Source: Abditibacteriaceae bacterium (GTDB lineage Bacteria > Armatimonadota > Abditibacteriia > Abditibacteriales > Abditibacteriaceae). Taken from it: a DNA stretch of 64,000 bases. The translations under genes and the position numbers were made by a program. The stretch covers positions 15,944 to 79,943 of the forward strand of contig DASVRI010000028.1 in the NCBI GenBank assembly GCA_036388675.1, given 5' to 3'. Shown piece after piece: positions 1 to 64,000 of this stretch (positions are counted from its first letter, which is position 1; each line of letters opens with the position of its first letter). Under the pieces are notes generated by a model that was not told where the DNA came from, did no database searches, and was given only the letters and a program-made list of their open reading frames with translations.

Positions 1-57
1 CCGTCGAGGTGATGTCGACACTCAGAGAAGCGCAAAAACGCCTGATTTTTTGCGACA

Positions 58-276
58 TTGAGCCTGTTCAAAGGTCACGAAGAAATCACGCTGGAGGTTT
101 TGGGATGGCTTCTAGAAAGTCTTAGCGAATCAACTGACAAAACCGACAAAACCCGATTTGATGTGGCTTTTTATCCCAGAGACCACTACGACATCAGCCT
201 GGCTAGGCAACATGCGGTGAAAGAACGTGGAGAGATCCGCGAGTACTTACTGCAAAAATCAGAGGAGGAACTATGA
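58..276 (+). CDS. Hypothetical small protein (72 aa, TTG start)
   Basis: From the ORF track. A 36-aa ORF starts in an ATGA overlap at 273. No recognisable domain. Confidence 0.3.
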   Translation: MSLFKGHEEITLEVLGWLLESLSESTDKTDKTRFDVAFYPRDHYDISLARQHAVKERGEIREYLLQKSEEEL

Positions 277-876
277 ACGACTTTGAAACCATTCACCCGA
301 TTGTCTCGGCGATGGTCGCGCTGATGCAGCGTGAGGGACTGGAAGAGTTTCTGACAACCGCGTCGCTACTCGAATTCTTTTAAACGAGCACGCAGCACCG
401 GAACTGAAAAATGATCCGCGTTGGCCCGAGCTCCCTGTAGGCTTTTCAATCGCTCTTAAGAAAAACCGCGACGACTTGTTGCGCGCCGGCGTGCGCATTG
501 TTCAGACCGAGCGACGGAAAACCAATGGCAAGCGCGGCAAGGTGCTACGACTCACACCAGTGCCGCCCTTGGTGCCGGAAAATGCCGAAAAGGTGCTCGA
601 AAATGCGGGGAATGGAAGGTGATTTTTGATGCGAAATCAGCGCGATTCACGCTCAGCAAGCCCTCTTTCGTATTATGGACAAAAGAAAGACGAAACGAAC
701 CGTCTTTTCCGACAAAATCTCTTCATCTCACCACCCTGAAAACAGCAGAAATTATCGTATTTAATGGGCAGCTTCGACTCGTTTGCGGGTAGTAGCGACG
801 GCAATACGAGAAAGTTTGTGAAAAACCTGTAAACAAACTGTTCACAAATTACTAACTGTAGTCACAATTTTTCACT

Positions 877-1362
877 TTGGAGGACAGTATGAGCAACACA
901 ATCAACTTCGATGCAACGATAGAAGCCGCTGGCACAACGGCTGGAGAATTCGTGCTACGTCGCGGCAAGATCTTCGAGGCTGGAAAATTTCCTGAACTGG
1001 GCGGGTTCGAGGTCACACCCGAGGAAGCGAAAGCGGCTGTCGCTGCGTTCAAGCCGTGCGCGGTCAACCTTGAGCACACTTCGTCGCTGCTCGATAACAA
1101 ACTCGGGAGCCTGCTTTCTGTAGAAATGGGCGCCGATGGCAAGTCGATTTTCGGGGTACTCGCTGAACCAAAATGGCTCGCGGACCTGGTACCCGAAGGC
1201 AAGCGCAAAGTTTCCATCGAGTTGCACAAGCTGAAAAAGACAATCGAGGGCATTGCGTTGACGCTTTCGCCTCGCAGCCGGACGTCGCCGAGTACTCGCG
1301 CACCAAAGCGGCGCAACTCATCGCGGCCAATAAAGGTGTCCGCTCTTTTTGCTCCTGCGTAG
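877..1362 (+). CDS. Phage-related protein fragment, tentatively Mu gpI-like N-terminal region
   Basis: Pattern GKIFEAGKFPELG..FEVTPEEAKAAVAAF...NLEH...DGKSIFGVL..PKW...VSIEL...IEGIALTLSP resembles the Mu-like prophage protein I architecture, from memory. The 3' end overlaps an opposite-strand gene fragment, so it is probably truncated. Confidence 0.3.
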   Translation: MEDSMSNTINFDATIEAAGTTAGEFVLRRGKIFEAGKFPELGGFEVTPEEAKAAVAAFKPCAVNLEHTSSLLDNKLGSLLSVEMGADGKSIFGVLAEPKWLADLVPEGKRKVSIELHKLKKTIEGIALTLSPRSRTSPSTRAPKRRNSSRPIKVSALFAPA

Positions 1363-1565
1363 CCTTTTCCTCGATGACTTTCACACGAGCGATAGTGTTG
1401 TCCGACACACCGGCAATCTTGGCAAGCTAGGCGCGAGTATTTACAGGTTCTTCCGCTTTTGCACAATTCTGCAAAGGCTGGGGATTCACTCCTCCAGTTG
1501 ATGTGACAAGATTCTCTTTTGCTTTGACTCGAAAGATTTCTTCCAGTTGAAGCGCAAGGCGTGCG
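1290..1565 (-). pseudogene. ParB/KorB-like HTH gene remnant (no start codon, in-frame TAG)
   Basis: Minus-strand frame reads ERARLALQLEEIFRVKAKENL..GGVNPQPLQNCAKAEEPVNTRA*LAKIAGVSDNTIARVKVIEEKATQEQKE. This is typical of the C-terminal half of phage ParB-like proteins. It is interrupted by an amber codon near 1430 and lacks the N-terminal domain. Confidence 0.35.
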
Positions 1566-1568
1566 CGT

Positions 1569-2039
1569 TCAGGCTACTATGGTGCGAGGCCGACCACCTT
1601 TTTTACCATTGACGCGCGCTGCTGCTGCTTTGGCCGCGCTCTTCTTGGCACCACCAGCCTGCCCCATGCTTTGCACTGTAGATAGCCCAAGCGCGAGACT
1701 CAACACAGCAATCAGCGTCATTTGAACATCCAAGCTATCCCAAAACAGAGCACGACCATCTACAACACGCACATCAGACAGATTCCCATCCGTGGCATCA
1801 TTCAAGCCGCGCAACTCGCGTGCTGGCGTGGCGACAGTGGCGCCGCCACGCAGCGCGATATGAAGTAATCCTGTCGCTGGGTCATATCGCACATCTTCGG
1901 CGTGTGGCTCACGAGCGCGTCGCTCTTCACTTTCACGAGCTATGCGCCGCAAGTCCTCATCCGAATACGGAAACACTGGCAAACGCTTTGGCGTAGCCTT
2001 CTCTGTCGCCTTCATCATACTCAACTCCTTCACCGTCAT
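1569..2039 (-). CDS. DUF2442-domain protein with a C-terminal TM segment and basic GGRPR tail
   Basis: DVRYDPATGLLHIALRGGATVATPARELRGL...VRVVDGRALFWDSLDVQM matches the DUF2442 pattern. It is followed by a hydrophobic segment and ARVNGKKGGRPR. Confidence 0.65.
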   Translation of the reverse strand: MTVKELSMMKATEKATPKRLPVFPYSDEDLRRIARESEERRAREPHAEDVRYDPATGLLHIALRGGATVATPARELRGLNDATDGNLSDVRVVDGRALFWDSLDVQMTLIAVLSLALGLSTVQSMGQAGGAKKSAAKAAAARVNGKKGGRPRTIVA

Positions 2040-2042
2040 TCC

Positions 2043-2282
2043 TCAAGGCACCGGACTGATCCGATCCCACTCACTCAAGAGGTACTCTTGATTAGCTGCT
2101 ACTAACTGCCACGCTTGGCGAATAATGCGGCTGGTGGCGTGCCGGTTCACTTCACGAATGTCTAAGGTATCAAGATTTATTACGACCTCGGCCCCGGCAT
2201 GCCACACGTGAACATGGCGCGGTAGATGGTCATTCGTGTAAATCTTCACGTCAAAGCCGTTGCTTTGTAGAACCGTTGGCAT
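2043..2282 (-). CDS. DUF4160-domain protein
   Basis: MPTVLQSNGFDVKIYTNDHLPRHVHVWHAGAEVVINL...LLSEWDRI matches the DUF4160 consensus (F..YsNDH.PPH.HV). The stop lies 3 nt upstream of the DUF2442 gene start. Start taken at the internal MPTV. Confidence 0.8.
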   Translation of the reverse strand: MPTVLQSNGFDVKIYTNDHLPRHVHVWHAGAEVVINLDTLDIREVNRHATSRIIRQAWQLVAANQEYLLSEWDRISPVP

Positions 2283-2335
2283 ATCTTCCTCGTACATTTA
2301 ATATAACCCAAGCCTTTGGGTTTTTCAAACAGGGC

Positions 2336-2614
2336 ATGACGCAGGAAAAAACGGCGGCTGTCGTTGGTGTAACAGATCAAATGGTGGCAAAGTGGGAGAA
2401 GAACGAAAGGAACTTGAAAAATCAAGATGCTTTCGTTGAAAGCGAACCAGACGACGACACCGAACCAGCCCCAATTATTCCCGACTTGCGTGTATCGGTG
2501 CCGCGTACGGCGCACGTTGAGATACCCCTTCTGTCCAAAAAACTGCTTTTCTGGATTTTTACCCTTCCACTTGGGAAAAGGTCTCACGAGACACACCTAC
2601 CCCTCCTTATTTGA
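2336..2614 (+). CDS. Putative small HTH protein
   Basis: MTQEKTAAVVGVTDQMVAKWEKNE looks like a helix-turn-helix. It is divergent from the DUF4160 gene. The C-terminal half is low quality. Confidence 0.3.
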   Translation: MTQEKTAAVVGVTDQMVAKWEKNERNLKNQDAFVESEPDDDTEPAPIIPDLRVSVPRTAHVEIPLLSKKLLFWIFTLPLGKRSHETHLPLLI

Positions 2615-3832
2615 GAGACCCCTACCCCTGTGTAAAGTAGAATCGACAGCAGGCTGGCGGCGCGGTCGTGATGCAGCGAGTGTTAAAGATGTAACAGTGT
2701 GCAGGTATAGTTATCAGGCGCGGGTAAGTTATTTCGATTTGATGCGCTTGCGCAGCCAAGGCTCACGATAGAACCACGCGAAGCGATGGCAGAACCACAT
2801 AGCCGCGTCAAAGAGGCCTAAAGCAACAATCAATAATCAATAAAGCATCCATAATGCGTAGTGTAAGCGTTTTCAAAGAGTACTTATGTCCCGACCCTGC
2901 TAGGTCATTCGATATAACAGCATTGAATATAAATAAAGTTACATTCATTTCATCGGCGTTTTTGTCAATATTCCGTGCTCAGATTGACCCGCTTCGAGGA
3001 CTCGTTTCAGGTGTCCAAACCATCGTTATATTCAATGAAGTCTCAATATCGCGTTTGATATGATGCACTGCTGTTCTATCTGCGAACGGTTCGCAGATGC
3101 ACCACGTTTATAACTTTGCGTTTAAAGGCGATTCTAGGCGTTGAGGGTGTGAGACTGCGTAAGTGTGCGGACGTTGGGGAATCGGCTGTCAGCGTGGCAC
3201 CAGCACGCGGGAATCAATACAGATTCAGCGCTGAAGCAGCAGCCACAAAACCAAGACTGAACAGACAACTAAAACTGTTGCAACTGTGACAATCTCCCAC
3301 AGACTGGAAGCGGCGAAAGAACCGAGCAGAACAACACTCATACACACTCCGAGACAGTGAACAATTGCAATCCGTACATTCTTGTTGATTTTCATCATTA
3401 TGCAGTTTCACTAATTGCGACGCTGCACACAAAAAGCAAAAGAGCGGGCAACCCGTAGGCTACCCGCTCTTTCCCTGTTTGCTACTTATGTGCGATCTGT
3501 GAGTTAATTGCAGACTCACTCACCCCAGTATTTCACGACTGTCGCTACGTAAGCAGCGGATACTCCTACTGCTAACGCAGCGGCACCAAACAACGCCATC
3601 ATGACATTTCTCCCTTGCTCTTGTTTTTCGCCGCAGGGGATACAGCAAGTCAGTGACCTACTGAACGACAGTTTGTGCGGCAACACACAAAACAAAAAGC
3701 AGAGCAACCCGAAGGCTACTCCGCTCTTTGAGTACTCGTGTTACCTGGTGAACCGTTCCCACACATCCACCAGCCCAAACGCCGCCAGCAGATAGACACC
3801 GATCAATAGCACCGGCGCTGCGCTGTCGGGCG

Positions 3833-4018
3833 TCACTGTGTTTCCTCGATTCGTTCCTCGACCGCTGCCACCAGATACTTCATCAATTCAACGGCCCGAG
3901 ACTGCGGGCAATGACAGAAGAGTTCAAACTCGCTGGGTGTGTCCTCGAAAAGAGTGCAGCGCACGCCTTTGTCGGCGAAGTGCAGGGCCAAGATGTCGAG
4001 CCATTCCTTGTCATTCAT
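3833..4018 (-). CDS. Hypothetical small protein (61 aa)
   Basis: Its ATG lies in an ATGA overlap with the stop of the upstream ORF (4015-4018). No recognisable domain. Confidence 0.4.
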   Translation of the reverse strand: MNDKEWLDILALHFADKGVRCTLFEDTPSEFELFCHCPQSRAVELMKYLVAAVEERIEETQ

Positions 4019-4410
4019 CTTGATGACGCAGGCCGGCGCGAACGTGTTTGTCGCGTTATACACTTTGCTCGTGGTCGTGGCCTCACGCTCCCGAAGAGCT
4101 TCTTTGCTTTGGCCGTGGCGCGCTGTTCCTTGCGCTCATTCCACGGCTTACCTTTCCATTGCTTGTAGAAGCGGCGGAAATCATGCTGTGAGCCTTTGAG
4201 ACCGGCAACATCAAGCATCTTCTGCGTTTCCTTCGCCAGTGCATCGATCTGCTGCAACAGGCCGCGAATCTCAGCCTGTTTCTTGTAGGCTTCGTCTTCA
4301 AGCCATTGGCTCATATCGCACGCCCAGTTGCACATTTCCCAGGTCATGGCCGTGCGCTCAAGGTATTCCTCGTGCTCTTTGTCACGGTCTAGCTGTTCGG
4401 TTTCACTCAT
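4015..4410 (-). CDS. Hypothetical protein (131 aa), acidic and coiled-coil-like
   Basis: GGAGGA lies 5 nt upstream of the ATG at 4410. Sits immediately downstream of tRNA-Arg on the same strand. Confidence 0.5.
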   Translation of the reverse strand: MSETEQLDRDKEHEEYLERTAMTWEMCNWACDMSQWLEDEAYKKQAEIRGLLQQIDALAKETQKMLDVAGLKGSQHDFRRFYKQWKGKPWNERKEQRATAKAKKLFGSVRPRPRAKCITRQTRSRRPASSR

Positions 4411-4437
4411 TGGATCCTCCGTGTTGTTTTCCGACAA

Positions 4438-4510
4438 TAGGCCCGGCGGGAATCGAACCCGCGACCGTCGCGTTAGGATCGCGCTGCTCTGTCCACTGAG
4501 CTACGGGCCT
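4438..4510 (-). tRNA. tRNA-Arg (anticodon CCT)
   Basis: The reverse complement folds as a cloverleaf. Acceptor AGGCCCG/CGGGCCT; D arm GCTC-AGTGGACA-GAGC; anticodon stem GCGCG/CGCGA with one G-A mismatch; loop ATCCTAA; T arm GCGGG-TTCGATT-CCCGC; discriminator A. No encoded CCA. Confidence 0.85.
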
Positions 4511-4519
4511 GAGTACTCG

Positions 4520-4699
4520 CTACGCCGCGCGCTGCGCCAGCACATCGGAAGCGATGAGCCCCTGGCGCTCGTAGCGGGCTGTGCATTCTTCAAGCAGTTC
4601 CAAGGCTTCGGCGCACGTAGCGCGATAACCCTGCATGTCGCCTGCTACCCACACTTCCCAATCGCGTGTCTCTTCATCGAACTGAATTCCGGTTTGCAT
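4520..4699 (-). CDS. Hypothetical small protein (59 aa)
   Basis: GGAGGA lies 7 nt upstream of the ATG at 4699. Sequence MQTGIQFDEETRDWEVWVAGDMQGYRATCAEALELLEE is vaguely HicB/UPF0150-like (weak). Confidence 0.4.
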   Translation of the reverse strand: MQTGIQFDEETRDWEVWVAGDMQGYRATCAEALELLEECTARYERQGLIASDVLAQRAA

Positions 4700-4738
4700 A
4701 GCAATATCCTCCAAATTCCCAACTGATAGGTATTATAT

Positions 4739-4805
4739 CTGTCTGTTGGGTTTAATGCAAGTCACTGCAATACTAGAAGAGGAATATTTTCCTGTCCGTT
4801 GGGTT
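4739..4805. promoter_or_regulatory. Divergent control region with two CTGTCYGTTGGGTT direct repeats
   Basis: Copies at 4739-4752 and 4792-4805, 13/14 identical and 53 bp apart. Each is followed by an AT-rich -10-like hexamer (TTTAAT, TATAAT). Lies between divergent small genes starting at 4699 (-) and 4822 (+). Confidence 0.35.
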
Positions 4806-4821
4806 CGGTTATAATAAGGGC

Positions 4822-5043
4822 ATGGACGAGAAGGAATTGATTCGCCAGGCGATGAGCGTGATTGGAAGCCGACGCACCGAAGCCAAAGCAAAGGCATCAC
4901 GAGCGAACGGCAAGAGAGGCGGGCGCCCGAGCACTGCCATCAAGCCGCTGTCTGAATTCGAGTGCAAGTGTGGAGCAACTCAGGACAGCGAGCACAAGTC
5001 GTATTGTCCGCGTGGCCGCGCCTACAGACGACGGCAGAGGTAG
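4822..5043 (+). CDS. Small basic protein with NGKRGGRP motif and a Cys/His cluster
   Basis: ORF of 73 aa. Contains SRANGKRGGRPS followed by CKCG...HKSYCPRG. A strong hairpin sits at the stop codon. Confidence 0.45.
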   Translation: MDEKELIRQAMSVIGSRRTEAKAKASRANGKRGGRPSTAIKPLSEFECKCGATQDSEHKSYCPRGRAYRRRQR

Positions 5044-5106
5044 TGCGAATTAAGCGAACTAAGTGCGTAGTACTCGCAAAAATTGCTTAGTTCGCTTAAT
5101 TCGCAC
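5043..5106 (+). terminator. 21-bp perfect inverted repeat hairpin (putative terminator)
   Basis: GTGCGAATTAAGCGAACTAAG (5043-5063) pairs with CTTAGTTCGCTTAATTCGCAC (5086-5106), followed by CTTTT. The 22-nt loop carries TAGTACTC, a one-mismatch copy of the iterated palindrome. Confidence 0.5.
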
Positions 5107-5260
5107 CTTTTAAAGGAAGTAGCCTATGGCACTCGGTAGCAACGAGTTGGAGTGCATAGCTAATAGTGCTCTAACAAAGAGCGCCTAGTTTTCAAAAAGG
5201 TAGGGTTGTAGAGGCGTAGTGCTGAGCGTGAAATAGGCAAAAACACGCGTATAAACAGCA

Positions 5261-5307
5261 CTTCCTTTGGGAGCAGGAAGTCGTCAGTTCGAATCTGGCC
5301 ATCCCGA
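5261..5307 (+). other. tRNA 3'-end fragment (possible att scar)
   Basis: T arm GTCAG-TTCGAAT-CTGGC, acceptor 3' strand CATCCCG, discriminator A, preceded by a CTTCC...GGAAG stem. No matching 5' acceptor strand or anticodon arm lies upstream. Confidence 0.45.
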
Positions 5308-5457
5308 TTACCTCACACTCTGTTTTTCACTTTCCTTCTCACAATGAGCGCCTGTTTCTCAATTTCCAGCAGCCCAAATTTTGATTTTGAAGTGTTTAAA
5401 TGCAAGAAAGAGAGTGCAGTTGGTGAGTATTCAAATGTTGTGTTGAAGGTATCGTAA

Positions 5458-5821
5458 TCAACCGCCTTTAACAATTTCCTTCCAGATTACGCTTTTCAGC
5501 ACACTTGCAGCTACAGCACTTACACAGTTAGCAATGATGCCCGTCCATACTAACCCTGCGCCCCATCCACTGAATAATACATGGTGAATGGAAGCCCACA
5601 AACTGTGGCAAAATCCGTCCGTGACACCATATCGTAATCCATAGTCTTATAACTGTAGATATTTGCGCTTGCGTACAACATCACAGTGACAAGCGCCGGA
5701 CGTGCAAAGAAGTGCTTTTTGGTATGCATTTGGTGTTGCAATGCTGCGTATTAGGCCTGGAAGATGTGGTCTAAGAAATAACACTAGCACAGCGAAAAGT
5801 ATGATGCCGTAGTCTTGCCAT
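5458..5821 (-). pseudogene. Possible frameshifted small membrane-protein gene
   Basis: Three consecutive minus-strand frames each encode hydrophobic helices: MRWQDYGIILFAVLVLF.., ..RPALVTVMLYASANIY.., ..GWGAGLVWTGIIANCVSAVAASVL... Only the middle piece is in the ORF track. Confidence 0.25.
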
Positions 5822-6312
5822 CTCATTCTGTTGCTCCTGTAAAGTCTTATAAGTTATGGCACCAATGTAGAGGCGCGCGCCACTTCTACCGCGTTACGGT
5901 TGCGTCCTTGATTGCTCTGCCACGCCGATGTTCGCGCACGCATTGGACGGTCTTCCTGGTGATGCTCAATTGCGCTTCTTCTGCTGTTCGAGAATTTTAG
6001 ATTGCTTCTTCCGCTTCCTTAAGCCATCCATTCAAACCAATTCGTTGCGCTCAATCTTCAGCGTACTCAGCGGCATCATGTTGCGTTGTGTAATCTGTGA
6101 CAACGATTTTGTCCTGTGCGTTTACTGTAGCGAAGTTTCTGCCCTGGCAAAGTTGGCCCTGCCGTTATTGCGAGCATATTTGAGGAAAATTCATTCTCGT
6201 GTAACAATATGACCGCCTCTATGTGAAAGTCTCCTTAACATTCAGCAATGTCACTATAGAACTCTAACGCACAGGGTAGGAAACATATCCATGATGCCGC
6301 ACAGGAGAATTC

Positions 6313-7746
6313 GTGACCGTTCCACACAACCAACCAACCAAGCCTAAGCCGTCTCGTCCGCGTTCAACAATAGTCAGCACTGCGCCACGAAATCGGCGTC
6401 TGTTGCAGGCGATGCCGGAAAAAAGAGCTGCTTCGACGGGAGAGGGCGCAGACTCCCGTCAGTGGCCTAACAGCCTGCTCGATTTCCTAAACCCGTGGAA
6501 AGATTTGGCGACGGCTGTCTTGGGGTTGGCAGGGCTGTTTTATGTCGTTGGCTTTGTCGTTACTAATACCTATTTATCGAGCTATGGCATCAATGATTTT
6601 ACGCTCCTTAAAGCTCGTTATATCGCCACCGGAACACTCTTCCTCCTATTGGCGGTTTTAGTTATATATCCCGCCTACTTCATGACACGTTACCTCATCT
6701 CGTGGGTGTTTCAGAAGGCTGACCAACTGTATCTTGATGTTTTAAAAACCTGGGCTACTTCATATGCGACCCGTGCGCAGATTGCGGCTATGAGGCGCGA
6801 ATTGGCACAAATGCCTACAGAGGTGGCTGAAAAATGCTCGGTGTTACTCGCTGACGAAGAAGCCGCACTTCGTGAAGACCCAACTCGTAAAAATGAGACC
6901 GACGTGGGTAGCGCACAAAGCACAATAATGCAGACACTTGTGAGTTACAGCCCCCAACTGATGTCGAAGTTGTATGGCATTTATGTATACAGTGGTCTTC
7001 TGTTGATTAGCGGAATTCTTATCAGTGGCTTAATCTCAGCGACAGCTTTCGCTTTCTTGAGCAGGCCCTGGTGGTTTGGCCGCACCGACATTGACATGAC
7101 CTCTTGGTGGCATTGGATGCTAAATTCAGCATTCGAGGAGTTTGGGCCCTGGTATATTGGGTGTTCGATATTCGGCGTCATTTTAGGCGTAATGAGCGGC
7201 GGCTTGTTAGAAGGGACTTTATTCTCTCATTTACTCGGCCAACAGCGACCGAAGCGGAGCGCACTTTCAGCTTCTAGAAAGCAGCTATCAGCACGGGAGA
7301 GTGGTTACAAAGTGTATGGTCTTCCTCCTGCCTATTGGGGCATCATGGCAGCACTATTCCTAACGCTGTGGATTATTCCCGATTTTGCAAGAAGCATATA
7401 CCCACTGATTTCTCCTGCTCTTGGTGGTGGAAAACCATCAACAGTTCAACTCATTGCTGACGGTGAATCCGCTCCTGTGGTCACGGCTCTTATACCCGTC
7501 GAGGTAACATACAGAGCGTCACCAGCGCCCAAATCCGTGGGCAACAAGGTAGTAAAGAGTTCCGGTCAAGAGCCGGTGAAAGCCATCAAGACGGTTGAAG
7601 TGGAGGTGCTTGATGAAAATGACACAGCACTATTCTTACGTCTAAAGCCACGCGCCACCCCAAACCAACAGGAGCTTTGGCAAGCCATTCGTATTGATAA
7701 ATCGTTAATCAAAGCGACGTTCTTCAAAGAGGCCACACATGAGTAA
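6313..7746 (+). CDS. Hypothetical polytopic membrane protein (477 aa)
   Basis: Long ORF with a GTG start, a basic disordered N-terminus, several hydrophobic segments and a small soluble C-terminal domain. No family recognised. Confidence 0.6.
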   Translation: MTVPHNQPTKPKPSRPRSTIVSTAPRNRRLLQAMPEKRAASTGEGADSRQWPNSLLDFLNPWKDLATAVLGLAGLFYVVGFVVTNTYLSSYGINDFTLLKARYIATGTLFLLLAVLVIYPAYFMTRYLISWVFQKADQLYLDVLKTWATSYATRAQIAAMRRELAQMPTEVAEKCSVLLADEEAALREDPTRKNETDVGSAQSTIMQTLVSYSPQLMSKLYGIYVYSGLLLISGILISGLISATAFAFLSRPWWFGRTDIDMTSWWHWMLNSAFEEFGPWYIGCSIFGVILGVMSGGLLEGTLFSHLLGQQRPKRSALSASRKQLSARESGYKVYGLPPAYWGIMAALFLTLWIIPDFARSIYPLISPALGGGKPSTVQLIADGESAPVVTALIPVEVTYRASPAPKSVGNKVVKSSGQEPVKAIKTVEVEVLDENDTALFLRLKPRATPNQQELWQAIRIDKSLIKATFFKEATHE

Positions 7747-8056
7747 CGAAAGCTCGCTGTTCCACGCGCCGGTCTTCCGATTTTGGAGTGTTTAGACGTT
7801 GAGAAAGAGCTTGTTAAGACCCGACTCGGACATCATGTGTCGCTTTATAACGAAGGGAGCACCTTTTCTTACAGGTGATGACGGCGATAGCGTGACGCCT
7901 CTCGCCGCGACAAATAGAGCTGATGATACGCGGTAGTGAATCGGGAGCCGTCGCAACGACAGCACGCGATGTTGACGCAGATAGTCCGCTCTATTTCGAG
8001 TTTGCTCGTATTCACGATGTGGTCGTGAGGCTACAAGGCTGTCAGAGTACACCTAT

Positions 8057-8866
8057 GTGAGTACTCATTTCACACTGCGCCGCCGTCAGCCCTACCCGCT
8101 CCGGCGTAAACCCCATTCTCGCTGGTTCCAAACAGCCTCTCTGCTATCAGTAGCGCTCGTGGCCTGGTTGCTGTTCACCATTGTGCGTTCGCGGCGCCTC
8201 CTGGTGCAAAGCCGCACGATAGCACAGCAGAGCGCGCAGTTCAAGCGTGACTATTTCGTCGGCAATCCTGCACACACTGCGCTCGAGTATCTTGCCTTGG
8301 GAGATAGCACAGCGGCTGGCTGGGGCGGCAAGAAATTGTCGGAAACTTATGTGCATCAGGTAGCCGTCGCACTGGCAGCACAGGGCTACCGTGTTCGCGT
8401 TATCAACGTCGCAGTCGGCGGCGCTCGGCTGCAGGACGTTTTACGTGACCAGGTGCCTTTCTTGAAGTCTCGGCGCCCTCAAGTTGTGACCGTCAGCGTG
8501 GGAGCCAATGATGCCACACACTTTACATCTACCACTGAGTTCTCACAGCATCTGCATTCGTTGATTGTGGCGTTGCAGGAGAGCACAGCGCAGAAGATTC
8601 TCTTCGCCAATACGCCCGACATGTATCAGGCTCCTGCCTTGCCCCTGCCATTAGCCATCATAGCCAACATATGTGCCCGCAGACAAAATGCGGTTCTGAA
8701 GGCCGCTCTCCAAGGCGCCACTATTCACCCCGTTGATCTATACAATCAAGGCAAGCTGATTTACCACGTCAATCCGGGCCTGTATGCTGCCGACCAATTT
8801 CACCCGTCCGGCCCGGGCTACAGACGCTGGGCTGGGCTGTTCATTCAAGAATTAGAGCCACGGTGA
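8057..8866 (+). CDS. SGNH/GDSL-family hydrolase with an N-terminal TM anchor
   Basis: Contains blocks LALGDSTAAG (GDS), VAVGGARL, VGANDA and DQFHPS (DxxH). Confidence 0.8.
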   Translation: MSTHFTLRRRQPYPLRRKPHSRWFQTASLLSVALVAWLLFTIVRSRRLLVQSRTIAQQSAQFKRDYFVGNPAHTALEYLALGDSTAAGWGGKKLSETYVHQVAVALAAQGYRVRVINVAVGGARLQDVLRDQVPFLKSRRPQVVTVSVGANDATHFTSTTEFSQHLHSLIVALQESTAQKILFANTPDMYQAPALPLPLAIIANICARRQNAVLKAALQGATIHPVDLYNQGKLIYHVNPGLYAADQFHPSGPGYRRWAGLFIQELEPR

Positions 8867-9095
8867 AAGGCCCAGGATTTTCCCTCTTCGCGACTCTCTT
8901 CCCATGTGACCCATGAAAAGACCTGCCTCAAGATGTGGTGTGCCAGCACATCAACAAAGCCATCTTGAATCAGAACGTTAAGTTGTCCACAAGCGTGCTC
9001 TCTGAAGAGCTTGGAATGATAACTCTCGTGCCCATTGTAACAGCCGTTGTGTAGCAACTTGCCTTACCTTCGCCACGAGGGATGTGGTCGCAGCT

Positions 9096-12000
9096 TTAGC
9101 CCTCCTCATCCTCATCTTCATGATTGGAACCCTCGTCATCGCAACAAGCGTCGAGGCTCTGCATGCTACAACACTCGCTGTGGAGCTTCTCGCAGCATCC
9201 CTTGTGACAATCGTTACAACAACTCTTACACCCGCAGTTGCTCCAGACCGTGTAAGCCATCACGTCAAGGGTCTTTACAGGTGTAGCGGGGTCGTCGCTC
9301 GTGATAACCAATTCGCAACATCTCGGACATTTTTCGGTGGCCTTGTAGCGAATCAATACACTCAGGCATGAGCCAGGGTGGAGTGTTGCTGGAAACGGAT
9401 TGTTAATCAGTTTCCAGTGTTTGCTCTTCCGTTTGAACGCAACGCTCGTGACGTGTAAGTTGCAATCACCCACATTACAGATCGAGATGGTGCGTTCGCC
9501 AAGGCAACACGCCTTCACCCCGCCGATGCACGTCGAGCCTGTGATGGCAAGCTTGCCGGAAGGCACATTAGCAGAAACGGGAATACTCTTCGCACCCGTC
9601 GGATCGTCACTCGTGACAGTGATTGTTCCGGACTTCGCGCCAAAACTGGCTGGTTCAAACCGGATGGGCAATTCCATCGCTGTTGCGGACGCAATCTTTA
9701 TTGGGTATGTCAACACGTTGGGTGCTAGAAACTCACTCTCGGAGGAGGCGATGTTAGTCACCGACAGTGTACATTGACCACTGTTAAATACCGTCAGTGG
9801 TTTGTCCACAAAGGATCCAATGCAGACGTTCCCGAAACTGCCGCTATTTGCGATCATCAGGTTCAGTTGCGGCGCAGGAGCAACTCCGGACACTCTAATG
9901 GCCCGGCGCCTTGCAGGGTCGTTGCTGGTCAGGGTGATTGTTGCAGACTTTGCCCCCAGGCTTGAGGGCTGAAAGCGAACGGGTAAGGCAAGCGAATCAC
10001 CCGAAGCTACCAAGAGTGGATACGAGGCCACTGCAGGTACTTGAAACTCCGTAGAAGAGGATGTGACATTGAATATCTGTAGCGGGCATGCCCCTGTGTT
10101 GTTGATCGTCAAGTCTCGATCCACAAAGGCCCCAAGGCAGACGTCACCGAAGCTTCCGCTGTCCGCTATTACAGTCGCCATGCTGGCAGTGCCGAGAAGG
10201 CCCGTGGCCGATAAATCGACTACCGGGGCATTGGGGTCGTTGCTGACAATGCGAATTGTGGCAGTTTCCAGCGTTCCCGCGCCCGTGGGGTCATACCTGA
10301 TAGTGAAACTAATGTGCTCGCCTGCCGCAATGACGAGCGGCGTACCGGGTGTGGCCAGCACCGAGAAGTTGGTAGACCCCATAAGGCGCTGGACGCTGTT
10401 GATAACCAGTTCCCCAACGCCGACGTTGAAGACCTCCAGTGTTAAAAACTGCGGCCCCTGGCAGACGGTTCCAAACGCCAGATCGTGTTCCAGGCTCACT
10501 GCAATGGAAGGCCCTTGCGGCCTGACAAAAGCGAAGGCCCCTCGGCCGTAAGTTGCCGCGCGCAGCATTCCGTTTCTGAGAACCAGGTCAAACACTGGCA
10601 CGCGCGGAAAATGAATATCGTCGAGCACCGACCAGGAGGCACCGCCGTCCACGGAGCGGATCACGCCGAAGTCGGTCCCCGCGTAAATGGTAGTTGGGTT
10701 GTCTGAGCCATCAAGCGCGATAGCGTTGAAGGGCAGATCCAGGTTAGGAGAAATGTCGGTCCAGGCCGTAGCACCAATGCTGGTGCGGAAGACATGCCCT
10801 ATGTCTCCGGGACCTCCATTCAAGGCGCCCAGCACGGCGTAAATCATGGTGGGATCGTTAGGATCAAAGGCCACGCGAGCAACGTTTCGCGGCGGAAGAT
10901 TGCGCGTAATATCGGTGAAGGTCACACCTGTCGGAGGCCCCACCGTAGCCGCCAGTGCATTAGTAGAGACGAATACCTGGTTTCCTACTCCGATAGCGAC
11001 GTTATTGCCGTTGGTACTGGCGACATCCACATTGCCAGTACTCGCAAAGGGGGACAGAATGCGCCAGGTCCCCCCGCCGTCCCTGCTTTGCCACAGATTC
11101 TGACTTCCGCTCACGTACACGATGCCGGCTGCACTGGGATCGGTAGCGATGGGCGCGAGATAGCATCCCGCATCGCTCGTGGTGCCCCACGGCGTGATCT
11201 CCGTCGGGAACGTGGCCCCGTCGTCGGTCGAGCGCCAGATACGGGTGCAAGGTGCCGGAGACCAGAAGCCGCTGGAGCAGTACACTTGTCCGGCAATCGT
11301 CCCATCGTACACGACGTCCCATCCATCGCCGCCTTGCGTACCAATCCAACCCAGCCCTGCTGCTCCCGCTGTGGTCTCTATCTGATTGTCCTGGAGCGCA
11401 CCAAGATTCACCGTGCCGGTGGCGTCTGGCCTCATGTCGAGGTTGTAGAAAAGGCCCGTTTGTAAACCTCCCGAATTCAGAGGAGTCCAGGTGGCACCAC
11501 CGTCAGTAGACCTGTACAGACCGCCGTCGTTGCCGCAGAATACGATAGACGGATTGGGGCTTGGTTGCGAAAAAAAGGCCCATGTATGATTGTCGGCGTG
11601 TAAACCCGTCAGCCCCGTAAACGTATTCCCCGAGTCGTTAGACCTTGCGTGCCCGACGGCACCAAAATAAATAATGTCGTTAGCTCCATCGCCCGGCGAG
11701 CCCGGATCTACCGCCATATGGAAACTGTACCCACCTTGCGTGCCTGCCGGCATGCTGGTCGCAGCCCGCTGTGTCCAAGTGGCTCCCTGATCCGTGCTCA
11801 GGAACACGCCAACCGGATCGGGCGCACCACCTGTCCCTTCGAGCGCCACGTAGAGTACTTGCACACCACCTGTGTTTGGAGGTGCCGTCGGGGGTGCGAT
11901 GGCAACAATGGTCTTATTGAAGCCTGCGGGAGCCGCACCCACCGCCGTCGCGACCGCAGGAGTGGCACCGCTCAGAATTTGCGTCCAGTTCTGTCCGCCA

Positions 12001-12620
12001 TCGTTCGACCGGAACACACCGCGTCCGTTTATGCCTGCGTACAGAATGCGCGAGCCGAGCGGCGTGGAGGTATCCAGCACAAGAGAGCGAGTGTCCCCGC
12101 CGCTGTTGACGCCCTGCGTCCAATTGAGCCCACCGTCGGTGGATTGAAAGCATCCGGTTGAAGACGCCAGGTAAAGAATGTTGCTGTTAGCCGGATCAAC
12201 GATGATGACGTTGATCCACTGGTTGATGAGCTGAAGGGCGTTTCCTGTATTTCCCACCGGATAGCCCGACCCAAGCCGCACCCAACTCGCGCCGCCGTCG
12301 TTCGACCGGAACAGTCCCGCTTGCAAATGTTTCCCGACGCGTTCACTGGTCCCGACATAAACGACATTGGTGTTGTTCGGATCGATGGCCAATGCACCAG
12401 GCTCACCAATGCCCAGTGACAGTTGCCGGTCGAATATCGGAATCCACGCAGCTCCGCCGTCATCGCTACGCCAAACGCCGCCGGCCGCTGTGCCTATGTA
12501 GATGATATTGGAGTTCGAAGGGCTAACAGCGATTGCCGAAACCAAACCATTAACCGGAGAGCCGCCCTGTGAGATTGGACTGGGGCCAATGGGAGCCCAA
12601 GCTGTGCCGTTCAGACTCAT
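9096..12620 (-). CDS. Large BNR/Asp-box beta-propeller protein with about five Ig-like (ASH / choice-of-anchor-D-like) domains and a Cys-rich acidic tail
   Basis: At least 10 SxDxGxTW-type motifs (RSDDGGAAW, RSNDGGASW, QSTDGGLNW, RSTDGGATW and others). Repeated modules of the form SGSFG(D/N)VC(L/I)G.FVD..LT..N.G.C.L...N. C-terminus is CGCKSCCNDCHKGCCEKLHSECCSMQSLDACCDDEGSNHEDEDEEG. Confidence 0.85.
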   Translation of the reverse strand: MSLNGTAWAPIGPSPISQGGSPVNGLVSAIAVSPSNSNIIYIGTAAGGVWRSDDGGAAWIPIFDRQLSLGIGEPGALAIDPNNTNVVYVGTSERVGKHLQAGLFRSNDGGASWVRLGSGYPVGNTGNALQLINQWINVIIVDPANSNILYLASSTGCFQSTDGGLNWTQGVNSGGDTRSLVLDTSTPLGSRILYAGINGRGVFRSNDGGQNWTQILSGATPAVATAVGAAPAGFNKTIVAIAPPTAPPNTGGVQVLYVALEGTGGAPDPVGVFLSTDQGATWTQRAATSMPAGTQGGYSFHMAVDPGSPGDGANDIIYFGAVGHARSNDSGNTFTGLTGLHADNHTWAFFSQPSPNPSIVFCGNDGGLYRSTDGGATWTPLNSGGLQTGLFYNLDMRPDATGTVNLGALQDNQIETTAGAAGLGWIGTQGGDGWDVVYDGTIAGQVYCSSGFWSPAPCTRIWRSTDDGATFPTEITPWGTTSDAGCYLAPIATDPSAAGIVYVSGSQNLWQSRDGGGTWRILSPFASTGNVDVASTNGNNVAIGVGNQVFVSTNALAATVGPPTGVTFTDITRNLPPRNVARVAFDPNDPTMIYAVLGALNGGPGDIGHVFRTSIGATAWTDISPNLDLPFNAIALDGSDNPTTIYAGTDFGVIRSVDGGASWSVLDDIHFPRVPVFDLVLRNGMLRAATYGRGAFAFVRPQGPSIAVSLEHDLAFGTVCQGPQFLTLEVFNVGVGELVINSVQRLMGSTNFSVLATPGTPLVIAAGEHISFTIRYDPTGAGTLETATIRIVSNDPNAPVVDLSATGLLGTASMATVIADSGSFGDVCLGAFVDRDLTINNTGACPLQIFNVTSSSTEFQVPAVASYPLLVASGDSLALPVRFQPSSLGAKSATITLTSNDPARRRAIRVSGVAPAPQLNLMIANSGSFGNVCIGSFVDKPLTVFNSGQCTLSVTNIASSESEFLAPNVLTYPIKIASATAMELPIRFEPASFGAKSGTITVTSDDPTGAKSIPVSANVPSGKLAITGSTCIGGVKACCLGERTISICNVGDCNLHVTSVAFKRKSKHWKLINNPFPATLHPGSCLSVLIRYKATEKCPRCCELVITSDDPATPVKTLDVMAYTVWSNCGCKSCCNDCHKGCCEKLHSECCSMQSLDACCDDEGSNHEDEDEEG

Positions 12621-12976
12621 GGCTGTGACTCCTTATTGTCATCGTCTTTACTCTGGGCGTCAGGTTGAGACGTTGGGCTCATCTGATCCAGCGGCTCGTT
12701 GGCTGCCTCTTGAGGCGGCAGTGTGATGTCCGTTGGTGGTCGCACCACAGATCCCGGTAGGTTTTTCCATTGCTCGAGAGCGCGTGCATAAGCCTCAGGG
12801 GTTGGCTCCGGCCCTCCTCTCATGCGCCGCGCAAGAATCTCCTCATGAACTTGGTGCTCCCTGCCTCGAGGATTGTGTTGTGGCCGCTCGCCATATGGAT
12901 CAGGCTCGTTAGGCTCTGGAGAATGTTTCGGATCTTGGGGATCGTTAGGATCTTTGGGCTTCTTCTGGTTTCTCAT
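12617..12976 (-). CDS. Hypothetical P/D/E-rich protein (119 aa), translationally coupled to the BNR gene
   Basis: GAGGAG lies 6 nt upstream of the ATG at 12976. The stop overlaps the BNR start in an ATGA. The longer track ORF (to 13147) is probably an over-extension. Confidence 0.5.
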   Translation of the reverse strand: MRNQKKPKDPNDPQDPKHSPEPNEPDPYGERPQHNPRGREHQVHEEILARRMRGGPEPTPEAYARALEQWKNLPGSVVRPPTDITLPPQEAANEPLDQMSPTSQPDAQSKDDDNKESQP

Positions 12977-13160
12977 CTTTTTCTCCTCAATGGTGTCGAT
13001 CCAATCCCAAGATAAAAGCTGGGTTGCCGTAGCTAGAAGCGGTCTTGTAAACATCTGCACCAACCCGGAGTGTTGGTTGCCCCAGAAGCAGATAAGTTGT
13101 TGTCTGCCGGTAGGCTGTGAGCCACGGGCCTGCGTGGTCTGAAACAAGCGTAGCCTGAAA

Positions 13161-13223
13161 CAAGCCCGTCGCTGGTGCTCCGGGTTCGTGACAACAGCTT
13201 CACTGCTATTTATGAGACTGCTT
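13161..13223 (+). repeat. 63-nt dispersed intergenic repeat, copy A
   Basis: CAAGCCCGTCGCT..GCTCCGGGTTCGTGACAACAGCTTCACTGCTATTTATGAGACTGCTT. About 87% identical to 19528-19590 in the same orientation. Confidence 0.75.
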
Positions 13224-13785
13224 TTAATCAGGTGACACTTAGTGTTGACTTGTGTGAATCTGGGAGCGATGCTTTCCAGTTCTTGGTCTTGCAGGCCCTC
13301 GGCCTACAATGCAATGTCGGCTTATAGGAGCCGGGCGTCGATTAGTCCGGATGTCTCAGAATACTGAGCTTCGTTCAGGCAAGGATCGCCTTCAACGTTC
13401 CACTGAACAAGAAGGGATTACAGCAGCGACACGAGTTCCTGCGCTAGCCTTGAGGTTTCTGCTTAACTGCCAAGGTGCCGAAAGCCAGTGCAAACAGGTA
13501 ACTCAGCACGAACCATGTCGCTAAGAACGCAATGCACTCCAGTGTGAAACTGTGAAATTTGTAGAAGAATTCCGCAGTTACTATGGACAAGGTCAGGGAC
13601 GGGGCTTCCGCAACAAGCCCTCTACGTAGTCCAACGTTTCTGATCAACGTGTACATTTACTCCCCCTGGGTTGATTCTAAACACCTGTTCTGCAACGCTA
13701 CCAAAAGTCACTAATCAAACGGCACCTGTAAAACCTGGAAGAATCCAGCGCAAGTGAAGCAAACTGAGTTGCCGGTTAATTGATA

Positions 13786-14070
13786 TTATTTATTCGTAAC
13801 CGAAGTGGTGTCACTTCTGTCGGGACTCGTAACATGGGCCGGTGCCGAGATGTCACATAGACCCATGATTACGCCAGAAATTCTGCTTCGGCTCACCCGG
13901 TTAGGTGGATAGCCGGAGTCGTGTGGCGCCTGTAACCCGTTCAACCATTCCGTTAGTGCCGGTTCAGTTCTTCGAACGTAACGACTCCTCCTAATGGTAT
14001 GGAAGTGAGATCGTACCAGGATAGACCTGTTCCAAAAGAACTCTGGGATACTCAGATCCTTGATTAGCAC
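13786..14070 (-). CDS. Hypothetical Arg-rich protein (94 aa); doubtful
   Basis: From the ORF track. Its GTG start overlaps the stop of the upstream 66-aa ORF. No domain recognised. Confidence 0.25.
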   Translation of the reverse strand: MLIKDLSIPEFFWNRSILVRSHFHTIRRSRYVRRTEPALTEWLNGLQAPHDSGYPPNRVSRSRISGVIMGLCDISAPAHVTSPDRSDTTSVTNK

Positions 14071-14264
14071 ATCAGGTGCTTGTAAGGCTTGGCAGCCGAT
14101 GCACTCAGCCGGCGCTGCGCCGAGTACTCATTGGTTATTGTGCAAAGCCCTACACCGTCAGGAACGTTCACTTTAAAATCTGCTGGGTGAGAATGATTTT
14201 GTAGCGGGCGATGTGGGGCGATAGACCACAAGTTGTGGACGGCTGAAGTCAGTAAGGGAAACAC
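14064..14264 (-). CDS. Hypothetical small protein (66 aa)
   Basis: AAAGGAGGA lies just upstream of the GTG start at 14264. No domain recognised. Confidence 0.35.
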   Translation of the reverse strand: MFPLLTSAVHNLWSIAPHRPLQNHSHPADFKVNVPDGVGLCTITNEYSAQRRLSASAAKPYKHLMC

Positions 14265-14400
14265 AGTCCTCCTTTGAGCGACTTGCCGGAATCATTCAGG
14301 TTCTCAGGTTCGGCTCAAGTCAAAGGAACAATTTAGACTCGACCGCTACTTAAGCTCGCGAGGCACTTGCCGGGTTGGAAAGTGCCTCCATTGTAGCACA

Positions 14401-14442
14401 ACTTTATCGTGGAAATGATGTGGTGATAAAGTTTTTGTTTTG
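14401..14442 (+). terminator. Terminator-like hairpin with a T-run
   Basis: ACTTTATC pairs with GATAAAGT around a 16-nt loop, followed by TTTTGTTTTG. It is preceded by a second hairpin, GGCACTT/AAGTGCC, at 14362-14386. No obvious upstream plus-strand CDS. Confidence 0.35.
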
Positions 14443-14599
14443 CTGTTCGAGAGTTTGGAAGAGAACGTCACAAGTTCCTTGACGCACTCTAAAATGTCTA
14501 TTAGCAATCTAAAGAAGTTTGTGCCGCCAGATCGCCGCGCTGCGACACACGTCTTACGTCATAAAGATTTAGCTGCTGAAATACAGCACTTCCTCTGAA

Positions 14600-14643
14600 A
14601 TTGTATGTTACATAAGAGATTGTATGTTACATAAGAGATTGTA
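14600..14643. repeat. 19-bp tandem repeat, about 2.3 units
   Basis: ATTGTATGTTACATAAGAG occurs twice exactly (14600-14618, 14619-14637), then a partial ATTGTA. Each unit contains the near-palindrome TATGTTACATA. Confidence 0.9.
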
Positions 14644-14862
14644 GTCACAGATATAAGCAGTTCAAAACAAGGATGTCCCGAAAGTGATTGATCGCTCAAG
14701 GGAATGTAAGACACTGACTTCACCAGAAACTATGCTTTGCGATATGAGATAAACCACTGAAGTATTCCTTCACGAACTTTGATTTTGATTGTCTAATGAT
14801 TTAGAACCAGCAAAATTTCGTAATTAGAGTAAATCACAGAACAACAGCTTGATGGGGGTCAC

Positions 14863-15612
14863 ATGAAGACACGTGCGGGATTCACTCTAATTGAGTTGTT
14901 AACTGTTATTGCTATCCTTGGTATTCTTGCCAGCATCCTGTTCCCGGTGTTTAGCAGGGCACGTGAGAACGCACGGCGTGCTTCGTGTCAGAGCAACCTC
15001 AAACAAATTGGATTAGGCGTGATGCAGTACGTGCAAGACCATGACGGCAACTACCCGTTCGCGAGCAACTACGGAGTAGCAAGTGAGGATCCGCAGCGCC
15101 TGTGGACGGCTTTAGTGCACCCCTACATACGCAGTGACCAGGTGTATCTATGCCCTTCTGAAACTCGCGCCGCTGCAACGTACAGTTGGGCGACACGAGG
15201 TGAACTGGGATATGGCTACAACAGCCGATTCGGGTACGACCCGGCCGGCATCGAAGCACCTAAGAGCGGCTTGCATGAGGCTATACTGTCCGACGTTGTG
15301 ACAACTATAGTGCTGGCGGAGACACCGTGCGGTCCTACTGCGCAGAAGTACCGCGGATATACTTTTGATCCCCAGAATGGGTCTCAGAACGCGGGCGGCA
15401 CTGCTTTCAACCCACCGCTGTTAGCAGACCGTGATCTGGTAGCCGGATCACCCTTGTCTCCAGGTCAACTGAAGCCAGTCTACTGCCGACACTTCGCCGA
15501 TGGGACCGGCAACGGAAGCAGTAATCTATTATTTGCAGACGGGCATGTTAAGAGTCTGACCGCGCGTGCCTTAAGTAGTGCAGCCAGCAGGTTGGTATGG
15601 CAACCCCAGTAA
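14863..15612 (+). CDS. Prepilin-type N-terminal cleavage/methylation-domain protein, DUF1559 / H-X9-DG class pseudopilin-like
   Basis: N-terminus [49 protein letters not shown]-terminus [12 protein letters not shown]. Confidence 0.85.
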
Positions 15613-15839
15613 CTGACAACCTCGGTAACTCACAGTACCTCAACGCGGGCCTTAGCAGTAGAACAGTAGACAAGAATCTAACCGTAGATAAACCGTCCGC
15701 GATAGTGATAATCGTCGCCTCCTCGCCGTGCCGGGAGCAGGTCAGCCAGGCAACATGGGCACTCAGGGCATGGCTCAAGACGGCTTGCTTTGAGAGCGTG
15801 GTCACGATAATCAGCTATGTCCATGTGCCAGAGTGGGAG

Positions 15840-15889
15840 TCTCCGCTCCACGACCGAGTCTCCGCTCCACGACCGAGTCACCGCCCCAC
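15840..15889. repeat. 19-bp tandem repeat, about 2.6 units
   Basis: TCTCCGCTCCACGACCGAG occurs twice exactly (15840-15858, 15859-15877), then a diverged partial TCACCGCCCCAC. Lies in a 520-bp stretch without a convincing ORF. Confidence 0.9.
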
Positions 15890-16134
15890 ACACTACTCAC
15901 CAAGACGTTCGAGACGTTCTTACTCGACATTCCGCGCCGTTGTTGTGGTGCTGTGGAGCCGACTCGCAGATGCGTTACAAAGAATTGTTGTTCGCCCCGT
16001 TCATTCTGCGGTTACAATGACGGCAGTTGGATGATTGCCTTTGAAGACATAGGTCTTAGAATCGATCATTCTCAAACCGAAGAGATTCCGTAGCACGCAG
16101 ATGGCAATGCACTGAAGGTCAATGGAAGGAGTGT

Positions 16135-17064
16135 GTGATGAATTCGAAAAGGTCCCATATTCAGAAGTCTTGCCGTAGGCTGCGTAACAACCTGCCTTTG
16201 CTATGCATGATAACCACGACATTAGGTTGGATGCAATCGTCTCCGGCTCAAGAGCCGACACTGGAGGTGCGCCTGCAACTGCAACGCCTTCGCTGCATTG
16301 ATGAAGGCGATGGAATTGGCAGCGCGGAGCCTTACCTGTGGGCCGTTTTCTTCAAAATTGATGGGACGCATGCCTTTGTCGATGCCGCCTTCCATTTACA
16401 GGGCACAGCCACAGCCATCAATACATTGGGAAATCATGGTAATCTGCCCAACCATGATGTGGATCCGGGCGAGGTGATCTCGATTCCCGCTGCCGCAGGT
16501 GGTGATCATCACACCCGACTGTTTCCTATTCCCTTGCGCCAGCCGGTTGGAAATATGCGCAACGTGCCGGCGGCCATGGGCTGCATCGTAGTACTCATGG
16601 AAGAAGATAATACACCCGGTGTTGCCGTAGAGCGTGGCCATAACGCTCTGGATCGCGCGGTTGAGGATGAACTGAATCGCCTGATCCCCACATTAGGCAT
16701 CGCGAAGCGCACACCCACCGAATTAGAGATTCAACAGATGAAGGATCGTATTGGAGCCGCTGTAAGGAAAGCCGTCCGAGATAAAGTTACAATCGCCGAC
16801 TGGCTTCTGGGCGGCGGCAACATGGACGATCAGATCGGCAGCGAAGTCTTTCTCTTCTCAACCACTGACCTGGCAAACATCGGCACTACCGGCTTACCCC
16901 TGGTCAAACGCTGGAACAGCGAAGGGAAATGGCAACTCGAGGGACTCATTACAGCGACTCGTGTTTCTCGTTTTTCGGACAATGTCGCCCCGAGATTTCC
17001 GGTTCGAGTTTTGCCAAAGCCGAGACGCACCCCGGCGCGACCCAGCACGTCGTCCCCGCGATGA
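16135..17064 (+). CDS. Hypothetical secreted protein (309 aa)
   Basis: Long ORF with a signal-peptide-like N-terminus (LPLLCMITTTLGWMQSSPAQE) and a basic, Pro-rich C-terminus. No family recognised. Confidence 0.6.
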   Translation: MMNSKRSHIQKSCRRLRNNLPLLCMITTTLGWMQSSPAQEPTLEVRLQLQRLRCIDEGDGIGSAEPYLWAVFFKIDGTHAFVDAAFHLQGTATAINTLGNHGNLPNHDVDPGEVISIPAAAGGDHHTRLFPIPLRQPVGNMRNVPAAMGCIVVLMEEDNTPGVAVERGHNALDRAVEDELNRLIPTLGIAKRTPTELEIQQMKDRIGAAVRKAVRDKVTIADWLLGGGNMDDQIGSEVFLFSTTDLANIGTTGLPLVKRWNSEGKWQLEGLITATRVSRFSDNVAPRFPVRVLPKPRRTPARPSTSSPR

Positions 17065-17206
17065 ATGAAAAGGTAAGCGATAAATACACAGATTAGATAC
17101 CTTGTGCTTACCGGAACTTGGTCCTCTGTCAACGGCTTTCCTCATGCCACTGCTACACTTTGACATCGACTTGTAGACACGGAGATAAGCGGCCCGCCAC
17201 ATTCTC

Positions 17207-17295
17207 AGGACTTACGCAGCGGGCTTGCCAATGCAGGGCAATGTAGGGGCGTGGCGTGCTACGCCCCTACGACGACCGGCTTCTGCATAAGTCCT
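17207..17295. repeat. MITE-like element with AGGACTTACGCA terminal inverted repeats
   Basis: AGGACTTACGCA (17207-17218) and TGCATAAGTCCT (17284-17295) flank the hairpin GTAGGGGCG..CGCCCCTAC (17243-17270). Lies between convergent genes. Confidence 0.7.
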
Positions 17296-17422
17296 GATTC
17301 TTTCATGTGCTTCTCATTTGCCTCTGCTTCGGCTCGAAGGTGACTTATTCTACGCGATCGAACAAGACAAGCGCATCAAGTCGCAACGCGAAAAGGTGTC
17401 ACATCCGCCGGCGACACGCGTT

Positions 17423-18259
17423 TTAATAGCCGAGACGACGGAGTGTGCTCTCGATGAGTTCCTTGCCACACAGCACATCTCGCTTCTGTTGCTCGCCGCT
17501 GATCTCACGCTCAAGGGTCAACGTGCCGCGATAGCCGGTTTCCAGCAGCTTCTCCAGCCACAATGGAATGTTCACGTCACCTTCGCCCAGCGGCGTCTCG
17601 TGACCCAGTTGATTCTTTTCCGTCGGCCAACGACCATCTTTGCAGTGCACGCCGTCGATGTAAGGTGCCAGCAACGGCAACGCTTGCAGTGGATTATCGT
17701 TACCGTAAAGAATCATGTTGGCTGGATCAAAGTTAACGCGCAGGTTATCGCGGGCCACATCGCTGAGAAAGCGGCGTAGGGTAACAGCAGTCTCTTGTCC
17801 TGTTTCCAGCGCGAACACCTGGCCGCGTGTCGCTACGTCATCACATAGCTGCTGTAAAATCTGGACAAGTACAGGGTACTGTTGATCAGTGGGGTCTTCG
17901 GGGATGAATCCTATGTGCGCCGCCACACGCGACACGCCGATCTTCTGTGCGAACTGCGAAATGGTCTGCGTCATCGCGATACGTTCCTTGCGTGTTGCTT
18001 CAGGAACCAGACCCACTGTGTCATGCACAGTCGGGATGTCGGCGTAACTTTCTCCAGGGTAGCCGCAGAATACAGTTGTAATCTCAATGCCACTCTGCGC
18101 GACAGCGTTTTGGATTTGCCCGATGCCGTCCTCGTTATCCAATGTTTCGGGATAACTAATCTGCACGGTGGCAATGCCCATGTCACGCACTTCGTGCAGT
18201 GTGGTGGTTGGAATGGGCTGTAAGCTGACGATAAGTCCTAATGCTAATTCCTCTGCCAT
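17423..18259 (-). CDS. Sugar phosphate isomerase/epimerase (xylose isomerase-like TIM barrel)
   Basis: Length and motifs are typical of the AP_endonuc_2/TIM-barrel family: ALETGQE, NFDPANMILYG, VHCKDG, LEREI. Confidence 0.75.
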   Translation of the reverse strand: MAEELALGLIVSLQPIPTTTLHEVRDMGIATVQISYPETLDNEDGIGQIQNAVAQSGIEITTVFCGYPGESYADIPTVHDTVGLVPEATRKERIAMTQTISQFAQKIGVSRVAAHIGFIPEDPTDQQYPVLVQILQQLCDDVATRGQVFALETGQETAVTLRRFLSDVARDNLRVNFDPANMILYGNDNPLQALPLLAPYIDGVHCKDGRWPTEKNQLGHETPLGEGDVNIPLWLEKLLETGYRGTLTLEREISGEQQKRDVLCGKELIESTLRRLGY

Positions 18260-18500
18260 TTACTTTTCCTTTCGAGTACTCGATTCACACTGAACTTTGT
18301 TTTCTTAGATCGGATTGGGTCAGTGTCTTACATCTGAGATGGGCGATGCCAGAGTGCCGGAGACACAGCCCACAACAAAAATGAGTCCGGTCATGAGAAG
18401 ACAAACGGGTGCCACGAAATCCACCATTTCGTTCTGGGTTCGCGCGTATCCTGCATATTGTGCATTTCGTTTACGGCGGTGCGGGCCGGGCGAGAATTTT

Positions 18501-18548
18501 GCGCTTGTGCATCGTTGCGCTTGTGCATCGTTGCGCTTGCGCATCATG
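18501..18548. repeat. 16-bp tandem repeat, 3 units
   Basis: GCGCTTGTGCATCGTT occurs twice exactly, then GCGCTTGCGCATCATG. Lies 39-86 nt upstream of the GTG start at 18587. Confidence 0.9.
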
Positions 18549-18586
18549 TGAAAGACGCGGCCAACATTGTTTGAAAGGCATCATAC

Positions 18587-19468
18587 GTGAAAATACTGCT
18601 AACAGGAACAGCCGGGCTTATTGGATCTGCCGTGGCACGCGAGCTTCTCGCTGCCGGGCATGAAGTGCGCGCACTCGATAAAATGCCGCCACGGGACGAC
18701 CTGCGCTCGATGAACATCGAGATGGTTTATGCCGACATCACCGACCGCCTCAGTGTGCTGCGCGCGGCTGAAGGTTGCCAGGCCATCGCGCACCTGGCAG
18801 CTATTCCCAATCCGATGCATGGCGCAGACCGCTTGACTGAGGTCAACGTATGTGGCACGCAGTATATTTTAGAAGCCGCAGAAGCCAACGCTGTAGAGCG
18901 CGTCGTCCTTGCGTCTTCAGCATCAATCTATGGAATGCCATTCGCCCGCCACGCCTTCGAACCCGATTATTTGCCTATGGATGAAGATCATCCCTGCCGT
19001 CCACAAGATGTCTATGCACTCTCCAAGCTCTGCAATGAAGAAGCGGCCGCGACTTACACAAGGCGCGCGGGCATCACGACCGTTTGCCTGCGTCCACCCA
19101 TGGTGCTGGAAATAGGCGGTCATCGGGCACGCTGGCAGCGCCGCATGCTGCGCGGCGCCGGAGATTACAAATCCAATGATATGTGGACGTATCTTGATGT
19201 GCGAGACGCGGCCCGGGCCTTCCGTTTAGGGTTGGAAGTGCCGTTAGAGGGTCATCACCGTCTGCTGCTGGCCGCCCGCGACAGTTGGACTCGTGAAGAC
19301 ATCCGAGTACTCGTGCGCCGTCATTATCCGAATCTGGCTTCTTTTGTCGAACACCTGAACGCCGAGGCGAGCCTCTACAACACGCAGAAGGCAGAAGAAG
19401 TGTTGGGCTTTGTGCCGCAGTATTCGTGGCGCGATGTGGCGGAACTTAACGACGAAAGCGATGTTTAA
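18587..19468 (+). CDS. NAD-dependent epimerase/dehydratase (extended SDR)
   Basis: Contains MKILLTGTAGLIGSAV (GxxGxxG) and YALSKLCNE (YxxxK). Confidence 0.85.
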   Translation: MKILLTGTAGLIGSAVARELLAAGHEVRALDKMPPRDDLRSMNIEMVYADITDRLSVLRAAEGCQAIAHLAAIPNPMHGADRLTEVNVCGTQYILEAAEANAVERVVLASSASIYGMPFARHAFEPDYLPMDEDHPCRPQDVYALSKLCNEEAAATYTRRAGITTVCLRPPMVLEIGGHRARWQRRMLRGAGDYKSNDMWTYLDVRDAARAFRLGLEVPLEGHHRLLLAARDSWTREDIRVLVRRHYPNLASFVEHLNAEASLYNTQKAEEVLGFVPQYSWRDVAELNDESDV

Positions 19469-19527
19469 CTTGAAGCCATCTCCTAAACATCTGCACGAAC
19501 CCGGAACGTGGACCACGGGCCGAAGAT

Positions 19528-19590
19528 CAAGCCCGTCGCTCACGCTTCGGGTTCGTAACAACGGCTCCATTGCTATTTATGAGACTGCTT
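19528..19590 (+). repeat. 63-nt dispersed intergenic repeat, copy B
   Basis: Pairs with 13161-13223. Lies 60 nt downstream of the epimerase stop. Confidence 0.75.
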
Positions 19591-19720
19591 GATAGAGTGC
19601 CGTGCGGCATGAGCATCATTGCTTCGCCGAAAGGTCGCGCGGGTCGAAAATAGCCGATACTGTGGCGGAGCAACGGTATAACATCCCGGCACCACTACAT
19701 TCATCACACGGAGAAGAACC

Positions 19721-20617
19721 ATGACATCCTGGCACGAGGGCGACATCAAAGTCGACGGGCTTCGCTTACACTACACACGCACCGGCGGCGCAAAACCTCC
19801 GGTGGTTCTGGCGCACGGATTCTCCGACGATGGCTCGTGTTGGAAGCCAGTCGCGCAAATACTTTCGTCGCAATACGATCTCATCATGGTCGATGCGCGT
19901 GGTCATGGGCGCTCTGCGGCTCCCGAATCGGGCTATAGCCTCATGGATCATGCCAGGGACATAGCGGGCGTCATTAACGGTCTCGGGTTGCACCGTCCTG
20001 CGGTGCTGGGTCACTCGATGGGCGGAGCAACTGCTCTTGTTTTGGCCGGCGCTTATCCACTCTTGCCCAGCGCCATTCTGATCGAAGATGCCGGAGCATT
20101 CGGCATGAAACCTTCAACGCCAACACCAGCGAGCCAGGAGCAAGGGGCCGAGGAGCAACAAGAACAGGAGCGCCGCCAGATGGAGGAAGAACAAGCATCC
20201 AGGGAGCGCCAATCAGGGATGCACGCTTGGATTAGAGGGATCCAGGGCAAAACGCGCGAGGAGTTGATAGCTCAGCAGCGCGCCCAAACCCCGCACTGGT
20301 CGGATGACGAACTCGAGCCATGGGCCGACTCGAAGTTGCGGCTTAGTCTCCATGTCCTCAACCGCAGCGATGCAGCACCTGTCGACTGGCCGATTCTCTT
20401 GAGACAAATCACCTGTCCGGCTTTACTCATCACAGGTGATCCATCGATGGGTGCGATAGTCACCGAACAGGGCGCAACAGAATTACAAACTTTTATGCCT
20501 CAACTGCGCATCGCGCATATTCCCAATGCAGGACACAGCATACGTCGCGACCAGTTCTCAGCCTACATGGATGTCGTGCGCGCCTTTCTTGCGGAGTGGG
20601 ACTCGCTCGTGCCATGA
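19721..20617 (+). CDS. Alpha/beta-fold hydrolase
   Basis: Contains VVLAHGFSDDG and the GHSMGG nucleophile elbow, with His near the C-terminus (NAGHSI). Has a Q/E-rich cap insertion. Confidence 0.8.
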   Translation: MTSWHEGDIKVDGLRLHYTRTGGAKPPVVLAHGFSDDGSCWKPVAQILSSQYDLIMVDARGHGRSAAPESGYSLMDHARDIAGVINGLGLHRPAVLGHSMGGATALVLAGAYPLLPSAILIEDAGAFGMKPSTPTPASQEQGAEEQQEQERRQMEEEQASRERQSGMHAWIRGIQGKTREELIAQQRAQTPHWSDDELEPWADSKLRLSLHVLNRSDAAPVDWPILLRQITCPALLITGDPSMGAIVTEQGATELQTFMPQLRIAHIPNAGHSIRRDQFSAYMDVVRAFLAEWDSLVP

Positions 20618-20635
20618 GATGCTGATCTCAAGTAT

Positions 20636-20765
20636 AGGACTTACGCAAATATCCGATTGGTAGGGGCGAGGTTGCCTCGCCCGGGCTACCTCGTGCAAGA
20701 CGACCTCGTCCTGGGCGCGGTCTTCGCGCCCCTACGAACCATTGCCATGCTCATGCGTAAGTCCT
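20636..20765. repeat. MITE-like element with AGGACTTACGCA terminal inverted repeats
   Basis: AGGACTTACGCA (20636-20647) and TGCGTAAGTCCT (20754-20765) form perfect 12-bp TIRs. Internal GTAGGGGCGAGG..CCTCGCCC and ..GCGCCCCTAC modules. Lies between convergent genes. Confidence 0.75.
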
Positions 20766-20830
20766 AAAGTATTTAAAACAATTTTTCGCTTTGTCTCATG
20801 GTGCGCCCAATACTTTTCGGGGCGTTGTGG

Positions 20831-22735
20831 TTAAGCGGTGCGCAACCAGACGCGCATTTGGCCCGGCTCACGATTGGCCCAGGCGAAATAGGGCACAGCA
20901 CTGATCTGGATAGTGCGCGTGGGCGGTTCGGCGGCGGCGTTGACGGTATGATATAAACGGTCGCCAAAGGCACCGGCGTGCGATGAGACTGCGGCCTCAC
21001 CCTGCAACATCACTACGCCGCCGAGTACTCGGGCGCACCATTGTTCAGCGTAAACCGCGTCACGCGGCACCACAATGTCGCGCAAGTCAACGTCAGGGTT
21101 GTCCACTGACTCAAGACAATACAGCAGCGGCCCGCGCAGCAGCGCGACACAGTTCACGTTTTCTAAAGCGTAGGGATGCGCTTCCACAGAGCGCACCGGC
21201 ATCGGCAAATGTAGTTTCAGCACATCGCCACTTTGCCACACGCGCCGCACTTCTGCATACGTGCCCGGCACGAGTACTTGAGTGTGCGCTTCACCGTTGA
21301 TTTCAAGGCTGGCGCCATTTTCACACCACGCCGGAACGCGCAGATACAACGCAGTTTCACGAGAGGGCGCCGTCTCAATTTCAATCTCAATTTCGCCATC
21401 CCAGGGGTAGCGTGTGCGCTGCTGCAACGTCAACGTGCCGTGTTGCGGTAATTGCATCTGCGCACGCCCCGATGCGTAGAGATGAACCCACGCACCTTCA
21501 CTCGATGTGCTGTAGAAATAGCCGGGCAACTGCGCCAGCAAGCGTGCGACATTGGGCGGACAGCATGCACAACCGAACCATTCCTGACGACGATGCGTGC
21601 CGTCATCGGCCAAAGGGTTTTGATAAAAATACTGTTGTCCATCCAGTGATAACCCGCACAGCACAGCGTTATACAAGGCCGTTTCGAGCATGTCGGCGTA
21701 GCGCGCATCGCCTTCAAACATCAACATGCGCCAGTTCCACATCACACTGCCGATGGCGGCGCACGTTTCGGCATAAGCGCGCTCGTTGGGTAACTCATAA
21801 TCTTTACCGAACGCTTCGCCCTCATAGCGTGAGCCCAGCCCGCCGCTGACATACATTTGCCGGTGCGCCGCATTATGAAAAAGATGATTGAGTGCGGGGC
21901 GCAAAGTTTGATCGCCCGTTTCCGCGAGGATGTCTGCGGCGCCGCAGTTGAGATAAACGGCACGCACTGCATGACCTTCCATGCGGTGCAGTTCTCGAAA
22001 CGGAAGGTGATCCTGATGATAAGCGCCGCCGCCGATGGTGCCATGACCGCGCACATCAAGGAAGAATTGCGCCTGACGCAAGTACTCTGGCTCACCCACG
22101 GTGCGCGCCAGTTCCACCAGCGCCATCTCAATTTCCTCGTGCCCGTCGGTCATGCGCTTCTTTCCATCGCCATCGCCGAACACACTGATGATATGATCGG
22201 CCAGACGTTTGGCTACATTCAGCAGCGTCTCGTCATTCGTGGCGCGATAGTGTGCCACCGCGCCCTGAATGAAATGCCCTGCGCAATACAGTTCGTGCAT
22301 GTCGCGCAGATTCGTCCAGCGCTGGCTTGCTCGCTCGCGCATAAAATAAGAATCGAGGTAGCCTTCCGGTGTTTGGGCGTCGGCGGCTTCGCGCACTGCA
22401 ACACTCAACATTTCCAGTAACTTGCTGTTATCAACATCGTGGTCAGCGGCAAGTGTCCACCCGGCGGCTTCGATCCATTTCCACACATCGGAATCGTTGA
22501 AGTAGATGCCCTCGAAATCGCCTTCCATCTTGCCGGCGGCGCGACGAAGGTTATCAAGTCGCCCGGTACTTTCACAGTGCCGGAACTGCGAGGGCAGCGT
22601 TTGCTCACGGTTAATGCGGCGGCGTGGCGCCCAAAATTCATCGTTGACCTTCACGGCATCTAATGGCACCGGCTTCAACCGCACACCAGGGCTGTCAGTG
22701 GTATCGACCACGACCGTTCGATTTTGCTGAGGCAT
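20831..22735 (-). CDS. Glycoside hydrolase family 127 (beta-L-arabinofuranosidase, DUF1680-type)
   Basis: Contains DEFWAPRRRINREQTLPSQFRHCESTGRLDNL, ELYCAGHFIQGAVAHYRATND and CACCPPNVARL, typical of the HypBA1 family. No signal peptide. Confidence 0.85.
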   Translation of the reverse strand: MPQQNRTVVVDTTDSPGVRLKPVPLDAVKVNDEFWAPRRRINREQTLPSQFRHCESTGRLDNLRRAAGKMEGDFEGIYFNDSDVWKWIEAAGWTLAADHDVDNSKLLEMLSVAVREAADAQTPEGYLDSYFMRERASQRWTNLRDMHELYCAGHFIQGAVAHYRATNDETLLNVAKRLADHIISVFGDGDGKKRMTDGHEEIEMALVELARTVGEPEYLRQAQFFLDVRGHGTIGGGAYHQDHLPFRELHRMEGHAVRAVYLNCGAADILAETGDQTLRPALNHLFHNAAHRQMYVSGGLGSRYEGEAFGKDYELPNERAYAETCAAIGSVMWNWRMLMFEGDARYADMLETALYNAVLCGLSLDGQQYFYQNPLADDGTHRRQEWFGCACCPPNVARLLAQLPGYFYSTSSEGAWVHLYASGRAQMQLPQHGTLTLQQRTRYPWDGEIEIEIETAPSRETALYLRVPAWCENGASLEINGEAHTQVLVPGTYAEVRRVWQSGDVLKLHLPMPVRSVEAHPYALENVNCVALLRGPLLYCLESVDNPDVDLRDIVVPRDAVYAEQWCARVLGGVVMLQGEAAVSSHAGAFGDRLYHTVNAAAEPPTRTIQISAVPYFAWANREPGQMRVWLRTA

Positions 22736-22927
22736 AATGTATTCCTTTTAAAACTGAGACAGCACGACAATAGCTGCTCCCCGACCCGACACCACAGCGA
22801 CCGGAGAAATCGGGACGGTGTGGCTCCACAGTGGCTTCTGTGTAGTGGGATTAAACAGGGTGCAGGAGAGAGTGTCTTTGCTCACATCAAGTACTACTTG
22901 TTGTACTTCTGTCTGGCGTGGTGTAGT

Positions 22928-23551
22928 TCACCTCTTGCGCTTGAACCAGCTCAGAATCCTCTGGACACGGATCATACAGATAACGCTGGCTACTATGATA
23001 CCCAATGGTGCAGAGAATGCTATACAGAGCGCTACCCCAACAACGAATGAAAAATCGTCGGCTGGTGGATAAAATTTTTTATACAGGAGCGAGCCGGCCA
23101 ACAGCAAGACTGGCACACCACAGCCACCGATGAAGGCACCGAGACAACCATTGTCATATTCGTCGCTTTCTTCCATAACCTGCTCAGCCTCAACTACAAC
23201 CTGATTTTCCTTCTGCCTTTCGAGCCATTCCATGAAACTTGGTGATTCTATGACGAATTCTTTTGCCTCATGGTCGGCAGAAAATACGGGCGAAGGATCA
23301 AGTGATAAATCAAAAAAGTACTGGTTCCCTGTACCGTCGCCACCAAATGCAAAGTAGTGCTGAGGCCATGTTAAGCCAAAGAAACCATGTTTCCGGTAAT
23401 AACGGTTTTTCTCGATTATAAAACTAGGATCATCGGGAAGTTCATCGGCGGCGTCAGGCTTCAGGGGATAAGCGAGCATCGCCTCCCGATACTCCCTCGG
23501 AAGCAAAATCTTCAATTCAATCTCGATATGTTGAAGTTGATCCTCAGTCAT
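22928..23551 (-). CDS. SMI1/KNR4 (SUKH-1) family protein with two C-terminal TM segments
   Basis: Contains IEIELKILLPREYREAML...HYFAFGGDGTGNQYFFDL...VFSADHE, the SUKH pattern. Hydrophobic C-terminus. Confidence 0.6.
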   Translation of the reverse strand: MTEDQLQHIEIELKILLPREYREAMLAYPLKPDAADELPDDPSFIIEKNRYYRKHGFFGLTWPQHYFAFGGDGTGNQYFFDLSLDPSPVFSADHEAKEFVIESPSFMEWLERQKENQVVVEAEQVMEESDEYDNGCLGAFIGGCGVPVLLLAGSLLYKKFYPPADDFSFVVGVALCIAFSAPLGIIVASVICMIRVQRILSWFKRKR

Positions 23552-23720
23552 AGCTTGATTTTATAATTTTCAACCAGGTCGCGCGCAGCGGACCAACGAC
23601 CACGATCATCTACCGCTGGAAGAGAGTGAGGAACGAACGGAACTGTAAGCGGTCGAGTGCAGCGCCTTGTTGTGCCGTTGTTTGAGACTTTGAATTGCTG
23701 ATTTGGATTTGAGCGAATTA

Positions 23721-24218
23721 TTAAAAATCCTTGTCTTTTTGCACTTTGATAAAAATGCCTTTGGCTCGTTTTTCAACTATCACTCTCTTTACAACTTCTG
23801 GCCTTAGCTCCGTTGGAATAAGCTGCGTTTGCCAATCATACTCTTTGGCAACGTCACTTTCGGCATGAGTTGGATTAGCCGCTGCAATAGCTTTAAGAGC
23901 ATAGTAAGCGCCACCAAAAGCGTGTTGTGGAACGTGAGCCGTAGCTACCGCCTGGCCTGCGGCACGCGCAGCGAAACAAGCCGCATTGTTATCTTTCGCT
24001 TCACGCGCGGCGGCATGAGCCGCAAGAGAAGCTCCGCGTATGTCGGCCATCTTAAACACACCTGTTTGAACCCAAGCTCGGCACACTTCGATAGCTTTGC
24101 GAGGCCGAGCATCTTCTGGATACATTTCCTCAAAAAAAGGCTGCACTCTTTCGGCACAATCAGCAGCCCAAGTCGCCATCACTTTCTGATGTTCTTTTGC
24201 ATATTTTTTCATACGCAT
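23721..24218 (-). CDS. Imm5-like putative immunity protein (family recalled from memory)
   Basis: Contains ATWAADCAERVQPFFEEMYPEDARPRKAIEVCRAW...AAHAAAREA...AARAAGQAVATAHVPQHAFGGAYYALKA, a helical-repeat pattern seen in putative immunity protein families. Confidence 0.45.
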   Translation of the reverse strand: MRMKKYAKEHQKVMATWAADCAERVQPFFEEMYPEDARPRKAIEVCRAWVQTGVFKMADIRGASLAAHAAAREAKDNNAACFAARAAGQAVATAHVPQHAFGGAYYALKAIAAANPTHAESDVAKEYDWQTQLIPTELRPEVVKRVIVEKRAKGIFIKVQKDKDF

Positions 24219-24526
24219 GGCATTATAGCACCTGCATTATCAGCCAAGTCGCACGCAGCCGTGCAACACGTGATTATACCGGACTTTGTGGCATCCCTCG
24301 TCTGCGGAACTATGAGTCGGGCCATTGAACGAGTACTCGTGCACCCAATGCCTTTACCGAATGCCTGTCGCGCCGGTTTGCGGTGTTTCGTTTAGCGACA
24401 GATGGAATAAATTGTTGTCAGACTCAGAGCAGTTGCACCGTAGTCCGTTGCACCGTAGCATCGAAAGCGGCCACATTCGTGCCGAAGAGCCTGCTTACGA
24501 TTAGACAACCGTAGTGGAGCGTACGC

Positions 24527-24814
24527 ATGGCCCTTAATTTTTCCGGTCTCGATAAACGAAAACAGGAACCCGACCTTTTGCAATCACTAGAGTGGAAATG
24601 CATTGGTCACAACCCGACCACAATGGCACTGGGACAATGCCTGGGCGATGAAATGAAAAGTATCATTGCCCGGCTGATTGGTTTGCCCAACGGCCACTGG
24701 CACTGGCAGGCGTGGAACTATGAACAGATCTACCGTGGAACGGAGTCATCCCGCGAAATCGCGATGTTCGCAGCCGAGGAACACGCCATGGCGCACATCG
24801 TCGGGGGCAGTTGA
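24527..24814 (+). CDS. Hypothetical protein (95 aa)
   Basis: ORF track only. No domain recognised. Confidence 0.3.
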   Translation: MALNFSGLDKRKQEPDLLQSLEWKCIGHNPTTMALGQCLGDEMKSIIARLIGLPNGHWHWQAWNYEQIYRGTESSREIAMFAAEEHAMAHIVGGS

Positions 24815-24909
24815 AATAGTAAGCGTTGCCACGAACTATCACGTGTCCTTTGCCGTGGTCGTGCCCTCAAATTGAGTTTAAATAGTCGTGCAAAAGAAAA
24901 CAGGTGTTC

Positions 24910-24975
24910 GTAGGGGCGGGGAAACCCCGCCCGTTTGCCAATGCGCTACACAGGGCGAGGAGACCTCGCCCCTAC
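24910..24975. repeat. GTAGGGGCG...CGCCCCTAC hairpin module without flanking TIRs
   Basis: GTAGGGGCGGGGAAACCCCGCCC...GGGCGAGGAGACCTCGCCCCTAC. Shares TTGCCAATGC with the element at 17207-17295. Confidence 0.65.
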
Positions 24976-25099
24976 AAAACGCCGGAAAACTTTTGCTTCA
25001 CTGATTAACTTTCGGCCAGGAATTTGGTTAAACGCTTTATACGCGCCATAATCAAAACGTAGAATCGCGAATAAGCATGACTCGATCGAGGGACATGAT

Positions 25100-25564
25100 A
25101 TGAGTACACGCTCTACCCGCCTGTTGATGATGTTCCTGGTGGCATCCATAGCCGTGTGCCTCTGTGGGTGCGCCAATCTGCCGCGCGACGCGCGGCAGAG
25201 TACGGACAAAACCCGTCAAAGTCGGGTCCTTGTTGTCGGTGTTTCAGAAGCCGATGAGGAGATGGCGACGGTGTCGGCACGAGAAAAATCTTTAGTGCAG
25301 AAAGTGGCCCGGCGCCTGGGAGCGCGTGTTCAATGGAGAAGAGGTAACGCACACACTCTCCTCCAGGACTTGGAGGAGGCCAAGTTGCCCATCGTAGCGG
25401 CGACATTGCCTTCTGATTCGCCCTTTGCTGCTTCCGTCGGCATTTCTCAGCCCTATGTAAAGAATGGCCCCGGCCACAAAGACTATTGCTTGGCGGTGGC
25501 GCCCGGCGAAAACCGCCTCCTGCTGCTGGTTGACCAAATTATCTCCGAAGAACAGCAGTCGTAA
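25100..25564 (+). CDS. Putative lipoprotein (154 aa)
   Basis: Signal peptide with the lipobox-like sequence VCLCGC. No enzymatic motif recognised. Confidence 0.5.
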   Translation: MSTRSTRLLMMFLVASIAVCLCGCANLPRDARQSTDKTRQSRVLVVGVSEADEEMATVSAREKSLVQKVARRLGARVQWRRGNAHTLLQDLEEAKLPIVAATLPSDSPFAASVGISQPYVKNGPGHKDYCLAVAPGENRLLLLVDQIISEEQQS

Positions 25565-25638
25565 AAGGCTTAGCCATAAAGCGAAGACTGAGCACAAACG
25601 CTCAGTTCCAATGCTTGATTGCCATAGGAGTGGACAGG

Positions 25639-26790
25639 ATGAGACCGGGCCAGAAAAACATCATCGGCAACCAAACGGCTCCACAGCAAGCTGATTCAAA
25701 GCAAGCTGCTCCACAGCACGCTGCGTCAAAGCCCCTTGGCTCCAAGCAGCGCGACAGCGATGCGGAGCCGGAGCACTCTGCGCCACAGGATGATGTGCCC
25801 TTCACCAGAGGCGGGCCATCGAAGGATGAGTTGCGTCAGGGTTTCCGGCGTTTGCGCAAATTGGAATGGATTACACTGGGCTACCAATTCGGCGCAACAA
25901 TTTTCGTTGGCGTTCTGATGGGCGGCAGTCAGGCCATGAAAACCGAGTGGCTGGAGAACATGCTGGCCCTGATTCCGGCAATCTGTGTCTTATTAACGTT
26001 ACACACCGAAAACAAGCCGCCCGATGCCAAACGCCCCTTCGGCTACCATCGTGCCGGAACACTGGCCTTCCTGGCGGCTGCCTTCACTCTGGCGGCTGTG
26101 GGCACATTTCTATTCTACGATTCGCTGAGCAACTTGGTGCATCACGAGTATCCGTCTATCGGCGGCATTAACGCCCTGGGACACACCATATGGCACGGCT
26201 GGCTCATGATGGGCGCCATGTTCATCACCGGGATTCCGCCTGTCATCCTGGGGCACTTGAAGATTCCCGTTGCTAAGTTGCTGCATGATAAGGCGCTGTA
26301 TGCTGATGCCGACATGAACCGTGCCAACTGGATGAGCAATGGTGCCGGTCTCATTGGACTGGGTCTGGTAGCCTGGGGCTTTTGGTGGGGTGACTCGGTT
26401 GCGGCCTTAATCATCTCGCTGGATATTATGCGCGACGGCTGGACTCACGTTTTCAAGAGTTTAGAGGATGTGATGGATCGCACCCCGGTGGATTTGGAAT
26501 CTGAACGACAGCAGCCACTGGTGGCTCAGATCCATCGTGAATTGCGCGCTTTGCCCTTTGTCGCCGATGAGCGAGTACTCATCAGAGAACACGGGCGCTA
26601 TGCTTTTGCCGAAATTTTCATCCAACCCAACGAACAGGTGCCAGCCATTACGCAAGCCACCCGGCAAGTGCGAGATGCCATCCTTCCCCTGAATTGGACC
26701 TTGCAACACATCGTTGTCGAATTCACCAATGATCTGCAAACGGATTCCAACGTCTTAACACGTGAGGAATTGGAGATCGAAGACAGCTAA
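25639..26790 (+). CDS. Cation diffusion facilitator (CDF)-like transporter
   Basis: Six hydrophobic segments, PFGYHRAGTLAFL (compare CDF YGYxRAE), and a C-terminal cytoplasmic domain (VLIREHGRYAFAEIFI). Start chosen at the ATG with an AGGAG upstream; the track ORF starts at 25615. Confidence 0.6.
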   Translation: MRPGQKNIIGNQTAPQQADSKQAAPQHAASKPLGSKQRDSDAEPEHSAPQDDVPFTRGGPSKDELRQGFRRLRKLEWITLGYQFGATIFVGVLMGGSQAMKTEWLENMLALIPAICVLLTLHTENKPPDAKRPFGYHRAGTLAFLAAAFTLAAVGTFLFYDSLSNLVHHEYPSIGGINALGHTIWHGWLMMGAMFITGIPPVILGHLKIPVAKLLHDKALYADADMNRANWMSNGAGLIGLGLVAWGFWWGDSVAALIISLDIMRDGWTHVFKSLEDVMDRTPVDLESERQQPLVAQIHRELRALPFVADERVLIREHGRYAFAEIFIQPNEQVPAITQATRQVRDAILPLNWTLQHIVVEFTNDLQTDSNVLTREELEIEDS

Positions 26791-27044
26791 ATCCCATCAG
26801 AACTGTGTCGCGGAAACAGGCGAAATATAACGAATCCCCATATAACACTCTGTTCTGTCGCTTGCGTGCAGCGTCGCCAGAACCGATGTTTTCTTTGTCA
26901 GAAAACGCAAGGTGAGATCGCCTGAAACGATTTATATAACCAGTGGTGCGGGTTTGCCTCAAAACAGTATTTCACCCGCCGCTGAAGCAGCAGGCTGATA
27001 GCAGAAGCTGGTTAAAACCGGCTCTTATTGCCTTTGTAAGCGTT

Positions 27045-27076
27045 TAGAGTCCCGTTCACGTAGAGTCCCGTTCACG
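27045..27076. repeat. 16-bp perfect tandem duplication
   Basis: TAGAGTCCCGTTCACG occurs twice. Lies 190 nt upstream of the ATG at 27266. Confidence 0.9.
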
Positions 27077-27265
27077 GGGCTTTTGCACCACAGCCCGCTC
27101 GTTCATGGGCGGCTCAACCTAAATCCGCACCATTGGTTAATTATCGAGCCGAGCCGTCACCTGCTATGGCCTACAGCGTATCGGCAACAAAGTGTCTGTA
27201 TACTTCGTTACAATGTAAAGAAGTCCACCTCAACTCACTTTAAGCTCAGAGAAGGATGCATTACT

Positions 27266-28747
27266 ATGATTTCACCCGGCGCGCCGTCACCTGCCCCATT
27301 TCCTTACAACCAGAATGCTCTGGGCCTTTTTGAAGACCATAGCGATGTTGGATCGGTTAAGCTGCCCGGTTCAGCAGAGTATAGCGTCGAGCGACAGCAA
27401 TACACTATTGCCGGTGCGGGCACGAATATGTGGCTGGACAGCGATCAGTTTCATTTTGTGTGGAAGCGCCTGACAGGAAACTTCATTGTGCAGGCACAGG
27501 CCGATTTCGTCGGTCAGGGCGTGGACGAGCATCGCAAGTTGGGGTGGATCGTGCGCACGGGTCTGGAGGCGAATTCCACCCACATCAATGCCGTGGTGCA
27601 TGGCGACGGCTTAACTTCGCTGCAATTCCGGCGCAGTGCAGGAGGCCAAACCGAAGAAGTCCGCTCCTCGCTCACGGGAGCCGACGTTATCCAACTGGAA
27701 CGCAGAGACAACACCTACATCATGTCGGTCGCTCGCTTTGGCGAACCGTTTGTCACCGCAGAAGTTGCCGATCTCGACCTGGGCGACGAAGTGTATGTCG
27801 GGATCTTTGTCTGCTCGCATAACGCGGATGTGCTGGAAAAAGCGATGTTCCGCAACGTGCGCATCACCGTGCCCACCTGGGAAGGTTTTGTGCCCTACCG
27901 CGATTATCTGGGGAGCAATCTCGAAATTCTCGATGTGGAGACCGGAAGCCGTCACGTAATCTTCCAGGCTCCCGACTGTCTGGAAGCGCCCAATTGGACG
28001 CCCGATGGCAAAACCCTGATTTACAACAGCAAAGGCCGGCTCTACAGTTTCGATCTTGAACACAAAGTGCCGCAAGCGCTTGATACCGGTTTTGCCGTTA
28101 AGAACAACAACGATCACGTGCTTTCATTCGACGGCACCATGATCGGCATCAGCCATCACAGCGCCGAGGATGCTAACCAATCAATCGTCTATACTCTGCC
28201 CAGCCAGGGCGGAACTCCTCAGCGGGTCACAGACAAGGGCCCGTCTTATCTGCACGGCTGGTCGCCGGACGGACGTTTCCTGGTTTATACCGGCGCCCGT
28301 GACGGCAACTACGATATCTACCAAATCTCCGTTGATGGCGGCGCAGAAACACGCCTCACCACAGATCCGGGTTTGGATGACGGTTCCGAGTACTCGCCTG
28401 ATGGACAACATATCTACTTCAACTCGGTGCGTAGCGGAACAATGCAAATCTGGCGCATGAAGCCGGACGGCACTGAACAGGAACAAATCACCAGCGATGA
28501 GTACAACAACTGGTTTCCACACATTTCTCCCGACGGCCAGTGGATTGTCTTTCTTAGCTACGCCAAAGAGGTTGATCCAAGCTCTCACCCCTACTATAAG
28601 CACGTCTATCTGCGCGCCATGCCAATTGGTGGAAGCGACCCGAAAATCATAGCCTATGTGTATGGCGGACAAGGCACCATCAATGTGCCCTCGTGGTCAC
28701 CGGACAGCAAGCGAATTGCTTTTGTCAGCAACACGCAGGTGAAGTGA
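27266..28747 (+). CDS. TolB-like PD40 beta-propeller protein with an N-terminal lectin/jelly-roll-like domain
   Basis: PD40 repeats are present: PDGKTLIYNS, SPDGRFLVYTGARDGNYDIYQISVDGG, YSPDGQHIYFNS, SPDGQWIVFLSY, WSPDSKRIAFVS. GAAGGA RBS before the ATG at 27266. No signal peptide. Confidence 0.75.
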   Translation: MISPGAPSPAPFPYNQNALGLFEDHSDVGSVKLPGSAEYSVERQQYTIAGAGTNMWLDSDQFHFVWKRLTGNFIVQAQADFVGQGVDEHRKLGWIVRTGLEANSTHINAVVHGDGLTSLQFRRSAGGQTEEVRSSLTGADVIQLERRDNTYIMSVARFGEPFVTAEVADLDLGDEVYVGIFVCSHNADVLEKAMFRNVRITVPTWEGFVPYRDYLGSNLEILDVETGSRHVIFQAPDCLEAPNWTPDGKTLIYNSKGRLYSFDLEHKVPQALDTGFAVKNNNDHVLSFDGTMIGISHHSAEDANQSIVYTLPSQGGTPQRVTDKGPSYLHGWSPDGRFLVYTGARDGNYDIYQISVDGGAETRLTTDPGLDDGSEYSPDGQHIYFNSVRSGTMQIWRMKPDGTEQEQITSDEYNNWFPHISPDGQWIVFLSYAKEVDPSSHPYYKHVYLRAMPIGGSDPKIIAYVYGGQGTINVPSWSPDSKRIAFVSNTQVK

Positions 28748-28796
28748 TATAGTGATACTCTGCCGCGTTTTGAGAAAGTAACCACAACCAGGCTCA

Positions 28797-28824
28797 TCAT
28801 CAGAGCCTGCTCATCAGAGCCTGC
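28797..28824. repeat. 14-bp perfect tandem duplication
   Basis: TCATCAGAGCCTGC occurs twice. Lies 50 nt downstream of the stop at 28747. It overlaps a CAGGCTC/GAGCCTG hairpin. Confidence 0.9.
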
Positions 28825-28951
28825 TCTCTCGGGTGGTCATTGTTGTGGACATCGCCACAGACACTCTGAACAGACTCGAACGAGGAACGGCGTAGCCATT
28901 GATGATCTGCAAAACGACTTCTGTTATGTTGTAACACGGAGGGACAAACAC

Positions 28952-31084
28952 ATGATATTTGCCAACGGAAGAATCAAATTCTTACTGAGTACTTTGTTAA
29001 TCGGCAGCATTGTTTTGCGCACAGCCCCCGCTCAGGCCCAATCGTTCGAGCGCATAGAAGCATCCTTTGCCATCGCAAATCTAACGAGTGACCCGTTCGA
29101 TTACGAGAAGACCGATGTGCAGGTGCAACTTCAGAAGCCGGATAGTTCCACAGTTACTGTTCCGGCTTTTTTTAACGGGGGCACCACATGGCGCGTTCGT
29201 TATACACCGTTGGCAACCGGCACTTATCGCCTGGCCACAATTACGCTCAACGGGCGTCCCACGGCTGCCATAAATGTGCAGCCGCGCCAATGGAAAGTTA
29301 ATCGCACTCCACGGCCCGGCTTTGTGCGCATTGACAAGAGGAACCCACGTCGTTTCGCCTTCGAAAACGGACAGCGCTATTTTCCGGTGGGACACAATGC
29401 GGCGTGGAAGAACACCAGAGACCCATCAGTGCCTGAGATGCTGGCCAAAATGGGCATAGCCGGCGAGAACTGGGCGCGCATCTGGATGAACCACTGGGAC
29501 GACAAGAACCTCGATTGGCCGTCCAGCTACACATCCCTCAAGCTCGGCGAGTTGAACCTGGACGTAGCGCGTAAGTGGGACTACATCGTCGAAGCGGCGG
29601 AACGCAGCGGCATCTATTTACAGCCGGTGTTCCAACACCATGGCCAGTACTCGACACGCACCGACCCGAACTGGAATGACAATCCTTACAACACTGCACG
29701 CGGCGGATTCCTGAGCGATCCCAAGGAGTTTTTCACCAATGCGCAGGCCAAGGCATTGACCAGGCGTAAGCTGCGCTATGCGGTGGCACGTTGGGGCTAC
29801 TCGCCCAACATCATGGCCTGGGAGCTATGGAACGAGGTGCAATTCACGGATGCCGCACAAGCGGGACAGTGGGACATCATCGCCGCCTGGCACAATGAAA
29901 TGGCCGCCTTTCTGCGCAGCCAGGACATCAACCGTCATCTTATCACCACGAGTTCGGAAATTCCGGTTCAGGTTTATGGTTCGCTGGATTACTTTCAGCA
30001 CCATGTCTATCCGCCGGACATTATCGTGGCGGCGCGTAACCCGCAAAACCGCGACGCCATGGCCATCGCAAAACCGAACTTTGCCGCCGAATCCGGCATG
30101 GGCGACGTGCAGCCATACGGAATGCACGCCTTGCTCTGGGCCAGCTTGATGAGCAACCAGGCCGGCGCCTCGCAGCCGTGGTTTTGGGATGTCATCGCGC
30201 GACAAGACCTCTATTCGGTATTTACACCGGTGCAGAAGTTTGTGCGTCGCACCCGACTCGCCGAGCGTGACAACCTGATTCAAACAGAGCCAGCCGTCAA
30301 CACCCCGGCACTGGCCGATCTCATTCTGCGTCCACGCCGTGGCACCGGCGCGTCCGACCAATTTGAGTTCGTCATCAACAGCGAGGGCGCTCCGGCCAAC
30401 ATTCGCGGGCTATCATCCTTTTTTCCGGGTCAGAACACTTCCACTCCGGCGCGTCCCAACGCAGCCGCTGCCAACGCAGCCGCCAGCGCACCCGCTCAAG
30501 CCCCAACTAGAATGACGCCGCACCCTCTGGTGTTCAAAGTTGATTACGCGCAGCCAAACCGTTTGACAATAAACCTCGGTCGGGTCTGGCCCGCAGGCGC
30601 TCGCCTCAAAGTCAGCGTGGATGGTCAAAGCGTCGTCGAGCGGGAACTGGCTCCATCTCCCGCCCCGCAGCGCGGCACTGGAGGTTTTGGCACGACGGGC
30701 GGCGAGACAATTCGCGTGGAAATTCCTACCGGGCCACACTCCATTACGGTGGAAAACATCGGACAGGACGGCGTCCAAATTCGCGATTTCACCTTCGCCA
30801 ATACGATCAAGGCTCTGGCGTCTTACGGCGTAACCAATGGCGAGTGGGCCGCAATGTGGATTTACCATCGGGGACAGATTTTTAGCCCCGACGCGACACA
30901 AACGGCATCCGGCAAAATTGCCGTCACTGGCTTGCAGGCCGGGCAATATCGTGCGGAATGGTGGGACACCACAGCCGGGCGAGTACTCAACACTGTGGCC
31001 GTGAATGTCACCGATGCTGCGCAACCCGTGCAACTCGATATTCCGCCGGTTGTGCGCGATGTCGCTCTGCTAATCGAGAAGTGA
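28952..31084 (+). CDS. Secreted clan GH-A-like glycoside hydrolase with an N-terminal DUF5060 Ig-like domain
   Basis: Signal peptide present. VQVQLQKPDSSTVTVPAFFNGGTTWRVRYTPLATGTYRL is DUF5060-like. MAWELWNEV carries the NE acid/base motif of (beta/alpha)8 GH-A enzymes. Confidence 0.65.
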   Translation: MIFANGRIKFLLSTLLIGSIVLRTAPAQAQSFERIEASFAIANLTSDPFDYEKTDVQVQLQKPDSSTVTVPAFFNGGTTWRVRYTPLATGTYRLATITLNGRPTAAINVQPRQWKVNRTPRPGFVRIDKRNPRRFAFENGQRYFPVGHNAAWKNTRDPSVPEMLAKMGIAGENWARIWMNHWDDKNLDWPSSYTSLKLGELNLDVARKWDYIVEAAERSGIYLQPVFQHHGQYSTRTDPNWNDNPYNTARGGFLSDPKEFFTNAQAKALTRRKLRYAVARWGYSPNIMAWELWNEVQFTDAAQAGQWDIIAAWHNEMAAFLRSQDINRHLITTSSEIPVQVYGSLDYFQHHVYPPDIIVAARNPQNRDAMAIAKPNFAAESGMGDVQPYGMHALLWASLMSNQAGASQPWFWDVIARQDLYSVFTPVQKFVRRTRLAERDNLIQTEPAVNTPALADLILRPRRGTGASDQFEFVINSEGAPANIRGLSSFFPGQNTSTPARPNAAAANAAASAPAQAPTRMTPHPLVFKVDYAQPNRLTINLGRVWPAGARLKVSVDGQSVVERELAPSPAPQRGTGGFGTTGGETIRVEIPTGPHSITVENIGQDGVQIRDFTFANTIKALASYGVTNGEWAAMWIYHRGQIFSPDATQTASGKIAVTGLQAGQYRAEWWDTTAGRVLNTVAVNVTDAAQPVQLDIPPVVRDVALLIEK

Positions 31085-31181
31085 TGTTGACAACTCAGCA
31101 CAAGAGGTTCAACACGCTTTTTCGCGTAGTTCAGGCCGCACCGATGACACGCTTTTCGGGGGCACAGTCAGGAGGTTTAAC

Positions 31182-31883
31182 ATGGGGAACACCTTTCCAG
31201 ACGATGAGAACGCGGTGCAGAAGTGGCGCGAAGACTATGAGCGCGACGGCTTTTTCATTGTGCCGCAACTGTTCGATGCCGAAGAATGCAAGACCTGGAA
31301 ACGTGAAGCGCTACGTGTATTGCGCGAGTCTGCCGGGCCAAAATCAACTGTTTACGTTGGTGCTGCGGCGGCGTCTCCTATTTTCTACGCTCTGGCCGGC
31401 GACTCCCGACTGGTCGCCGTATTACGCGCACTGATGCCGCACGGAGTGGCCTTCTTGTCGGACAAGATTGTCTTCAAGTCGGGGACGAAGATGTTCGCTA
31501 CGCCGTGGCACTTTGATGCGGCTTACTGGCCCCACACACGCCCCAAGCTCTCGGTGTGGATTGCTCTGGATGAAGTGCGTGAGGCCAATGGTGCATTGAA
31601 GGTGTTGCCGGGCAGCCATCAGCGTTCCTGGCAGAGCACGGGCGGAGATGCCGCAGCAACCAACGACGAGTTTACGACGGTTGTTACACCTGACTGGCAA
31701 GCCGGCGACGAAAAAGTTTGTCCACTACCACAAGGCGGAGTCATAATATTCGCGGATCGCTTGCTGCACGCCTCGTGTCCCAACACCGATGGCGGCGACC
31801 GCTACTCGTTAATCAGCACCTATCACGCGCCTGGCCCTGAAGAACCTTTTGACGAGCATTTTCCGGCAAGGCACGTTGTCTGA
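31182..31883 (+). CDS. Phytanoyl-CoA dioxygenase (PhyH) family Fe(II)/2-oxoglutarate oxygenase
   Basis: Contains YERDGFFIVPQLF, WHFDAAYW (HxD) and ALKVLPGSHQ. Confidence 0.75.
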   Translation: MGNTFPDDENAVQKWREDYERDGFFIVPQLFDAEECKTWKREALRVLRESAGPKSTVYVGAAAASPIFYALAGDSRLVAVLRALMPHGVAFLSDKIVFKSGTKMFATPWHFDAAYWPHTRPKLSVWIALDEVREANGALKVLPGSHQRSWQSTGGDAAATNDEFTTVVTPDWQAGDEKVCPLPQGGVIIFADRLLHASCPNTDGGDRYSLISTYHAPGPEEPFDEHFPARHVV

Positions 31884-31985
31884 GCGCACCCCGCATGAGG
31901 CTTGTTCGCTTCACGAGTACTCGTTGTTCAAAAATATCGTTAGCTAACCCTAAAGCACGTTTCAGTCCAGTTGTGCGGGGTGTTT

Positions 31986-32018
31986 CCTGTCGGGGCGCAT
32001 GCCATGCGCCCCGACAGG
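31986..32018. terminator. GC-rich hairpin between convergent genes (bidirectional terminator candidate)
   Basis: CCTGTCGGGGCGC-ATGCCAT-GCGCCCCGACAGG, a 13-bp stem. The GGGGCGC..GCGCCCC core is related to the GTAGGGGCG modules. Confidence 0.5.
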
Positions 32019-32044
32019 GGACGACAACTCGTCTCAAAGGCGCT

Positions 32045-33016
32045 CTAGTTGTCACTTGTCCTACTTTTTCCTTCAACGACGTAATAGAGTGGACGCCCGT
32101 CGCCAGCCCACGAGACGATGTTGTACACGGCCTTACGTCGCAACTCTTGTTCGGCCTCGACCGAGTAGAAAGCAGCGTGTGGGCTGAGTATCACACGCGG
32201 ATGGTGCCGAATCGGATCTGCCGCTGCCGGTGGCTCCTGGGGCAGTACATCCAGAGCCGCGCCACGCAGCCGACCGTTATCCAGTGCGGTGAGCAGGTCA
32301 CTCAAGTTGATCAGGCCGCCGCGTGCCGTATTTACCAGGTAACTGCCCTCACGCATCAAGCCGAGCAAGCGCGCGTTCACCATGCCGGAGGTTTCTGCCG
32401 TGAGAGGGAGGTGCAGAGAAATAACATGCGCCTGTCGGAAGAGTTGCTCCAAAGTGACCCTCTCCACGGCTCCATTCCAGTTGGCCTGCTGTAAAAACGG
32501 GTCATAGCCCAGGACGCGCCCAAACCAGGGTTGCATTCGAGCAGCCAGCAAGCTGCCGATGCGTCCCATGCCGACCACACCCAGACTCAAGGTGCTGAGT
32601 CGATGGAGCGATCCCGGCGAAAGGTAATGCCACTCCCCTTCTCTGATATTTCGATCATAGAATGGCAGATGGCGCATCAGGGACAACACCATTGCTGCGG
32701 CGTGCGATGCTACCTCTTCGACTCCATAATCGGGAACATTGCTCACCCATATTCCGCGCGATTGCGCGGCTTCTAAGTTGATGGTATCAACACCGACACC
32801 ATAGCGGCTGATAATACCCAACTCCGGCAACTGCTCCACGACTTCGCGTGTGACGGGTGCATATTGAACGAGCAAAGCACCGGCGCCTTGTGCCGCCTCG
32901 ATGACCTCACCAGGCGTGTGGCACTGAGCTACGCTCAGCTCGAACCCGGAGTCGTGCAGAATTGTTTTCTCCAGAGAAAGATCCGGATAATCACTATCGG
33001 TGATGAGAACTTTCAC
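32045..33016 (-). CDS. D-isomer-specific 2-hydroxyacid dehydrogenase family protein
   Basis: Contains GVVGMGRIGSLLA (GxGxxG), NTARGGLI and AALDVLPQEP. Confidence 0.85.
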   Translation of the reverse strand: MKVLITDSDYPDLSLEKTILHDSGFELSVAQCHTPGEVIEAAQGAGALLVQYAPVTREVVEQLPELGIISRYGVGVDTINLEAAQSRGIWVSNVPDYGVEEVASHAAAMVLSLMRHLPFYDRNIREGEWHYLSPGSLHRLSTLSLGVVGMGRIGSLLAARMQPWFGRVLGYDPFLQQANWNGAVERVTLEQLFRQAHVISLHLPLTAETSGMVNARLLGLMREGSYLVNTARGGLINLSDLLTALDNGRLRGAALDVLPQEPPAAADPIRHHPRVILSPHAAFYSVEAEQELRRKAVYNIVSWAGDGRPLYYVVEGKSRTSDN

Positions 33017-33154
33017 CTGTTAGCTCCTTCGCTCCGCCACGGCATTCTCGCACCCAAACACGGTCGCAGTTTTCGCATCGACTGTGTCTTCATACAAGGT
33101 TCCTGGCGTTGTTCGTTGGTAAATGATGGGTAATGGCTTCAACCAAGCATGGCT

Positions 33155-35209
33155 TTAACCGGGCATGAGCAAATGTCCGGTGCGCCCTTGCCAACCATCA
33201 ATAACGAGCCAGAACAGGATCATGGTTACATCACCAAACGCCAAGCCCAAGAAGGCCGGTGTCGCCTTGCGGTAAGTGTCAATGCCGCCAAAGCGTGTAA
33301 TTAGCACCTTGGCCAGCCAGCCGAGGAAAATTGAAACCCAGAACATCCTCACAGGAAAGATCATGGAGACCAGGTAGCCGAGAGGATGGAATGGGAAAAT
33401 CGGGATGCGGCTGCGTCCCAGCATCATGGCGTAAGTCAGTGCCGCCCCGACTCCCATCCACAACCAGTTGCTCCACGCAGAACCGACGTTGCCCTTCATG
33501 ATCTCATTGATGAACTGCACCGGCGCAACGGGGCCATATTGAGCAAACCAGCGGTGCCCCAGTGACAGCCCACCATTATCGTAGCCCAGCCGCACCACCG
33601 TCCACCAGCTCACCACAACCGAAATAAGAACGACGGCACTGATAAGCCCTGCCAGACGCCGGGGGTGAAGTTGGTGGTCGTGCGCCAGCTTGAAGCTCTG
33701 CACGAAACTTGGCATGATGAAGCCGCGCATGTGAAAAACAATCGTGTTCTGAAAGAATGATGCGGGAATCAATCCGTTGGCTGGAGTCAGCCACTGGCTG
33801 GAGCCGCTGTTGAGCAGCTTGGCTATCGCTCCCAAGGGTGAAGACTGAGCCATCATGAACAGCATTCCCGCTTCGACTGCGACGCGTGTGAGAGCAATAG
33901 ACAGGATGAGATAAGCCAGCCACAATACGACTGCAATGTCAAAACGCACTCCAGCCAGGCAAGTGAACCCCAGCAAAGCAGCAAGCGACGCCATAAATCC
34001 CCAGAATGCAACGGGATAAGACAACACTTCAGTGCGCTCTGAAGGTAGAGCGTCCACACGGCCCAGAGCACGCTGGGCGACGTGTCGCAGGTGAGCCCGT
34101 GCCGTCCACATCACCAGGGCGACGTAAACCAGGCAACAGCCCACGGCTTGATAACCTGTAAACAGCTTCGAGCCGAATAGCACCCCGGAACCAGGCAGTG
34201 CGTTTGGAGAGAAGCCGAAATAGTAAGCCGCGATAAATTGAAAATTGATGAACCAGAAGAAGAACCAGAGCGAGAACGAAACTTCCGATGTCAGCAAGTA
34301 AGCCACACCAATGACGATGGGATAAACATTGATCGGCATCCAGCCGAGCTGATTCCATGGCGCCTCGGTGAGCAGCGGCCCCATATCAATCTCCAGCGGA
34401 AAAGTCGGGACATCGGGATAATAGAGGTGAAGTCCGCGCAGCAGTTGAATAAAGACGGCAATACCAAAGCCGCACCAGGTTAAGGGGTTGCGAAAAAAGC
34501 CGCTGAAGTTCTTACCATCTTCTCGGTCAAGGTCTTCTGTCAGTTCTAATGGAAGGCGCAGCAGGGGGAAAGACAGTGCTTCTTTTTCGGCCCACTGCGC
34601 ACGCAACATGACGCTGAGGCAGCCCAGCATCACGTATGAGCTCAGAACGAAACTGCCCCAGAATAAAAGCGGTATCAACCAGGCATTCCACGGAATCTGC
34701 TCGCTGCCGATTCCAACATACCAGCCCTCAACAACGAGTCGATTGTATTGCCCACCCGCTGCTAAAGCGGGCGTAAGCCAAGGCTTGATATAAGGCTGCA
34801 ATTGTTGTAACCAACCGTTTTCCGGTGTGGCGAAATAGAACGGTGCAACGAGATTGGGAATCACAAAGTTCTCTGCACCGTGGCCCGGAACCAGGGAAGA
34901 GAACATGCAGGTGATGTAGATGGTCAGCGCTTCCTGACGCGTAAAAGCCAACCTTACCGAGATCAGGCGCAGCACAGGATTGATGACGAGTACCAGAATC
35001 AGCAATACGCCAACGGCGCCGGCGGGCAAATGAGTCGCGCCCAGGAAGGTGTTGAACAGCTTGTAGTCAATAACTGGAATGGCATAACCGAACAGCACAG
35101 CCAGCGCGAGAGACAGCACCACAACGCGGAAAGTGACACCGCCGTTGTTTGTGGACAACTTACTTTCAGCATGAGTATGCGGTTCAAGTGAAGCCGAGGG
35201 TGCTTTCAT
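33155..35209 (-). CDS. Large polytopic membrane protein of unknown function, paralog 1 (DUF6785/DUF6784-like by recollection)
   Basis: 684 aa from the ATG at 35209, with many hydrophobic helices. Roughly half its residues are identical to 54093-56183 in aligned blocks (ITFRVV.L.L.LAV.FGY.IP..D.KL.NTF.GA.HLP, SVMLRAQW.E.EAL.FPL.RLPLE.TED, LTSEVSF.WFF.WF, ITRFGGI..YRK..P.FLGLA.GDV.MILFWL..DGWQGR.GH). Confidence 0.8.
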   Translation of the reverse strand: MKAPSASLEPHTHAESKLSTNNGGVTFRVVVLSLALAVLFGYAIPVIDYKLFNTFLGATHLPAGAVGVLLILVLVINPVLRLISVRLAFTRQEALTIYITCMFSSLVPGHGAENFVIPNLVAPFYFATPENGWLQQLQPYIKPWLTPALAAGGQYNRLVVEGWYVGIGSEQIPWNAWLIPLLFWGSFVLSSYVMLGCLSVMLRAQWAEKEALSFPLLRLPLELTEDLDREDGKNFSGFFRNPLTWCGFGIAVFIQLLRGLHLYYPDVPTFPLEIDMGPLLTEAPWNQLGWMPINVYPIVIGVAYLLTSEVSFSLWFFFWFINFQFIAAYYFGFSPNALPGSGVLFGSKLFTGYQAVGCCLVYVALVMWTARAHLRHVAQRALGRVDALPSERTEVLSYPVAFWGFMASLAALLGFTCLAGVRFDIAVVLWLAYLILSIALTRVAVEAGMLFMMAQSSPLGAIAKLLNSGSSQWLTPANGLIPASFFQNTIVFHMRGFIMPSFVQSFKLAHDHQLHPRRLAGLISAVVLISVVVSWWTVVRLGYDNGGLSLGHRWFAQYGPVAPVQFINEIMKGNVGSAWSNWLWMGVGAALTYAMMLGRSRIPIFPFHPLGYLVSMIFPVRMFWVSIFLGWLAKVLITRFGGIDTYRKATPAFLGLAFGDVTMILFWLVIDGWQGRTGHLLMPG

Positions 35210-35542
35210 GAAAATTTGTCCCTTCAAAACTGTGTGTGAGCACAAACTGTAGCTGTTAGATGCCAGGTACCCAAACAGAGTTAAGTTGCCGATAACCGCG
35301 CCGCCCATAAGCGTTTTAAAACCTTTTCTGACGTGAATGCGAGTACTCGAAAGGCTTACACATGGAGGCTTCATGCCAACATTCAACAGCAATACCGAGG
35401 TTCGAAATCGGCTTCAAGCATTTAACCCCGTTGCTCGTTCCTGATTGAAAACCAAGTGCCTCCTTGCATCAACTCAAAGCACACAAACTCTGACGCGAGC
35501 ACTCTTTGCATTAAGTATTGCGGCGCTGCATCCTGCTGCCGC

Positions 35543-38032
35543 TTATTCGGGCTGCGCAACAATTCGCACCGGCCCCAGTAAACCGGAAGAAACCAGAGGC
35601 GAATCCTTGGTGAAGTAATTCCAGGTTGTAAAGGTGTAACGGCCTTTTGAGGGGCGCGGCTGGTTCTTCAAAAACCAATCAGGAAATTCTTTTAGATACC
35701 ACCCGCTTCCAATGTGGCCGGGGAGCCATTCCATGTCGGCGGGCTGCTGCTCATCACCAATTAAGCGATTGGCCCATACATTGGTCACGGCAATTTCCAG
35801 CCTGTTGCTTCTTGCTTTCAGCAGGCCCGCCGGGATTCTAATTCTCCACGGCGCTGTCCAAACCACACCCAAATCGCGGTTGTTGAGCTTCACGGTAGCG
35901 ATATGATTCACGACGCCCAGGTCAAGGTAAAGCGGGGCTTTATTGCCTTGCAAAGTGGGACCGGGGAGATCAAACGACTTGGTGTAAACAGCCGTGCCGC
36001 TATAGTATTTGATTCCAGCGTTGATGTGCTGCGTCCAGTCCTGAAGCGCAGGAAACGTTATCGCCTGTGTCGGGCCGCCCCAGGTAGAATCAAACTTCAC
36101 CCGCCAGGAACCAGTAATTTCTTCGAGCGAGGTTGCATCGGCAAAGTTGGCGACACTGGAAGTTCTCTGCGGCTTGTTTCTAAAGACAATGAAGAAACTC
36201 TGGGAATTTTCAAAGCGAAGCGGTATGTGGGTATATCCATCCGACTCGCTGAACTGCGGCAGGTTACGTATGGAGCCTGTAACCGGATCCCAAAGCTCGG
36301 GCTGTTTGCCCGTAACTTTGAAACGACAGTTCGCAGCACCTGCTGAACGGTTGACATTCGCAACAAAGTAGATGTCGATGCCATTGGCGCTGAGGTGGAT
36401 ATGTTTTATTTCCGGGGCGTCCTGCGTCACGGTGGCCTGGAAGTCATCTGTCGGGGCGACGAAACTGCCCCATTGCAGCAATGCCTGGCAGCGCTGCCAG
36501 TACTCGACAAAGGCCTTGCCAGGCTCCCACCAGGTTTGGGTGCGATCAAAGTGAGTCCCCCACTGCCCCATCGTTGCGCCGGGTTTGTATTTGTCGTCCC
36601 ACGGCTGCTGCACGAAACGGTGCAGCACCATGCGATTGACACCGGCACAAAAAGCGGCATCGCCCATCGACTTTAGCCAGGCGGGCGTCTCGTTCCACCG
36701 GCTGTCCGATGGGTCGCCGGTAAAGGCTTCGGCCTCGATGATGTTTTGCCCGGACTTTCTTAAAGCCGCCACGGTGGGGTCTAATTCGTAGGGTGCATAC
36801 TTGCCTTGATGCGTCCAGAATTCCGTCATGACTTTGTGCACTAAGGGCATGATTTCATCCTGGCGCCACGGGCCTCCGTAAGGTTCGGCCAGAAAAGTAA
36901 GGTTGGCGCCTTTTAGTTTTTTCGAAATGGTGGCGAAGTACACATCGCGGTACAGGTCTTTGATGGTCGCATCAAAATCCTCGCGGAATTTCGCCGACTC
37001 CTGCTCGCTGTCGATGGTGCGTTTGGTGAAGGTGGCCAGGTATGGCAGAAGGTCATATCCCCGGCGCGCTAAGAACTCCTGTCGCATTCTTGGTGTCCAG
37101 GTCGGTACACCCGCTTCGTAACTATCAAAATGCACGTGTGTAAAACCGGTGCCGATTAAATCTCCCAGATGTTTTTGGATTTCACCAATCACATGATCCA
37201 TGTGGAAGTCAACTGCTTGCTGGTTCATCTTGTCGCATTCCAGCCCGGTGGCTTCCCATTGAGCCGGCTGCATCAGCGTTCCCGATGTGGTGTGCCCAAA
37301 CCGATAAATAATCCAATCACCTGCCGGCGCATCCCATTGCAATGCTCCGCTTGCCTGCATTTTGCCGGTTAAATCAATCACACTCTCTTTGGCCACGACA
37401 CCAGTACTCGGAAGAGCGATTACGGCAACATCGCGGTAGTAAGTTCTCCTGGCCGCAATCTCCGGTTTCTCGACGACACCGGTTGTGGGGTTGTAAATTG
37501 GCCACGGCGTATGGCCACGCAAATCGACTTGAGGCCGCGTTAATACAACATTTATGTGCTGGTTGCCGGAAACCTTTGTTTCGGCCCAGCAGATTTCCTG
37601 CATCGAAAGTTCAGGCGTAATCCACGGCCCGCCGCTCGATTCATAGGCCGGCCCGTTGAACATGCCGAAGTCCATTCCCAGACGCTTTGATTCCTGTGCA
37701 GCATGGCGCACCAGTTTCCACCACGGCTCGGTCCACGAAATAAGCTCAGGCGTCGGGCTTTTCTTTATTTCCATTGCCCACGGCGTTGTTATATCCGCAA
37801 GACTGAACATCGTGGTGCGGTTGAAGCCTTCTTTTTTCAAGGCCTCCAGGTCGCGGGTGATGCCTTTTTTACTCAGATTAGAACCCATCCACATCCACAA
37901 TACGCCGGGCTTAGCGCTCGCCGGAGGATTGCGAAAAACCTTGGCCGGGTCGTTCTCGATGCGACTTTGCGACACTCCCGGCCTGGTGCAGACGAACAGC
38001 ACCAGGCATAAAATCAGTAAGATTTTCATCAT
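35543..38032 (-). CDS. Secreted glycoside hydrolase, GH106-like (putative alpha-L-rhamnosidase)
   Basis: Signal peptide present. FRNPPASAKPGVLWMWMGSNLSKKGITRDLEALKKEGF is an N-terminal signature. The C-terminus has a jelly-roll domain (YSGTAVYTKSFDLP...VKLNNRDLGVVW...NRLIGD). Family assignment is from memory. Confidence 0.6.
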   Translation of the reverse strand: MMKILLILCLVLFVCTRPGVSQSRIENDPAKVFRNPPASAKPGVLWMWMGSNLSKKGITRDLEALKKEGFNRTTMFSLADITTPWAMEIKKSPTPELISWTEPWWKLVRHAAQESKRLGMDFGMFNGPAYESSGGPWITPELSMQEICWAETKVSGNQHINVVLTRPQVDLRGHTPWPIYNPTTGVVEKPEIAARRTYYRDVAVIALPSTGVVAKESVIDLTGKMQASGALQWDAPAGDWIIYRFGHTTSGTLMQPAQWEATGLECDKMNQQAVDFHMDHVIGEIQKHLGDLIGTGFTHVHFDSYEAGVPTWTPRMRQEFLARRGYDLLPYLATFTKRTIDSEQESAKFREDFDATIKDLYRDVYFATISKKLKGANLTFLAEPYGGPWRQDEIMPLVHKVMTEFWTHQGKYAPYELDPTVAALRKSGQNIIEAEAFTGDPSDSRWNETPAWLKSMGDAAFCAGVNRMVLHRFVQQPWDDKYKPGATMGQWGTHFDRTQTWWEPGKAFVEYWQRCQALLQWGSFVAPTDDFQATVTQDAPEIKHIHLSANGIDIYFVANVNRSAGAANCRFKVTGKQPELWDPVTGSIRNLPQFSESDGYTHIPLRFENSQSFFIVFRNKPQRTSSVANFADATSLEEITGSWRVKFDSTWGGPTQAITFPALQDWTQHINAGIKYYSGTAVYTKSFDLPGPTLQGNKAPLYLDLGVVNHIATVKLNNRDLGVVWTAPWRIRIPAGLLKARSNRLEIAVTNVWANRLIGDEQQPADMEWLPGHIGSGWYLKEFPDWFLKNQPRPSKGRYTFTTWNYFTKDSPLVSSGLLGPVRIVAQPE

Positions 38033-38154
38033 AGCCATCTCTCCTTTTCCTACACGAACGTTTTCATGGCGGAGTTCTCCAACGGTCACAATTCATTTGC
38101 CGGGAGCAATCGCAGACGCTCCGATCGCAGTAGTCCGTAGAGAAAAGTAGAGGC

Positions 38155-40182
38155 TTAAAAGGTCTTCACTGTTTCTCGGGAAGCCGCTGCGCCGCTCACG
38201 TTAATCGCCGCGACGGCTAAAGCGGACATCCGAGTACTCGCATTGCTTCTCGCGGCACCGTTTTTCGCTCGCACCGTTACAATAGCCGGGCGTGGCGGCT
38301 GCTTCATGCCCGGCCCGACGTAAAACCCTGTGTGCGGCGGCTGGTTGTAGGCGACATTTTGCCACGCGATGCCCATACGGTATGCCGGGTCGTGCATGAA
38401 AGTGTAGAAGCGATGCGTTGTGGGAATGGTTGTGGTGAAGATGCGCAGTTCCTGGTTGTCATTGGTGCGATAGATGACTTCCTCGCGCCAGTCGCCCAGA
38501 ATGTCGGCGGAAAGGCACGGGTTGGCCTTTGTCCCGTTGTTGGAGGCGCAGTCGAAATCCCTCGCATTCAACAACGGGTCGGATTTCGCGTTGAGATAAT
38601 CCCACTTTTCGAGTGTGGTGCCGTTGAGAACTTCACTGAGCAGGTCGCCGTCCCAGTAGATTCCCATGTTGCAGGCCGGAGTGCGATCGGCGATCTTGTT
38701 TCCCTTGACATCCCACATCTGATTGCTTAAACCCGCACCTGCGGCCCAAAACTCGAAGCCGGGATAGCGCGGGTCAACGTCCAGAGCCAGGCCGCGTCCG
38801 GGGCCTTCGCCATCAGCGCCGGCGCTGACCGATGCTTTCTTCCACAGCACTTCGCCCGTCTTGGCATCGACCATGTGAACTCCGGCATCATCGAATCGCT
38901 CCTGGATGCGAAACACTTCGAGGCCCGGTCTGTTCGGATCGAGATCGGAAAGGTGCATGGCGTCGCCGTGTCCCAGGCCGGTTGAATAAAGTCCTGTGCC
39001 GTTATCATCAACGGCCATGCCGCCATAAACGATTTCGTCTTTGCCGTCGCCGTCCACGTCGGCCACGCTCAGGTTGTGATTGCCCTGTGCGGCGAATTTT
39101 TCGTTGCCGGGAGTGTTGCTGTCGAATGTCCAGCGATGCGTTAGTTTGCCCTCGCGCCAGTCCCAGGCCGCCAGTACGGTGCGCGTGTAGTAGCCGCGAC
39201 ACATTACGACACTGGGATGCACGCCGTCAAGATAGGCAACACAGGCCAAGAAGCGGTCAACACGATTGCCGTAACCGTCGCCCCAGACAGCCTTGAGTTC
39301 GTCGGAAGTGGGATCGGGCTTGGCCGGATGGCGCGATGGAATGTAGTTCGTTGTCGAGAGAGCCTTTCCCGTCAGGCCATCGAATACGGTTAGAAACTCC
39401 GGCCCTTTTAGAATGCGACCGGCCTCATTGACATGATTGGCAGTGGCATCACCGATGGCAGTCCCACTGCTATCAATTGTGCCATCCGCCGTTTTACAGA
39501 CCATCTCGGCTTTGCCGTCGCCATCGAGGTCGTACACCATGAACTGCGTATAGTGCGCGCCTTCGCGGATGTTCTTCCCTAGATTAATCGTCCACAGCAG
39601 AGTGCCGTCGAGCTTGTAGGCTTGCAGAATCGGCGGATCGGTTTCGCCATTTTGCGAGTTGTCACGGCCTCGTCCCGCCTGATGCAAAACGATTTCATAC
39701 TCGCCATCGCCGTCCAAATCTGCGACGGAAGCATCATTAGGCGTGTAACCCGGCGGCGTCTGCAAGCGAAGCGAAAGATAAGGCCGCGCCGCCGCATTGG
39801 CAGGGATCGTAAAACGAGTACTCGCCGCTTGCTCCTGGCCGCTCTTTACAGGTCGCACAAAATACGAGTTGGCCTGTGCCGGGTTTGCTGTTGCATCCAC
39901 AAAGTCCGTAGATTGTGTAAGAGTCTTGTTATTCAGCCTGATCGGTTTAGCAGCACCGGCGGCGCGATACAGATTGAAAGAGATGTTCTGCGGGTCGGTG
40001 CCCAACATGCGCCAGCCGACGTACACTTTGCCGTCGCTCTGCCGGATCGCCACCACGCCGCGCCCTAAATCCTCCATCTGCCGTTGCGCTGTGGCGCGGC
40101 GTGGCGGTGAGAGAAACATTGCCCCCATCAGAAGCATTCCCACGCTGACGGCTCTATGACGGTTGATCCATTGTTTCATCAT
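38155..40182 (-). CDS. Rhamnogalacturonan lyase, polysaccharide lyase family 11 (YesW/YesX-like)
   Basis: Signal peptide present. Contains RQMEDLGRGVVAIRQSDGKVYVGWRMLGTD, VADLDGDGEYEIVLHQ, VYDLDGDGKAEMVCKTADGT and VADVDGDGKDEIVYG. Confidence 0.85.
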   Translation of the reverse strand: MMKQWINRHRAVSVGMLLMGAMFLSPPRRATAQRQMEDLGRGVVAIRQSDGKVYVGWRMLGTDPQNISFNLYRAAGAAKPIRLNNKTLTQSTDFVDATANPAQANSYFVRPVKSGQEQAASTRFTIPANAAARPYLSLRLQTPPGYTPNDASVADLDGDGEYEIVLHQAGRGRDNSQNGETDPPILQAYKLDGTLLWTINLGKNIREGAHYTQFMVYDLDGDGKAEMVCKTADGTIDSSGTAIGDATANHVNEAGRILKGPEFLTVFDGLTGKALSTTNYIPSRHPAKPDPTSDELKAVWGDGYGNRVDRFLACVAYLDGVHPSVVMCRGYYTRTVLAAWDWREGKLTHRWTFDSNTPGNEKFAAQGNHNLSVADVDGDGKDEIVYGGMAVDDNGTGLYSTGLGHGDAMHLSDLDPNRPGLEVFRIQERFDDAGVHMVDAKTGEVLWKKASVSAGADGEGPGRGLALDVDPRYPGFEFWAAGAGLSNQMWDVKGNKIADRTPACNMGIYWDGDLLSEVLNGTTLEKWDYLNAKSDPLLNARDFDCASNNGTKANPCLSADILGDWREEVIYRTNDNQELRIFTTTIPTTHRFYTFMHDPAYRMGIAWQNVAYNQPPHTGFYVGPGMKQPPRPAIVTVRAKNGAARSNASTRMSALAVAAINVSGAAASRETVKTF

Positions 40183-40254
40183 CTTGCCTTTTGATCGCCT
40201 TCAACTGACACTCCTCATCTTCGGTGGAGCTAAGCCCTGGACCGATTACAAGCT

Positions 40255-42744
40255 TTATGCATCGCCCTTCTGCGGAGCACTCTGCTGCGGAGCATTCTGT
40301 GCAAGTGCGACAATCTCTTCTGCTGTGAGGGCGGATTCGTAAACCCGCAGTTCGTCCATGAGACCTTTGAACGGAACATCCTGCCAGTTGACACCCAGCG
40401 CGAAGGTGCCGGTCGTTGTCGTGAATACGTTTGGAAAATTTGTTCCGCTAAATTGCGGGGCGCCATTCACATAAACGGTTATGGCTCCGTCCCGCACGGC
40501 AAAGGAGAGGTGCGTCCATACGTTTACCGGGATCTTCATTTTGGTCAAGGCATCATACCAGGATGCACTGCCCGCCCAAACCATCGTTTCGTTGTTCAAA
40601 AAGCCAAGCCCCATCGGCACGACGCTGACCCAGTTATCCCGGTCTCTGGCCCCAAAGAAGGTGGTCGTAATTTCTGTAAGCTGCGCGGGCTTTACCCATA
40701 GCGCAACCGAGTACTCGTTGCCGGAAAGCATGCCCCTGGGCAGGAGGATGCCGGAAGCGCCGTCGAACACCGCCGCATTGCCGCGAACGCCGGTTGCGAA
40801 CGTGATCTTGCCGCCCGTGTTGTTGATGCGATTTCCAACAATGGAACCGTTAGCGGCGCGGCCTGTGCTGTCTTTGAGATTGCCATCGAATGCGTAATGC
40901 GCGACCAGGCCGCCTGCGGATTTCTCTTTTACCGTTATGCTAAAGGCCTTCGTCGCGGTTGCTGCGCCCAGCGTGATGGTGGCCGTGAGGATGGCCCTCG
41001 CATTACCCGCACCCACTTCGGGCCGGGTCACGGCACCCTCGTTGGAGACGACCTTTTGATTTGAAGAAACCCAGGTGATGCGGCTCTGCCGGGTGCCTTC
41101 GGTGGGCAGGGACAAGTTCGTGATGACGCTGCTCCTGGTATCGCCCAGAGTGAGCGCGCGCTGCACATCCGCAACAATTTGCGCGGGTGTTTTATCCGGT
41201 ATCTTGCTGCCCCAGATGGCGACGCCCTGCTTCGATAGCGCGCTGAACGTGAGAACATAGCTTTGCGAATCCGGCTCCCACTGGCGCACTGCAACGCCAT
41301 CAAATAGTTGGTCTCCAACGGTAATTGCGATGCTGTTATCGCCGGCTGTCTTCCATGTGCCGTTGACTGCGCCGGTGATTCTGCCGTCTTGCTCCAGGCG
41401 AATGTACTGCGACTTGTGAATCTCTTTGGAAATGGCTTTGCCGTGGTTCACATACTTGTATTCGCCCGCCACGTCTTGCCGCCTGATGGTGCCGGCTGTT
41501 TCACCAGCATAGCGATAGGGCGCGACCACCGGCCAGTCGTTCTGGTTCATGAACATCTGGTGAACGCGGAGTTGATGCGCTTCGCCGCGCTGTGGGAATC
41601 GCGCATGAAAGATGAGGAACATCTTGCCCGTAGCCGGATCGTAATAGGCCGAGTTGTGGCCTGGAGACACATACCCGATGCCCAGCCCGCTGCCCGGATC
41701 GCCGACTTTGCGCTCGAAGAGGAAGTTGCCCATCAACTTAACGCCGTAAGGCTCGATGGAGAGATTATCGAACAGCGGTTTTCTAGGATCGGATTGAACG
41801 TCAGCCATATCGTTACCTTCGGCATCGAAATAAGGGCCGTCAGGACCAGTGGAGCGCGCTACGCGGATGTTATAGCCGCTGGCTGCATCCAGGCCGCCGA
41901 AGGAAGCGAACATATAGTAGAACCTGGTCTGCGGGTGATATAGAATGTAGCCACCTTCAATGGGGCTGTGATTCCCGCCGATCAGCCTCTTGCCATAGCC
42001 TTGTCCGGGCAATTGCTTCCCGGTCGTCTCATCCATCTTCAGGATAAAGAGACCACCGGAAAACGAGCCGTAGATCATCCACAACTGGCCATCGTTGTCG
42101 TAGAAAGTGTCCGGATCGACAGCGTTGGGGTGACGGCGCGCATTGTAGCCGGTACCATCCTCACCTAGCTCCTGCCACATGCCCGACTTGAGCAGAATGC
42201 CCAGGTTCTTATAGGGGCCTTCCACCTTGTCGGCCACCGCAACGCCCAGTGCAGAGCGCGGAGCATTGCCTTTGGTGACGTTGTAATACATGTAGAAGCG
42301 TCCGTCTTTCAGTTGAATGACATCCGTAGCCCACAGCGCACGCGACTGCGTCCAGGCGAAAGCCTCCTTCAACTCTTCCAGAATATTGTCGAACAGACGG
42401 TTCGGGTTCGGTTGGGCCGGATCACCGATTCGCGCATAGTTGATGTCGGACGCGACCATGTCCCACTGCATGAAATCCCTGGTCTTGGCCGCCGCCAGGT
42501 GAGAGCCGAAGACGTAGAAGGTGTCGCCCACTTTGATAACCGATGGGTCATGCACGGCGGCATCTCGAAACACCGGCGCGCGCGGCTCCTGACTAACGGC
42601 GCGGGATCTCTGCCGGCTTGGTACGGTTTGCACGGCAGCCATATCCTTCGCAGGCGTCGATGTGGCGCACGCCAGCCCGCACGAGATCATCAGCGAGATC
42701 GCCACCGAAGTCGTCAGAATGTTTCGCCGTCGGCATTTGCTCAT
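40255..42744 (-). CDS. GH43 arabinanase/arabinofuranosidase-like enzyme with Ig-like and LamG (concanavalin-like) C-terminal domains
   Basis: Signal or lipoprotein N-terminus. Contains VHDPSVIKVGDTFYVFGSH, AVDPDTFYDNDGQLWMIYGSF and IEGGYILYH. LamG region reads LVAHYAFDGNLKDSTG...LMDELRVYESALTAEEI. Confidence 0.85.
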   Translation of the reverse strand: MSKCRRRNILTTSVAISLMISCGLACATSTPAKDMAAVQTVPSRQRSRAVSQEPRAPVFRDAAVHDPSVIKVGDTFYVFGSHLAAAKTRDFMQWDMVASDINYARIGDPAQPNPNRLFDNILEELKEAFAWTQSRALWATDVIQLKDGRFYMYYNVTKGNAPRSALGVAVADKVEGPYKNLGILLKSGMWQELGEDGTGYNARRHPNAVDPDTFYDNDGQLWMIYGSFSGGLFILKMDETTGKQLPGQGYGKRLIGGNHSPIEGGYILYHPQTRFYYMFASFGGLDAASGYNIRVARSTGPDGPYFDAEGNDMADVQSDPRKPLFDNLSIEPYGVKLMGNFLFERKVGDPGSGLGIGYVSPGHNSAYYDPATGKMFLIFHARFPQRGEAHQLRVHQMFMNQNDWPVVAPYRYAGETAGTIRRQDVAGEYKYVNHGKAISKEIHKSQYIRLEQDGRITGAVNGTWKTAGDNSIAITVGDQLFDGVAVRQWEPDSQSYVLTFSALSKQGVAIWGSKIPDKTPAQIVADVQRALTLGDTRSSVITNLSLPTEGTRQSRITWVSSNQKVVSNEGAVTRPEVGAGNARAILTATITLGAATATKAFSITVKEKSAGGLVAHYAFDGNLKDSTGRAANGSIVGNRINNTGGKITFATGVRGNAAVFDGASGILLPRGMLSGNEYSVALWVKPAQLTEITTTFFGARDRDNWVSVVPMGLGFLNNETMVWAGSASWYDALTKMKIPVNVWTHLSFAVRDGAITVYVNGAPQFSGTNFPNVFTTTTGTFALGVNWQDVPFKGLMDELRVYESALTAEEIVALAQNAPQQSAPQKGDA

Positions 42745-42947
42745 TGGTTTCGCCTCAGCCGGTTGCGAGCCGCCGTGTCGGACGGGTTTCTCAAGGACAT
42801 CACTTCACTGCCTGCACAATTACGTTTCTCACCTTGTATCTTGCGCCCCTACATAGGGTTTTAAATCACTTGTAGGCATGGGGCCACAACTGCCTGGAAA
42901 GAGAATCCAAGGGGATGCCCTCGGTGAAACGCGGACACCAGCCAGTT

Positions 42948-44873
42948 CTACTGCGGCACTTTGACGAGGCGCACGGAGCGCAGGTTGAACGGGCGCCATG
43001 TGGCGGCGCTTGCCGGGCGAACTTTTACGGTCAGAGTACTCGTCTGCTCAATCTCGACATCGCCCACCTCAATGTTTCTGTATTCGGTCCAGAAGTCGGT
43101 CAGCTCGGATTTGCCCATCAGCTTGTGGTCGCCGATCTCCAGCACGAAGTCGGTGGTTTGGTTAGCTGCGGAAGCCTCCATCGAGACGTGGTAGGTGCCC
43201 GGCTCCTTCGCCTGCATCTGCCACGAAACCCAATCCTGAATATAAGTCCAGAAGCCGATATTGCGGTTATTGGCGGGGCCTTCGAGGCGCAGGTCGCCGT
43301 GCAGCAGCGCAGCACTCGCAGCGAGATGGATCGTGCCGTCCGGGCCGGGCGCCACAGTCTGGATGACCGGCTCGGCTTTAACAAGCGGCGGCATCAGCCT
43401 CGCCGTCCACGCCGCCAACACGGAAGCCTCTACATTGTCCACGGTTTGCAAGCCGCTGATCTTGAACGCGAGCGCGTGCCGCGACGGCAACTCCTGCGGT
43501 AACTGGATTACCACTCCCTCAGGGCCGCGCTTCCATTCCAGTTCCCCGTCATAACCCAGCAGCGTGACGCTCGCCGGCTCGCCGCTCACCAGTGGCGAGT
43601 CCGTCGCCAGCGCCTGAATGGTCACCGGCTCCGTTGGGATGCCGAGCGTGATGGCGTAGATGTCATCGTTTCGCGTTGTGAAGCGGATGTCGCGCGAGGT
43701 GAAGCCGAAATCCTCTTTGAAGTGCCCGGTTTCAATTTGCGTTGGGCCTTCGCCAAACATCGTCCAGGGACGTGTGCTGTAAATTGCCTCGCCGTTGACG
43801 GGCATCCACTGCGCCATATCTGCCAGGAAGCGCTGTGATTCCGGTGGCAGGCTGCCGTCGGCATACTGCACCACGTTGAGCAGCAGGCAGCCATTCTTGC
43901 TCACGACATCAGCCAGGGTGTGGATCACCTGGTCGGTTGTCTTGTAGTCGTAGCCGTCCGAGTAATACCAGTCGCCGATGGAGGTGTCGGTCTGCCAGGG
44001 CGACGGGCTGATGCCCTGCAAAGTCCCGCGCTCCACGTCCAGCACACCCACGCTCTCGATGAACTCACCACTGCCCATTTCTTTGTAGTTGTAAACCGCC
44101 TCCAGCTTTCCGCCGTGGCGCTGCATACTCGAATTGTATAAGTGCGCGATCATGCTGCGCCCGGTGTCGCCAAACGGAATGCCGCCGTCGCTGTACAGCA
44201 AATCCGGCTGGTAGGTATCCACTAAGTCCTGAATGCGCTGTGCCCACTCGCGATGCCACTCGGGATTGTTGGAATACCACTCCTTATCATCGGGAGATGC
44301 TGGAGAATGATACAAGTCCTGATACTGCGGGTTGGCCCCATCGTAGGAGACACCCGCGAGCGGCCCTTCCTTGTCCGCGCCGTGGCTGGTTTGAAACCAG
44401 GTATAGCTGGCGCCCAGGTGCTCCGATACGCCAAAGCGCAGGCCGTATTTGAGCGCCGCCTGCTTCCACTCGCCCACCACGTCGCGCTGCGGCCCCACCT
44501 GAACCGCGTTCCACTTGTGGAACTTGGAATTCCACAGGTCGAAGTTGTCGTGATGCACGCCCATGCTCACAAAATACCGGGCACCGGCTCTTGCATACAG
44601 AGCCATCAACTCTTCGGGCTGCCATTTCTCGGCCTTCCACAGCGGGATGATGTCCTTGTAGCCGTGTTCAGACGGGTGCCCGTAGGTGGCAAGATGATGC
44701 CTGTATTGCCGATCTCCCTCGCGATACATGTTGCGGGCATACCAGTCGCCCTGACGCGGCACCGCCTGCGGGCCCCAGTGCGACCAGATGCCGAACTTGG
44801 CGTCCCGAAACCAGTCGGGTGCTCCATACTGCTTGAGTGATTCCGCTGTTGCGGTGAATGGGCCCTCAGTCAT
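42948..44873 (-). CDS. GH29 alpha-L-fucosidase with a C-terminal beta-sandwich domain
   Basis: Contains FRDAKFGIWSHWGPQAVP, ARYFVSMGVHHDNFDLWNSK and VGPQRDVVGEW. AAGGA RBS before the ATG at 44873. No signal peptide. The track ORF extends spuriously to 45062. Confidence 0.85.
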   Translation of the reverse strand: MTEGPFTATAESLKQYGAPDWFRDAKFGIWSHWGPQAVPRQGDWYARNMYREGDRQYRHHLATYGHPSEHGYKDIIPLWKAEKWQPEELMALYARAGARYFVSMGVHHDNFDLWNSKFHKWNAVQVGPQRDVVGEWKQAALKYGLRFGVSEHLGASYTWFQTSHGADKEGPLAGVSYDGANPQYQDLYHSPASPDDKEWYSNNPEWHREWAQRIQDLVDTYQPDLLYSDGGIPFGDTGRSMIAHLYNSSMQRHGGKLEAVYNYKEMGSGEFIESVGVLDVERGTLQGISPSPWQTDTSIGDWYYSDGYDYKTTDQVIHTLADVVSKNGCLLLNVVQYADGSLPPESQRFLADMAQWMPVNGEAIYSTRPWTMFGEGPTQIETGHFKEDFGFTSRDIRFTTRNDDIYAITLGIPTEPVTIQALATDSPLVSGEPASVTLLGYDGELEWKRGPEGVVIQLPQELPSRHALAFKISGLQTVDNVEASVLAAWTARLMPPLVKAEPVIQTVAPGPDGTIHLAASAALLHGDLRLEGPANNRNIGFWTYIQDWVSWQMQAKEPGTYHVSMEASAANQTTDFVLEIGDHKLMGKSELTDFWTEYRNIEVGDVEIEQTSTLTVKVRPASAATWRPFNLRSVRLVKVPQ

Positions 44874-44916
44874 GAGAAAATCCTTAAAAATGGTGCCAGC
44901 CCGGTGGCGCTGCGAC

Positions 44917-46176
44917 TTACCGGATGAGCGGCCAGGGTGCTGTGGAAGTTCCACATATCCTGGTCGCCAGAGATTGCAACTGCGGTAAAGACGATTGCTT
45001 GAGCAAAACGACCACGGTGCCGCCACTGCCGCCGCCGCTGACGCGTGCTCCGTAGAAGCCATGTGATGGCCCTAATTCCTGCACGGCCTCAACCATGACA
45101 TCGGTTTGGTCACAGCCAAGACCAATCGAACTGTAGCCACGATGCGACTGGACCATCAACTCCCCAACGCTGCGTAACGCCTCTTCCTGGTGTGCATTGG
45201 CGCGGTTTGCATCTGCACACGACTGAAGCAACTGCGCAGCAAGTTGGCAGCGAAAATTCTCATTTACCGGAAAAGAAGCTCCGGCGCGCAACGGATAGGT
45301 GCGCGGAGGATGCACAACCGAAAGCGGGTCATCTACTGCGGTATAACGCGTCAAGAACTCTTCGCCCGTCAAGCTCGGCGGGAGAACGTCGTCGCTGAAT
45401 TTACCTAGTTGCGATGGTGATAATTCAGTAAGAAAGGACAGCGGCGTGGAAAGCGCACCTTCGAGAATTTTCTTGCCCATGAAGGCCGCAGTGCGCGCTG
45501 TTGCATAGGGCGAGTCGGCCACATCATGCTTGACACCGCTGGGCCAGCCCACTACGAGTACTCCATCCGGTAACGGAATCGGAGCACCGAGAATATCGGG
45601 ACGGCATAAAATCGGGAGCAACGTCCCGGCAACGCCATGCGATGAAGCAAGCTGATCCATTAATCCGCAGGGCGCTCCAACAATCTCATTCTCGGCGCGT
45701 TGAGCCAATTTCGCCCGCTCCGTTCCTGCGAAACTCAGGCCCGACAGTTGTTCGAGCGCGCGCAGAGTCGCTACTTCCAGCGCGGCGCTACTGCTGACTC
45801 CCATTGATGTCGGAACATCAGATTCGACCTCGATATTCAAGCCGTGAGTTGGCCACCAGTCATGCGCCTGGCTAAACAGCAGAAGGCATCCCAACGGATA
45901 GCGCGCCCAACGTGGAATTCGTTTTTCATCCAGTTGTTCTCGCCAAGCTGAGTTGGGCTGAGTACTCAGATCACGCAACCAGCCAAGTGGCAGCGGATTC
46001 AGAGGACTTTCCTGTTTGCTCGTAAGCTGAAGTTCCGCTTCGGCGCGCTCTGTGATGGCCACGCGTGTCGCCGCAGAGATTGGCGTCTGCAGCACGAGTG
46101 AGCCGCTGTAATCGGCCACACCGCCCATGAAGTCCAGCCGTCCCGGCGCCTGGCCTTGCCAGACCTGCTCGGCCAT
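44917..46176 (-). CDS. GHMP-family sugar kinase (galactokinase/arabinokinase-like)
   Basis: Contains [14 protein letters not shown] and the GHMP motif [17 protein letters not shown]. Confidence 0.8.
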
Positions 46177-47204
46177 TAGAAGTGCTCCTGCATCAAGCGT
46201 TGCAAGATCGGGCGCACCTGAGCCGCCAGTGTCTCGTTGGCGTAGCCCATCCAGGCCACGGGAGAAACTGTGTCCAATGGTACATCAAGCACCGTTCCAT
46301 CCGGAGCCTCAACGACACCGCCCGCTTCTTGCAGCAGCAGCGCCGTGCAAATGTCGTAAGGATGGCATACCAACGAGGCATCAAACCCCAGTTTCTTCAA
46401 GGCGAAAGGTCGCAAATCGCCCAGCATACGATCATGACCAATGAGCAGTTCATAAATCTGACCGCCGGTCGCTATGTACTGGTCATCAAAAACCAGAGGC
46501 GACGAGGTGCTGCCCAGCCCATAGAGTTCGTCCCACAACTCTTCCTCGACTTTGGCCATCAGAGATTTCCCTTCAGGAAAGAACCGCGCCAGCGAAGCGA
46601 AGCCATGTTTGAAGTCGCTCGCCTGCGAAGGGCGCAGCGGCAACGGCTGTCGCTGCCCGGTGTGAAGGTTGATCATCTCGGCAACGAGTCCTTCGTGTCC
46701 CGCGCCTTTGACCCCGCTGATCTGATCGCCGCGCCACTGTTTGGTCGTCGGTAGCTCGCTCATGGCCGCTACGGTGATGTCGCTTAATTTGGTTTGCGGC
46801 CCTTTTTGCTGCGCCAGAGCGCCAAGGATCCAGGCGCTGCGCTTGTCATACATGATGTTGCGTGTGCCGTCGATGGGGTCCAGGATGCACTTCCACACCG
46901 TCGCTGTGATGGGTGTGCCTTCGGGAAATGTTACGTCGTCTCCCTCTTCGACACCTTCCATCACCAACTGCACCGGCGACTGTGCCGGCCAGTTCGCATT
47001 GAACCAGGTAAAAATGGCCTCTTCACTAATCTTGTCGATGCGGTAAATTGTGTCAGCTTCGGTGACTTCGGCAATGTCGGCAAACGTGTCCGCAGCGGCG
47101 GTGTCGCGCGCGGCAACTATCGCGTCACGAATGCTGTCCTGCAAAGCACACAGTAGCCGGCGCGCCTCGTTGAGGCTTTGCGAAGTCATAAACGGAGAAG
47201 TCAT
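46176..47204 (-). CDS. Inositol monophosphatase / FBPase-family phosphatase-like protein
   Basis: Contains the [10 protein letters not shown] motif and is of family-typical length. ATGA overlap with galT upstream, and a 1-nt overlap with the kinase downstream. Confidence 0.65.
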
Positions 47205-48241
47205 GCAGAAACCTTTGTGTAGTGAATAGTTGAAACGGCCTGTAGTTCAGCGGCCTTTTCATCGGGGTCGCTTTCGTTAGTCATCGAGCCGCCACCGATC
47301 TCCGGCCCCGCCAGATACTTGAGCGTGTCCGGCTTGCGCAGCGGCGGATGAAACTCCACATGGAAAGGGTAATACGAGTACTCGTTTCCATCGGTGGGCG
47401 CCTGGTGAATGGCCATGATGTAGGGCATCGGCATTTGCCACAGATTGTCGTAGCGCGTTGTTACCTCACGAATCATCAATCCGAGATCGGAGCACTCTGC
47501 CGAGGTTAAGTCTTGCAGCGAAGACATTGGTCGCTTCGGCAGAATATAGACCTCGTAAGCATAGCGCGCGAACCACGGCACACACGCCATAAACATTTCA
47601 TTCTCAGTAACGACACGCGAACTGTTGGCTTCACGCTGAAGAATTTCCTGCCCTAAATGCCTGCCGGTTTGCCCGAAGAATTTACCGCTGCTTTCAACTT
47701 CTCGCGCTGTGTGACCATAAATCAGATTGCCGGCATAAATTTGACAGTGCGGGTGCGGGTTGGACGTGCCGACCAGCGAGCCTTTGTTTTCAAAAATGAG
47801 AACGTGTTCGATTTCGACGCGAGCACCCAGTTCGACATAGCGCTCGCGCCACAAATCGACAACGGCGTGCGCTTCTTCATCGGTCAGGTCAACAAATGTC
47901 TTCGCGTGATCGGGATGATAGCAGATTACTTCGGCTGTGCCGGTCACGCCTTTGGCCCGATACAACTCATCGGAGATGGCTGGTTCCGGCGCTTCGTTGG
48001 AGAATGTCGGCAGGTCGTTGGTGAAACAGTAGGCCCCGACATATGCCGGGTTCTGTCCCTTCAGGCGCTTGTTGCCGGGACACAGCGCACACGTTGGATC
48101 ATACGAAGGAGGCGCGGCTTCGGCTGGTGCGTGCGTATCACCAATCCAGGGACGCCCACCGCGATGCGAGGTGTACAACACCCACTCCTCGCGCAGAGGA
48201 TGCCAGCGCTGTTCCCACACCAGCCGAGGTTGAGTACTCAT
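47201..48241 (-). CDS. galT: Galactose-1-phosphate uridylyltransferase (class I, HIT superfamily)
   Basis: Contains CALCPGN (Zn site), FENKGSLVGTSNPHPHCQIYA (HxHxQ) and FHVEFHPP. Confidence 0.9.
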   Translation of the reverse strand: MSTQPRLVWEQRWHPLREEWVLYTSHRGGRPWIGDTHAPAEAAPPSYDPTCALCPGNKRLKGQNPAYVGAYCFTNDLPTFSNEAPEPAISDELYRAKGVTGTAEVICYHPDHAKTFVDLTDEEAHAVVDLWRERYVELGARVEIEHVLIFENKGSLVGTSNPHPHCQIYAGNLIYGHTAREVESSGKFFGQTGRHLGQEILQREANSSRVVTENEMFMACVPWFARYAYEVYILPKRPMSSLQDLTSAECSDLGLMIREVTTRYDNLWQMPMPYIMAIHQAPTDGNEYSYYPFHVEFHPPLRKPDTLKYLAGPEIGGGSMTNESDPDEKAAELQAVSTIHYTKVSA

Positions 48242-48400
48242 TGACCGTTCTCCGCTGCTTTACGAGTGCGTCTGAGGCACTTGTGCGCCGCATTCGACAC
48301 GCGGCTTAAAGTTGGGGTATCCGGCGCCATGTTTAGCAATACATTCATTGCAAATTCCGCTGCTGTCGAGTGCAGTCGTGCAGCAGCATCCATTTTGATT

Positions 48401-50905
48401 TTAACGCGCGCTCTTCAAACGAAGAATCGTGACGGAGCGTGCCGGAAATGTGCGAGTCGCACTCGAAGCCGTCAGCCTGACTGGCTCGGTATGAGGCAAT
48501 ACTCTGTCGGGTGCAGCAAGAGTATTTTCATCCAGCCCGTTAGCCGAAGTCAGCACCAGAGCGTTACCCGTCAATGCCACATTGCCCAGCCCGCGCAGAT
48601 TAACGGCGGTTTCCACAGGTTGTTCCGACACGTTAACCACTTTCACAACCGTTTCTGCCGTTGTATTGTCACGCCCGGCCACGGCATAAAGAGACGGCGA
48701 AGTTTGTGTCACAGCATGAACGAGTTGGCCGTCCAGGTAGCACTTGATGGATGTGCCTTGCAGTTCAACCCGAATGTCATACCAGCGCCCTGTTTCGATG
48801 CGCCCCGGCACTTGCACCAGCGGCACGTTGGCCACTTCAAGGCCGTGTCCCGTGTTGCCCCACCCGCCTAAGTTCCAATGGCTGACTGCGTTGTCGCTGG
48901 GTGTGCGGAACATGATAAGAAAGCCCTCATTGCCGCTCAACTTGCGTGCTTTCAAAGTCAGGGTGTAGTCGCTCCACGTCACATCACCGGCAAAGGCTCG
49001 CGCGCCTTCCTGGGAGCCGGTCTGCCGCAAGACGCCATCCTCCACCTGCCAGTTGCCGCGCGTCGTTCTCCAGGTGTTATTTAGTCCCTGTGAAAAATCG
49101 CTGGCGAAGAGCGTTTGATCGCCCGCAGTGACTTTGATGTCTTTGAATTCGGCCTGTGTCGCCCACGTTCCAACGCCGACTCTGCCGCGCAGAGCTTCGG
49201 CTGGCGTGGGCGGCTGCTCTATTTGAACCGGCAGCACGATATCCGCGCGATTGGCGCCGAACATCGTCTGCACATGATAAGACGGCGTGCCGTAAATTTG
49301 TCGCTGGTCGAACACAATGGCGTTCGGGTTCCAGGCCTTCCAACCCAGGCGGCTTAACAGCGGCGCGTAGGACGACATCATCACAATGTCTCCATTGCGC
49401 TCCAGGCCGGTCATGAAAGCGGCTTCGGCGATGGCAGCCTGCAAGTTGCCGGTACCGGCGGCGCTGGTTACTGCATACTCACCAAAGTAAATTTTTGCCC
49501 CTTGCCGGTCGTAGCTGTCAAACCGTGTGGCCTGGTTAATCATTGTTTGCGGATTGCTGTAAAGGTGCGGGTCAACGATGTCGAGGGGACGATTGCGCGG
49601 CACGCCGCTCCAGTCGCAGGCCACAAGTTGAATTTGCGGATAGCGAGCCTTGATGGCATCGTGGAACAGCGCGTAGCGCTCGTGGTATACCGGGCCGCCG
49701 TTTTCATTGCCGATTTCAAGGTATTTCAGGTTGAACGGCCTGGGATGCCCGGCCTGCGCGCGCAACGCGCCCCATTTGCTGGTGACGGGGCCATTCGCGT
49801 ACTCGATGGCGTCTAAAGCATCTTGCACCCATTCACCCATGTTTTCCATCGGAACAGCATAGGCGTTGCTTCTGCCGTTGTGGTGCGACATGCCGCAGTT
49901 GATGACGAAAAGCGGTTCGGCACCCAGGTCCTCGCACATCTGAAGATACTCGTGGTAGCCCAGCCCGTCGGTAGAGCGATAGCCCCACAGGTTCCAGCGT
50001 CCCGGACGCGCCGCAATGTCGCCGATGGTTTCCTTCCAGCGAAAAGCATTTTCAATCTCATCGCCTTCCACAAAGCAGCCGCCGGGGAAACGCAAAAATG
50101 CCGGACGCAGGCGTTCAATGTAACTCATCAGGTCGGCGCGCAGACCATTGCGACGGCCTTTCCATGTATCGCGTGGAAACAGAGAAACCATGTCGAGCCA
50201 TACGGTGCCCGGTTTGGTCGTGGAGAGTACTAAACGTGCATGGGCATCGGTCGCCCTGGCGGTAAGCGGGAAGGTGAACTTTTTCCACGACTCGTCGATG
50301 CCGCTGATGGTGCGCAGAGCCAGCACGCTGCCGTTTTGCGTTTCCAGTGAGACGACCAGCGGGCCACTGAAATGAGCCGCGCGTGCATACAACGAAAAAT
50401 CGTATTGCTTGCCTCGCTCGACTGCAATGCCGCCGGACTCGTTCTCAAACCGGGCCAGCCACTCGGTCGGTGTTTCCCGCGGGCGCTGCGGAACACCGGC
50501 GAAGCCGTTGCTCACCACGCCAACGCGACCTCCGCTCGCTTCATTGATGTCAAGCCGCAGGCTGGTGGGGTTTTTGGCATTGAGCGGCTTGCTCGTGTCC
50601 AATGCCAGCTTTGCTACGGCTTGCCGACTTTTTGTCAGCGTCCAGGCGAGTGGAAACGCGGCGTCCTCAAACGAGCGGTTTTGCACCATCTCAGCGTAGA
50701 TGCCGCCGTCGCCAGCGCGGTTGATTTCTTCGAAGAAAATGCCATACAGCAATGGGCTGATGGCTGCTCCAGGCTTATCGACATCCACCGTCAGGCGAGC
50801 CGCCGGCTGAGCCAGCAGCGGGGTTGCCGATAGCAGGCCGGCAAACGCAGTCGCGGCTAAGCGGAAGGGAAAGGTCTTGATTCTTGGCATATTATTTTTT
50901 CGCAT
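48401..50905 (-). CDS. Secreted GH51 alpha-L-arabinofuranosidase, large form with CBM-like and DUF1080/LamG-like insertions
   Basis: Signal peptide present. Contains ISPLLYGIFFEEINRAGDGGIYAEMVQNRSFE, LRFPGGCFVEG and YLEIGNEN. Inserted jelly-roll region reads WRTTRGNWQVEDGVL...IKCYLDGQLVH. Confidence 0.8.
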   Translation of the reverse strand: MRKNNMPRIKTFPFRLAATAFAGLLSATPLLAQPAARLTVDVDKPGAAISPLLYGIFFEEINRAGDGGIYAEMVQNRSFEDAAFPLAWTLTKSRQAVAKLALDTSKPLNAKNPTSLRLDINEASGGRVGVVSNGFAGVPQRPRETPTEWLARFENESGGIAVERGKQYDFSLYARAAHFSGPLVVSLETQNGSVLALRTISGIDESWKKFTFPLTARATDAHARLVLSTTKPGTVWLDMVSLFPRDTWKGRRNGLRADLMSYIERLRPAFLRFPGGCFVEGDEIENAFRWKETIGDIAARPGRWNLWGYRSTDGLGYHEYLQMCEDLGAEPLFVINCGMSHHNGRSNAYAVPMENMGEWVQDALDAIEYANGPVTSKWGALRAQAGHPRPFNLKYLEIGNENGGPVYHERYALFHDAIKARYPQIQLVACDWSGVPRNRPLDIVDPHLYSNPQTMINQATRFDSYDRQGAKIYFGEYAVTSAAGTGNLQAAIAEAAFMTGLERNGDIVMMSSYAPLLSRLGWKAWNPNAIVFDQRQIYGTPSYHVQTMFGANRADIVLPVQIEQPPTPAEALRGRVGVGTWATQAEFKDIKVTAGDQTLFASDFSQGLNNTWRTTRGNWQVEDGVLRQTGSQEGARAFAGDVTWSDYTLTLKARKLSGNEGFLIMFRTPSDNAVSHWNLGGWGNTGHGLEVANVPLVQVPGRIETGRWYDIRVELQGTSIKCYLDGQLVHAVTQTSPSLYAVAGRDNTTAETVVKVVNVSEQPVETAVNLRGLGNVALTGNALVLTSANGLDENTLAAPDRVLPHTEPVRLTASSATRTFPARSVTILRLKSAR

Positions 50906-50972
50906 TGTTATGTTCTTTATTACCCATCCAGCGAATTGAGTACTCGGATGTGATGAGCAAACGTCGATAGCG

Positions 50973-52508
50973 TCAGCGTTGCTCCAGTGTCAGCACGGCG
51001 ACAGAGGCCGGTGGCAGCGTCAAGTGCAAACGATTGCCGTCCAGGCGCGCCTCGTTTTCCGTGAAAGCTCGTGGCGTCACCGCTGCACCATCTTCGAAGC
51101 TATTGTGTGCGTTCAAGGCGCCTGCTGTCAGCACGCGTCCGGCGACACTTTCCAGTTGCGCTCCGCGCAGTTCGCACATGACCGTAGTTGTGCTGGTCGG
51201 GTTGGTATGGCACACGGAAATGTGAACTTTGCCGGCTTCATCTTTTGAAGCCGACGCGCTAATGGCCGGTATTTGTTGCTCGCCGTGAGAGTATGTTTCG
51301 CTTGTCAGGTGCAGTGGCAGCATCGTGGCCCCTTGATGCACTTTCCACATTTCGAAAACATGATATGTCGGTGTAAGCACCAGTTTCGGCCCATCGGTGA
51401 GTATCATGGCTTGCAGCACGTTAACGGTTTGCGCGATGTTGGCCATGCGCACGCGATCGCAATGAGCATTGAAGATATTCAATGTGAGACCTGCGACAAG
51501 TGCATCGCGCAGCGTATTCTGCTGATAGAGAAAGCCGGGATTGGTGCCGGGTTCGACATCCCACCAGGTGCCCCACTCATCAACAATAAGACCAACGCGC
51601 TTGTCAGGGTCGTAACGATCCATAATGCCGCCGTGTCGCTGCACCAGCTCTTCCATCTTGAGGCACTTCTTCAAAGTGATGAAATACTCTTCTTCGGTGA
51701 ATTCAGTTGCGGAACCTTTATGGTGCCACGGGCCGGACATGGTGTAGTAATGAAGGCTCAATCCTTCCATGTGGCGGGCGGCACGGCGCATCATCACTTC
51801 GGTCCACTCGTAGTCCTGATCGTTAGCTCCGCAGGCGATTCTGTAGATGCGCTCTCGCGGATCTCTTGCGTCCTCCGTAGCGTGCGCACCGGTGTCGGCG
51901 CTGGTGTAATTACGCACATAAGTCTGGTAGCGACGATACAGGTCGGCGTAGTATTCGGGGCGCATGTGGCCGCCGCACCCCCAGCTTTCGTTTCCAACAC
52001 CGAAGTAAGGCAGTTTCCACGGCCTCTCACGCCCATTTTTGGCACGCAGGGCGGCCATAGGTGAGCCGCCGGGATGAGTGCAGTACTCAACCCACTGCTG
52101 CATTTCGTACACCGTGCCGGAACCCACGTTGCCACAAATGTATGGCGCCGTACCCAGCATTTCGCACAGGTCGAAGAACTCGTGCGTGCCGAAGTGGTTG
52201 TTCTCGACCGTACCGCCCCAGTGCGTGTTGACAACGCTGGCACGCCCTTCGCGCGGGCCGATGCCGTCCATCCAGTGATACTCATCGGCGAAGCAGCCGC
52301 CCGGCCAGCGCAACACCGGCACGTTTAATTTCTTGAGAGCTTCCACCACATCCTGGCGGATACCGCGCGTGTTGGGTATGTCCGAGTCTTCGCCGACCCA
52401 GAACCCTTCGTAAATGCAGCGCCCCAGATGTTCAGCAAAATGACCGTAGATATTGGGGTTGATCGTGTGCGTGCCCTGATCTGCATTTACGACTAACGTG
52501 TTCGTCAT
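50973..52508 (-). CDS. abfA: GH51 alpha-L-arabinofuranosidase (AbfA-type, cytoplasmic)
   Basis: Contains [38 protein letters not shown] and [13 protein letters not shown]. No signal peptide. Confidence 0.9.
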
Positions 52509-52585
52509 TACGACTCCTCTTGTGTTGTTATGTTGTTTGCGCCGTGTGGACGTGCAAAATCCGGCGGCTTTCGAAGCGCTCCAGA

Positions 52586-52615
52586 GTAGTGGTTCCGAGT
52601 ACTCGGAACCACTAC
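52586..52615 (-). terminator. 30-bp perfect palindrome centred on GAGTACTC (intercistronic hairpin)
   Basis: GTAGTGGTTCCGAGTACTCGGAACCACTAC. Lies 23 nt downstream of the GH43-ricin stop (52638) and 78 nt upstream of the abfA start (52508). No clear U-tract. Confidence 0.45.
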
Positions 52616-52637
52616 CTCAATGGATGCCATGTAGTGC

Positions 52638-54086
52638 TCACGGCAGTCTCTTGAATATCCATTGTTGGCCGATGTCGCCTTTCCAGGCATGTCCTTCTAC
52701 CAGAGCCTGTGGTGCTTTCGTTCCACCCGGCAGCGTGAGTGCGGTTGCGCCACCTTTGGAGATGATGCGATAAGTATCCTCGCCCGTTTGCTCGATGCGC
52801 CATCGCTGACAATCGTTATTCAACCAGGGATACTGGCCAATCCTGGTGCCGTCCTTGGCACTGCACTCGGCAAGATCCATGTGTTTTCCGCTGCCCAGCG
52901 AACTGATGCTATAGTAGCCGCCGCCCACCGGGCTGACGTTCCACTGCTGCATTGCGCCGCCCCCGTATTCGAATTGGTCGATAGGTGTGCCGTCGTCCCA
53001 CGAGGCTTTGTGTATGCCAAGAGCCAATCCGCTGGCCCTGGAAATAATGGCGTAACGCCCACCGGGTAAGTCGGAGCCGGCGCGTGGCCATCCGTCTTTG
53101 CCCCACACCAGCGTTTGCAGGCCCATGGTCGCCACGCCGTTGTTGAGCGAATCGTAATAGTGGTAGGTGAAGCGATCAAATCCATCCTCACTAAAGATTC
53201 CGATATGTCCCGGCCCAATGACCTGGCCATCCGTAGTGAGAAACGGCGTGCCTCCACCTTTCGCCAAATCTTTGCCCGCCTTATCCAGGTAAGGGCCGGT
53301 GATTGTTTTGGAACGACCCATCATAACGCTGTAAGTGCTGCTCATGCCGCGACAGCAGAAACCCTCATTCTCAAAAAGGTAGTAATAGCCATTATTGTAA
53401 TAGAGGTAGGGTGCTTCGGGGCCAAGACTTTGGCCGGCAGCGATTGTCACCGGCTGGCTGATGGGCTTACCGCTCATCTTATCCAACTTCACCAATTTGA
53501 TGCCGCCGCTGTTCCACGAGCCGATGCTGAGCCAGAGATCGCCCTGTGCATCCAGAATGGGGGCCGGGTCGATGGCATTGTAATCGGACTCTGTGGTGGT
53601 GGCGAGCACGACTCCCTGATCCATCCATTTGAAATCCGGGCTTTCCGGGTCGAGCGTGGGGCTGGTTACCAGCCCCGTAGCCGAAACTTTGCTGCCGAAA
53701 GTGGAAAACGAATAAAAGAGATAGTATTTGTTGTTGAGAAAAATGACATCCGGCGCCCAGGTGTGATCGTTCTTAGCCAGTGGCACCGCCTTGCGCGCCC
53801 ATTCGGGGACCTTGTCGAGAACGCTCTTACCCCTTGTCCAGTTGATCAGGTCGGTCGAGTACCGCATTCCGATGTTGTTGCCGGTGTGAAAGACATAATA
53901 TTTGCCGGCGCACTTGATGATGCGTGACGGGTCGTGTACTCGGCTGAATTCTCCCGTTAATACCATTGCATTGCCCTTCTTTATTGGTGCGAGCACCCCA
54001 GGTGACCACATTAACAGAAAACATAAAAACGAGCAGCACGCCATATACGTGGTAAAAAGTGCTTGTCTATTCATGGAAAATCTCAT
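52638..54086 (-). CDS. Secreted GH43 arabinanase-like enzyme with a C-terminal ricin-type beta-trefoil (CBM13-like) domain
   Basis: Contains VHDPSRIIKCAGKYYVFHTG, WAPDVIFLNNKYYLFYS and EAPYLYYNNGYYYLF. Lectin region reads QQWNV...DCQRWRIE...GQQWIF. Confidence 0.85.
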   Translation of the reverse strand: MRFSMNRQALFTTYMACCSFLCFLLMWSPGVLAPIKKGNAMVLTGEFSRVHDPSRIIKCAGKYYVFHTGNNIGMRYSTDLINWTRGKSVLDKVPEWARKAVPLAKNDHTWAPDVIFLNNKYYLFYSFSTFGSKVSATGLVTSPTLDPESPDFKWMDQGVVLATTTESDYNAIDPAPILDAQGDLWLSIGSWNSGGIKLVKLDKMSGKPISQPVTIAAGQSLGPEAPYLYYNNGYYYLFENEGFCCRGMSSTYSVMMGRSKTITGPYLDKAGKDLAKGGGTPFLTTDGQVIGPGHIGIFSEDGFDRFTYHYYDSLNNGVATMGLQTLVWGKDGWPRAGSDLPGGRYAIISRASGLALGIHKASWDDGTPIDQFEYGGGAMQQWNVSPVGGGYYSISSLGSGKHMDLAECSAKDGTRIGQYPWLNNDCQRWRIEQTGEDTYRIISKGGATALTLPGGTKAPQALVEGHAWKGDIGQQWIFKRLP

Positions 54087-54092
54087 CTTTCA

Positions 54093-56183
54093 TTAATCGG
54101 GTGTCAGGTGGTGGCCCACGCGCCCCTGCCATCCATCGACAAGAAGCCAGAACAAAATCATGAAGACATCGCCCAATGCCAGGCCCAGGAACATGGGCCG
54201 TGTCTTGCGGTAGCTTTCAATGCCGCCAAAGCGTGTAATCAGCACCTTGCACAACCAACCGACAAAAATTGAAAACCACACCTGATCCATTGTCCAGGTG
54301 AGGCTCATCAGGAATCCCAACGGATGCAGCGGAAACCACAGCAGGCGGCTACGCGCCAGAATCAACGCATAGGTAAAGAGAACTCCCATCAGCAGCCACA
54401 GCCCATTGGCCCAGGTTGCGCTGTCCACGCCTCGGTACAAGTCGTTGGAAAACCAGGCCGGCAATTGCGATCCATGCTTGACGAAAAACCAACTGCCCAG
54501 TGTCAGCGCGCCGTGTTCATAGCCCAATCGGATGCGCATCCAGCAACTCATGCCAAAAGTGATAAGCATGACAGCGAAGATAAGAGCAAGCAGCTTACGA
54601 CCGGGAATGTTGTGATCATAAGCCAGTTTAAACCCTTGGACAAAACTGGGCATCGAAAAGGCGCGCGGATCGCCGACTAACCCGGTGCTGAGAAAGTTTG
54701 CTTGCACCAGGCCATTTTGCGGCGACAGCCAGGTGGCCGGCCCCGAGTTGAAGACCTGCCCGAGTACTCCCAACGGTATCCAGTTGGGTGTCATCAGCAA
54801 CAAGCCGCCTTCAACGACAAGGCGTGTCAGGGCAATCACCATCGCCAGAATCATCAGCCAGATGACCAGCGTTACATCCGGGCGAATGCCGGCCAGCATA
54901 CCCCATGCAAGGATGAAGGCCGACGATGCGATAAAACCCCAGAAAGCGAAGGGATATGACATTGCCTCATTCTCTTCTCCGGGTGATGCCTGGACGCGAT
55001 GAAACGCCCGGCGCGCGATGTGCCCGAAGTGTCGTCGTCCTATCCAAAGCACGAGAACAGCGTAAGCGATGAAGCCGCCAATGCGCTGATAGCTGACGAA
55101 GCTCTTGCCCCAGGCCATTAAACCGTTCGGCATGATGTTGGGCATAAAGCCGCAGTAATAGGCGACGATAAGCTGGAGTTTGACAAACCAGTAGAAAAAC
55201 CAGAACGAGAACGAAACTTCACTTGTGAGCAAATACGTGATGCCGACCACGATGGGCCACACGTAAATTGGCGTTCCAATCGGGCCGTGCATCTGGTTCC
55301 ACGGCGCCTCGCTAAACATCGGGCCGGTATCGATATTCAGCGGCACGCGCGGCACGTCGGGAAAATACAGGTTCAGTCCATTGAGCAACTGAATGAAGAC
55401 GGCGATGCCAAAGCCAACCCACATAATGGGGTTGCGAAAAAAGCGTCCGAGTACTCCATACTGATCGGGACGATCGACATCTTCGGTCATCTCAAGAGGC
55501 AAACGGTTGAGCGGGAAAGCCAGTGCTTCGTGTTCGCCCCACTGGGCGCGCAGCATGACACTGAGGCAGGCCAGGGATCCATACATCGCAAAGATGAGCG
55601 ATCCCCAGGCGACAAGCGGCACGAACCAGGCCCCCCAGGGAATTGTGTCGCTCCCGGACAAACCGTTATACCAACCGTCAACAACTTTGTGGCCGATGGG
55701 GCCGTATGTGCCGCCGTCCGCGTGAAGAGCCGGTGTCATCCACGACGGCAGGTGTTCGTGCCACATCTCAAGCCAATTGTTCTCACGCGTCGCATAATAA
55801 AAGGGTGCAAGCAGTTGCGAGATAAATAATCCCTCACCGCCATGTCCCGGCACCAGAGTCGAAAAGAGGCACGTAATGTAAACCGTCAGAATCTCGTTGC
55901 GCGAAAATGCAAACCGCCGCCCCAACAAGCGCAAGAGCGGGTTAATCACCAACAACAAAGCGAGCAACACACCAACGGCGCTGGGCGGCAGGTGCTGCGC
56001 GCCCATGAAGGTGTTGGACAACTTCACATCAACAATGGGAATGACGTAGCCGAAAAAAACAGCCAGCCCCAGACACAGGAGCACGACACGGAAAGTGATA
56101 CCACCCTCTCGCGCTGAGGTATCTGCCACCGCCGCAACAGGTGCTTCGCTCGCTTGCTGATTTTGTAGTTCAACCTTAGCCAT
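54093..56183 (-). CDS. Large polytopic membrane protein of unknown function, paralog 2
   Basis: 696 aa, paralogous to 33155-35209. Its stop lies 7 nt upstream of the GH43-ricin start, and its start abuts the stop of the CRTAC1-like gene (TAAATG). Confidence 0.8.
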   Translation of the reverse strand: MAKVELQNQQASEAPVAAVADTSAREGGITFRVVLLCLGLAVFFGYVIPIVDVKLSNTFMGAQHLPPSAVGVLLALLLVINPLLRLLGRRFAFSRNEILTVYITCLFSTLVPGHGGEGLFISQLLAPFYYATRENNWLEMWHEHLPSWMTPALHADGGTYGPIGHKVVDGWYNGLSGSDTIPWGAWFVPLVAWGSLIFAMYGSLACLSVMLRAQWGEHEALAFPLNRLPLEMTEDVDRPDQYGVLGRFFRNPIMWVGFGIAVFIQLLNGLNLYFPDVPRVPLNIDTGPMFSEAPWNQMHGPIGTPIYVWPIVVGITYLLTSEVSFSFWFFYWFVKLQLIVAYYCGFMPNIMPNGLMAWGKSFVSYQRIGGFIAYAVLVLWIGRRHFGHIARRAFHRVQASPGEENEAMSYPFAFWGFIASSAFILAWGMLAGIRPDVTLVIWLMILAMVIALTRLVVEGGLLLMTPNWIPLGVLGQVFNSGPATWLSPQNGLVQANFLSTGLVGDPRAFSMPSFVQGFKLAYDHNIPGRKLLALIFAVMLITFGMSCWMRIRLGYEHGALTLGSWFFVKHGSQLPAWFSNDLYRGVDSATWANGLWLLMGVLFTYALILARSRLLWFPLHPLGFLMSLTWTMDQVWFSIFVGWLCKVLITRFGGIESYRKTRPMFLGLALGDVFMILFWLLVDGWQGRVGHHLTPD

Positions 56184-58088
56184 TTAACCGGTTGCAAATG
56201 CCTGCTTGCTAATAACACCTTTGTCTTCGTCCACCTCAACGACTTGACCGGCTGTCACATCCTGCAGCTTCGTTACTTTGCCCGATGGCCAGCGGAGGGT
56301 AATCTCATCAATTTTGTTAGCCTTGCCCAAGCCCAGGGTAATGGGTAACTCGCTCTGTGAGAGATAAGATGAGCCGCTGCGAATCATACGATGCAGTGTG
56401 TCAGTGCCGACTCTAGCCACGACCTGCGTTCCAATCGCACTCTTGTTGCTCCTGGTGCCCTGAAGCACAAGGCGGAGGGAGTTGTTGCCATTACCGCCGT
56501 TGTTTTGCAGCAGAAGTGGCGCTCCGCCGTTCACGGTGACAATGGCGTCTAAATCACCATCCAGGTCGATGTCACTATAAGCAAGGCCACGTCCTACGAT
56601 CTTCTTTTTCAAAGCGACTCCGCTCTGCTCAGCAATCTCACGAAAATTGCTTCGGCCTTCATTGTGGAATAACAGGAGTCGCTGGGCATAACCGACGCGA
56701 GGGTTTTGGGAGCCGAGAGTTTTATCCACATGGCCATTGGCCACAAGGATATCAGGCCAACTGTCGTTATCAACGTCCATAAATGCACAGCCGAAACTCA
56801 GGTAGTTATTGCTGACCCGTCCCACTTGGGAGCGTAACGCAATATCGGTGAATTGACCATTGCCCTCATCATGATAGAGGCCCAGCATCTGGCCCGAATA
56901 ATTACCAATAACCACACTTTCATGGCCGGAGTGATCAATGTCGGCGACATCAATGCCCATGCCCGATCGTACTTGACCAAATGATGAGCGGGAAATTCCT
57001 GCGATTGAAGCAATTTCGCTGAAGGTGCCATTTCGGTTGTTCTTAAAAAGATGATTGAAGAACATGTCATTGGCAACGATTATATCGGGCCAGTTGTCGT
57101 TATTGAAGTCGCACAGTGCCACTCCTAAGCCCCTGCTCACTAAGCTGTCCCCACTCATGCCTAGGCCGTTGCTCCCCGGCCTCTTCGCTTCTGTAGTACT
57201 CCGGGCTTTGGGCTGGATACCCGCCTCAATTGACACGTCAGCGAAACGTCCCTGCCCTAAGTTACGGAAAAGACGGCTCCGCTTACCGGCATATGCGTTG
57301 GGGCTGCTATAAAGTTTTGTGCGGTTGCCCATGACCTGAAATACATCGGAGGCGGGCGTCCAATCTAAATAGTGACAAACAAAAAGATCAAGAGAACCGT
57401 CCCTGTCATAATCGACCCACGCTGCGCTTGTGCTCCAGCCGGAATCGAGTACTCCCGCTTGCTCTGCGACTTCGTGAAACCGGCCATTGCCCACGTTACG
57501 GAACAGGTAGTTTCGTTTCAGGGCTGTGACATAGAGGTCGGGGCGACCGTCATGATCGTAGTCGCCCACCGCGACGCCCATGCCATACATCTCAACTTCA
57601 AGGCCGGATCCCCGAGTCATGTCGCTGAAAGTGCCATTCTTGTTATTGCGATAAAGGGCAGCTATGCTGCGCTGCCCTTGCCTGGGGCGTGGAGCATGCC
57701 TGCCGACAGCAGTCATCGCCTCGGCTCCTTTACGGCTCCCGGCAATCTCACGCTCCGAACTCGTCCACGGCCTGTTGCGAAACGCCTTCACTTCATTCAC
57801 AGTCCAGTCGCGACTATTTACAAGAAAGATGTCCTGGTAACCGTCACCATTGTAGTCAATAAAGGCGACGCCGCTGCCCATGGTCTCCGGCAACAGCATG
57901 CCGCCATAAGCCCCGTTGTTGTGATTAAAGTGAAGACCGGCACGGGCGGTGATGTCGTTGAAGTGGACTGGGATGGATAGCGGTGCTGCCCGACGCGTTT
58001 CAGGTGGTATGGCATCTTGTGGTTTGAAGGCACAGCCTTCGGTGAGCACGGCGAGAACAACAAGGACAATGAGCAAGCCTGCTTTCAT
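56184..58088 (-). CDS. CRTAC1-family lipoprotein (FG-GAP/VCBS repeats plus ASPIC/UnbV domain)
   Basis: Start chosen at MKAGLLIVLVVLAVLTEGC (lipobox). Repeated DYNGDGYQDIF, DYDHDGRPDLY, DYDRDGSLDLF, DFNNDNWPDII and DVDNDSWPDIL. C-terminal UnbV-like region reads SNKSAIGTQV...GSSYLSQSELPITLGLG. Confidence 0.8.
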   Translation of the reverse strand: MKAGLLIVLVVLAVLTEGCAFKPQDAIPPETRRAAPLSIPVHFNDITARAGLHFNHNNGAYGGMLLPETMGSGVAFIDYNGDGYQDIFLVNSRDWTVNEVKAFRNRPWTSSEREIAGSRKGAEAMTAVGRHAPRPRQGQRSIAALYRNNKNGTFSDMTRGSGLEVEMYGMGVAVGDYDHDGRPDLYVTALKRNYLFRNVGNGRFHEVAEQAGVLDSGWSTSAAWVDYDRDGSLDLFVCHYLDWTPASDVFQVMGNRTKLYSSPNAYAGKRSRLFRNLGQGRFADVSIEAGIQPKARSTTEAKRPGSNGLGMSGDSLVSRGLGVALCDFNNDNWPDIIVANDMFFNHLFKNNRNGTFSEIASIAGISRSSFGQVRSGMGIDVADIDHSGHESVVIGNYSGQMLGLYHDEGNGQFTDIALRSQVGRVSNNYLSFGCAFMDVDNDSWPDILVANGHVDKTLGSQNPRVGYAQRLLLFHNEGRSNFREIAEQSGVALKKKIVGRGLAYSDIDLDGDLDAIVTVNGGAPLLLQNNGGNGNNSLRLVLQGTRSNKSAIGTQVVARVGTDTLHRMIRSGSSYLSQSELPITLGLGKANKIDEITLRWPSGKVTKLQDVTAGQVVEVDEDKGVISKQAFATG

Positions 58089-58342
58089 AGCGCATCCATT
58101 GTAACTATCTGCCGTGCCTACATTGCCTAAGATAGTCTCACTTAACTGGCATGCGGCGTGCCGCTGCCGACCCTGGCCACCAACTGGCTGCTGACAGCAG
58201 TTGGTGCTATTGCGACCCAAGAACAGAGGAGGCACAGATCACCTTCCTCTTCAGATTTCAATGCCAGCCAGTGATGTACTCGCACTGGCCGGCATTGAAG
58301 ATGGTCAACAAAACGCTAAGTTATACCGTCGGACTGTTTTGT

Positions 58343-58597
58343 TCACTGTGGTGGAAATCGCCTTTGCATTGCACCCGGAGGCATTGGTGGTGCCTTAAAT
58401 CCCGCCGGCGGTGGTGCCATCTGGTTCTGTTGTGCAGCGCCCCCAACGGCTGGTTGAGTATTCTGCATATTGCCCGCGTTTGGCTGTGTCTGTGTCGGTG
58501 GCTGTGTCTGGTCTGAACTCTGTGAGCCGCCGCAACCTGTTACTGCCGTTATCACAATGGCAGGCACAGCCAAGAACGCGATCTGTCTCCAGTTCAT
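58343..58597 (-). CDS. Small Q/P-rich lipoprotein (84 aa)
   Basis: Signal peptide with the lipobox AVTGC. The remainder is low-complexity Q/P/T. Confidence 0.5.
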   Translation of the reverse strand: MNWRQIAFLAVPAIVITAVTGCGGSQSSDQTQPPTQTQPNAGNMQNTQPAVGGAAQQNQMAPPPAGFKAPPMPPGAMQRRFPPQ

Positions 58598-58668
58598 GAA
58601 TCTCCTCCCGATTGCAGGAAGAGGCCACGTTTATCGCCTCTTCCTGTGTTGTCCACTGATACTTACGC

Positions 58669-59418
58669 TCAGGTCGGCATGTCCACCGCAGTCCAAATCC
58701 AGGTGCCGACATTGGAGTCACCGTTCGGATGGCCGTTTAATTTAGGCAACGATCCCTTTTTCATCACTGAACTTTTAACATGGCCATCTGCATAGAGGAT
58801 GTTGGTGGTACCAAGATGGCGTCCGCCTGTGCCAATCGGCACGTCGCCCTCGTAGAAGGCTTTACCCATCTCTGTCGACCAGTTATCAGTGCTCTGAGAC
58901 TCTGCACACCAGCCCCATCGGTCGACTAACGTGGGGTCCACAGGGCACGCTGATCTTTCTCCCAACATAACAGTCAAAGTAGGTGCCTGGATCCGGGCCA
59001 GAGCAACACCCGGTCCCGACCATCCATCCCACGCCACATCCCACATATAGCGGGAGATGGAGTAAGAACGCTTCATCGCACCAAAACCGGGTAAGTTCAT
59101 AGTAGGCGAAGTCGTGTCACTGGGGCACACAAGGATCTGCATACTCTTGAGGTAAGGCTGAGTGGTTAAATCCCACGAGGAGGGCAAGTTGCCGGGGAGA
59201 GCGTATGTATAGGACGGGACAGGCATTCTTTCATCGTAATCCTGGGTGTACTGCATGATGGCCAGACCAAGTTGCTTCAGGTTGCTCTGGCACGAAGCAC
59301 GGCGCGCGTTCTCTCGGGCGCGCGCAAATACGGGAAACAGAATCGCCGCCAATATAGCTATGATGGCTATAACCACAAGTAATTCGATAAGGGTGAAGCC
59401 GCGTGTAATATGGCTCAT
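58669..59418 (-). CDS. Prepilin-type N-terminal cleavage/methylation-domain protein, DUF1559 / H-X9-DG class pseudopilin-like
   Basis: N-terminus [66 protein letters not shown] is an exact H-X9-DG. 249 aa from the ATG at 59418, the same length as 14863-15612. Confidence 0.85.
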
Positions 59419-59587
59419 TCCTCTCAAGTTCTTCCGGCAACTCACTGGAGTCGCCGATGGCTGACAGTGCGAACGGTTCAAGCGAATCTTCATGATGCAC
59501 ATCTCCCTGATACTGATACTTACACCTCACATGAGGTTTGGATCTTTTGGCTAAGTCCTGCAAATCGCTAAACAAAGGTTGGTGGTT

Positions 59588-60601
59588 TCAAGTGGTGTCA
59601 CCTACCACGAGTTCAACCGGCAAAATCGTTTCCTGGGCAACCTCCTTTTCTTCACACTGCGCCACCAACAGTTTTACCGCAGTGCGAGTTACCTCCAGCC
59701 ACGGTGCTTGAATGGTCGTGAGTTGTAACGCGGGCCGATGCTTGGGAGACAAGCCGTCAAAACCCACTATTGCGACATCGTTGGGCACACCCAAACCTTG
59801 TTGAAGACAAAACCTGGTAATGCCATCTGCAGAAGCATCACTCCAACACGCCACGGCATCGGGGCGCTGCCCTTTGCCCGATAGTAAAATCTTCTGCTCT
59901 TCATGGCTAGGAAACGGCTCGTTACAGCGTGAATGCAGAAGGGTGAGCCCCAGCGCATTGGCCTCATCGTAAAAGGCTTGAGCACGCTCCTGGAGTGTTG
60001 GAGGCATGACCTTCTCAGTGCATCGATAAAGAACTCTCTGGTAGCCTTTTTCGGCAAGATGCCGCACCAGAAGTCTGCTGCCATTGACTTCATCAATGCC
60101 GATAAAGGGCACTCCGGGAATTTTCTCAGCTACGGTAACGATGGGCAGGTGCGACTCGACAATGCGATCAATTAAGGGCGTAATGCTTCTCGCGCAGAGC
60201 ACCAGACCGTCAATTTGCCCATTGAGCAAGCCCAAAAAAATATCCTCGTCACTTTGACCGTGAAAGTGGCCATGGATGAGTAGATCCTTCTGTTGCTCTT
60301 CACAACCGGCCAACATTCCGGCTACAATGGCGGCAAAGAACGGATCGCGTAAATCTAAATTAGTCTCATCATAGAACGAAATGACATTGGTGCGCTTTTT
60401 TCGCAGTGAGCGCGCTACGACATTTGGCCTGTAATGCAATGAGGCAGCGGTGTCTAAAATCCGCTTGCGTGTCGTCGGCGATACCCGCGTTTGACTGTTT
60501 GAGCCATTCAATACAACGGAAGCGGCAGGGATACTCACTCCCGCGTGAGCGGCAACATGAGCTAATGTTGCCGCTCCCTGACGCCGGGAACGAGTACTCA
60601 T
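59588..60601 (-). CDS. LacI-family transcriptional regulator
   Basis: N-terminal HTH reads ATLAHVAAHAGVSIPAASVVLNGS. The rest is a periplasmic-binding-protein-like sugar domain. Start chosen at MSTRSRRQG. Confidence 0.85.
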   Translation of the reverse strand: MSTRSRRQGAATLAHVAAHAGVSIPAASVVLNGSNSQTRVSPTTRKRILDTAASLHYRPNVVARSLRKKRTNVISFYDETNLDLRDPFFAAIVAGMLAGCEEQQKDLLIHGHFHGQSDEDIFLGLLNGQIDGLVLCARSITPLIDRIVESHLPIVTVAEKIPGVPFIGIDEVNGSRLLVRHLAEKGYQRVLYRCTEKVMPPTLQERAQAFYDEANALGLTLLHSRCNEPFPSHEEQKILLSGKGQRPDAVACWSDASADGITRFCLQQGLGVPNDVAIVGFDGLSPKHRPALQLTTIQAPWLEVTRTAVKLLVAQCEEKEVAQETILPVELVVGDTT

Positions 60602-61066
60602 CTTTAATCCCTTGCTGTTTACCATGACCGCGTCATCACATCGATTCAACTTATTAAGCAGATAATTAAGGCGTAAATGCCAGGTTCAACAAACATCTGC
60701 TATTTATTTGATTAAAGGATTGGTCAATTCTACTCTAGAGTATGACCACTTTTTTGAAAGTTTAAACAAAGATATAAATAAAAGCTGAAAATTTCTCAAA
60801 ATGCGTAAGAGGCTTGACCTGTGCCCAACTTAATCGTGCTAGCCATTTAGCGTTCATCACCCGCCGTAACCAGTGTGCTCATCGAACGTTCAGATCCTTT
60901 TCGGCTATTGTGCGAAAATGAATTGCCCGACAGGCATGGCCTTAAACAAGCCCACTGGGTTAACCGCGACAACACTTATTCGGCCAGTTGCTTGTCGCCC
61001 TGGTTCTCTGGCGTGAGCAAGCGAGTACTCGCAAGCGGGCGGAGCACTCGACGAGCGCCTCTGTCC

Positions 61067-62386
61067 TTACGCGTTTGTCGATTCGAAATGAAGATCGGAG
61101 AAATTTAGAAATTGCTCCCAGTCGTAAGCGGTGACATCGTGCTGGCCGCGACGAATGTGGTAACCAATCGTCCCCATGACCGGCTGCTCCAGCGGCGGCA
61201 TGGTTGTGGTATTCAGGCCATCAGTGCCCAGCAGTTTGTACACGGCATGGGCGTGCAGAGCGGACAGAAATTCACCGCGCGGGTCGGCCCACAAATCGTC
61301 TTCGGCACTGGCGATATAAATGGGACGAGGTGCAATCAGCGCGATGAGTTGGTGCTGATCGATCGGCAATTGGTCTTCCTTGCCGTTATATTTTTTGAAG
61401 TTGCCGTTGAACCAGTGCGGAAAACTGCTGTTGATTCTGGCCACTGTTTCCCCGAAACGCCGGCGCGATAAAGCCGCCCCACCACAACCGGAATTATTCG
61501 AAATCACAAGAGCAAACCGCTCATCATGGGCACCGGCCCAGAGCGCGGCCTTACCCAGACGTGAATGTCCCATTACGGCGATACGCTTCACATCAATGTC
61601 GGCGTCGGTTTCAAAGTAATCCAGAGAGCGGCTCAGACCCCATGACCACGCCGCGATGCTGCCCCACTCGTTGGCTTCGGGCTTGCTTTGACCCACGCGG
61701 TAGAACAAGGGCTGCACACCATTTTGAAAGCCATCGTCGAAGTCGGGGTCGAGGTCGCCGTAATAGGCCGTTGCGACAGCATAGCCTCGCTCCAGGATGC
61801 GTTCTACGGGCCAGCGAGCGGCCTGCACACCGCGCAAAGCTTCGGTCGCTTTGTTTTGCGTGATACCCCACTGCTCATTGTTGTCCACCCACGATTGTGT
61901 GAGCGCGATGGCGGGATCGGAATGAATGGTGTGATTACCGTGAAAGTTTAGCCCCATGACAAGTGGCGCCGGTTGCCTGCGGTCGTTGGGCAAATAGATG
62001 AGCAGATCTATCTTCGGCCCTTCCGGGCTGGTTGTGAAGTGAATTGTAATCTGCTTGCGTGTTGCCGTGCCGTTCAGCGCATTCTTTTCGACCGAAACTG
62101 TTTCGAAGCGCAGTCCCGTGGGCCGGCCCGGCATGGTGCCGTAAACATGCTCTTCAAACAGCCGCAGGATCTCGGCACGCCGCTGTTGCCACCACACTGG
62201 TTCATCGCTTACCGGCGTGCCGTCTGCGCACGTCAATGCGTCAGGAAGCGAGTACTCGGGGACTTCGGCTTCGTCGTAAATCGGTTCCGCCACCTGTGCA
62301 CCGACCGGCATAACGCACAAAGCAACCGCCACCACTATCAGGACAAGCAGCGAGGGTGACAGCAGCATCTCACTTAACGTGTTCAT
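61067..62386 (-). CDS. Secreted carbohydrate esterase, CE15-like (glucuronoyl esterase type)
   Basis: Signal peptide present. Contains [75 protein letters not shown]. Family assignment is from memory. Confidence 0.65.
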
Positions 62387-62571
62387 TGTGTTTCCGCCTT
62401 TTCCACCCGGCAAGACCGCGCATCGGACATATGCCGACAAAGGCAAGTATGAGATTCCTTGAATAAGAAACGCTCCACGAGCGCTGCGCGACATGAACTT
62501 GCAAAGAGCGCGAAGCATTTCACAACCGCAGCCGCGAGATGCTTGATAGAGAAGCGTTGACGAGTACTCAA

Positions 62572-63420
62572 TTAGTCGGTTTTGATGCGCTCCACCAGTT
62601 TCACGAGACGCTGCCCATATTCGACATAGGTGTTAAATGCCGCGTCTTCGTTGCTGATTTCTTTACCTTCATGCACCACAGATTGCATGTGCGGCTCAAT
62701 GGAAATAAAGCCGTTGTAGCCGGTTGCAAACACATCACGTAGGGTTTCCTCAACCTTGCTGGCACCGCTATCGGGGAAAACGTGGCTACCTTTTTCGCCG
62801 TTCTGCGCTTCCGTGTGCGCCTTGATGTGAATGTAGGCGATGTGCGGTTTGGCAGCTTGGTACCATTCCCATGTGTTGCCCTCGCCGTGTGATGCCGGGT
62901 TTCCCGTATCGTAAACAGCCTTGACCGCAGGGGAATTCACCATCTCAAAAAAGCGTCCGTAATTCTGCGCCGAAGAGCTGGCATAACCATCACAGTTCTC
63001 AACCATCAAGACAATGCCACCATCTTCCGCCATCTTAGCGAGTTCTTTGAACCGGCGCACGGCTTCATCGCGCCACTGATCGTCGGCTAGCCCATCATTC
63101 GGGTAGCTCATAACACGGATGAACTTTGTGTTCAACTTCTGCATACGCCGGATCGCGCGTTGCAACGTGTCTGTCGATTGATCGAAAGGATCGGTGATTT
63201 TCGTGGCCCAGTTGGCGATACCCGAAGCAAAGGCCGACACTTCGATGTTCGCTTCCGCCAGTTGGCTACAAACCTGATCGAACTTTTCATCCGATACATC
63301 GGTGAACTGCGTGCCGTCCACATTGCGCACTTCGATGTAGTTCCAGCCCAGCGTCTTGTGCGCGCGAATTTGTGTCGCTAAGTCCTTGCCTGCCTCATCT
63401 GCGATTCCGGAGAAATTCAT
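62572..63420 (-). CDS. Sugar phosphate isomerase/epimerase (xylose isomerase-like TIM barrel)
   Basis: [11 protein letters not shown] is a typical family N-terminus. GAGGA RBS lies 5 nt upstream of the ATG at 63420. The track ORF starts at 63450. Confidence 0.75.
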
Positions 63421-63461
63421 GCTATCCTCGATTTGTTGTGGTGTCTGCAATTCTTTATAGC

Positions 63462-63493
63462 AAAAAACCCCACGGGATGCCGTGGGGTTTTTT
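63462..63493 (-). terminator. Intrinsic terminator downstream of rpsI
   Basis: AAAAAA-CCCCACGG-GATG-CCGTGGGG-TTTTTT, an 8-bp GC stem flanked by A and T runs (bidirectional). Confidence 0.75.
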
Positions 63494-63548
63494 GAAGGTC
63501 TTTAATTTGTTGGCGAGTACTCGCAGCAGGTTCCACGCACCCGAGCAA

Positions 63549-63941
63549 TTAACGCTTGGAGAACTGGAAGCCGCGACGAGCGCGCTTGTGGCCATACTTC
63601 TTGCGCTCTTTCACGCGGGGGTCGCGCGTCACGGCGCCGATTTCGCGCAGCGAGGGCTTGAGTTCTTCGTTGAACTCGATCAGCGCTTTGGCGATGCCGT
63701 GGCGAATCGCGCCGGCCTGGCCGGTGGAGCCGCCGCCGGTGGCCGTGGCCTTCACATCGAAGGTGGCGCCGACCGTGACTTTGTCGAACGGCTCGCGTGT
63801 CAACTGCTGCAGCGTGATGCGACCGAAGTATTCTTCGACCGGCTTGTTGTTAACCGTGATGGTGCCTGTGCCGCCTGGAATGAGCCACACGCGGGCGATG
63901 GCGTTCTTGCGCTTGCCGGTGCCGTAAAATGTATCTGCCAT
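63549..63941 (-). CDS. rpsI: 30S ribosomal protein S9
   Basis: Contains GTGKRKNAIARVWL, GGGSTGQAGAIRHGIAKAL and RDPRVKERKKYGHKRARRGFQFSKR. Confidence 0.95.
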   Translation of the reverse strand: MADTFYGTGKRKNAIARVWLIPGGTGTITVNNKPVEEYFGRITLQQLTREPFDKVTVGATFDVKATATGGGSTGQAGAIRHGIAKALIEFNEELKPSLREIGAVTRDPRVKERKKYGHKRARRGFQFSKR

Positions 63942-63950
63942 ATCGTCTGT

Positions 63951-64000
63951 TACTCCCCTGTTCCGTCAGCCGTGGCTGTTTCCAGCGTGGCCACATTCAA
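63951..64000 (-). CDS. rplM: 3' end of an upstream CDS, probably 50S ribosomal protein L13 (partial)
   Basis: The open frame ends ...LNVATLETATADGTGE* just 9 nt upstream of rpsI. The call rests on the conserved rplM-rpsI synteny only. Confidence 0.4.

Follow-up and report, generated by a model that had tools for sequence, protein, structure and literature searches.

The over-abundance of the palindromic octamer GAGTACTC in the DNA of an uncultured soil bacterium from the poorly known family Abditibacteriaceae was confirmed, and its placement, together with codon alignments, supports a constraint on the DNA itself rather than on the encoded peptides. In the window (the whole 64-kb stretch of DNA that was analysed), 32 exact copies were counted at positions 1290 to 63515, compared to an average of 0.36 (at most 2) in 100 dinucleotide-preserving shuffles of the window and an expectation of 0.37–0.94 under Markov models of order 0–3. 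The runner-up among palindromic 8-mers occurred only 6 times. The sequence-only reading had listed the same 32 copies against about one expected, and the recount also returned its numbers for the longer forms CGAGTACTCG (16 copies) and YGAGTACTCR (27 of the 32); its figure of at least 14 one-mismatch copies was exceeded, with 33 found and AGTACT kept in 15. Another 12 copies were present in approximately 18 kb of flanking contig (5 in 8.4 kb on the left and 7 in 9.4 kb on the right), so the excess is not local. The extended contig holds 44 copies in 81.9 kb versus 0.44 expected under a masked order-2 model, an approximately 100-fold excess with one copy per ~1.3–2 kb. The data examined comprise ~82 kb of this genome and ~21 kb per relative, mostly the ribosomal-protein operon, and a genome-wide statement is therefore an extrapolation. 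Position −1 of the copies was C in 68% and T in 24%, position −2 showed no preference, and no conservation was found across copies past position ±1 (YGAGTACTCR); therefore, the octamer is not part of a longer repeat family.

Table 1. Exact copies of GAGTACTC in the window, with gene strand in brackets.
Coordinates	Location	Frame and residues, or neighbouring feature
1290..1297	hypothetical CDS (+)	frame 2, P-S-T-R
3730..3737	convergent intergenic	stop of small minus-strand ORF 3 bp before
4511..4518	intergenic	adjoins 5' end of tRNA-Arg(CCT), 4438-4510, minus
8059..8066	intergenic	GDSL lipase gene 92 bp downstream
14122..14129	divergent intergenic region	
18274..18281	divergent intergenic	AP_endonuc_2-family start 14 bp downstream
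19305..19312	epimerase CDS (+)	frame 1, R-V-L-V
21023..21030	GH127 CDS (-)	frame 1, R-V-L-G
24331..24338	divergent intergenic	
26573..26580	cation-efflux CDS (+)	frame 1, R-V-L-I
28388..28395	Tricorn/PD40 CDS (+)	frame 0, E-Y-S
30981..30988	DUF5060 CDS (+)	frame 1, R-V-L-N
31915..31922	convergent intergenic	PhyH stop 31 bp before
35341..35348	intercistronic	194 bp past GH106 stop, DUF6785 start 32 bp on
38232..38239	RGI-lyase CDS (-)	frame 2, A-S-T-R
39816..39823	RGI-lyase CDS (-)	frame 2, A-S-T-R
40709..40716	GH43 CDS (-)	frame 0, E-Y-S
43034..43041	alpha-L-fucosidase CDS (-)	frame 2, T-S-T-L
45556..45563	GHMP-kinase CDS (-)	frame 1, G-V-L-V
45960..45967	GHMP-kinase CDS (-)	frame 2, L-S-T-Q
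47376..47383	GalT CDS (-)	frame 0, E-Y-S
48232..48239	GalT start, ATGAGTACTCAA	M-S-T-Q
50938..50945	intercistronic, two alpha-L-arabinofuranosidase genes	27 bp past stop, start 32 bp on
52597..52604	intercistronic	middle of perfect 30-bp palindrome, 11-nt arms either side
54762..54769	DUF6785 CDS (-)	frame 1, G-V-L-G
55449..55456	DUF6785 CDS (-)	frame 1, G-V-L-G
57447..57454	FG-GAP/ASPIC CDS (-)	frame 1, G-V-L-D
60592..60599	LacI-family regulator start, ATGAGTACTCGT	M-S-T-R
61023..61030	intercistronic	glucuronoyl-esterase-like gene stop 36 bp before
62250..62257	glucuronoyl-esterase-like CDS (-)	frame 0, E-Y-S
62562..62569	intercistronic	AP_endonuc_2-family gene stop 2 bp before
63515..63522	ribosomal protein S9 stop 26 bp before	terminator-like hairpin directly after

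Based on the public collection's gene calls for this contig, 13 of the 32 copies in the window are intergenic, rather than 11 as first read from the sequence, and 19 are coding; the earlier statement that every reading frame is used held. Across the extended contig, the 25 coding copies fall into frames 0, 1 and 2 in numbers of 6, 10 and 9, and synonymous-codon shuffling yielded only 1.4 ± 1.2 coding copies (maximum 6). The copies inside genes (57%) are in frame and free of indels. Intergenic copies numbered 19 of 44 versus 7.6 expected (p = 5e-5), with a density of 0.8–1.9 per kb across all three intergenic classes, divergent promoter regions included, versus 0.37 per kb in CDS. The intergenic density is ~3.8-fold the coding density and reaches its maximum, 1.85 per kb, in intercistronic spacers between genes of the same strand. 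According to the codon alignments, the motif arises through synonymous changes or at the expense of conserved residues. In ribosomal protein L15, three synonymous changes within the conserved GLRVLG spell the motif, and in L2 of a relative the conserved QYED has become EYSD, spelling TCGAGTACTCGGA, which misses the complete 12-mer of that lineage by one base. The synonymous shuffle, the use of three frames and the codon alignments bear out the earlier proposal of a nucleic-acid rather than a peptide constraint, and orthologues from relatives, whose alignment had been suggested as a check, show that synonymous changes do create the motif.

Related lineages were shown to have swapped the word wholesale for AGTACT-core dialects of their own. 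SecY of the contig shares 76% identity with its Abditibacterium utsteinense counterpart; the tree, built by neighbour-joining on SecY alone, carries no support values. The dialects (YGAGTACTCR, TCGAGTACTCGA, CATGAGTACTCATG, GGAGTACTCC, GCAAGTACTTGC and AAAGTACTTT) are each dominant in one lineage and reach 12–16 bp in the relatives; comparable lineage-specific DUS dialects are known in Neisseriaceae (PMC3630211). Motif copies were conserved between relatives in 23/31 and 23/27 cases versus a 46% background, in 6/11 and 6/8 versus 27%, and in 4/4 versus 53%, and the conserved copies include spacers whose flanks have diverged past alignment. The distribution within the family is patchy, and the A. 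utsteinense type strain lacks the motif. In the Abditibacterium clade, GTAC occurred 2 times versus 75–92 expected in 86.7 kb (~40-fold avoidance, P ~1e-29), which argues that GTAC-specific restriction-modification circulates in the family. Two lineages within the same SecY clade (loci L171 and L088) carry REP-like hairpins with outer arms RAGTAC...GTACTY, the two halves of the motif, namely rAGTACGGTCGAwwTCGACCGTACTy (−18.8 kcal/mol) and AAAGTACGCC-loop-GGCGTACTTT (−13.8 kcal/mol).

The copies were evenly spaced. Under a null model stratified by CDS and intergenic sequence, 7.6 gaps below 312 bp were expected, whereas 312 bp was the smallest gap observed (P = 1e-4); the coefficient of variation of the gaps was 0.71 (P = 0.002), and 0.46–0.61 in the relatives. 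The folding energy of CGAGUACUCG is 0, motif-centred windows folded no better than controls (−7.72 versus −7.63 kcal/mol), and long hairpins contain ~5% of the copies, a few of them at the apex. We infer that the word is recognised as duplex DNA rather than as a hairpin. Since no hairpin is formed and conservation ends at YGAGTACTCR, the word does not match a MITE or REP element.

Among the four drivers that the sequence-only reading had listed without preference, none was proved. We put the chances at about even that GAGTACTC is a genomic word of the HIP1/DUS type that a lineage-specific protein recognises in duplex form and that likely serves as a self-DNA tag. The word would be kept up, as a short duplex palindrome, by pressure on the DNA itself; a symmetric lineage-specific protein would read it in double-stranded form, and shifts in the specificity of this reader would give rise to the dialects. 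Candidates for the reader are a receptor that binds DNA and an orphan methyltransferase for the nested GTAC/AGTACT, alone or together. Selection for coverage would place a tag on every 1–2 kb DNA fragment. Copies are denser in spacers, where they carry no cost; DUS and USS likewise concentrate in permissive sites (10.1101/2025.10.24.684340). By analogy, the most likely use would be a mark of self-DNA for uptake or recombination, with a strand or self mark in methyl-directed repair as a close second. Tagging for uptake or recombination is established for DUS/USS and was recently proposed for methylated HIP1, which increases transformation efficiency (10.1101/2024.09.10.611283), and HIP1 abundance tracks the DNA-uptake machinery (10.64898/2026.06.24.733823). 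As dialects of 12–16 bp exceed classical Type II methyltransferase sites, methylation alone cannot specify them. None of the proteins that could act as reader (a methyltransferase, a restriction enzyme, Vsr, a competence receptor or another candidate) appears in the Pfam lists for the 82 kb, and, with the search limited to this stretch, the link between the word and a protein is purely inferential. To our knowledge, none of the known uptake sequences is palindromic.

The word may instead be a functionless by-product, with an AGTACT/GTAC methyltransferase and very-short-patch or methyl-directed repair converting near-cognate sites to the palindrome, as Vsr does for CCWGG in E. coli. We consider this doubtful. 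Methylation-linked biased repair is the model of Elhai for HIP1 (PMC4390886), and it would account for the core being the ScaI hexamer around GTAC, the concentration of one-off variants at the outer bases (7–10-fold enriched versus just 1.5–2.8-fold for inner bases), the ~3-fold excess of AGTACT beyond the full motif (22 versus 7.4 expected), the GTAC avoidance in the sister Abditibacterium clade and the patchy phylogeny, which is consistent with a mobile methyltransferase being gained and lost. However, it predicts random spacing, contrary to the absence of short gaps, and the 12–16-bp dialects are longer than known methyltransferase specificities. The putative deamination products GAGTATTC and GAATACTC (5 versus 1.7 and 3 versus 1.2) were graded as not enriched, and the 82 kb hold no methyltransferase or Vsr gene.

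An origin as a miniature REP-like element, either the minimal relic or the target site of a hairpin system, whether REP/RAYT-type or not, or an intercistronic RNA processing or stability element, appears improbable. REP/REPIN elements with their RAYTs are also short species-specific palindromes in hundreds of copies that favour intercistronic and 3' spacers (PMC2817692; PMC3116915), in line with the intergenic density peak, with the ribosomal-protein operon of one relative, where 15 of 17 copies lie in spacers (~one each), with the hairpins of the two same-clade lineages and with the few apical copies. REPs, however, are imperfect hairpins of 20–40 nt that occur only outside genes and multiply by insertion, whereas the word here is 8–10 bp long and unfolded, and its in-frame, indel-free genic copies are not producible by element insertion. 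The end of conservation at 10 bp, the control-like folding of the motif windows and the copies in divergent promoter regions also speak against it; this organism has no split AGTAC...GTACT elements, and no Y1-transposase domain was found in the 82 kb.

Slightly less credible again is a chromosome-organising role in which the copies bind an abundant dimeric regulator of the nucleoid-associated or nucleoid-occlusion type. The perfect dyad and the 10–16-bp dialects are typical of helix-turn-helix dimer sites, the even spacing is compatible, and a role in chromosome architecture has been suggested for HIP1 (PMC5861425). The E. coli SlmA-binding sites, with the documented consensus GTGAGTACTCAC, contain the same octamer (PMC3020112), so a helix-turn-helix dimer is able to read the palindrome. 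Nevertheless, the flanking preferences described above are not the GT...AC of SlmA; known site sets number tens per genome, versus one copy per 2 kb here, and those of SlmA, read by a gammaproteobacterial TetR-family protein, are absent from the terminus region. No suitable protein came to light, and the SlmA resemblance is one of sequence, with no evidence for homology or shared function. Finally, the two outcomes named beforehand as overturning the finding, an artefact (assembly chimera, contaminating adapter or linker) or one local repeat family (a long repeat, tandem or dispersed), gained no supporting point and have practically no probability left, being refuted by recovery of the same contig, of 124.6–124.7 kb, in ENA and JGI assemblies and of a 4.25-kb piece as a Logan contig (three independent assemblies, which discounts an assembly or cloning artefact), by the 12 flanking copies, by in-frame copies within conserved genes, by unrelated flanks and by the abundance of the word in relatives from separate samples and studies.

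The comparison with known systems supports cyanobacterial HIP1 as the closest analogue, as the sequence-only reading had suggested. HIP1 (GCGATCGC) and its alternates are likewise palindromic octamers nesting a restriction-type hexamer and tetramer (PMC4390886; PMC5861425), tens to hundreds-fold over expectation at ~one per 1–2 kb, located in genes (all frames) and spacers and conserved past background with no codon or peptide preference behind it. They share the one-off variants at the first or last base, as reported by Elhai (PMC4390886), as well as lineage-specific alternates, extended flanks and a non-random spatial distribution. In contrast to HIP1, the present word belongs to the phylum Abditibacteriota, has an A+T-centred core (AGTACT/GTAC instead of CGATCG/GATC), is patchy within one family, has dialects of up to 12–16 bp and has sister lineages with same-arm REP-like hairpins; the best-documented partners of HIP1 are cognate methyltransferases, and none was found in the 82 kb. 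No earlier description of a GAGTACTC element was found in the literature; new here are the Abditibacteriaceae host, the dialects of individual lineages, the evenness of the spacing, the connection with REP-like hairpins in sister lineages and the GTAC avoidance of the Abditibacterium clade. With its relatives' own variants, the word is a second, independent counterpart of the long-unexplained HIP1.

The uptake sequences DUS (Neisseriaceae) and USS (Pasteurellaceae) also occur at ~one per kb (PMC3630211; PMC3868556; 10.1101/2025.10.24.684340), gather in spacers, terminator hairpins and variable gene parts, use tolerated frames within genes, and show lineage dialects around a conserved core and genome-wide takeover by a word. 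They are asymmetric 9–12-mers in both orientations, whereas GAGTACTC reads the same on both strands; roughly half of DUS/USS lie in terminators, compared with the ~5% of the present copies in long hairpins, and for them a receptor (ComP) and competence are established. At the left edge, a putative integrative element carried copies at near normal density (3–4 in 8.9 kb), which is unexpected for a strict self tag, unless the element is old or its source host shared the dialect.

The palindrome GAGTACTC was present in 32 exact copies in the window, compared to a mean of 0.36 and a maximum of 2 copies in dinucleotide-preserving shuffles and an expectation of 0.37-0.94 copies under Markov models of order 0-3; the runner-up palindromic 8-mer was found six times. 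The counts of the sequence-only reading were reproduced, namely all 32 exact copies at their coordinates, the 16 copies extended to CGAGTACTCG and the 27 copies fitting YGAGTACTCR, and its one-mismatch copies were borne out as well (33 counted, 15 of them with AGTACT kept). Five more copies were located in the 8.4 kb of the left contig flank and seven in the 9.4 kb of the right flank, giving 44 copies in 81.9 kb versus 0.44 expected (order-2 model, masked sequence), an approximately 100-fold enrichment. As judged over parts of genomes (82 kb of the window genome and approximately 21 kb per relative, the latter mostly one operon), this lies within the 15- to 300-fold excess of palindromic octamers that characterizes highly iterated palindromes (HIPs), and it is the opposite of what is expected of a restriction-modification target, a palindrome avoided by its host. 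The base immediately outside the octamer (position -1 and the mirror position) was C (68%) or T (24%), and nothing further out was conserved; the unit is therefore an 8-10-bp word and not a piece of a longer repeat, and a longer repeat family in the window organism was ruled out by the same profile. Variants differing by one base were 7-10-fold over expectation when the change affected the outer positions and only 1.5-2.8-fold when it affected the inner ones. Such a bias of one-nucleotide deviations towards the first or last base is also typical of HIPs, and was unclear, owing to small numbers, in the lineages with the alternative word AAGTACTT. Outside the full word, AGTACT was approximately 3-fold enriched and GTAC mildly depleted.

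The distribution of the copies was evaluated against gene calls for the contig (76 genes, which together take up 82.8% of its length). Coding sequences contained 25 of the 44 copies, spread over frames 0, 1 and 2 (6, 10 and 9 copies) and encoding E-Y-S, R/G-V-L or S-T, while synonymous-codon permutation within each gene yielded only 1.4 +/- 1.2 coding copies (maximum 6). The remaining 19 copies were intergenic, versus 7.6 expected (p=5e-5), and the density per kb reached 1.85 in same-strand spacers, 0.87 in convergent spacers, 0.81 in divergent spacers and 0.37 in coding sequences. As in HIPs, the word thus occupies both coding sequence, in all frames, and non-coding sequence, and codon or peptide usage does not explain it. 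The orthologue alignments proposed in the sequence-only reading as a check for synonymous creation of the motif revealed such a case in ribosomal protein L15, where the conserved GLRVLG is spelled with CGA GTA CTC and relatives use CGC GTT CTT or similar codons, i.e., three synonymous changes. In the TruA codon alignment the copy falls on variable residues, and in the L2 protein of a relative the conserved QYED has become EYSD, spelling TCGAGTACTCGGA, one base short of the 12-mer of that lineage. A sequence-specific pressure acting at the DNA level writes the word into genes and spacers. The same pressure holds the copies apart: they were over-dispersed, with a minimum gap of 312 bp, where 7.6 shorter gaps were expected (P=1e-4), and a gap CV of 0.71 (P=0.002), both relative to a null model in which CDS and intergenic sequence formed separate strata. 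The 10-mer had a folding energy of 0, and windows centred on the word showed no more structure than control windows. Long complementary arms accompanied only 2 of the 44 copies; one of these, the copy at 52597, forms the middle of a perfect 30-bp palindrome. A search for split AGTAC...GTACT elements in the window organism returned none, and the hairpin hypothesis for this organism was ruled out by folding.

Relatives were sampled as SecY-anchored loci (designated by L-numbers) from metagenomes, MAGs and genomes, and the phenomenon was family-wide yet patchy across the Abditibacteriaceae loci, with lineage-specific variants, or dialects, around the AGTACT core.

Iterated words, hairpins and avoided motifs in loci of Abditibacteriaceae
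Loci	Word or element	Occurrence	Example positions
Window and L413 (97% SecY identity)	YGAGTACTCR	44 per 81.9 kb on window contig	
L170 (ENA ERZ26273096 ctg167375_22x_c, a 3.83-Mb contig) and L107	a(a/t)TCGAGTACTCGA(a/t)t	17 per 21 kb; 11 per 12 kb	
L105	gCATGAGTACTCATGc	4 per 4.8 kb	
L093, L096, L098, L144	GGAGTACTCC	1-3 copies per locus, small loci	
L097, L109, L172 (ENA ERZ25039498 contig_19617, a 3.62-Mb genome)	yGCAAGTACTTGCr	17-31 per 21 kb; GAGTACTC zero	
L091	AAAGTACTTT	3 per 2.2 kb	
L171 (ENA ERZ27253121 k141_126382)	24-30-bp palindrome rAGTACGGTCGAwwTCGACCGTACTy	~13 per 21 kb, nearly all intergenic	4926-4960, 9966-10000, 15141-15175
L088	AAAGTACGCC-loop-GGCGTACTTT	7 per 9 kb, intergenic	138-175, 706-745, 3063-3100
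L089, L090, L099, L412	none of these words		
Abditibacterium clade including type strain	GTAC avoided	2 vs 75-92 expected in 86.7 kb	

The preferred sequence of the pressure has shifted between lineages. In the ribosomal-protein operon, lineages that have a word show a single copy in many of the intercistronic spacers (in L170, 15 of the 17 copies are intergenic), and different dialects use the same spacers at non-aligning positions. L171 and L088 lack the 8-bp word and instead bear REP-like hairpins, approximately one per ribosomal-operon spacer, the outer arms of which are halves of the 8-bp words GAGTACTC and AAGTACTT. Both fall into one clade with the window, L413, L105 and L170/L107 in a neighbour-joining tree of SecY, a single-gene tree without support values. 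In the Abditibacterium clade (A. utsteinense GCA_002973605.1, designated L169, and L092, L094, L101, L102 and L103), GTCGAC, GTGCAC, CGTACG and AGATCT were also absent and CGGCCG was strongly depleted, which is a heavy restriction-avoidance signature, the opposite of the enrichment in the window lineage. The ribosomal-operon spacers of A. utsteinense contained eight copies of the non-palindromic (T)TCCACAAAAAATGAAG within 18.6 kb, and three close inverted pairs account for six of these (L169 4052-4200, 8521-8570 and 11397-11435). L089 had tandem ATCGTCAAT runs and L092 AACTTCTAA runs, and the spacer repeat seems to differ from lineage to lineage. Outside the family, CCGGCCGG reached 9-15 copies per 12-21 kb at approximately 50% GC (about 0.3 expected) in L113, L114 and L115 (JGI Ga0100391, Ga0210057 and Ga0100386), whose SecY is 43% identical and hence from another phylum, making it a candidate for another highly iterated palindrome in an unrelated lineage. 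The matches of the 14-mer dialects ATCGAGTACTCGAT and TGCAAGTACTTGCA in IMG/VR were discarded as single chance matches or low-GC viral contigs unrelated to Abditibacteria. Among the unrelated viral contigs, IMGVR_UViG_3300009514_000019 (L370, L316 and L358; 67.8 kb, mostly 36-38% GC) contained nine AAGTACTT and five GCAAGTACTTGC copies in 9 kb, perhaps as a regulatory element repeated in the viral genome.

The persistence of the copies was determined in three pairs of related loci. Between L097 and L109 (87.6% nucleotide identity), 23 of 31 and 23 of 27 copies were kept, compared to 46% of background 8-mers (P=1e-3 and 3e-5). The corresponding values were 6 of 11 and 6 of 8 versus 27% for L107 and L170 (82.6%), and 4 of 4 versus 53% for the window and L413 (90.8%), including one spacer with non-aligning flanks. 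These comparisons are conservative, because background conservation is lower in intergenic DNA, to which most of the compared copies belong. The DNA-level pressure preserves copies as their flanks diverge, and conservation between related genomes above background is another trait of HIPs. Turnover proceeded by point changes (e.g., GAGTGCTC or TAGTACTC in the partner genome) and small indels. Occasional tandem or overlapping copies, such as CGAGTACTTCCGAGTACTCG in the RpoA/L17 spacer (65789-65815 in window coordinates, outside the window) and GCAAGTACTTGCCAAGTACTTGC at L097 20157-20175, a single copy in the close relative L109, suggest that copies are partly gained and lost via small duplications.

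The window word is a HIP by behaviour, and not HIP1 by sequence or host. Five behavioural traits were tested and agreed, and HIP1, which had been named as the closest analogue from the sequence alone, retains that place with regard to excess, occurrence in all frames, conservation and outer-base variants. It differs in that HIP1 is GCGATCGC or a GC-rich alternate in cyanobacteria, whereas here the word is GAGTACTC in Abditibacteriaceae. HIPs are further defined by a partnership with cognate (orphan) methyltransferases for nested sequences; no methyltransferase, restriction enzyme, Vsr or Y1-transposase domain was encoded in the 82 kb of window and flanks, and Pfam assigned no methyltransferase, nuclease or DNA-binding domain to ten unannotated ORFs in or adjoining the window. 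Consistent with the earlier statement that no described element of this sequence was known to its author, neither GAGTACTC nor AAGTACTT appeared as an iterated element in the searchable literature, the coverage of which is incomplete. The same literature returned nothing on palindromes in Abditibacteria or on non-cyanobacterial HIPs, and these negatives together amount to absence of evidence. The occurrence of GGAGTACTCC in PMC8919816 was rejected as a precedent, being merely a ScaI test site for a CTCC methyltransferase.

DNA uptake sequences (DUS/USS) share with the word a density of approximately one copy per kb, lineage dialects (PMC3630211) and enrichment in permissive sites (10.1101/2025.10.24.684340). 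They are asymmetric 9-12-mers, often in inverted pairs forming terminators, whereas the word is a perfect palindrome, and they depend on natural competence and a sequence-specific uptake receptor (PMC3868556). The combination of features seen here is established for DUS/USS and is now proposed for HIP1, as methylated HIP1 raises transformation efficiency (10.1101/2024.09.10.611283) and the DNA-uptake machinery correlates with HIP1 abundance (10.64898/2026.06.24.733823). We infer that a lineage-specific protein would read the word as symmetric duplex DNA, a mechanism with roughly even prospects of being correct, and coverage of at least one copy per 1-2 kb would be under selection. The E. coli SlmA site has the identical octamer at its core (PMC3020112), which shows only that the palindrome can be read by helix-turn-helix dimers.

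The main alternative, biased repair according to Elhai, would make the word a purely mutational by-product. Under this model, copies are expected at close to one per kb and one-base variants mainly at the outer bases (PMC4390886), but the even spacing and the 12-16-bp dialects argue against it, and we consider it improbable. A REP-like or RNA-level role in the window organism is less probable still, because the word does not fold and its copies lie in frame within genes, even if the hairpins of sister lineages suggest an evolutionary connection. REP/REPIN elements proper are 20-40-nt extragenic stem-loops spread by insertion and associated with a RAYT transposase; the word is not one of them, since it is 8-10 bp long, does not fold, enters coding sequences without indels and has no Y1 transposase in the 82 kb. 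Binding sites for a nucleoid protein appear slightly less probable again, and an artefact is practically negligible.

In one Abditibacteriaceae clade, RAGTAC/GTACTY arms occur fused as an 8-bp palindrome invading genes, extended into 12-16-bp dialects, or parted by a lineage-specific stem into 24-30-bp extragenic hairpins; in its sister clade GTAC is purged altogether. These three forms may indicate that HIP-type words and REP-type hairpins are two states of one element class driven by the same machinery, which we propose as a speculative and rather doubtful idea. If it were true, the family would provide a naturally occurring series in which the reader or writer protein could be tracked down and the purpose of HIP1-like repeats worked out. 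Three decades after HIP1 became known, its function is only now being linked to methylation-dependent DNA uptake or recombination. To our knowledge, all work on HIP1 has concerned a single phylum and, in essence, a single sequence. An independent system of the HIP type provides a comparative handle that cyanobacteria do not offer: an unrelated phylum, a different core, several dialects, and close relatives without the word, with REP-like versions or avoiding the core. A gene family tracking presence and dialect across these genomes would be the reader or driver. Such words also distort k-mer-based binning and expectation models, can be used as markers of lineage for metagenomic Abditibacteriaceae contigs, and, together with any cognate methylation, must be reckoned with in attempts to transform these bacteria.

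The window lies within a 124.7-kb metagenome contig, recovered as ENA ERZ27253107 k141_409767 and JGI 3300034781 Ga0334935_000035 and in part by a Logan contig. The right flank is the ribosomal-protein operon, where SecY is 76% identical to that of Abditibacterium utsteinense, a similarity that places the organism in Abditibacteriaceae (Abditibacteriota, formerly FBP). Between rpsK (S11) and rpsD (S4), a 180-aa ORF without a Pfam match (L085 5269-5811, equivalent to 67.6-68.2 kb in window coordinates, beyond the window end; L413 6479-7021) was present only in the window organism and its 97% relative and missing from other Abditibacteriaceae loci. The only Rfam match at gathering thresholds was tRNA-Arg(CCT) (4438-4510, minus strand), adjoining a putative integrative element that spans approximately 1-4510 of the window and 4.4 kb leftward (L084 7500-16415). 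This element encodes a tyrosine integrase, a ParB-like HTH protein, a DUF3987 primase/helicase-like protein, small HTH proteins and a DUF4160/DUF2442 pair, and bears three to four word copies, one within the integrase gene; the GC content was approximately 50% in window 1-8000 versus about 55% elsewhere. A large plant-polysaccharide utilisation cluster (33155-58235, minus strand) comprised three GH43 enzymes, GH106, a rhamnogalacturonan lyase, an alpha-L-fucosidase, two alpha-L-arabinofuranosidases, an FG-GAP/ASPIC protein, a Leloir-type GalT with a GHMP kinase, and two paralogous DUF6785 multi-pass membrane proteins, which may be transporters. GalT was a poor taxonomic marker; the best matches in a GTDB search (80 loci) were Opitutae and Planctomycetaceae at no more than 76% identity, and the word was not found among these best matches. 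A LacI-family regulator was encoded near the cluster, and GH127 at 20831-22735. A secreted BNR/ASH-repeat protein of 1174 aa (9096-12620, minus strand) had an exceptionally Cys-rich C-terminal stretch (CGCKSCCNDCHKGCCEKLHSECCSMQSLDACC) with an acidic tail behind it.

Follow-up and report, generated by a model that had tools for sequence, protein, structure and literature searches.

Two DUF6785 proteins with a predicted OPT/Yellow-Stripe fold are candidate sugar importers of a pectin- and arabinan-degrading gene cluster in Abditibacteriaceae

How do the products of a gene cluster that degrades pectin and arabinan enter the cell when the locus encodes none of the usual sugar transporters? The question is raised by a 64-kb stretch of DNA (the window) from a soil bacterium of the Abditibacteriaceae, in which two polytopic membrane proteins are encoded among glycan-degrading enzymes (Table 1). 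Pfam scans of the main ORFs of at least about 130 aa on the coding strands detected no ABC, MFS, SSS, PTS, TRAP or TonB/SusCD component in the 64 kb, and the sole other transporter was a CDF cation-efflux protein. The preliminary description, in which the two membrane proteins were the only importer candidates and no canonical sugar transporter was present, is thus borne out across the whole window, and the identities that it gave for the neighbouring genes were confirmed by Pfam. Inspection of N-termini revealed signal peptides in the GH106, PL11, both GH43, long GH51 and CE15 proteins and in the FG-GAP protein (with a lipobox); GH127, GH29 (from M64), the 511-aa GH51 and the kinase/GalT genes are without one. 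The set of enzymes first described as lacking a signal peptide therefore stands for GH127, GH29 and the 511-aa GH51, but the long GH51 is secreted, which leaves the 511-aa enzyme as the only cytoplasmic GH51.

Table 1 Features of the window discussed in the text
Feature	Coordinates	Strand	Basis and remarks
GH127 beta-L-arabinofuranosidase, cytoplasmic	20831..22735	-	Pfam; no signal peptide
CDF cation-efflux protein	25615-26790		Pfam
D-2-hydroxyacid dehydrogenase	32045..33016	-	Pfam; 138 nt downstream of paralogue 1
Paralogue 1, 684-aa DUF6785+DUF6784 protein	33155..35209	-	Pfam, BLASTP
GH106 alpha-L-rhamnosidase-like, secreted	35543..38089	-	Pfam, signal peptide
PL11 rhamnogalacturonan lyase, secreted	38155..40182	-	Pfam RGL11_C, E 1e-219; signal peptide
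GH43 + LamG, secreted, first gene of paralogue-1 string	40255..42744	-	Pfam, signal peptide
Terminator-like hairpin	42924-42907		just upstream of GH43-LamG gene
GH29 alpha-L-fucosidase, cytoplasmic	42948..44873	-	Pfam; start M64; no signal peptide
Sugar-1-phosphate salvage block, cytoplasmic: GalT-like uridylyltransferase, IMPase-like, GHMP kinase	44917..48241	-	Pfam; genes overlap at stop/start codons (-4 and -1 nt)
Long GH51 arabinofuranosidase, secreted, LamG-like insert	48401..50905	-	Pfam, signal peptide
GH51 alpha-L-arabinofuranosidase, cytoplasmic, 511 aa	50973..52508	-	Pfam; no signal peptide
GH43 + ricin-B lectin, secreted	52638..54086	-	Pfam, signal peptide
Paralogue 2, 696-aa DUF6785+DUF6784 polytopic membrane protein, predicted OPT/YSL-fold symporter	54093..56183	-	Pfam, AF2, Foldseek
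FG-GAP / ASPIC-UnbV (CRTAC1-like) lipoprotein	56184..58088	-	Pfam; lipobox LTEGC after M50; longest ORF to 58235
84-aa Q/P-rich lipoprotein	58343..58597	-	lipobox VTGC; no Pfam match
DUF1559 (SBP_bac_10), pseudopilin-like	58669..59502	-	Pfam; prepilin N-methylation motif; likely start M29 at 59418
LacI-family predicted sugar-responsive repressor	59588..60649	-	Pfam; upstream of paralogue-2 operon
CE15 glucuronoyl esterase (secreted) + xylose-isomerase-like TIM-barrel protein, cluster head	61067..63450	-	Pfam, signal peptide on CE15

The two membrane proteins are alike over their full length and far above chance level (BLASTP: 684 aligned residues, of which 55% are identical and 70% positive, 10 gap positions, 697 bits), as expected of the clear paralogues first described. 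Both match the full profile of PF20581 (DUF6785; E 1e-171 and 1e-169) together with PF20580 (DUF6784; E 8e-32 and 2e-35), the class named in the preliminary description; the Pfam scan showed no further family in either protein and an NCBIfam scan gave no match. The translations are identical to public proteins, P0119 on the same 125,847-bp contig for paralogue 1 and P0001 for paralogue 2. While the longest ORF of paralogue 1 reaches back to TTG 35392, the start chosen in the preliminary description, ATG 35209, agrees with the family N-terminus in the alignment and with the public gene call.

We compared predicted structures with known folds. For paralogue 2, the AF2 model (pLDDT 88.4, pTM 0.89) matched barley YS1 (HvYS1, 7wsr/7wst) in a Foldseek search of the PDB, with E 1e-7, probability 1.00, TMq 0.62 and TMt 0.70 over ~700 columns, and the next match had E 0.08 and TM 0.09. 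The AlphaFold model of P0285, a 39% identical relative (pLDDT 92.1), also found YS1 (E 3e-8, TM 0.64/0.70), a protein without structural homologues at the time of its solution (PMC9691689). These models support a secondary-transporter fold of the OPT/Yellow-Stripe type for both paralogues. The OPT class was absent from the transporter classes listed in the preliminary description.

The same searches bear on whether these large, polytopic, unannotated proteins with long periplasmic loops might instead be exporters or flippases, GT-C or O-antigen-type glycan polymerases, or glycan-sensing membrane proteins, the last being suggested by a hybrid histidine kinase in 10 of 81 DUF6785 loci. This is already disfavoured and we consider it highly improbable. 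Similarity to GT-C or O-antigen polymerases, named beforehand as evidence against import, was not seen: in Foldseek neither of two independent models matched a GT-C, O-antigen polymerase/Wzy, flippase or sensor fold, and YS1 alone was significant. Domain scans found no signalling domain in DUF6785 proteins, and the OPT members characterised so far are all cation:solute symporters that run in the uptake direction (PMC3061005).

Sequence comparison points the same way at greater distance. The proteins share 10–15% identity with YS1 and escape both an HMM search of PDB sequences and the Pfam OPT model, which matches one of 71 members at the noise level (E 0.023) and none of the others. With hhalign, the DUF6785 profile aligned with a PT+YSL OPT profile at P 5.6e-4 over 276 columns, with a probability of just 30%; a longer version gave 557 co-linear columns (P 0.004), and the alignment with a 78-sequence PT profile (150 columns, P 0.006) lay around the DLK...PPR signature. 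In the profile alignment the OPT signature motifs fall on invariant DUF6785 residues, and DUF6785 proteins and YS1, each about 650–700 aa long, share co-linear motifs at their most conserved positions: F-[ST]-R-[NQ]-E (E97 with YS1 E114; AFSRNE / PFTRQE), P..W..P...W (P182/W186/P189/W193 with P157/W160/P163/W167), LR...[FY]P (R212 and P224 with R187 and P199), FK...[RK] (K519 and R529 with K496 and K506, the OPT DLK...PPR motif) and GD (D672 with the cavity residue D651). Because YS1 is the only fold matched and the weak but co-linear profile alignment superposes these motifs, the DUF6785+DUF6784 proteins appear to be a very divergent branch of the OPT superfamily (TC 2.A.67) rather than a new fold, and the earlier proposal of a new family unrelated to known transporter classes is not sustained. 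YS1 is a proton symporter for which an elevator mechanism has been proposed (PMC9691689). Its proposed proton-binding residues D446, D490 and D494 are not kept, aligning with N467, S513 and G517, so its coupling chemistry is not transferable.

Given this proton-symporter fold, the paralogues are probably the missing sugar importers of the cluster. With slightly better than even confidence, we read them as inner-membrane, cation-coupled importers of small oligosaccharides in this locus. We infer the substrate from gene context, and infer also the transport direction and coupling ion of DUF6785 proteins. Placement of each paralogue in an enzyme operon, as originally described, is better supported for paralogue 2, whose ATG abuts the stop codon of the FG-GAP gene (0 nt) and whose stop lies 6 nt before the GH43-ricin gene, such that it is translationally coupled to both. 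For paralogue 1, co-transcription with the preceding enzyme genes is more doubtful because 333 nt separate it from the GH106 gene, and it may be transcribed on its own.

All 80 reference-genome loci with DUF6785 were from Abditibacteriota. The retained loci included as many as 10 copies from a single genome, and paralogues in this phylum number up to 10 or more per genome. Recurrent neighbours in this phylum were GH26, GH43, GH2, GH51, GH29, sulfatase, CE15, GDSL, GFO/IDH/MocA and LacI proteins, LacI homologues being present in 12 of 81 DUF6785 loci, and the order DUF6785 then GH43-ricin recurred in the orthologous loci L002–L004 and L006. A gene labelled as a CAZyme or sulfatase lies no more than three genes away from at least 29 of 68 DUF6785 genes. 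CAZyme labels covered 12.2% of near and 3.0% of far genes of the same loci (4.5-fold, Fisher p 2e-6), an enrichment biased upward in that labels were seeded partly from the present window and recurrent neighbours. Co-localisation with CAZymes thus holds in Abditibacteriota, but outside the phylum only ~3 of the nine loci sampled were sugar clusters (L082 and L126 lie within CAZyme clusters), whereas five to six were stand-alone or near peptidases, with three adjoining peptidases or housekeeping genes. Peptidase_M55, Peptidase_MA_2 and Peptidase_S55 adjoin L083–L085, M28 is also found, and the neighbourhoods of L124, L125 and L127 are uninformative on substrate. The oligosaccharide role can therefore not be assumed for DUF6785 as a whole, and from this mixed context the ancestral substrate may be peptides, as in OPT.

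Peptidase neighbours, together with a fold and motifs that tie the proteins to OPT (whose members carry peptides and metal chelates where characterised, and in prokaryotes are predicted to be mostly peptide transporters; PMC3061005), raise the possibility that the paralogues import peptides, glutathione-like compounds or metal chelates and lie near CAZymes simply because Abditibacteriota genomes are packed with them. We regard this as unlikely for the present locus, where Pfam scans found no peptidase genes and paralogue 2 is coupled to GH43 and FG-GAP lipoprotein genes under a LacI-type repressor. The near-to-far enrichment also argues against it, and up to ten paralogues per genome in differing enzyme contexts better fit substrate-specific glycan uptake.

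Import of other cell-wall products (monosaccharides, uronates, or non-sugar decorations and their products) is similarly improbable. A PhyH dioxygenase lies within three genes in three reference-genome loci, the present window and L126 and forms one fusion protein with the transporter in P0019, and 2-hydroxyacid dehydrogenase, Zn-ADH, GFO/IDH/MocA, CE15 and GDSL esterase neighbours would suit such cargo; however, the cytoplasmic exo-glycosidases GH127, GH29 and GH51 require glycosidic substrates inside the cell, and OPT cavities take ligands of ~300–900 Da (tri- to octapeptides, metal chelates), larger than monosaccharides (PMC3061005). The claim that oligosaccharides must enter through these proteins holds only for this locus; BPD_transp_1-type ABC permeases occur in some Abditibacteriota loci, adjoining a DUF6785 gene in three, so the family is not the sole sugar-uptake option in these genomes.

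In the oligosaccharide-import model, the secreted or lipid-anchored PL11, GH106, two GH43, long GH51 and CE15 enzymes would cleave rhamnogalacturonan and arabinan side chains outside the cytoplasm. Each DUF6785 protein, with a transport core and a scaffold domain working by an elevator-type, cation-coupled mechanism probably powered by the proton gradient, would import its own set of the resulting oligosaccharides, probably of di- to tetrasaccharide size by comparison with the known OPT cargo of tri- to octapeptides and metal chelates. Degradation would be completed in the cytoplasm by GH127, GH29 and GH51 together with the kinase/uridylyltransferase block, with the LacI repressor governing the paralogue-2 operon.

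Among known systems, YS1 (YSL clade, PF03169) is closest in overall fold (TM 0.62–0.70, two members) and, by inference, in cation-coupled uptake and elevator mechanism; it is a plant protein that carries Fe(III)-phytosiderophore, whereas the context of these bacterial (Abditibacteriota/Armatimonadota) proteins points to plant-cell-wall oligosaccharides. The PT-clade OPTs (S. cerevisiae Opt1/Hgt1, CaOPT1, AtOPTs) belong to the same superfamily, align at DLK...PPR and are proton-coupled importers of 300–900 Da hydrophilic oligomers, but they are eukaryotic, take peptides or glutathione and have no detectable pairwise similarity to DUF6785 proteins. SusC/SusD of Bacteroidota and the ABC CUT1 or MFS importers of Gram-positive PULs follow a similar genomic logic, in which each enzyme cluster has its own transporter gene and regulator and the genome carries many paralogues set among different CAZymes, yet their fold and energy coupling are unrelated, and Pfam scans of the present locus detected neither a TonB-dependent receptor nor SusD nor any ABC component.

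Oligosaccharide uptake by one canonical OPT subcluster has already been predicted by others from genome context: Bacteroides subcluster 4C, a prokaryotic OPT-type group whose genes share a transcript with those for a glycoside hydrolase and a sugar-type regulator, was proposed to take up xylan oligosaccharides (Gomolplitinant & Saier 2011, PMC3061005). Compared by description, 4C is canonical PF03169 from Bacteroidetes and Acidobacteria, whereas DUF6785 stands apart as a lineage that has diverged much further and whose paralogues have multiplied massively. If our reading is correct, transporters of the OPT/Yellow-Stripe type would gain oligosaccharides as a class of substrate never before demonstrated for them.

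BLASTP aligned paralogue 1 with paralogue 2 over 684 residues (697 bits, 55% identity, 10 gap positions), which confirmed that both ORFs exist and are full-length paralogues, as the preliminary description had proposed. Public gene calls on a 125,847-bp contig labelled Abditibacteriaceae are identical to the two translations (P0119 to 33155-35209 and P0001 to 54093-56183). The longest ORF of paralogue 1 begins at TTG 35392; the ATG at 35209 fits the family N-terminus and is borne out as the start by this fit and by the gene call P0119. In Pfam both ORFs contain solely DUF6785 (PF20581; E about 1e-170, 572/565 bits) followed, N-to-C, by DUF6784 (PF20580; E 1e-32 / 1e-35, 110/121 bits), with gathering cut-offs of 25 and 26.4 and the DUF6785 profile covered in full (498 positions). 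The class named for these proteins beforehand was therefore correct, and 71/71 divergent relatives matched both models as well. No NCBIfam model matched either paralogue. Literature searches found no paper naming DUF6785 or DUF6784, and nothing relevant on Abditibacteriota transporters or on OPT together with PUL.

We modelled paralogue 2 with AlphaFold2 from an alignment containing 71 homologues (mean pLDDT 88.4, pTM 0.89) and compared the model with the PDB using Foldseek. This returned exactly two significant matches, 7wsr_A and 7wst_A, both of which are barley Yellow Stripe 1 (HvYS1), the latter with its ligand present. The match to 7wsr_A spans ~700 columns with E 1e-7, probability 1.00, TM 0.62 (query) / 0.70 (target) and 15% identity; the next match had an E of 0.08 and a TM of 0.09. 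P0285, a 39%-identical relative from a very different genomic context, gave a model with a pLDDT of 92.1, for which YS1 was again the sole significant match (E 3e-8, TM 0.64/0.70). Two independent models thus show the YS1-type fold of the OPT superfamily in whole-model comparison. The AlphaFold2 weights predate the HvYS1 structure; the match is thus no template memorised in training. Similarity to GT-C glycosyltransferases or O-antigen polymerases had been named as the outcome that would speak against a transporter. No GT-C, O-antigen-polymerase or flippase fold was present among the top 50 Foldseek matches listed for either model, E <= 0.001 being reached by YS1 only, and Pfam found no GT-C or O-antigen-polymerase domain in the two paralogues or the 71 relatives.

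The paralogue 2 model comprises about 29 helices, broken and hairpin helices included. A crude hydropathy count gave 9-11 segments, the OPT superfamily standard being 16 (or 17) transmembrane segments, and hhalign of the N-half against the C-half gave P 0.034 for an internal duplication. HvYS1 is the closest solved relative of the DUF6785 proteins and OPT (TC 2.A.67) the closest family. The YS1 authors found no structural homologue for its two domains. They described a scaffold domain cradling a 'YS core' that contains helical hairpins and one discontinuous helix; the protein is a proton-driven symporter, for which an elevator mechanism was proposed (PMC9691689).

The Pfam OPT model (PF03169) was matched by neither paralogue at E<=1, and a scan of the 71 divergent relatives at E<=10 gave a single hit (E 0.023) at noise level, with equally weak unrelated matches alongside; membership of PF03169 by sequence was accordingly rejected. 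Sequence searches of PDB chains, by phmmer with paralogue 2 and with an HMM of 119 relatives, did not find YS1. An OPT profile was built from sequences of yeast Opt1 and maize YS1, which were then validated. Opt1 matched Pfam OPT with 556 bits (E 1.8e-166) and its database counterpart P0333 with 100% identity; maize YS1 matched 7wsr_A with 1189 bits, and this alignment supplied the true HvYS1 sequence. The profile is shallow (Neff about 4), with bacterial OPT sequences absent: tblastn found no match to Opt1 in plasmids, and a metagenome scan for OPTs yielded intron-containing plant YSL fragments only, with no bacterial OPTs. Using hhalign, the DUF6785 profile showed no significant alignment with Opt1 alone; it gave P 0.1 against a 3-sequence alignment and P 0.011 against a stitched YSL profile, always in the same segment, and P 0.006 over 150 columns against 78 PT-clade sequences. 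Among the profiles tried, the merged PT+YSL profile alone gave a usable though weak OPT signal, with a probability of 30% and P 5.6e-4 over 276 columns of this shallow profile. A longer co-linear version covers 557 columns and pairs residues 23-672 with extracted YS1 residues 30-638 (native 43-651; P 0.004).

In the hhalign alignment the most conserved DUF6785 residues fall on identical YS1 residues (see table). Identities make up 14/43 of the aligned most-conserved sites checked vs 10.6% overall, a figure that is supportive and not independent, as hhalign favours such pairings. Where YS1 has the aspartates proposed as its proton site, D446/D490/D494 (TM8-H6/TM9), paralogue 2 has N467, S513 and G517 in what is a low-confidence alignment, and a YSL-clade proton site was rejected for paralogue 2 on that footing. 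Charged residues that are nearly invariant in DUF6785 (E97, E219, E322, R454/E458, K519, K646 and D672) are candidate coupling residues, judged by conservation. In our reading, DUF6785/DUF6784 is a genuine though very distant OPT-superfamily branch: membership holds at the level of the fold, and the profile level leans positive. The earlier idea of a new family is amended to this extent, since the proteins have the OPT fold and are not unrelated to known transporters, but form a divergent branch of their own outside PF03169.

Positions of genes and other features in the window (or in the locus named), and residues of paralogue 2 with their aligned HvYS1 residues (native numbering)
Feature	Position (strand)	HvYS1 residues	Remark
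Paralogue 1	33155-35209 (-)		684 aa
Paralogue 2	54093-56183 (-)		696 aa
Xylose-isomerase-like TIM barrel, CE15 esterase, LacI regulator, DUF1559 pseudopilin-like, 84-aa lipoprotein, FG-GAP/ASPIC lipoprotein, paralogue 2	(-)		Gene order
GH43-ricin, GH51, long GH51, GalT-like, IMPase-like, GHMP kinase, GH29	(-)		Gene order, after paralogue 2
GH43-LamG, PL11, GH106, paralogue 1, 2-hydroxyacid dehydrogenase	(-)		Gene order, after GH29
GH127	20.8 kb
CDF cation-efflux protein	25.6 kb
Long GH51	48401-50905 (-)
SUKH-1 (SMI1/KNR4)	22928-23551 (-)
Imm5-like	23721-24218 (-)
tRNA	4438-4510 (-)
DUF2442 gene	1569-2039
BNR/Sortilin-Vps10 protein	9096-12620 (-)		1174 aa
Unannotated ORF	12617-13147		176 aa
DUF1559 (SBP_bac_10)	14863-15612 (+); 58669-59502 (-)		Prepilin N-methylation motif
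PhyH	31182-31883 (+)
PhyH, locus L126	10060-10821		Directly downstream of DUF6785
E97		E114	AFSRNE vs PFTRQE
Y129		Y146
P182, W186, P189, W193		P157, W160, P163, W167	P..W..P...W
R212, P224		R187, P199	YPSG region
G314, G345		G277, G310
K519, R529		K496, K506	OPT DLK...PPR signature; R529 aligned with K506
P621		P601
G671, D672		G650, D651	D651 lines YS1 cavity

All genes from 63450 to 32045 lie on the minus strand. The FG-GAP stop codon abuts the ATG of paralogue 2, and the GH43-ricin ATG lies 6 nt past the paralogue 2 stop; paralogue 1 is separated by 333 nt from GH106 and by 138 nt from the dehydrogenase. Scans for consensus promoters and terminators gave no more matches than expected from shuffled sequence, except for one hairpin between GH29 and GH43-LamG. 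Judged by eye from the N-termini, signal or lipoprotein peptides are carried by GH106, PL11, both GH43 proteins, the long GH51, CE15 and the FG-GAP protein. The enzymes described earlier as lacking a signal peptide do so in the case of GH127, GH29 (start M64), the 511-aa GH51 and the kinase/transferase block, but not in that of the long GH51. As GH127, GH29 and the 511-aa GH51 have no signal peptide, their glycosidic substrates must enter the cytoplasm. Pfam found no ABC, MFS, SSS, PTS, TRAP or TonB/SusCD domain in either paralogue, the 71 relatives or the other main ORFs of the window, where the sole other transporter is the CDF protein. The reported lack of a canonical sugar transporter thus extends across the main ORFs of the window.

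Several further features of the window were recorded. The long GH51 carries a LamG / 3-keto-disaccharide-hydrolase-like module inside Alpha-L-AF_C (domain match 475-824, insert matches 610-738). Between GH127 and the CDF transporter, a SUKH-1 gene adjoins an Imm5-like gene. Both are typical immunity proteins of polymorphic toxin systems, and no toxin gene was recognised near the pair. At about 50%, the G+C content of positions 1-8000 is below that of the rest (about 55%). Long ORFs are sparse there, one tRNA and a DUF2442 gene are present, and the stretch may be a mobile element, integrated or degraded, beside a tRNA. The BNR/Sortilin-Vps10 repeat protein also contains a HYDIN/ASH-type Ig domain, and its gene is followed, with a 4-nt overlap, by an unannotated ORF.

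When 1.84 billion representative proteins were searched with a profile, 6,026 clusters matched at E<=1e-3, of which 2,139 also matched at E<=1e-30, so that public data contain 6,000 or more clusters (50% identity) of the DUF6785 family. A scan of reference genomes found 180 relatives, whose best 80 loci (L handles) belong to Abditibacteriota, a few being labelled Armatimonadota or unclassified; a group about 38% identical is labelled Armatimonadota. Among these best 80 loci, one MAG carries at least 9 loci (10 genes), another at least 7 loci and the complete genome AP024152 at least 6, all lower bounds as only two peptide patterns were scanned.

Pfam showed no CAZyme or binding-domain fusion in long family members; what it did show was a PhyH fusion in one protein and a helical FeoB_Cyto-like insert in P0224. 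In P0184 (1278 aa), P0195 (1463 aa), P0159, P0267 and P0231, insertions of 200-700 residues without a Pfam match lie between or inside DUF6785 and DUF6784. A longer subfamily of about 740-760 aa occurs at around 8-13.5 kb of L030, L034, L039, L057, L061, L067, L071 and L072; in 8/8 of these loci the next gene downstream, on the same strand, encodes a SurA-like PPIase, so that a periplasmic chaperone adjoins an inner-membrane transporter. Upstream of the longer-subfamily gene, L034, L039, L057, L067 and L072 (also L038 and L046) have a GH26-like gene that is transcribed divergently.

ORFs were called and clustered in the 80 loci that were the best of the 180 relatives. A universally conserved partner gene was ruled out, as no neighbour cluster exceeded 17/81 loci, and so was a conserved cassette formed by the pseudopilin, lipoprotein and FG-GAP genes upstream of paralogue 2, the FG-GAP cluster occurring in 4 loci only. 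The recurrent clusters were DUF1559 pseudopilins (17/81 loci), LacI (12 loci), sulfatase, GH2, GH26-like, GH43, GH51, GH29, CE15, GFO/IDH/MocA, Zn-ADH, SurA-like PPIase and hybrid histidine kinase. A pooled Pfam scan of 117 immediate neighbours was headed by GH26, GH43, SurA-type PPIase, sulfatase, ricin, GDSL and GH2. Using BLAST labels from seeds, which are incomplete, a CAZyme or sulfatase lies within three genes of at least 29/68 DUF6785 genes, and a sugar-related gene within three genes of at least 43/68. CAZyme labels were carried by 12.2% of genes within two positions vs 3.0% of those five or more away (odds ratio 4.5, Fisher p 2e-6), a contrast that seed choice biases upward somewhat.

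Thirty-five other polytopic proteins of the 81 loci were scanned, and six were ABC permeases (BPD_transp_1). Such permeases lie just upstream of and beside the DUF6785 gene in L009, L018 and L040, L018 also having an apparent solute-binding protein gene; two uptake systems therefore adjoin in these three loci. Most clusters are thus without another transporter, yet Abditibacteriota genomes are not devoid of canonical sugar systems.

Genes for PhyH-family Fe(II)/2-oxoglutarate dioxygenases recur near DUF6785 genes, at 4/294 near genes vs 0/454 far ones. They occur in the window, L126, L041 and L078, and in P0019 (L007) a PhyH domain is fused to the transporter C-terminus at residues 732-938. 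This recurrence and the fusion suggest functional coupling and a cytoplasmic transporter C-terminus. DUF1559 proteins with a prepilin N-methylation motif, which are best known from Planctomycetes-like genomes, are present twice in the window and also in the distant locus L082.

Nine contexts of distant members were sampled using precomputed Pfam annotation. Two are clear sugar clusters, L082 (GH10, pseudopilin, GFO/IDH/MocA, TIM barrel) and L126 (SASA, GDSL, GH2, PhyH, GHL6, GH63-like, pectate-lyase-like), and L081 is mildly sugar-related (PGM, TIM barrel, RbsD/FucU). L083, L084 and L085 hold stand-alone genes next to peptidases or housekeeping genes, and L124, L125 and L127 carry no informative neighbours. 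The expectation that homologues co-localise with CAZymes thus held in Abditibacteriota and at some distant loci, but not at L083-L085; CAZyme linkage is strong in that phylum and occurs in some other lineages, but does not characterise the family as a whole. Most prokaryotic OPTs are predicted to be peptide-type (PMC3061005), and a peptide-type ancestral function of the DUF6785 family is plausible.

All characterised OPT members are cation:solute uptake symporters, and their cargo consists of hydrophilic oligomers: peptides of three to eight residues, glutathione and metal chelates (PMC3061005). By analogy, both paralogues are probably inner-membrane, proton-coupled, elevator-type importers. 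In the pathway that the gene context points to, secreted PL11, GH106, GH43, GH51 and CE15 would release small oligosaccharides, the paralogues would import them, and cytoplasmic GH127, GH29 and GH51 would finish them together with the kinase/uridylyltransferase block. The product sets would differ, arabinan-type products going to paralogue 2 and rhamnogalacturonan-type products to paralogue 1. One precedent for OPT-type oligosaccharide carriage is the small Bacteroides subcluster 4C, predicted from context only (PMC3061005). The earlier proposal of oligosaccharide importers gains from the transporter fold and from the paralogues being the only candidates in the locus, but does not extend to the whole DUF6785 family.

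More broadly, we put forward, at slightly less than an even chance, that the PUL-like loci of Abditibacteriota rely mainly on DUF6785/DUF6784 proteins as substrate-specific oligosaccharide:proton symporters. These proteins would use the OPT/Yellow-Stripe elevator fold as counterparts of SusCD and ABC CUT1 systems, with carbohydrates as a third substrate class and a paralogue expansion (at least 10 per genome) that tracks glycan specificity. What is new is that DUF6785/DUF6784 can be assigned, from the models, to the OPT/YS1 fold, that Abditibacteriota show a massive expansion of the family, with its genes embedded in CAZyme operons, and that its members are the only importer candidates of a 40-kb pectin/arabinan locus. 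Since Abditibacterium utsteinense can be cultured and has family members (L020, L057), the prediction lends itself to a direct test. If it is true, a family of unknown function gains a fold and a function, and the enzyme neighbourhood of each paralogue becomes a ready substrate hypothesis. DUF6785 genes would then be markers of polysaccharide-utilisation loci in Abditibacteriota and related lineages. The elevator fold of OPT/Yellow-Stripe proteins, hitherto tied to peptides and metal chelates, would carry carbohydrates too. It would also become clear how plant-cell-wall fragments are taken up, without SusCD, in a soil and cryosphere phylum that has hardly been studied.
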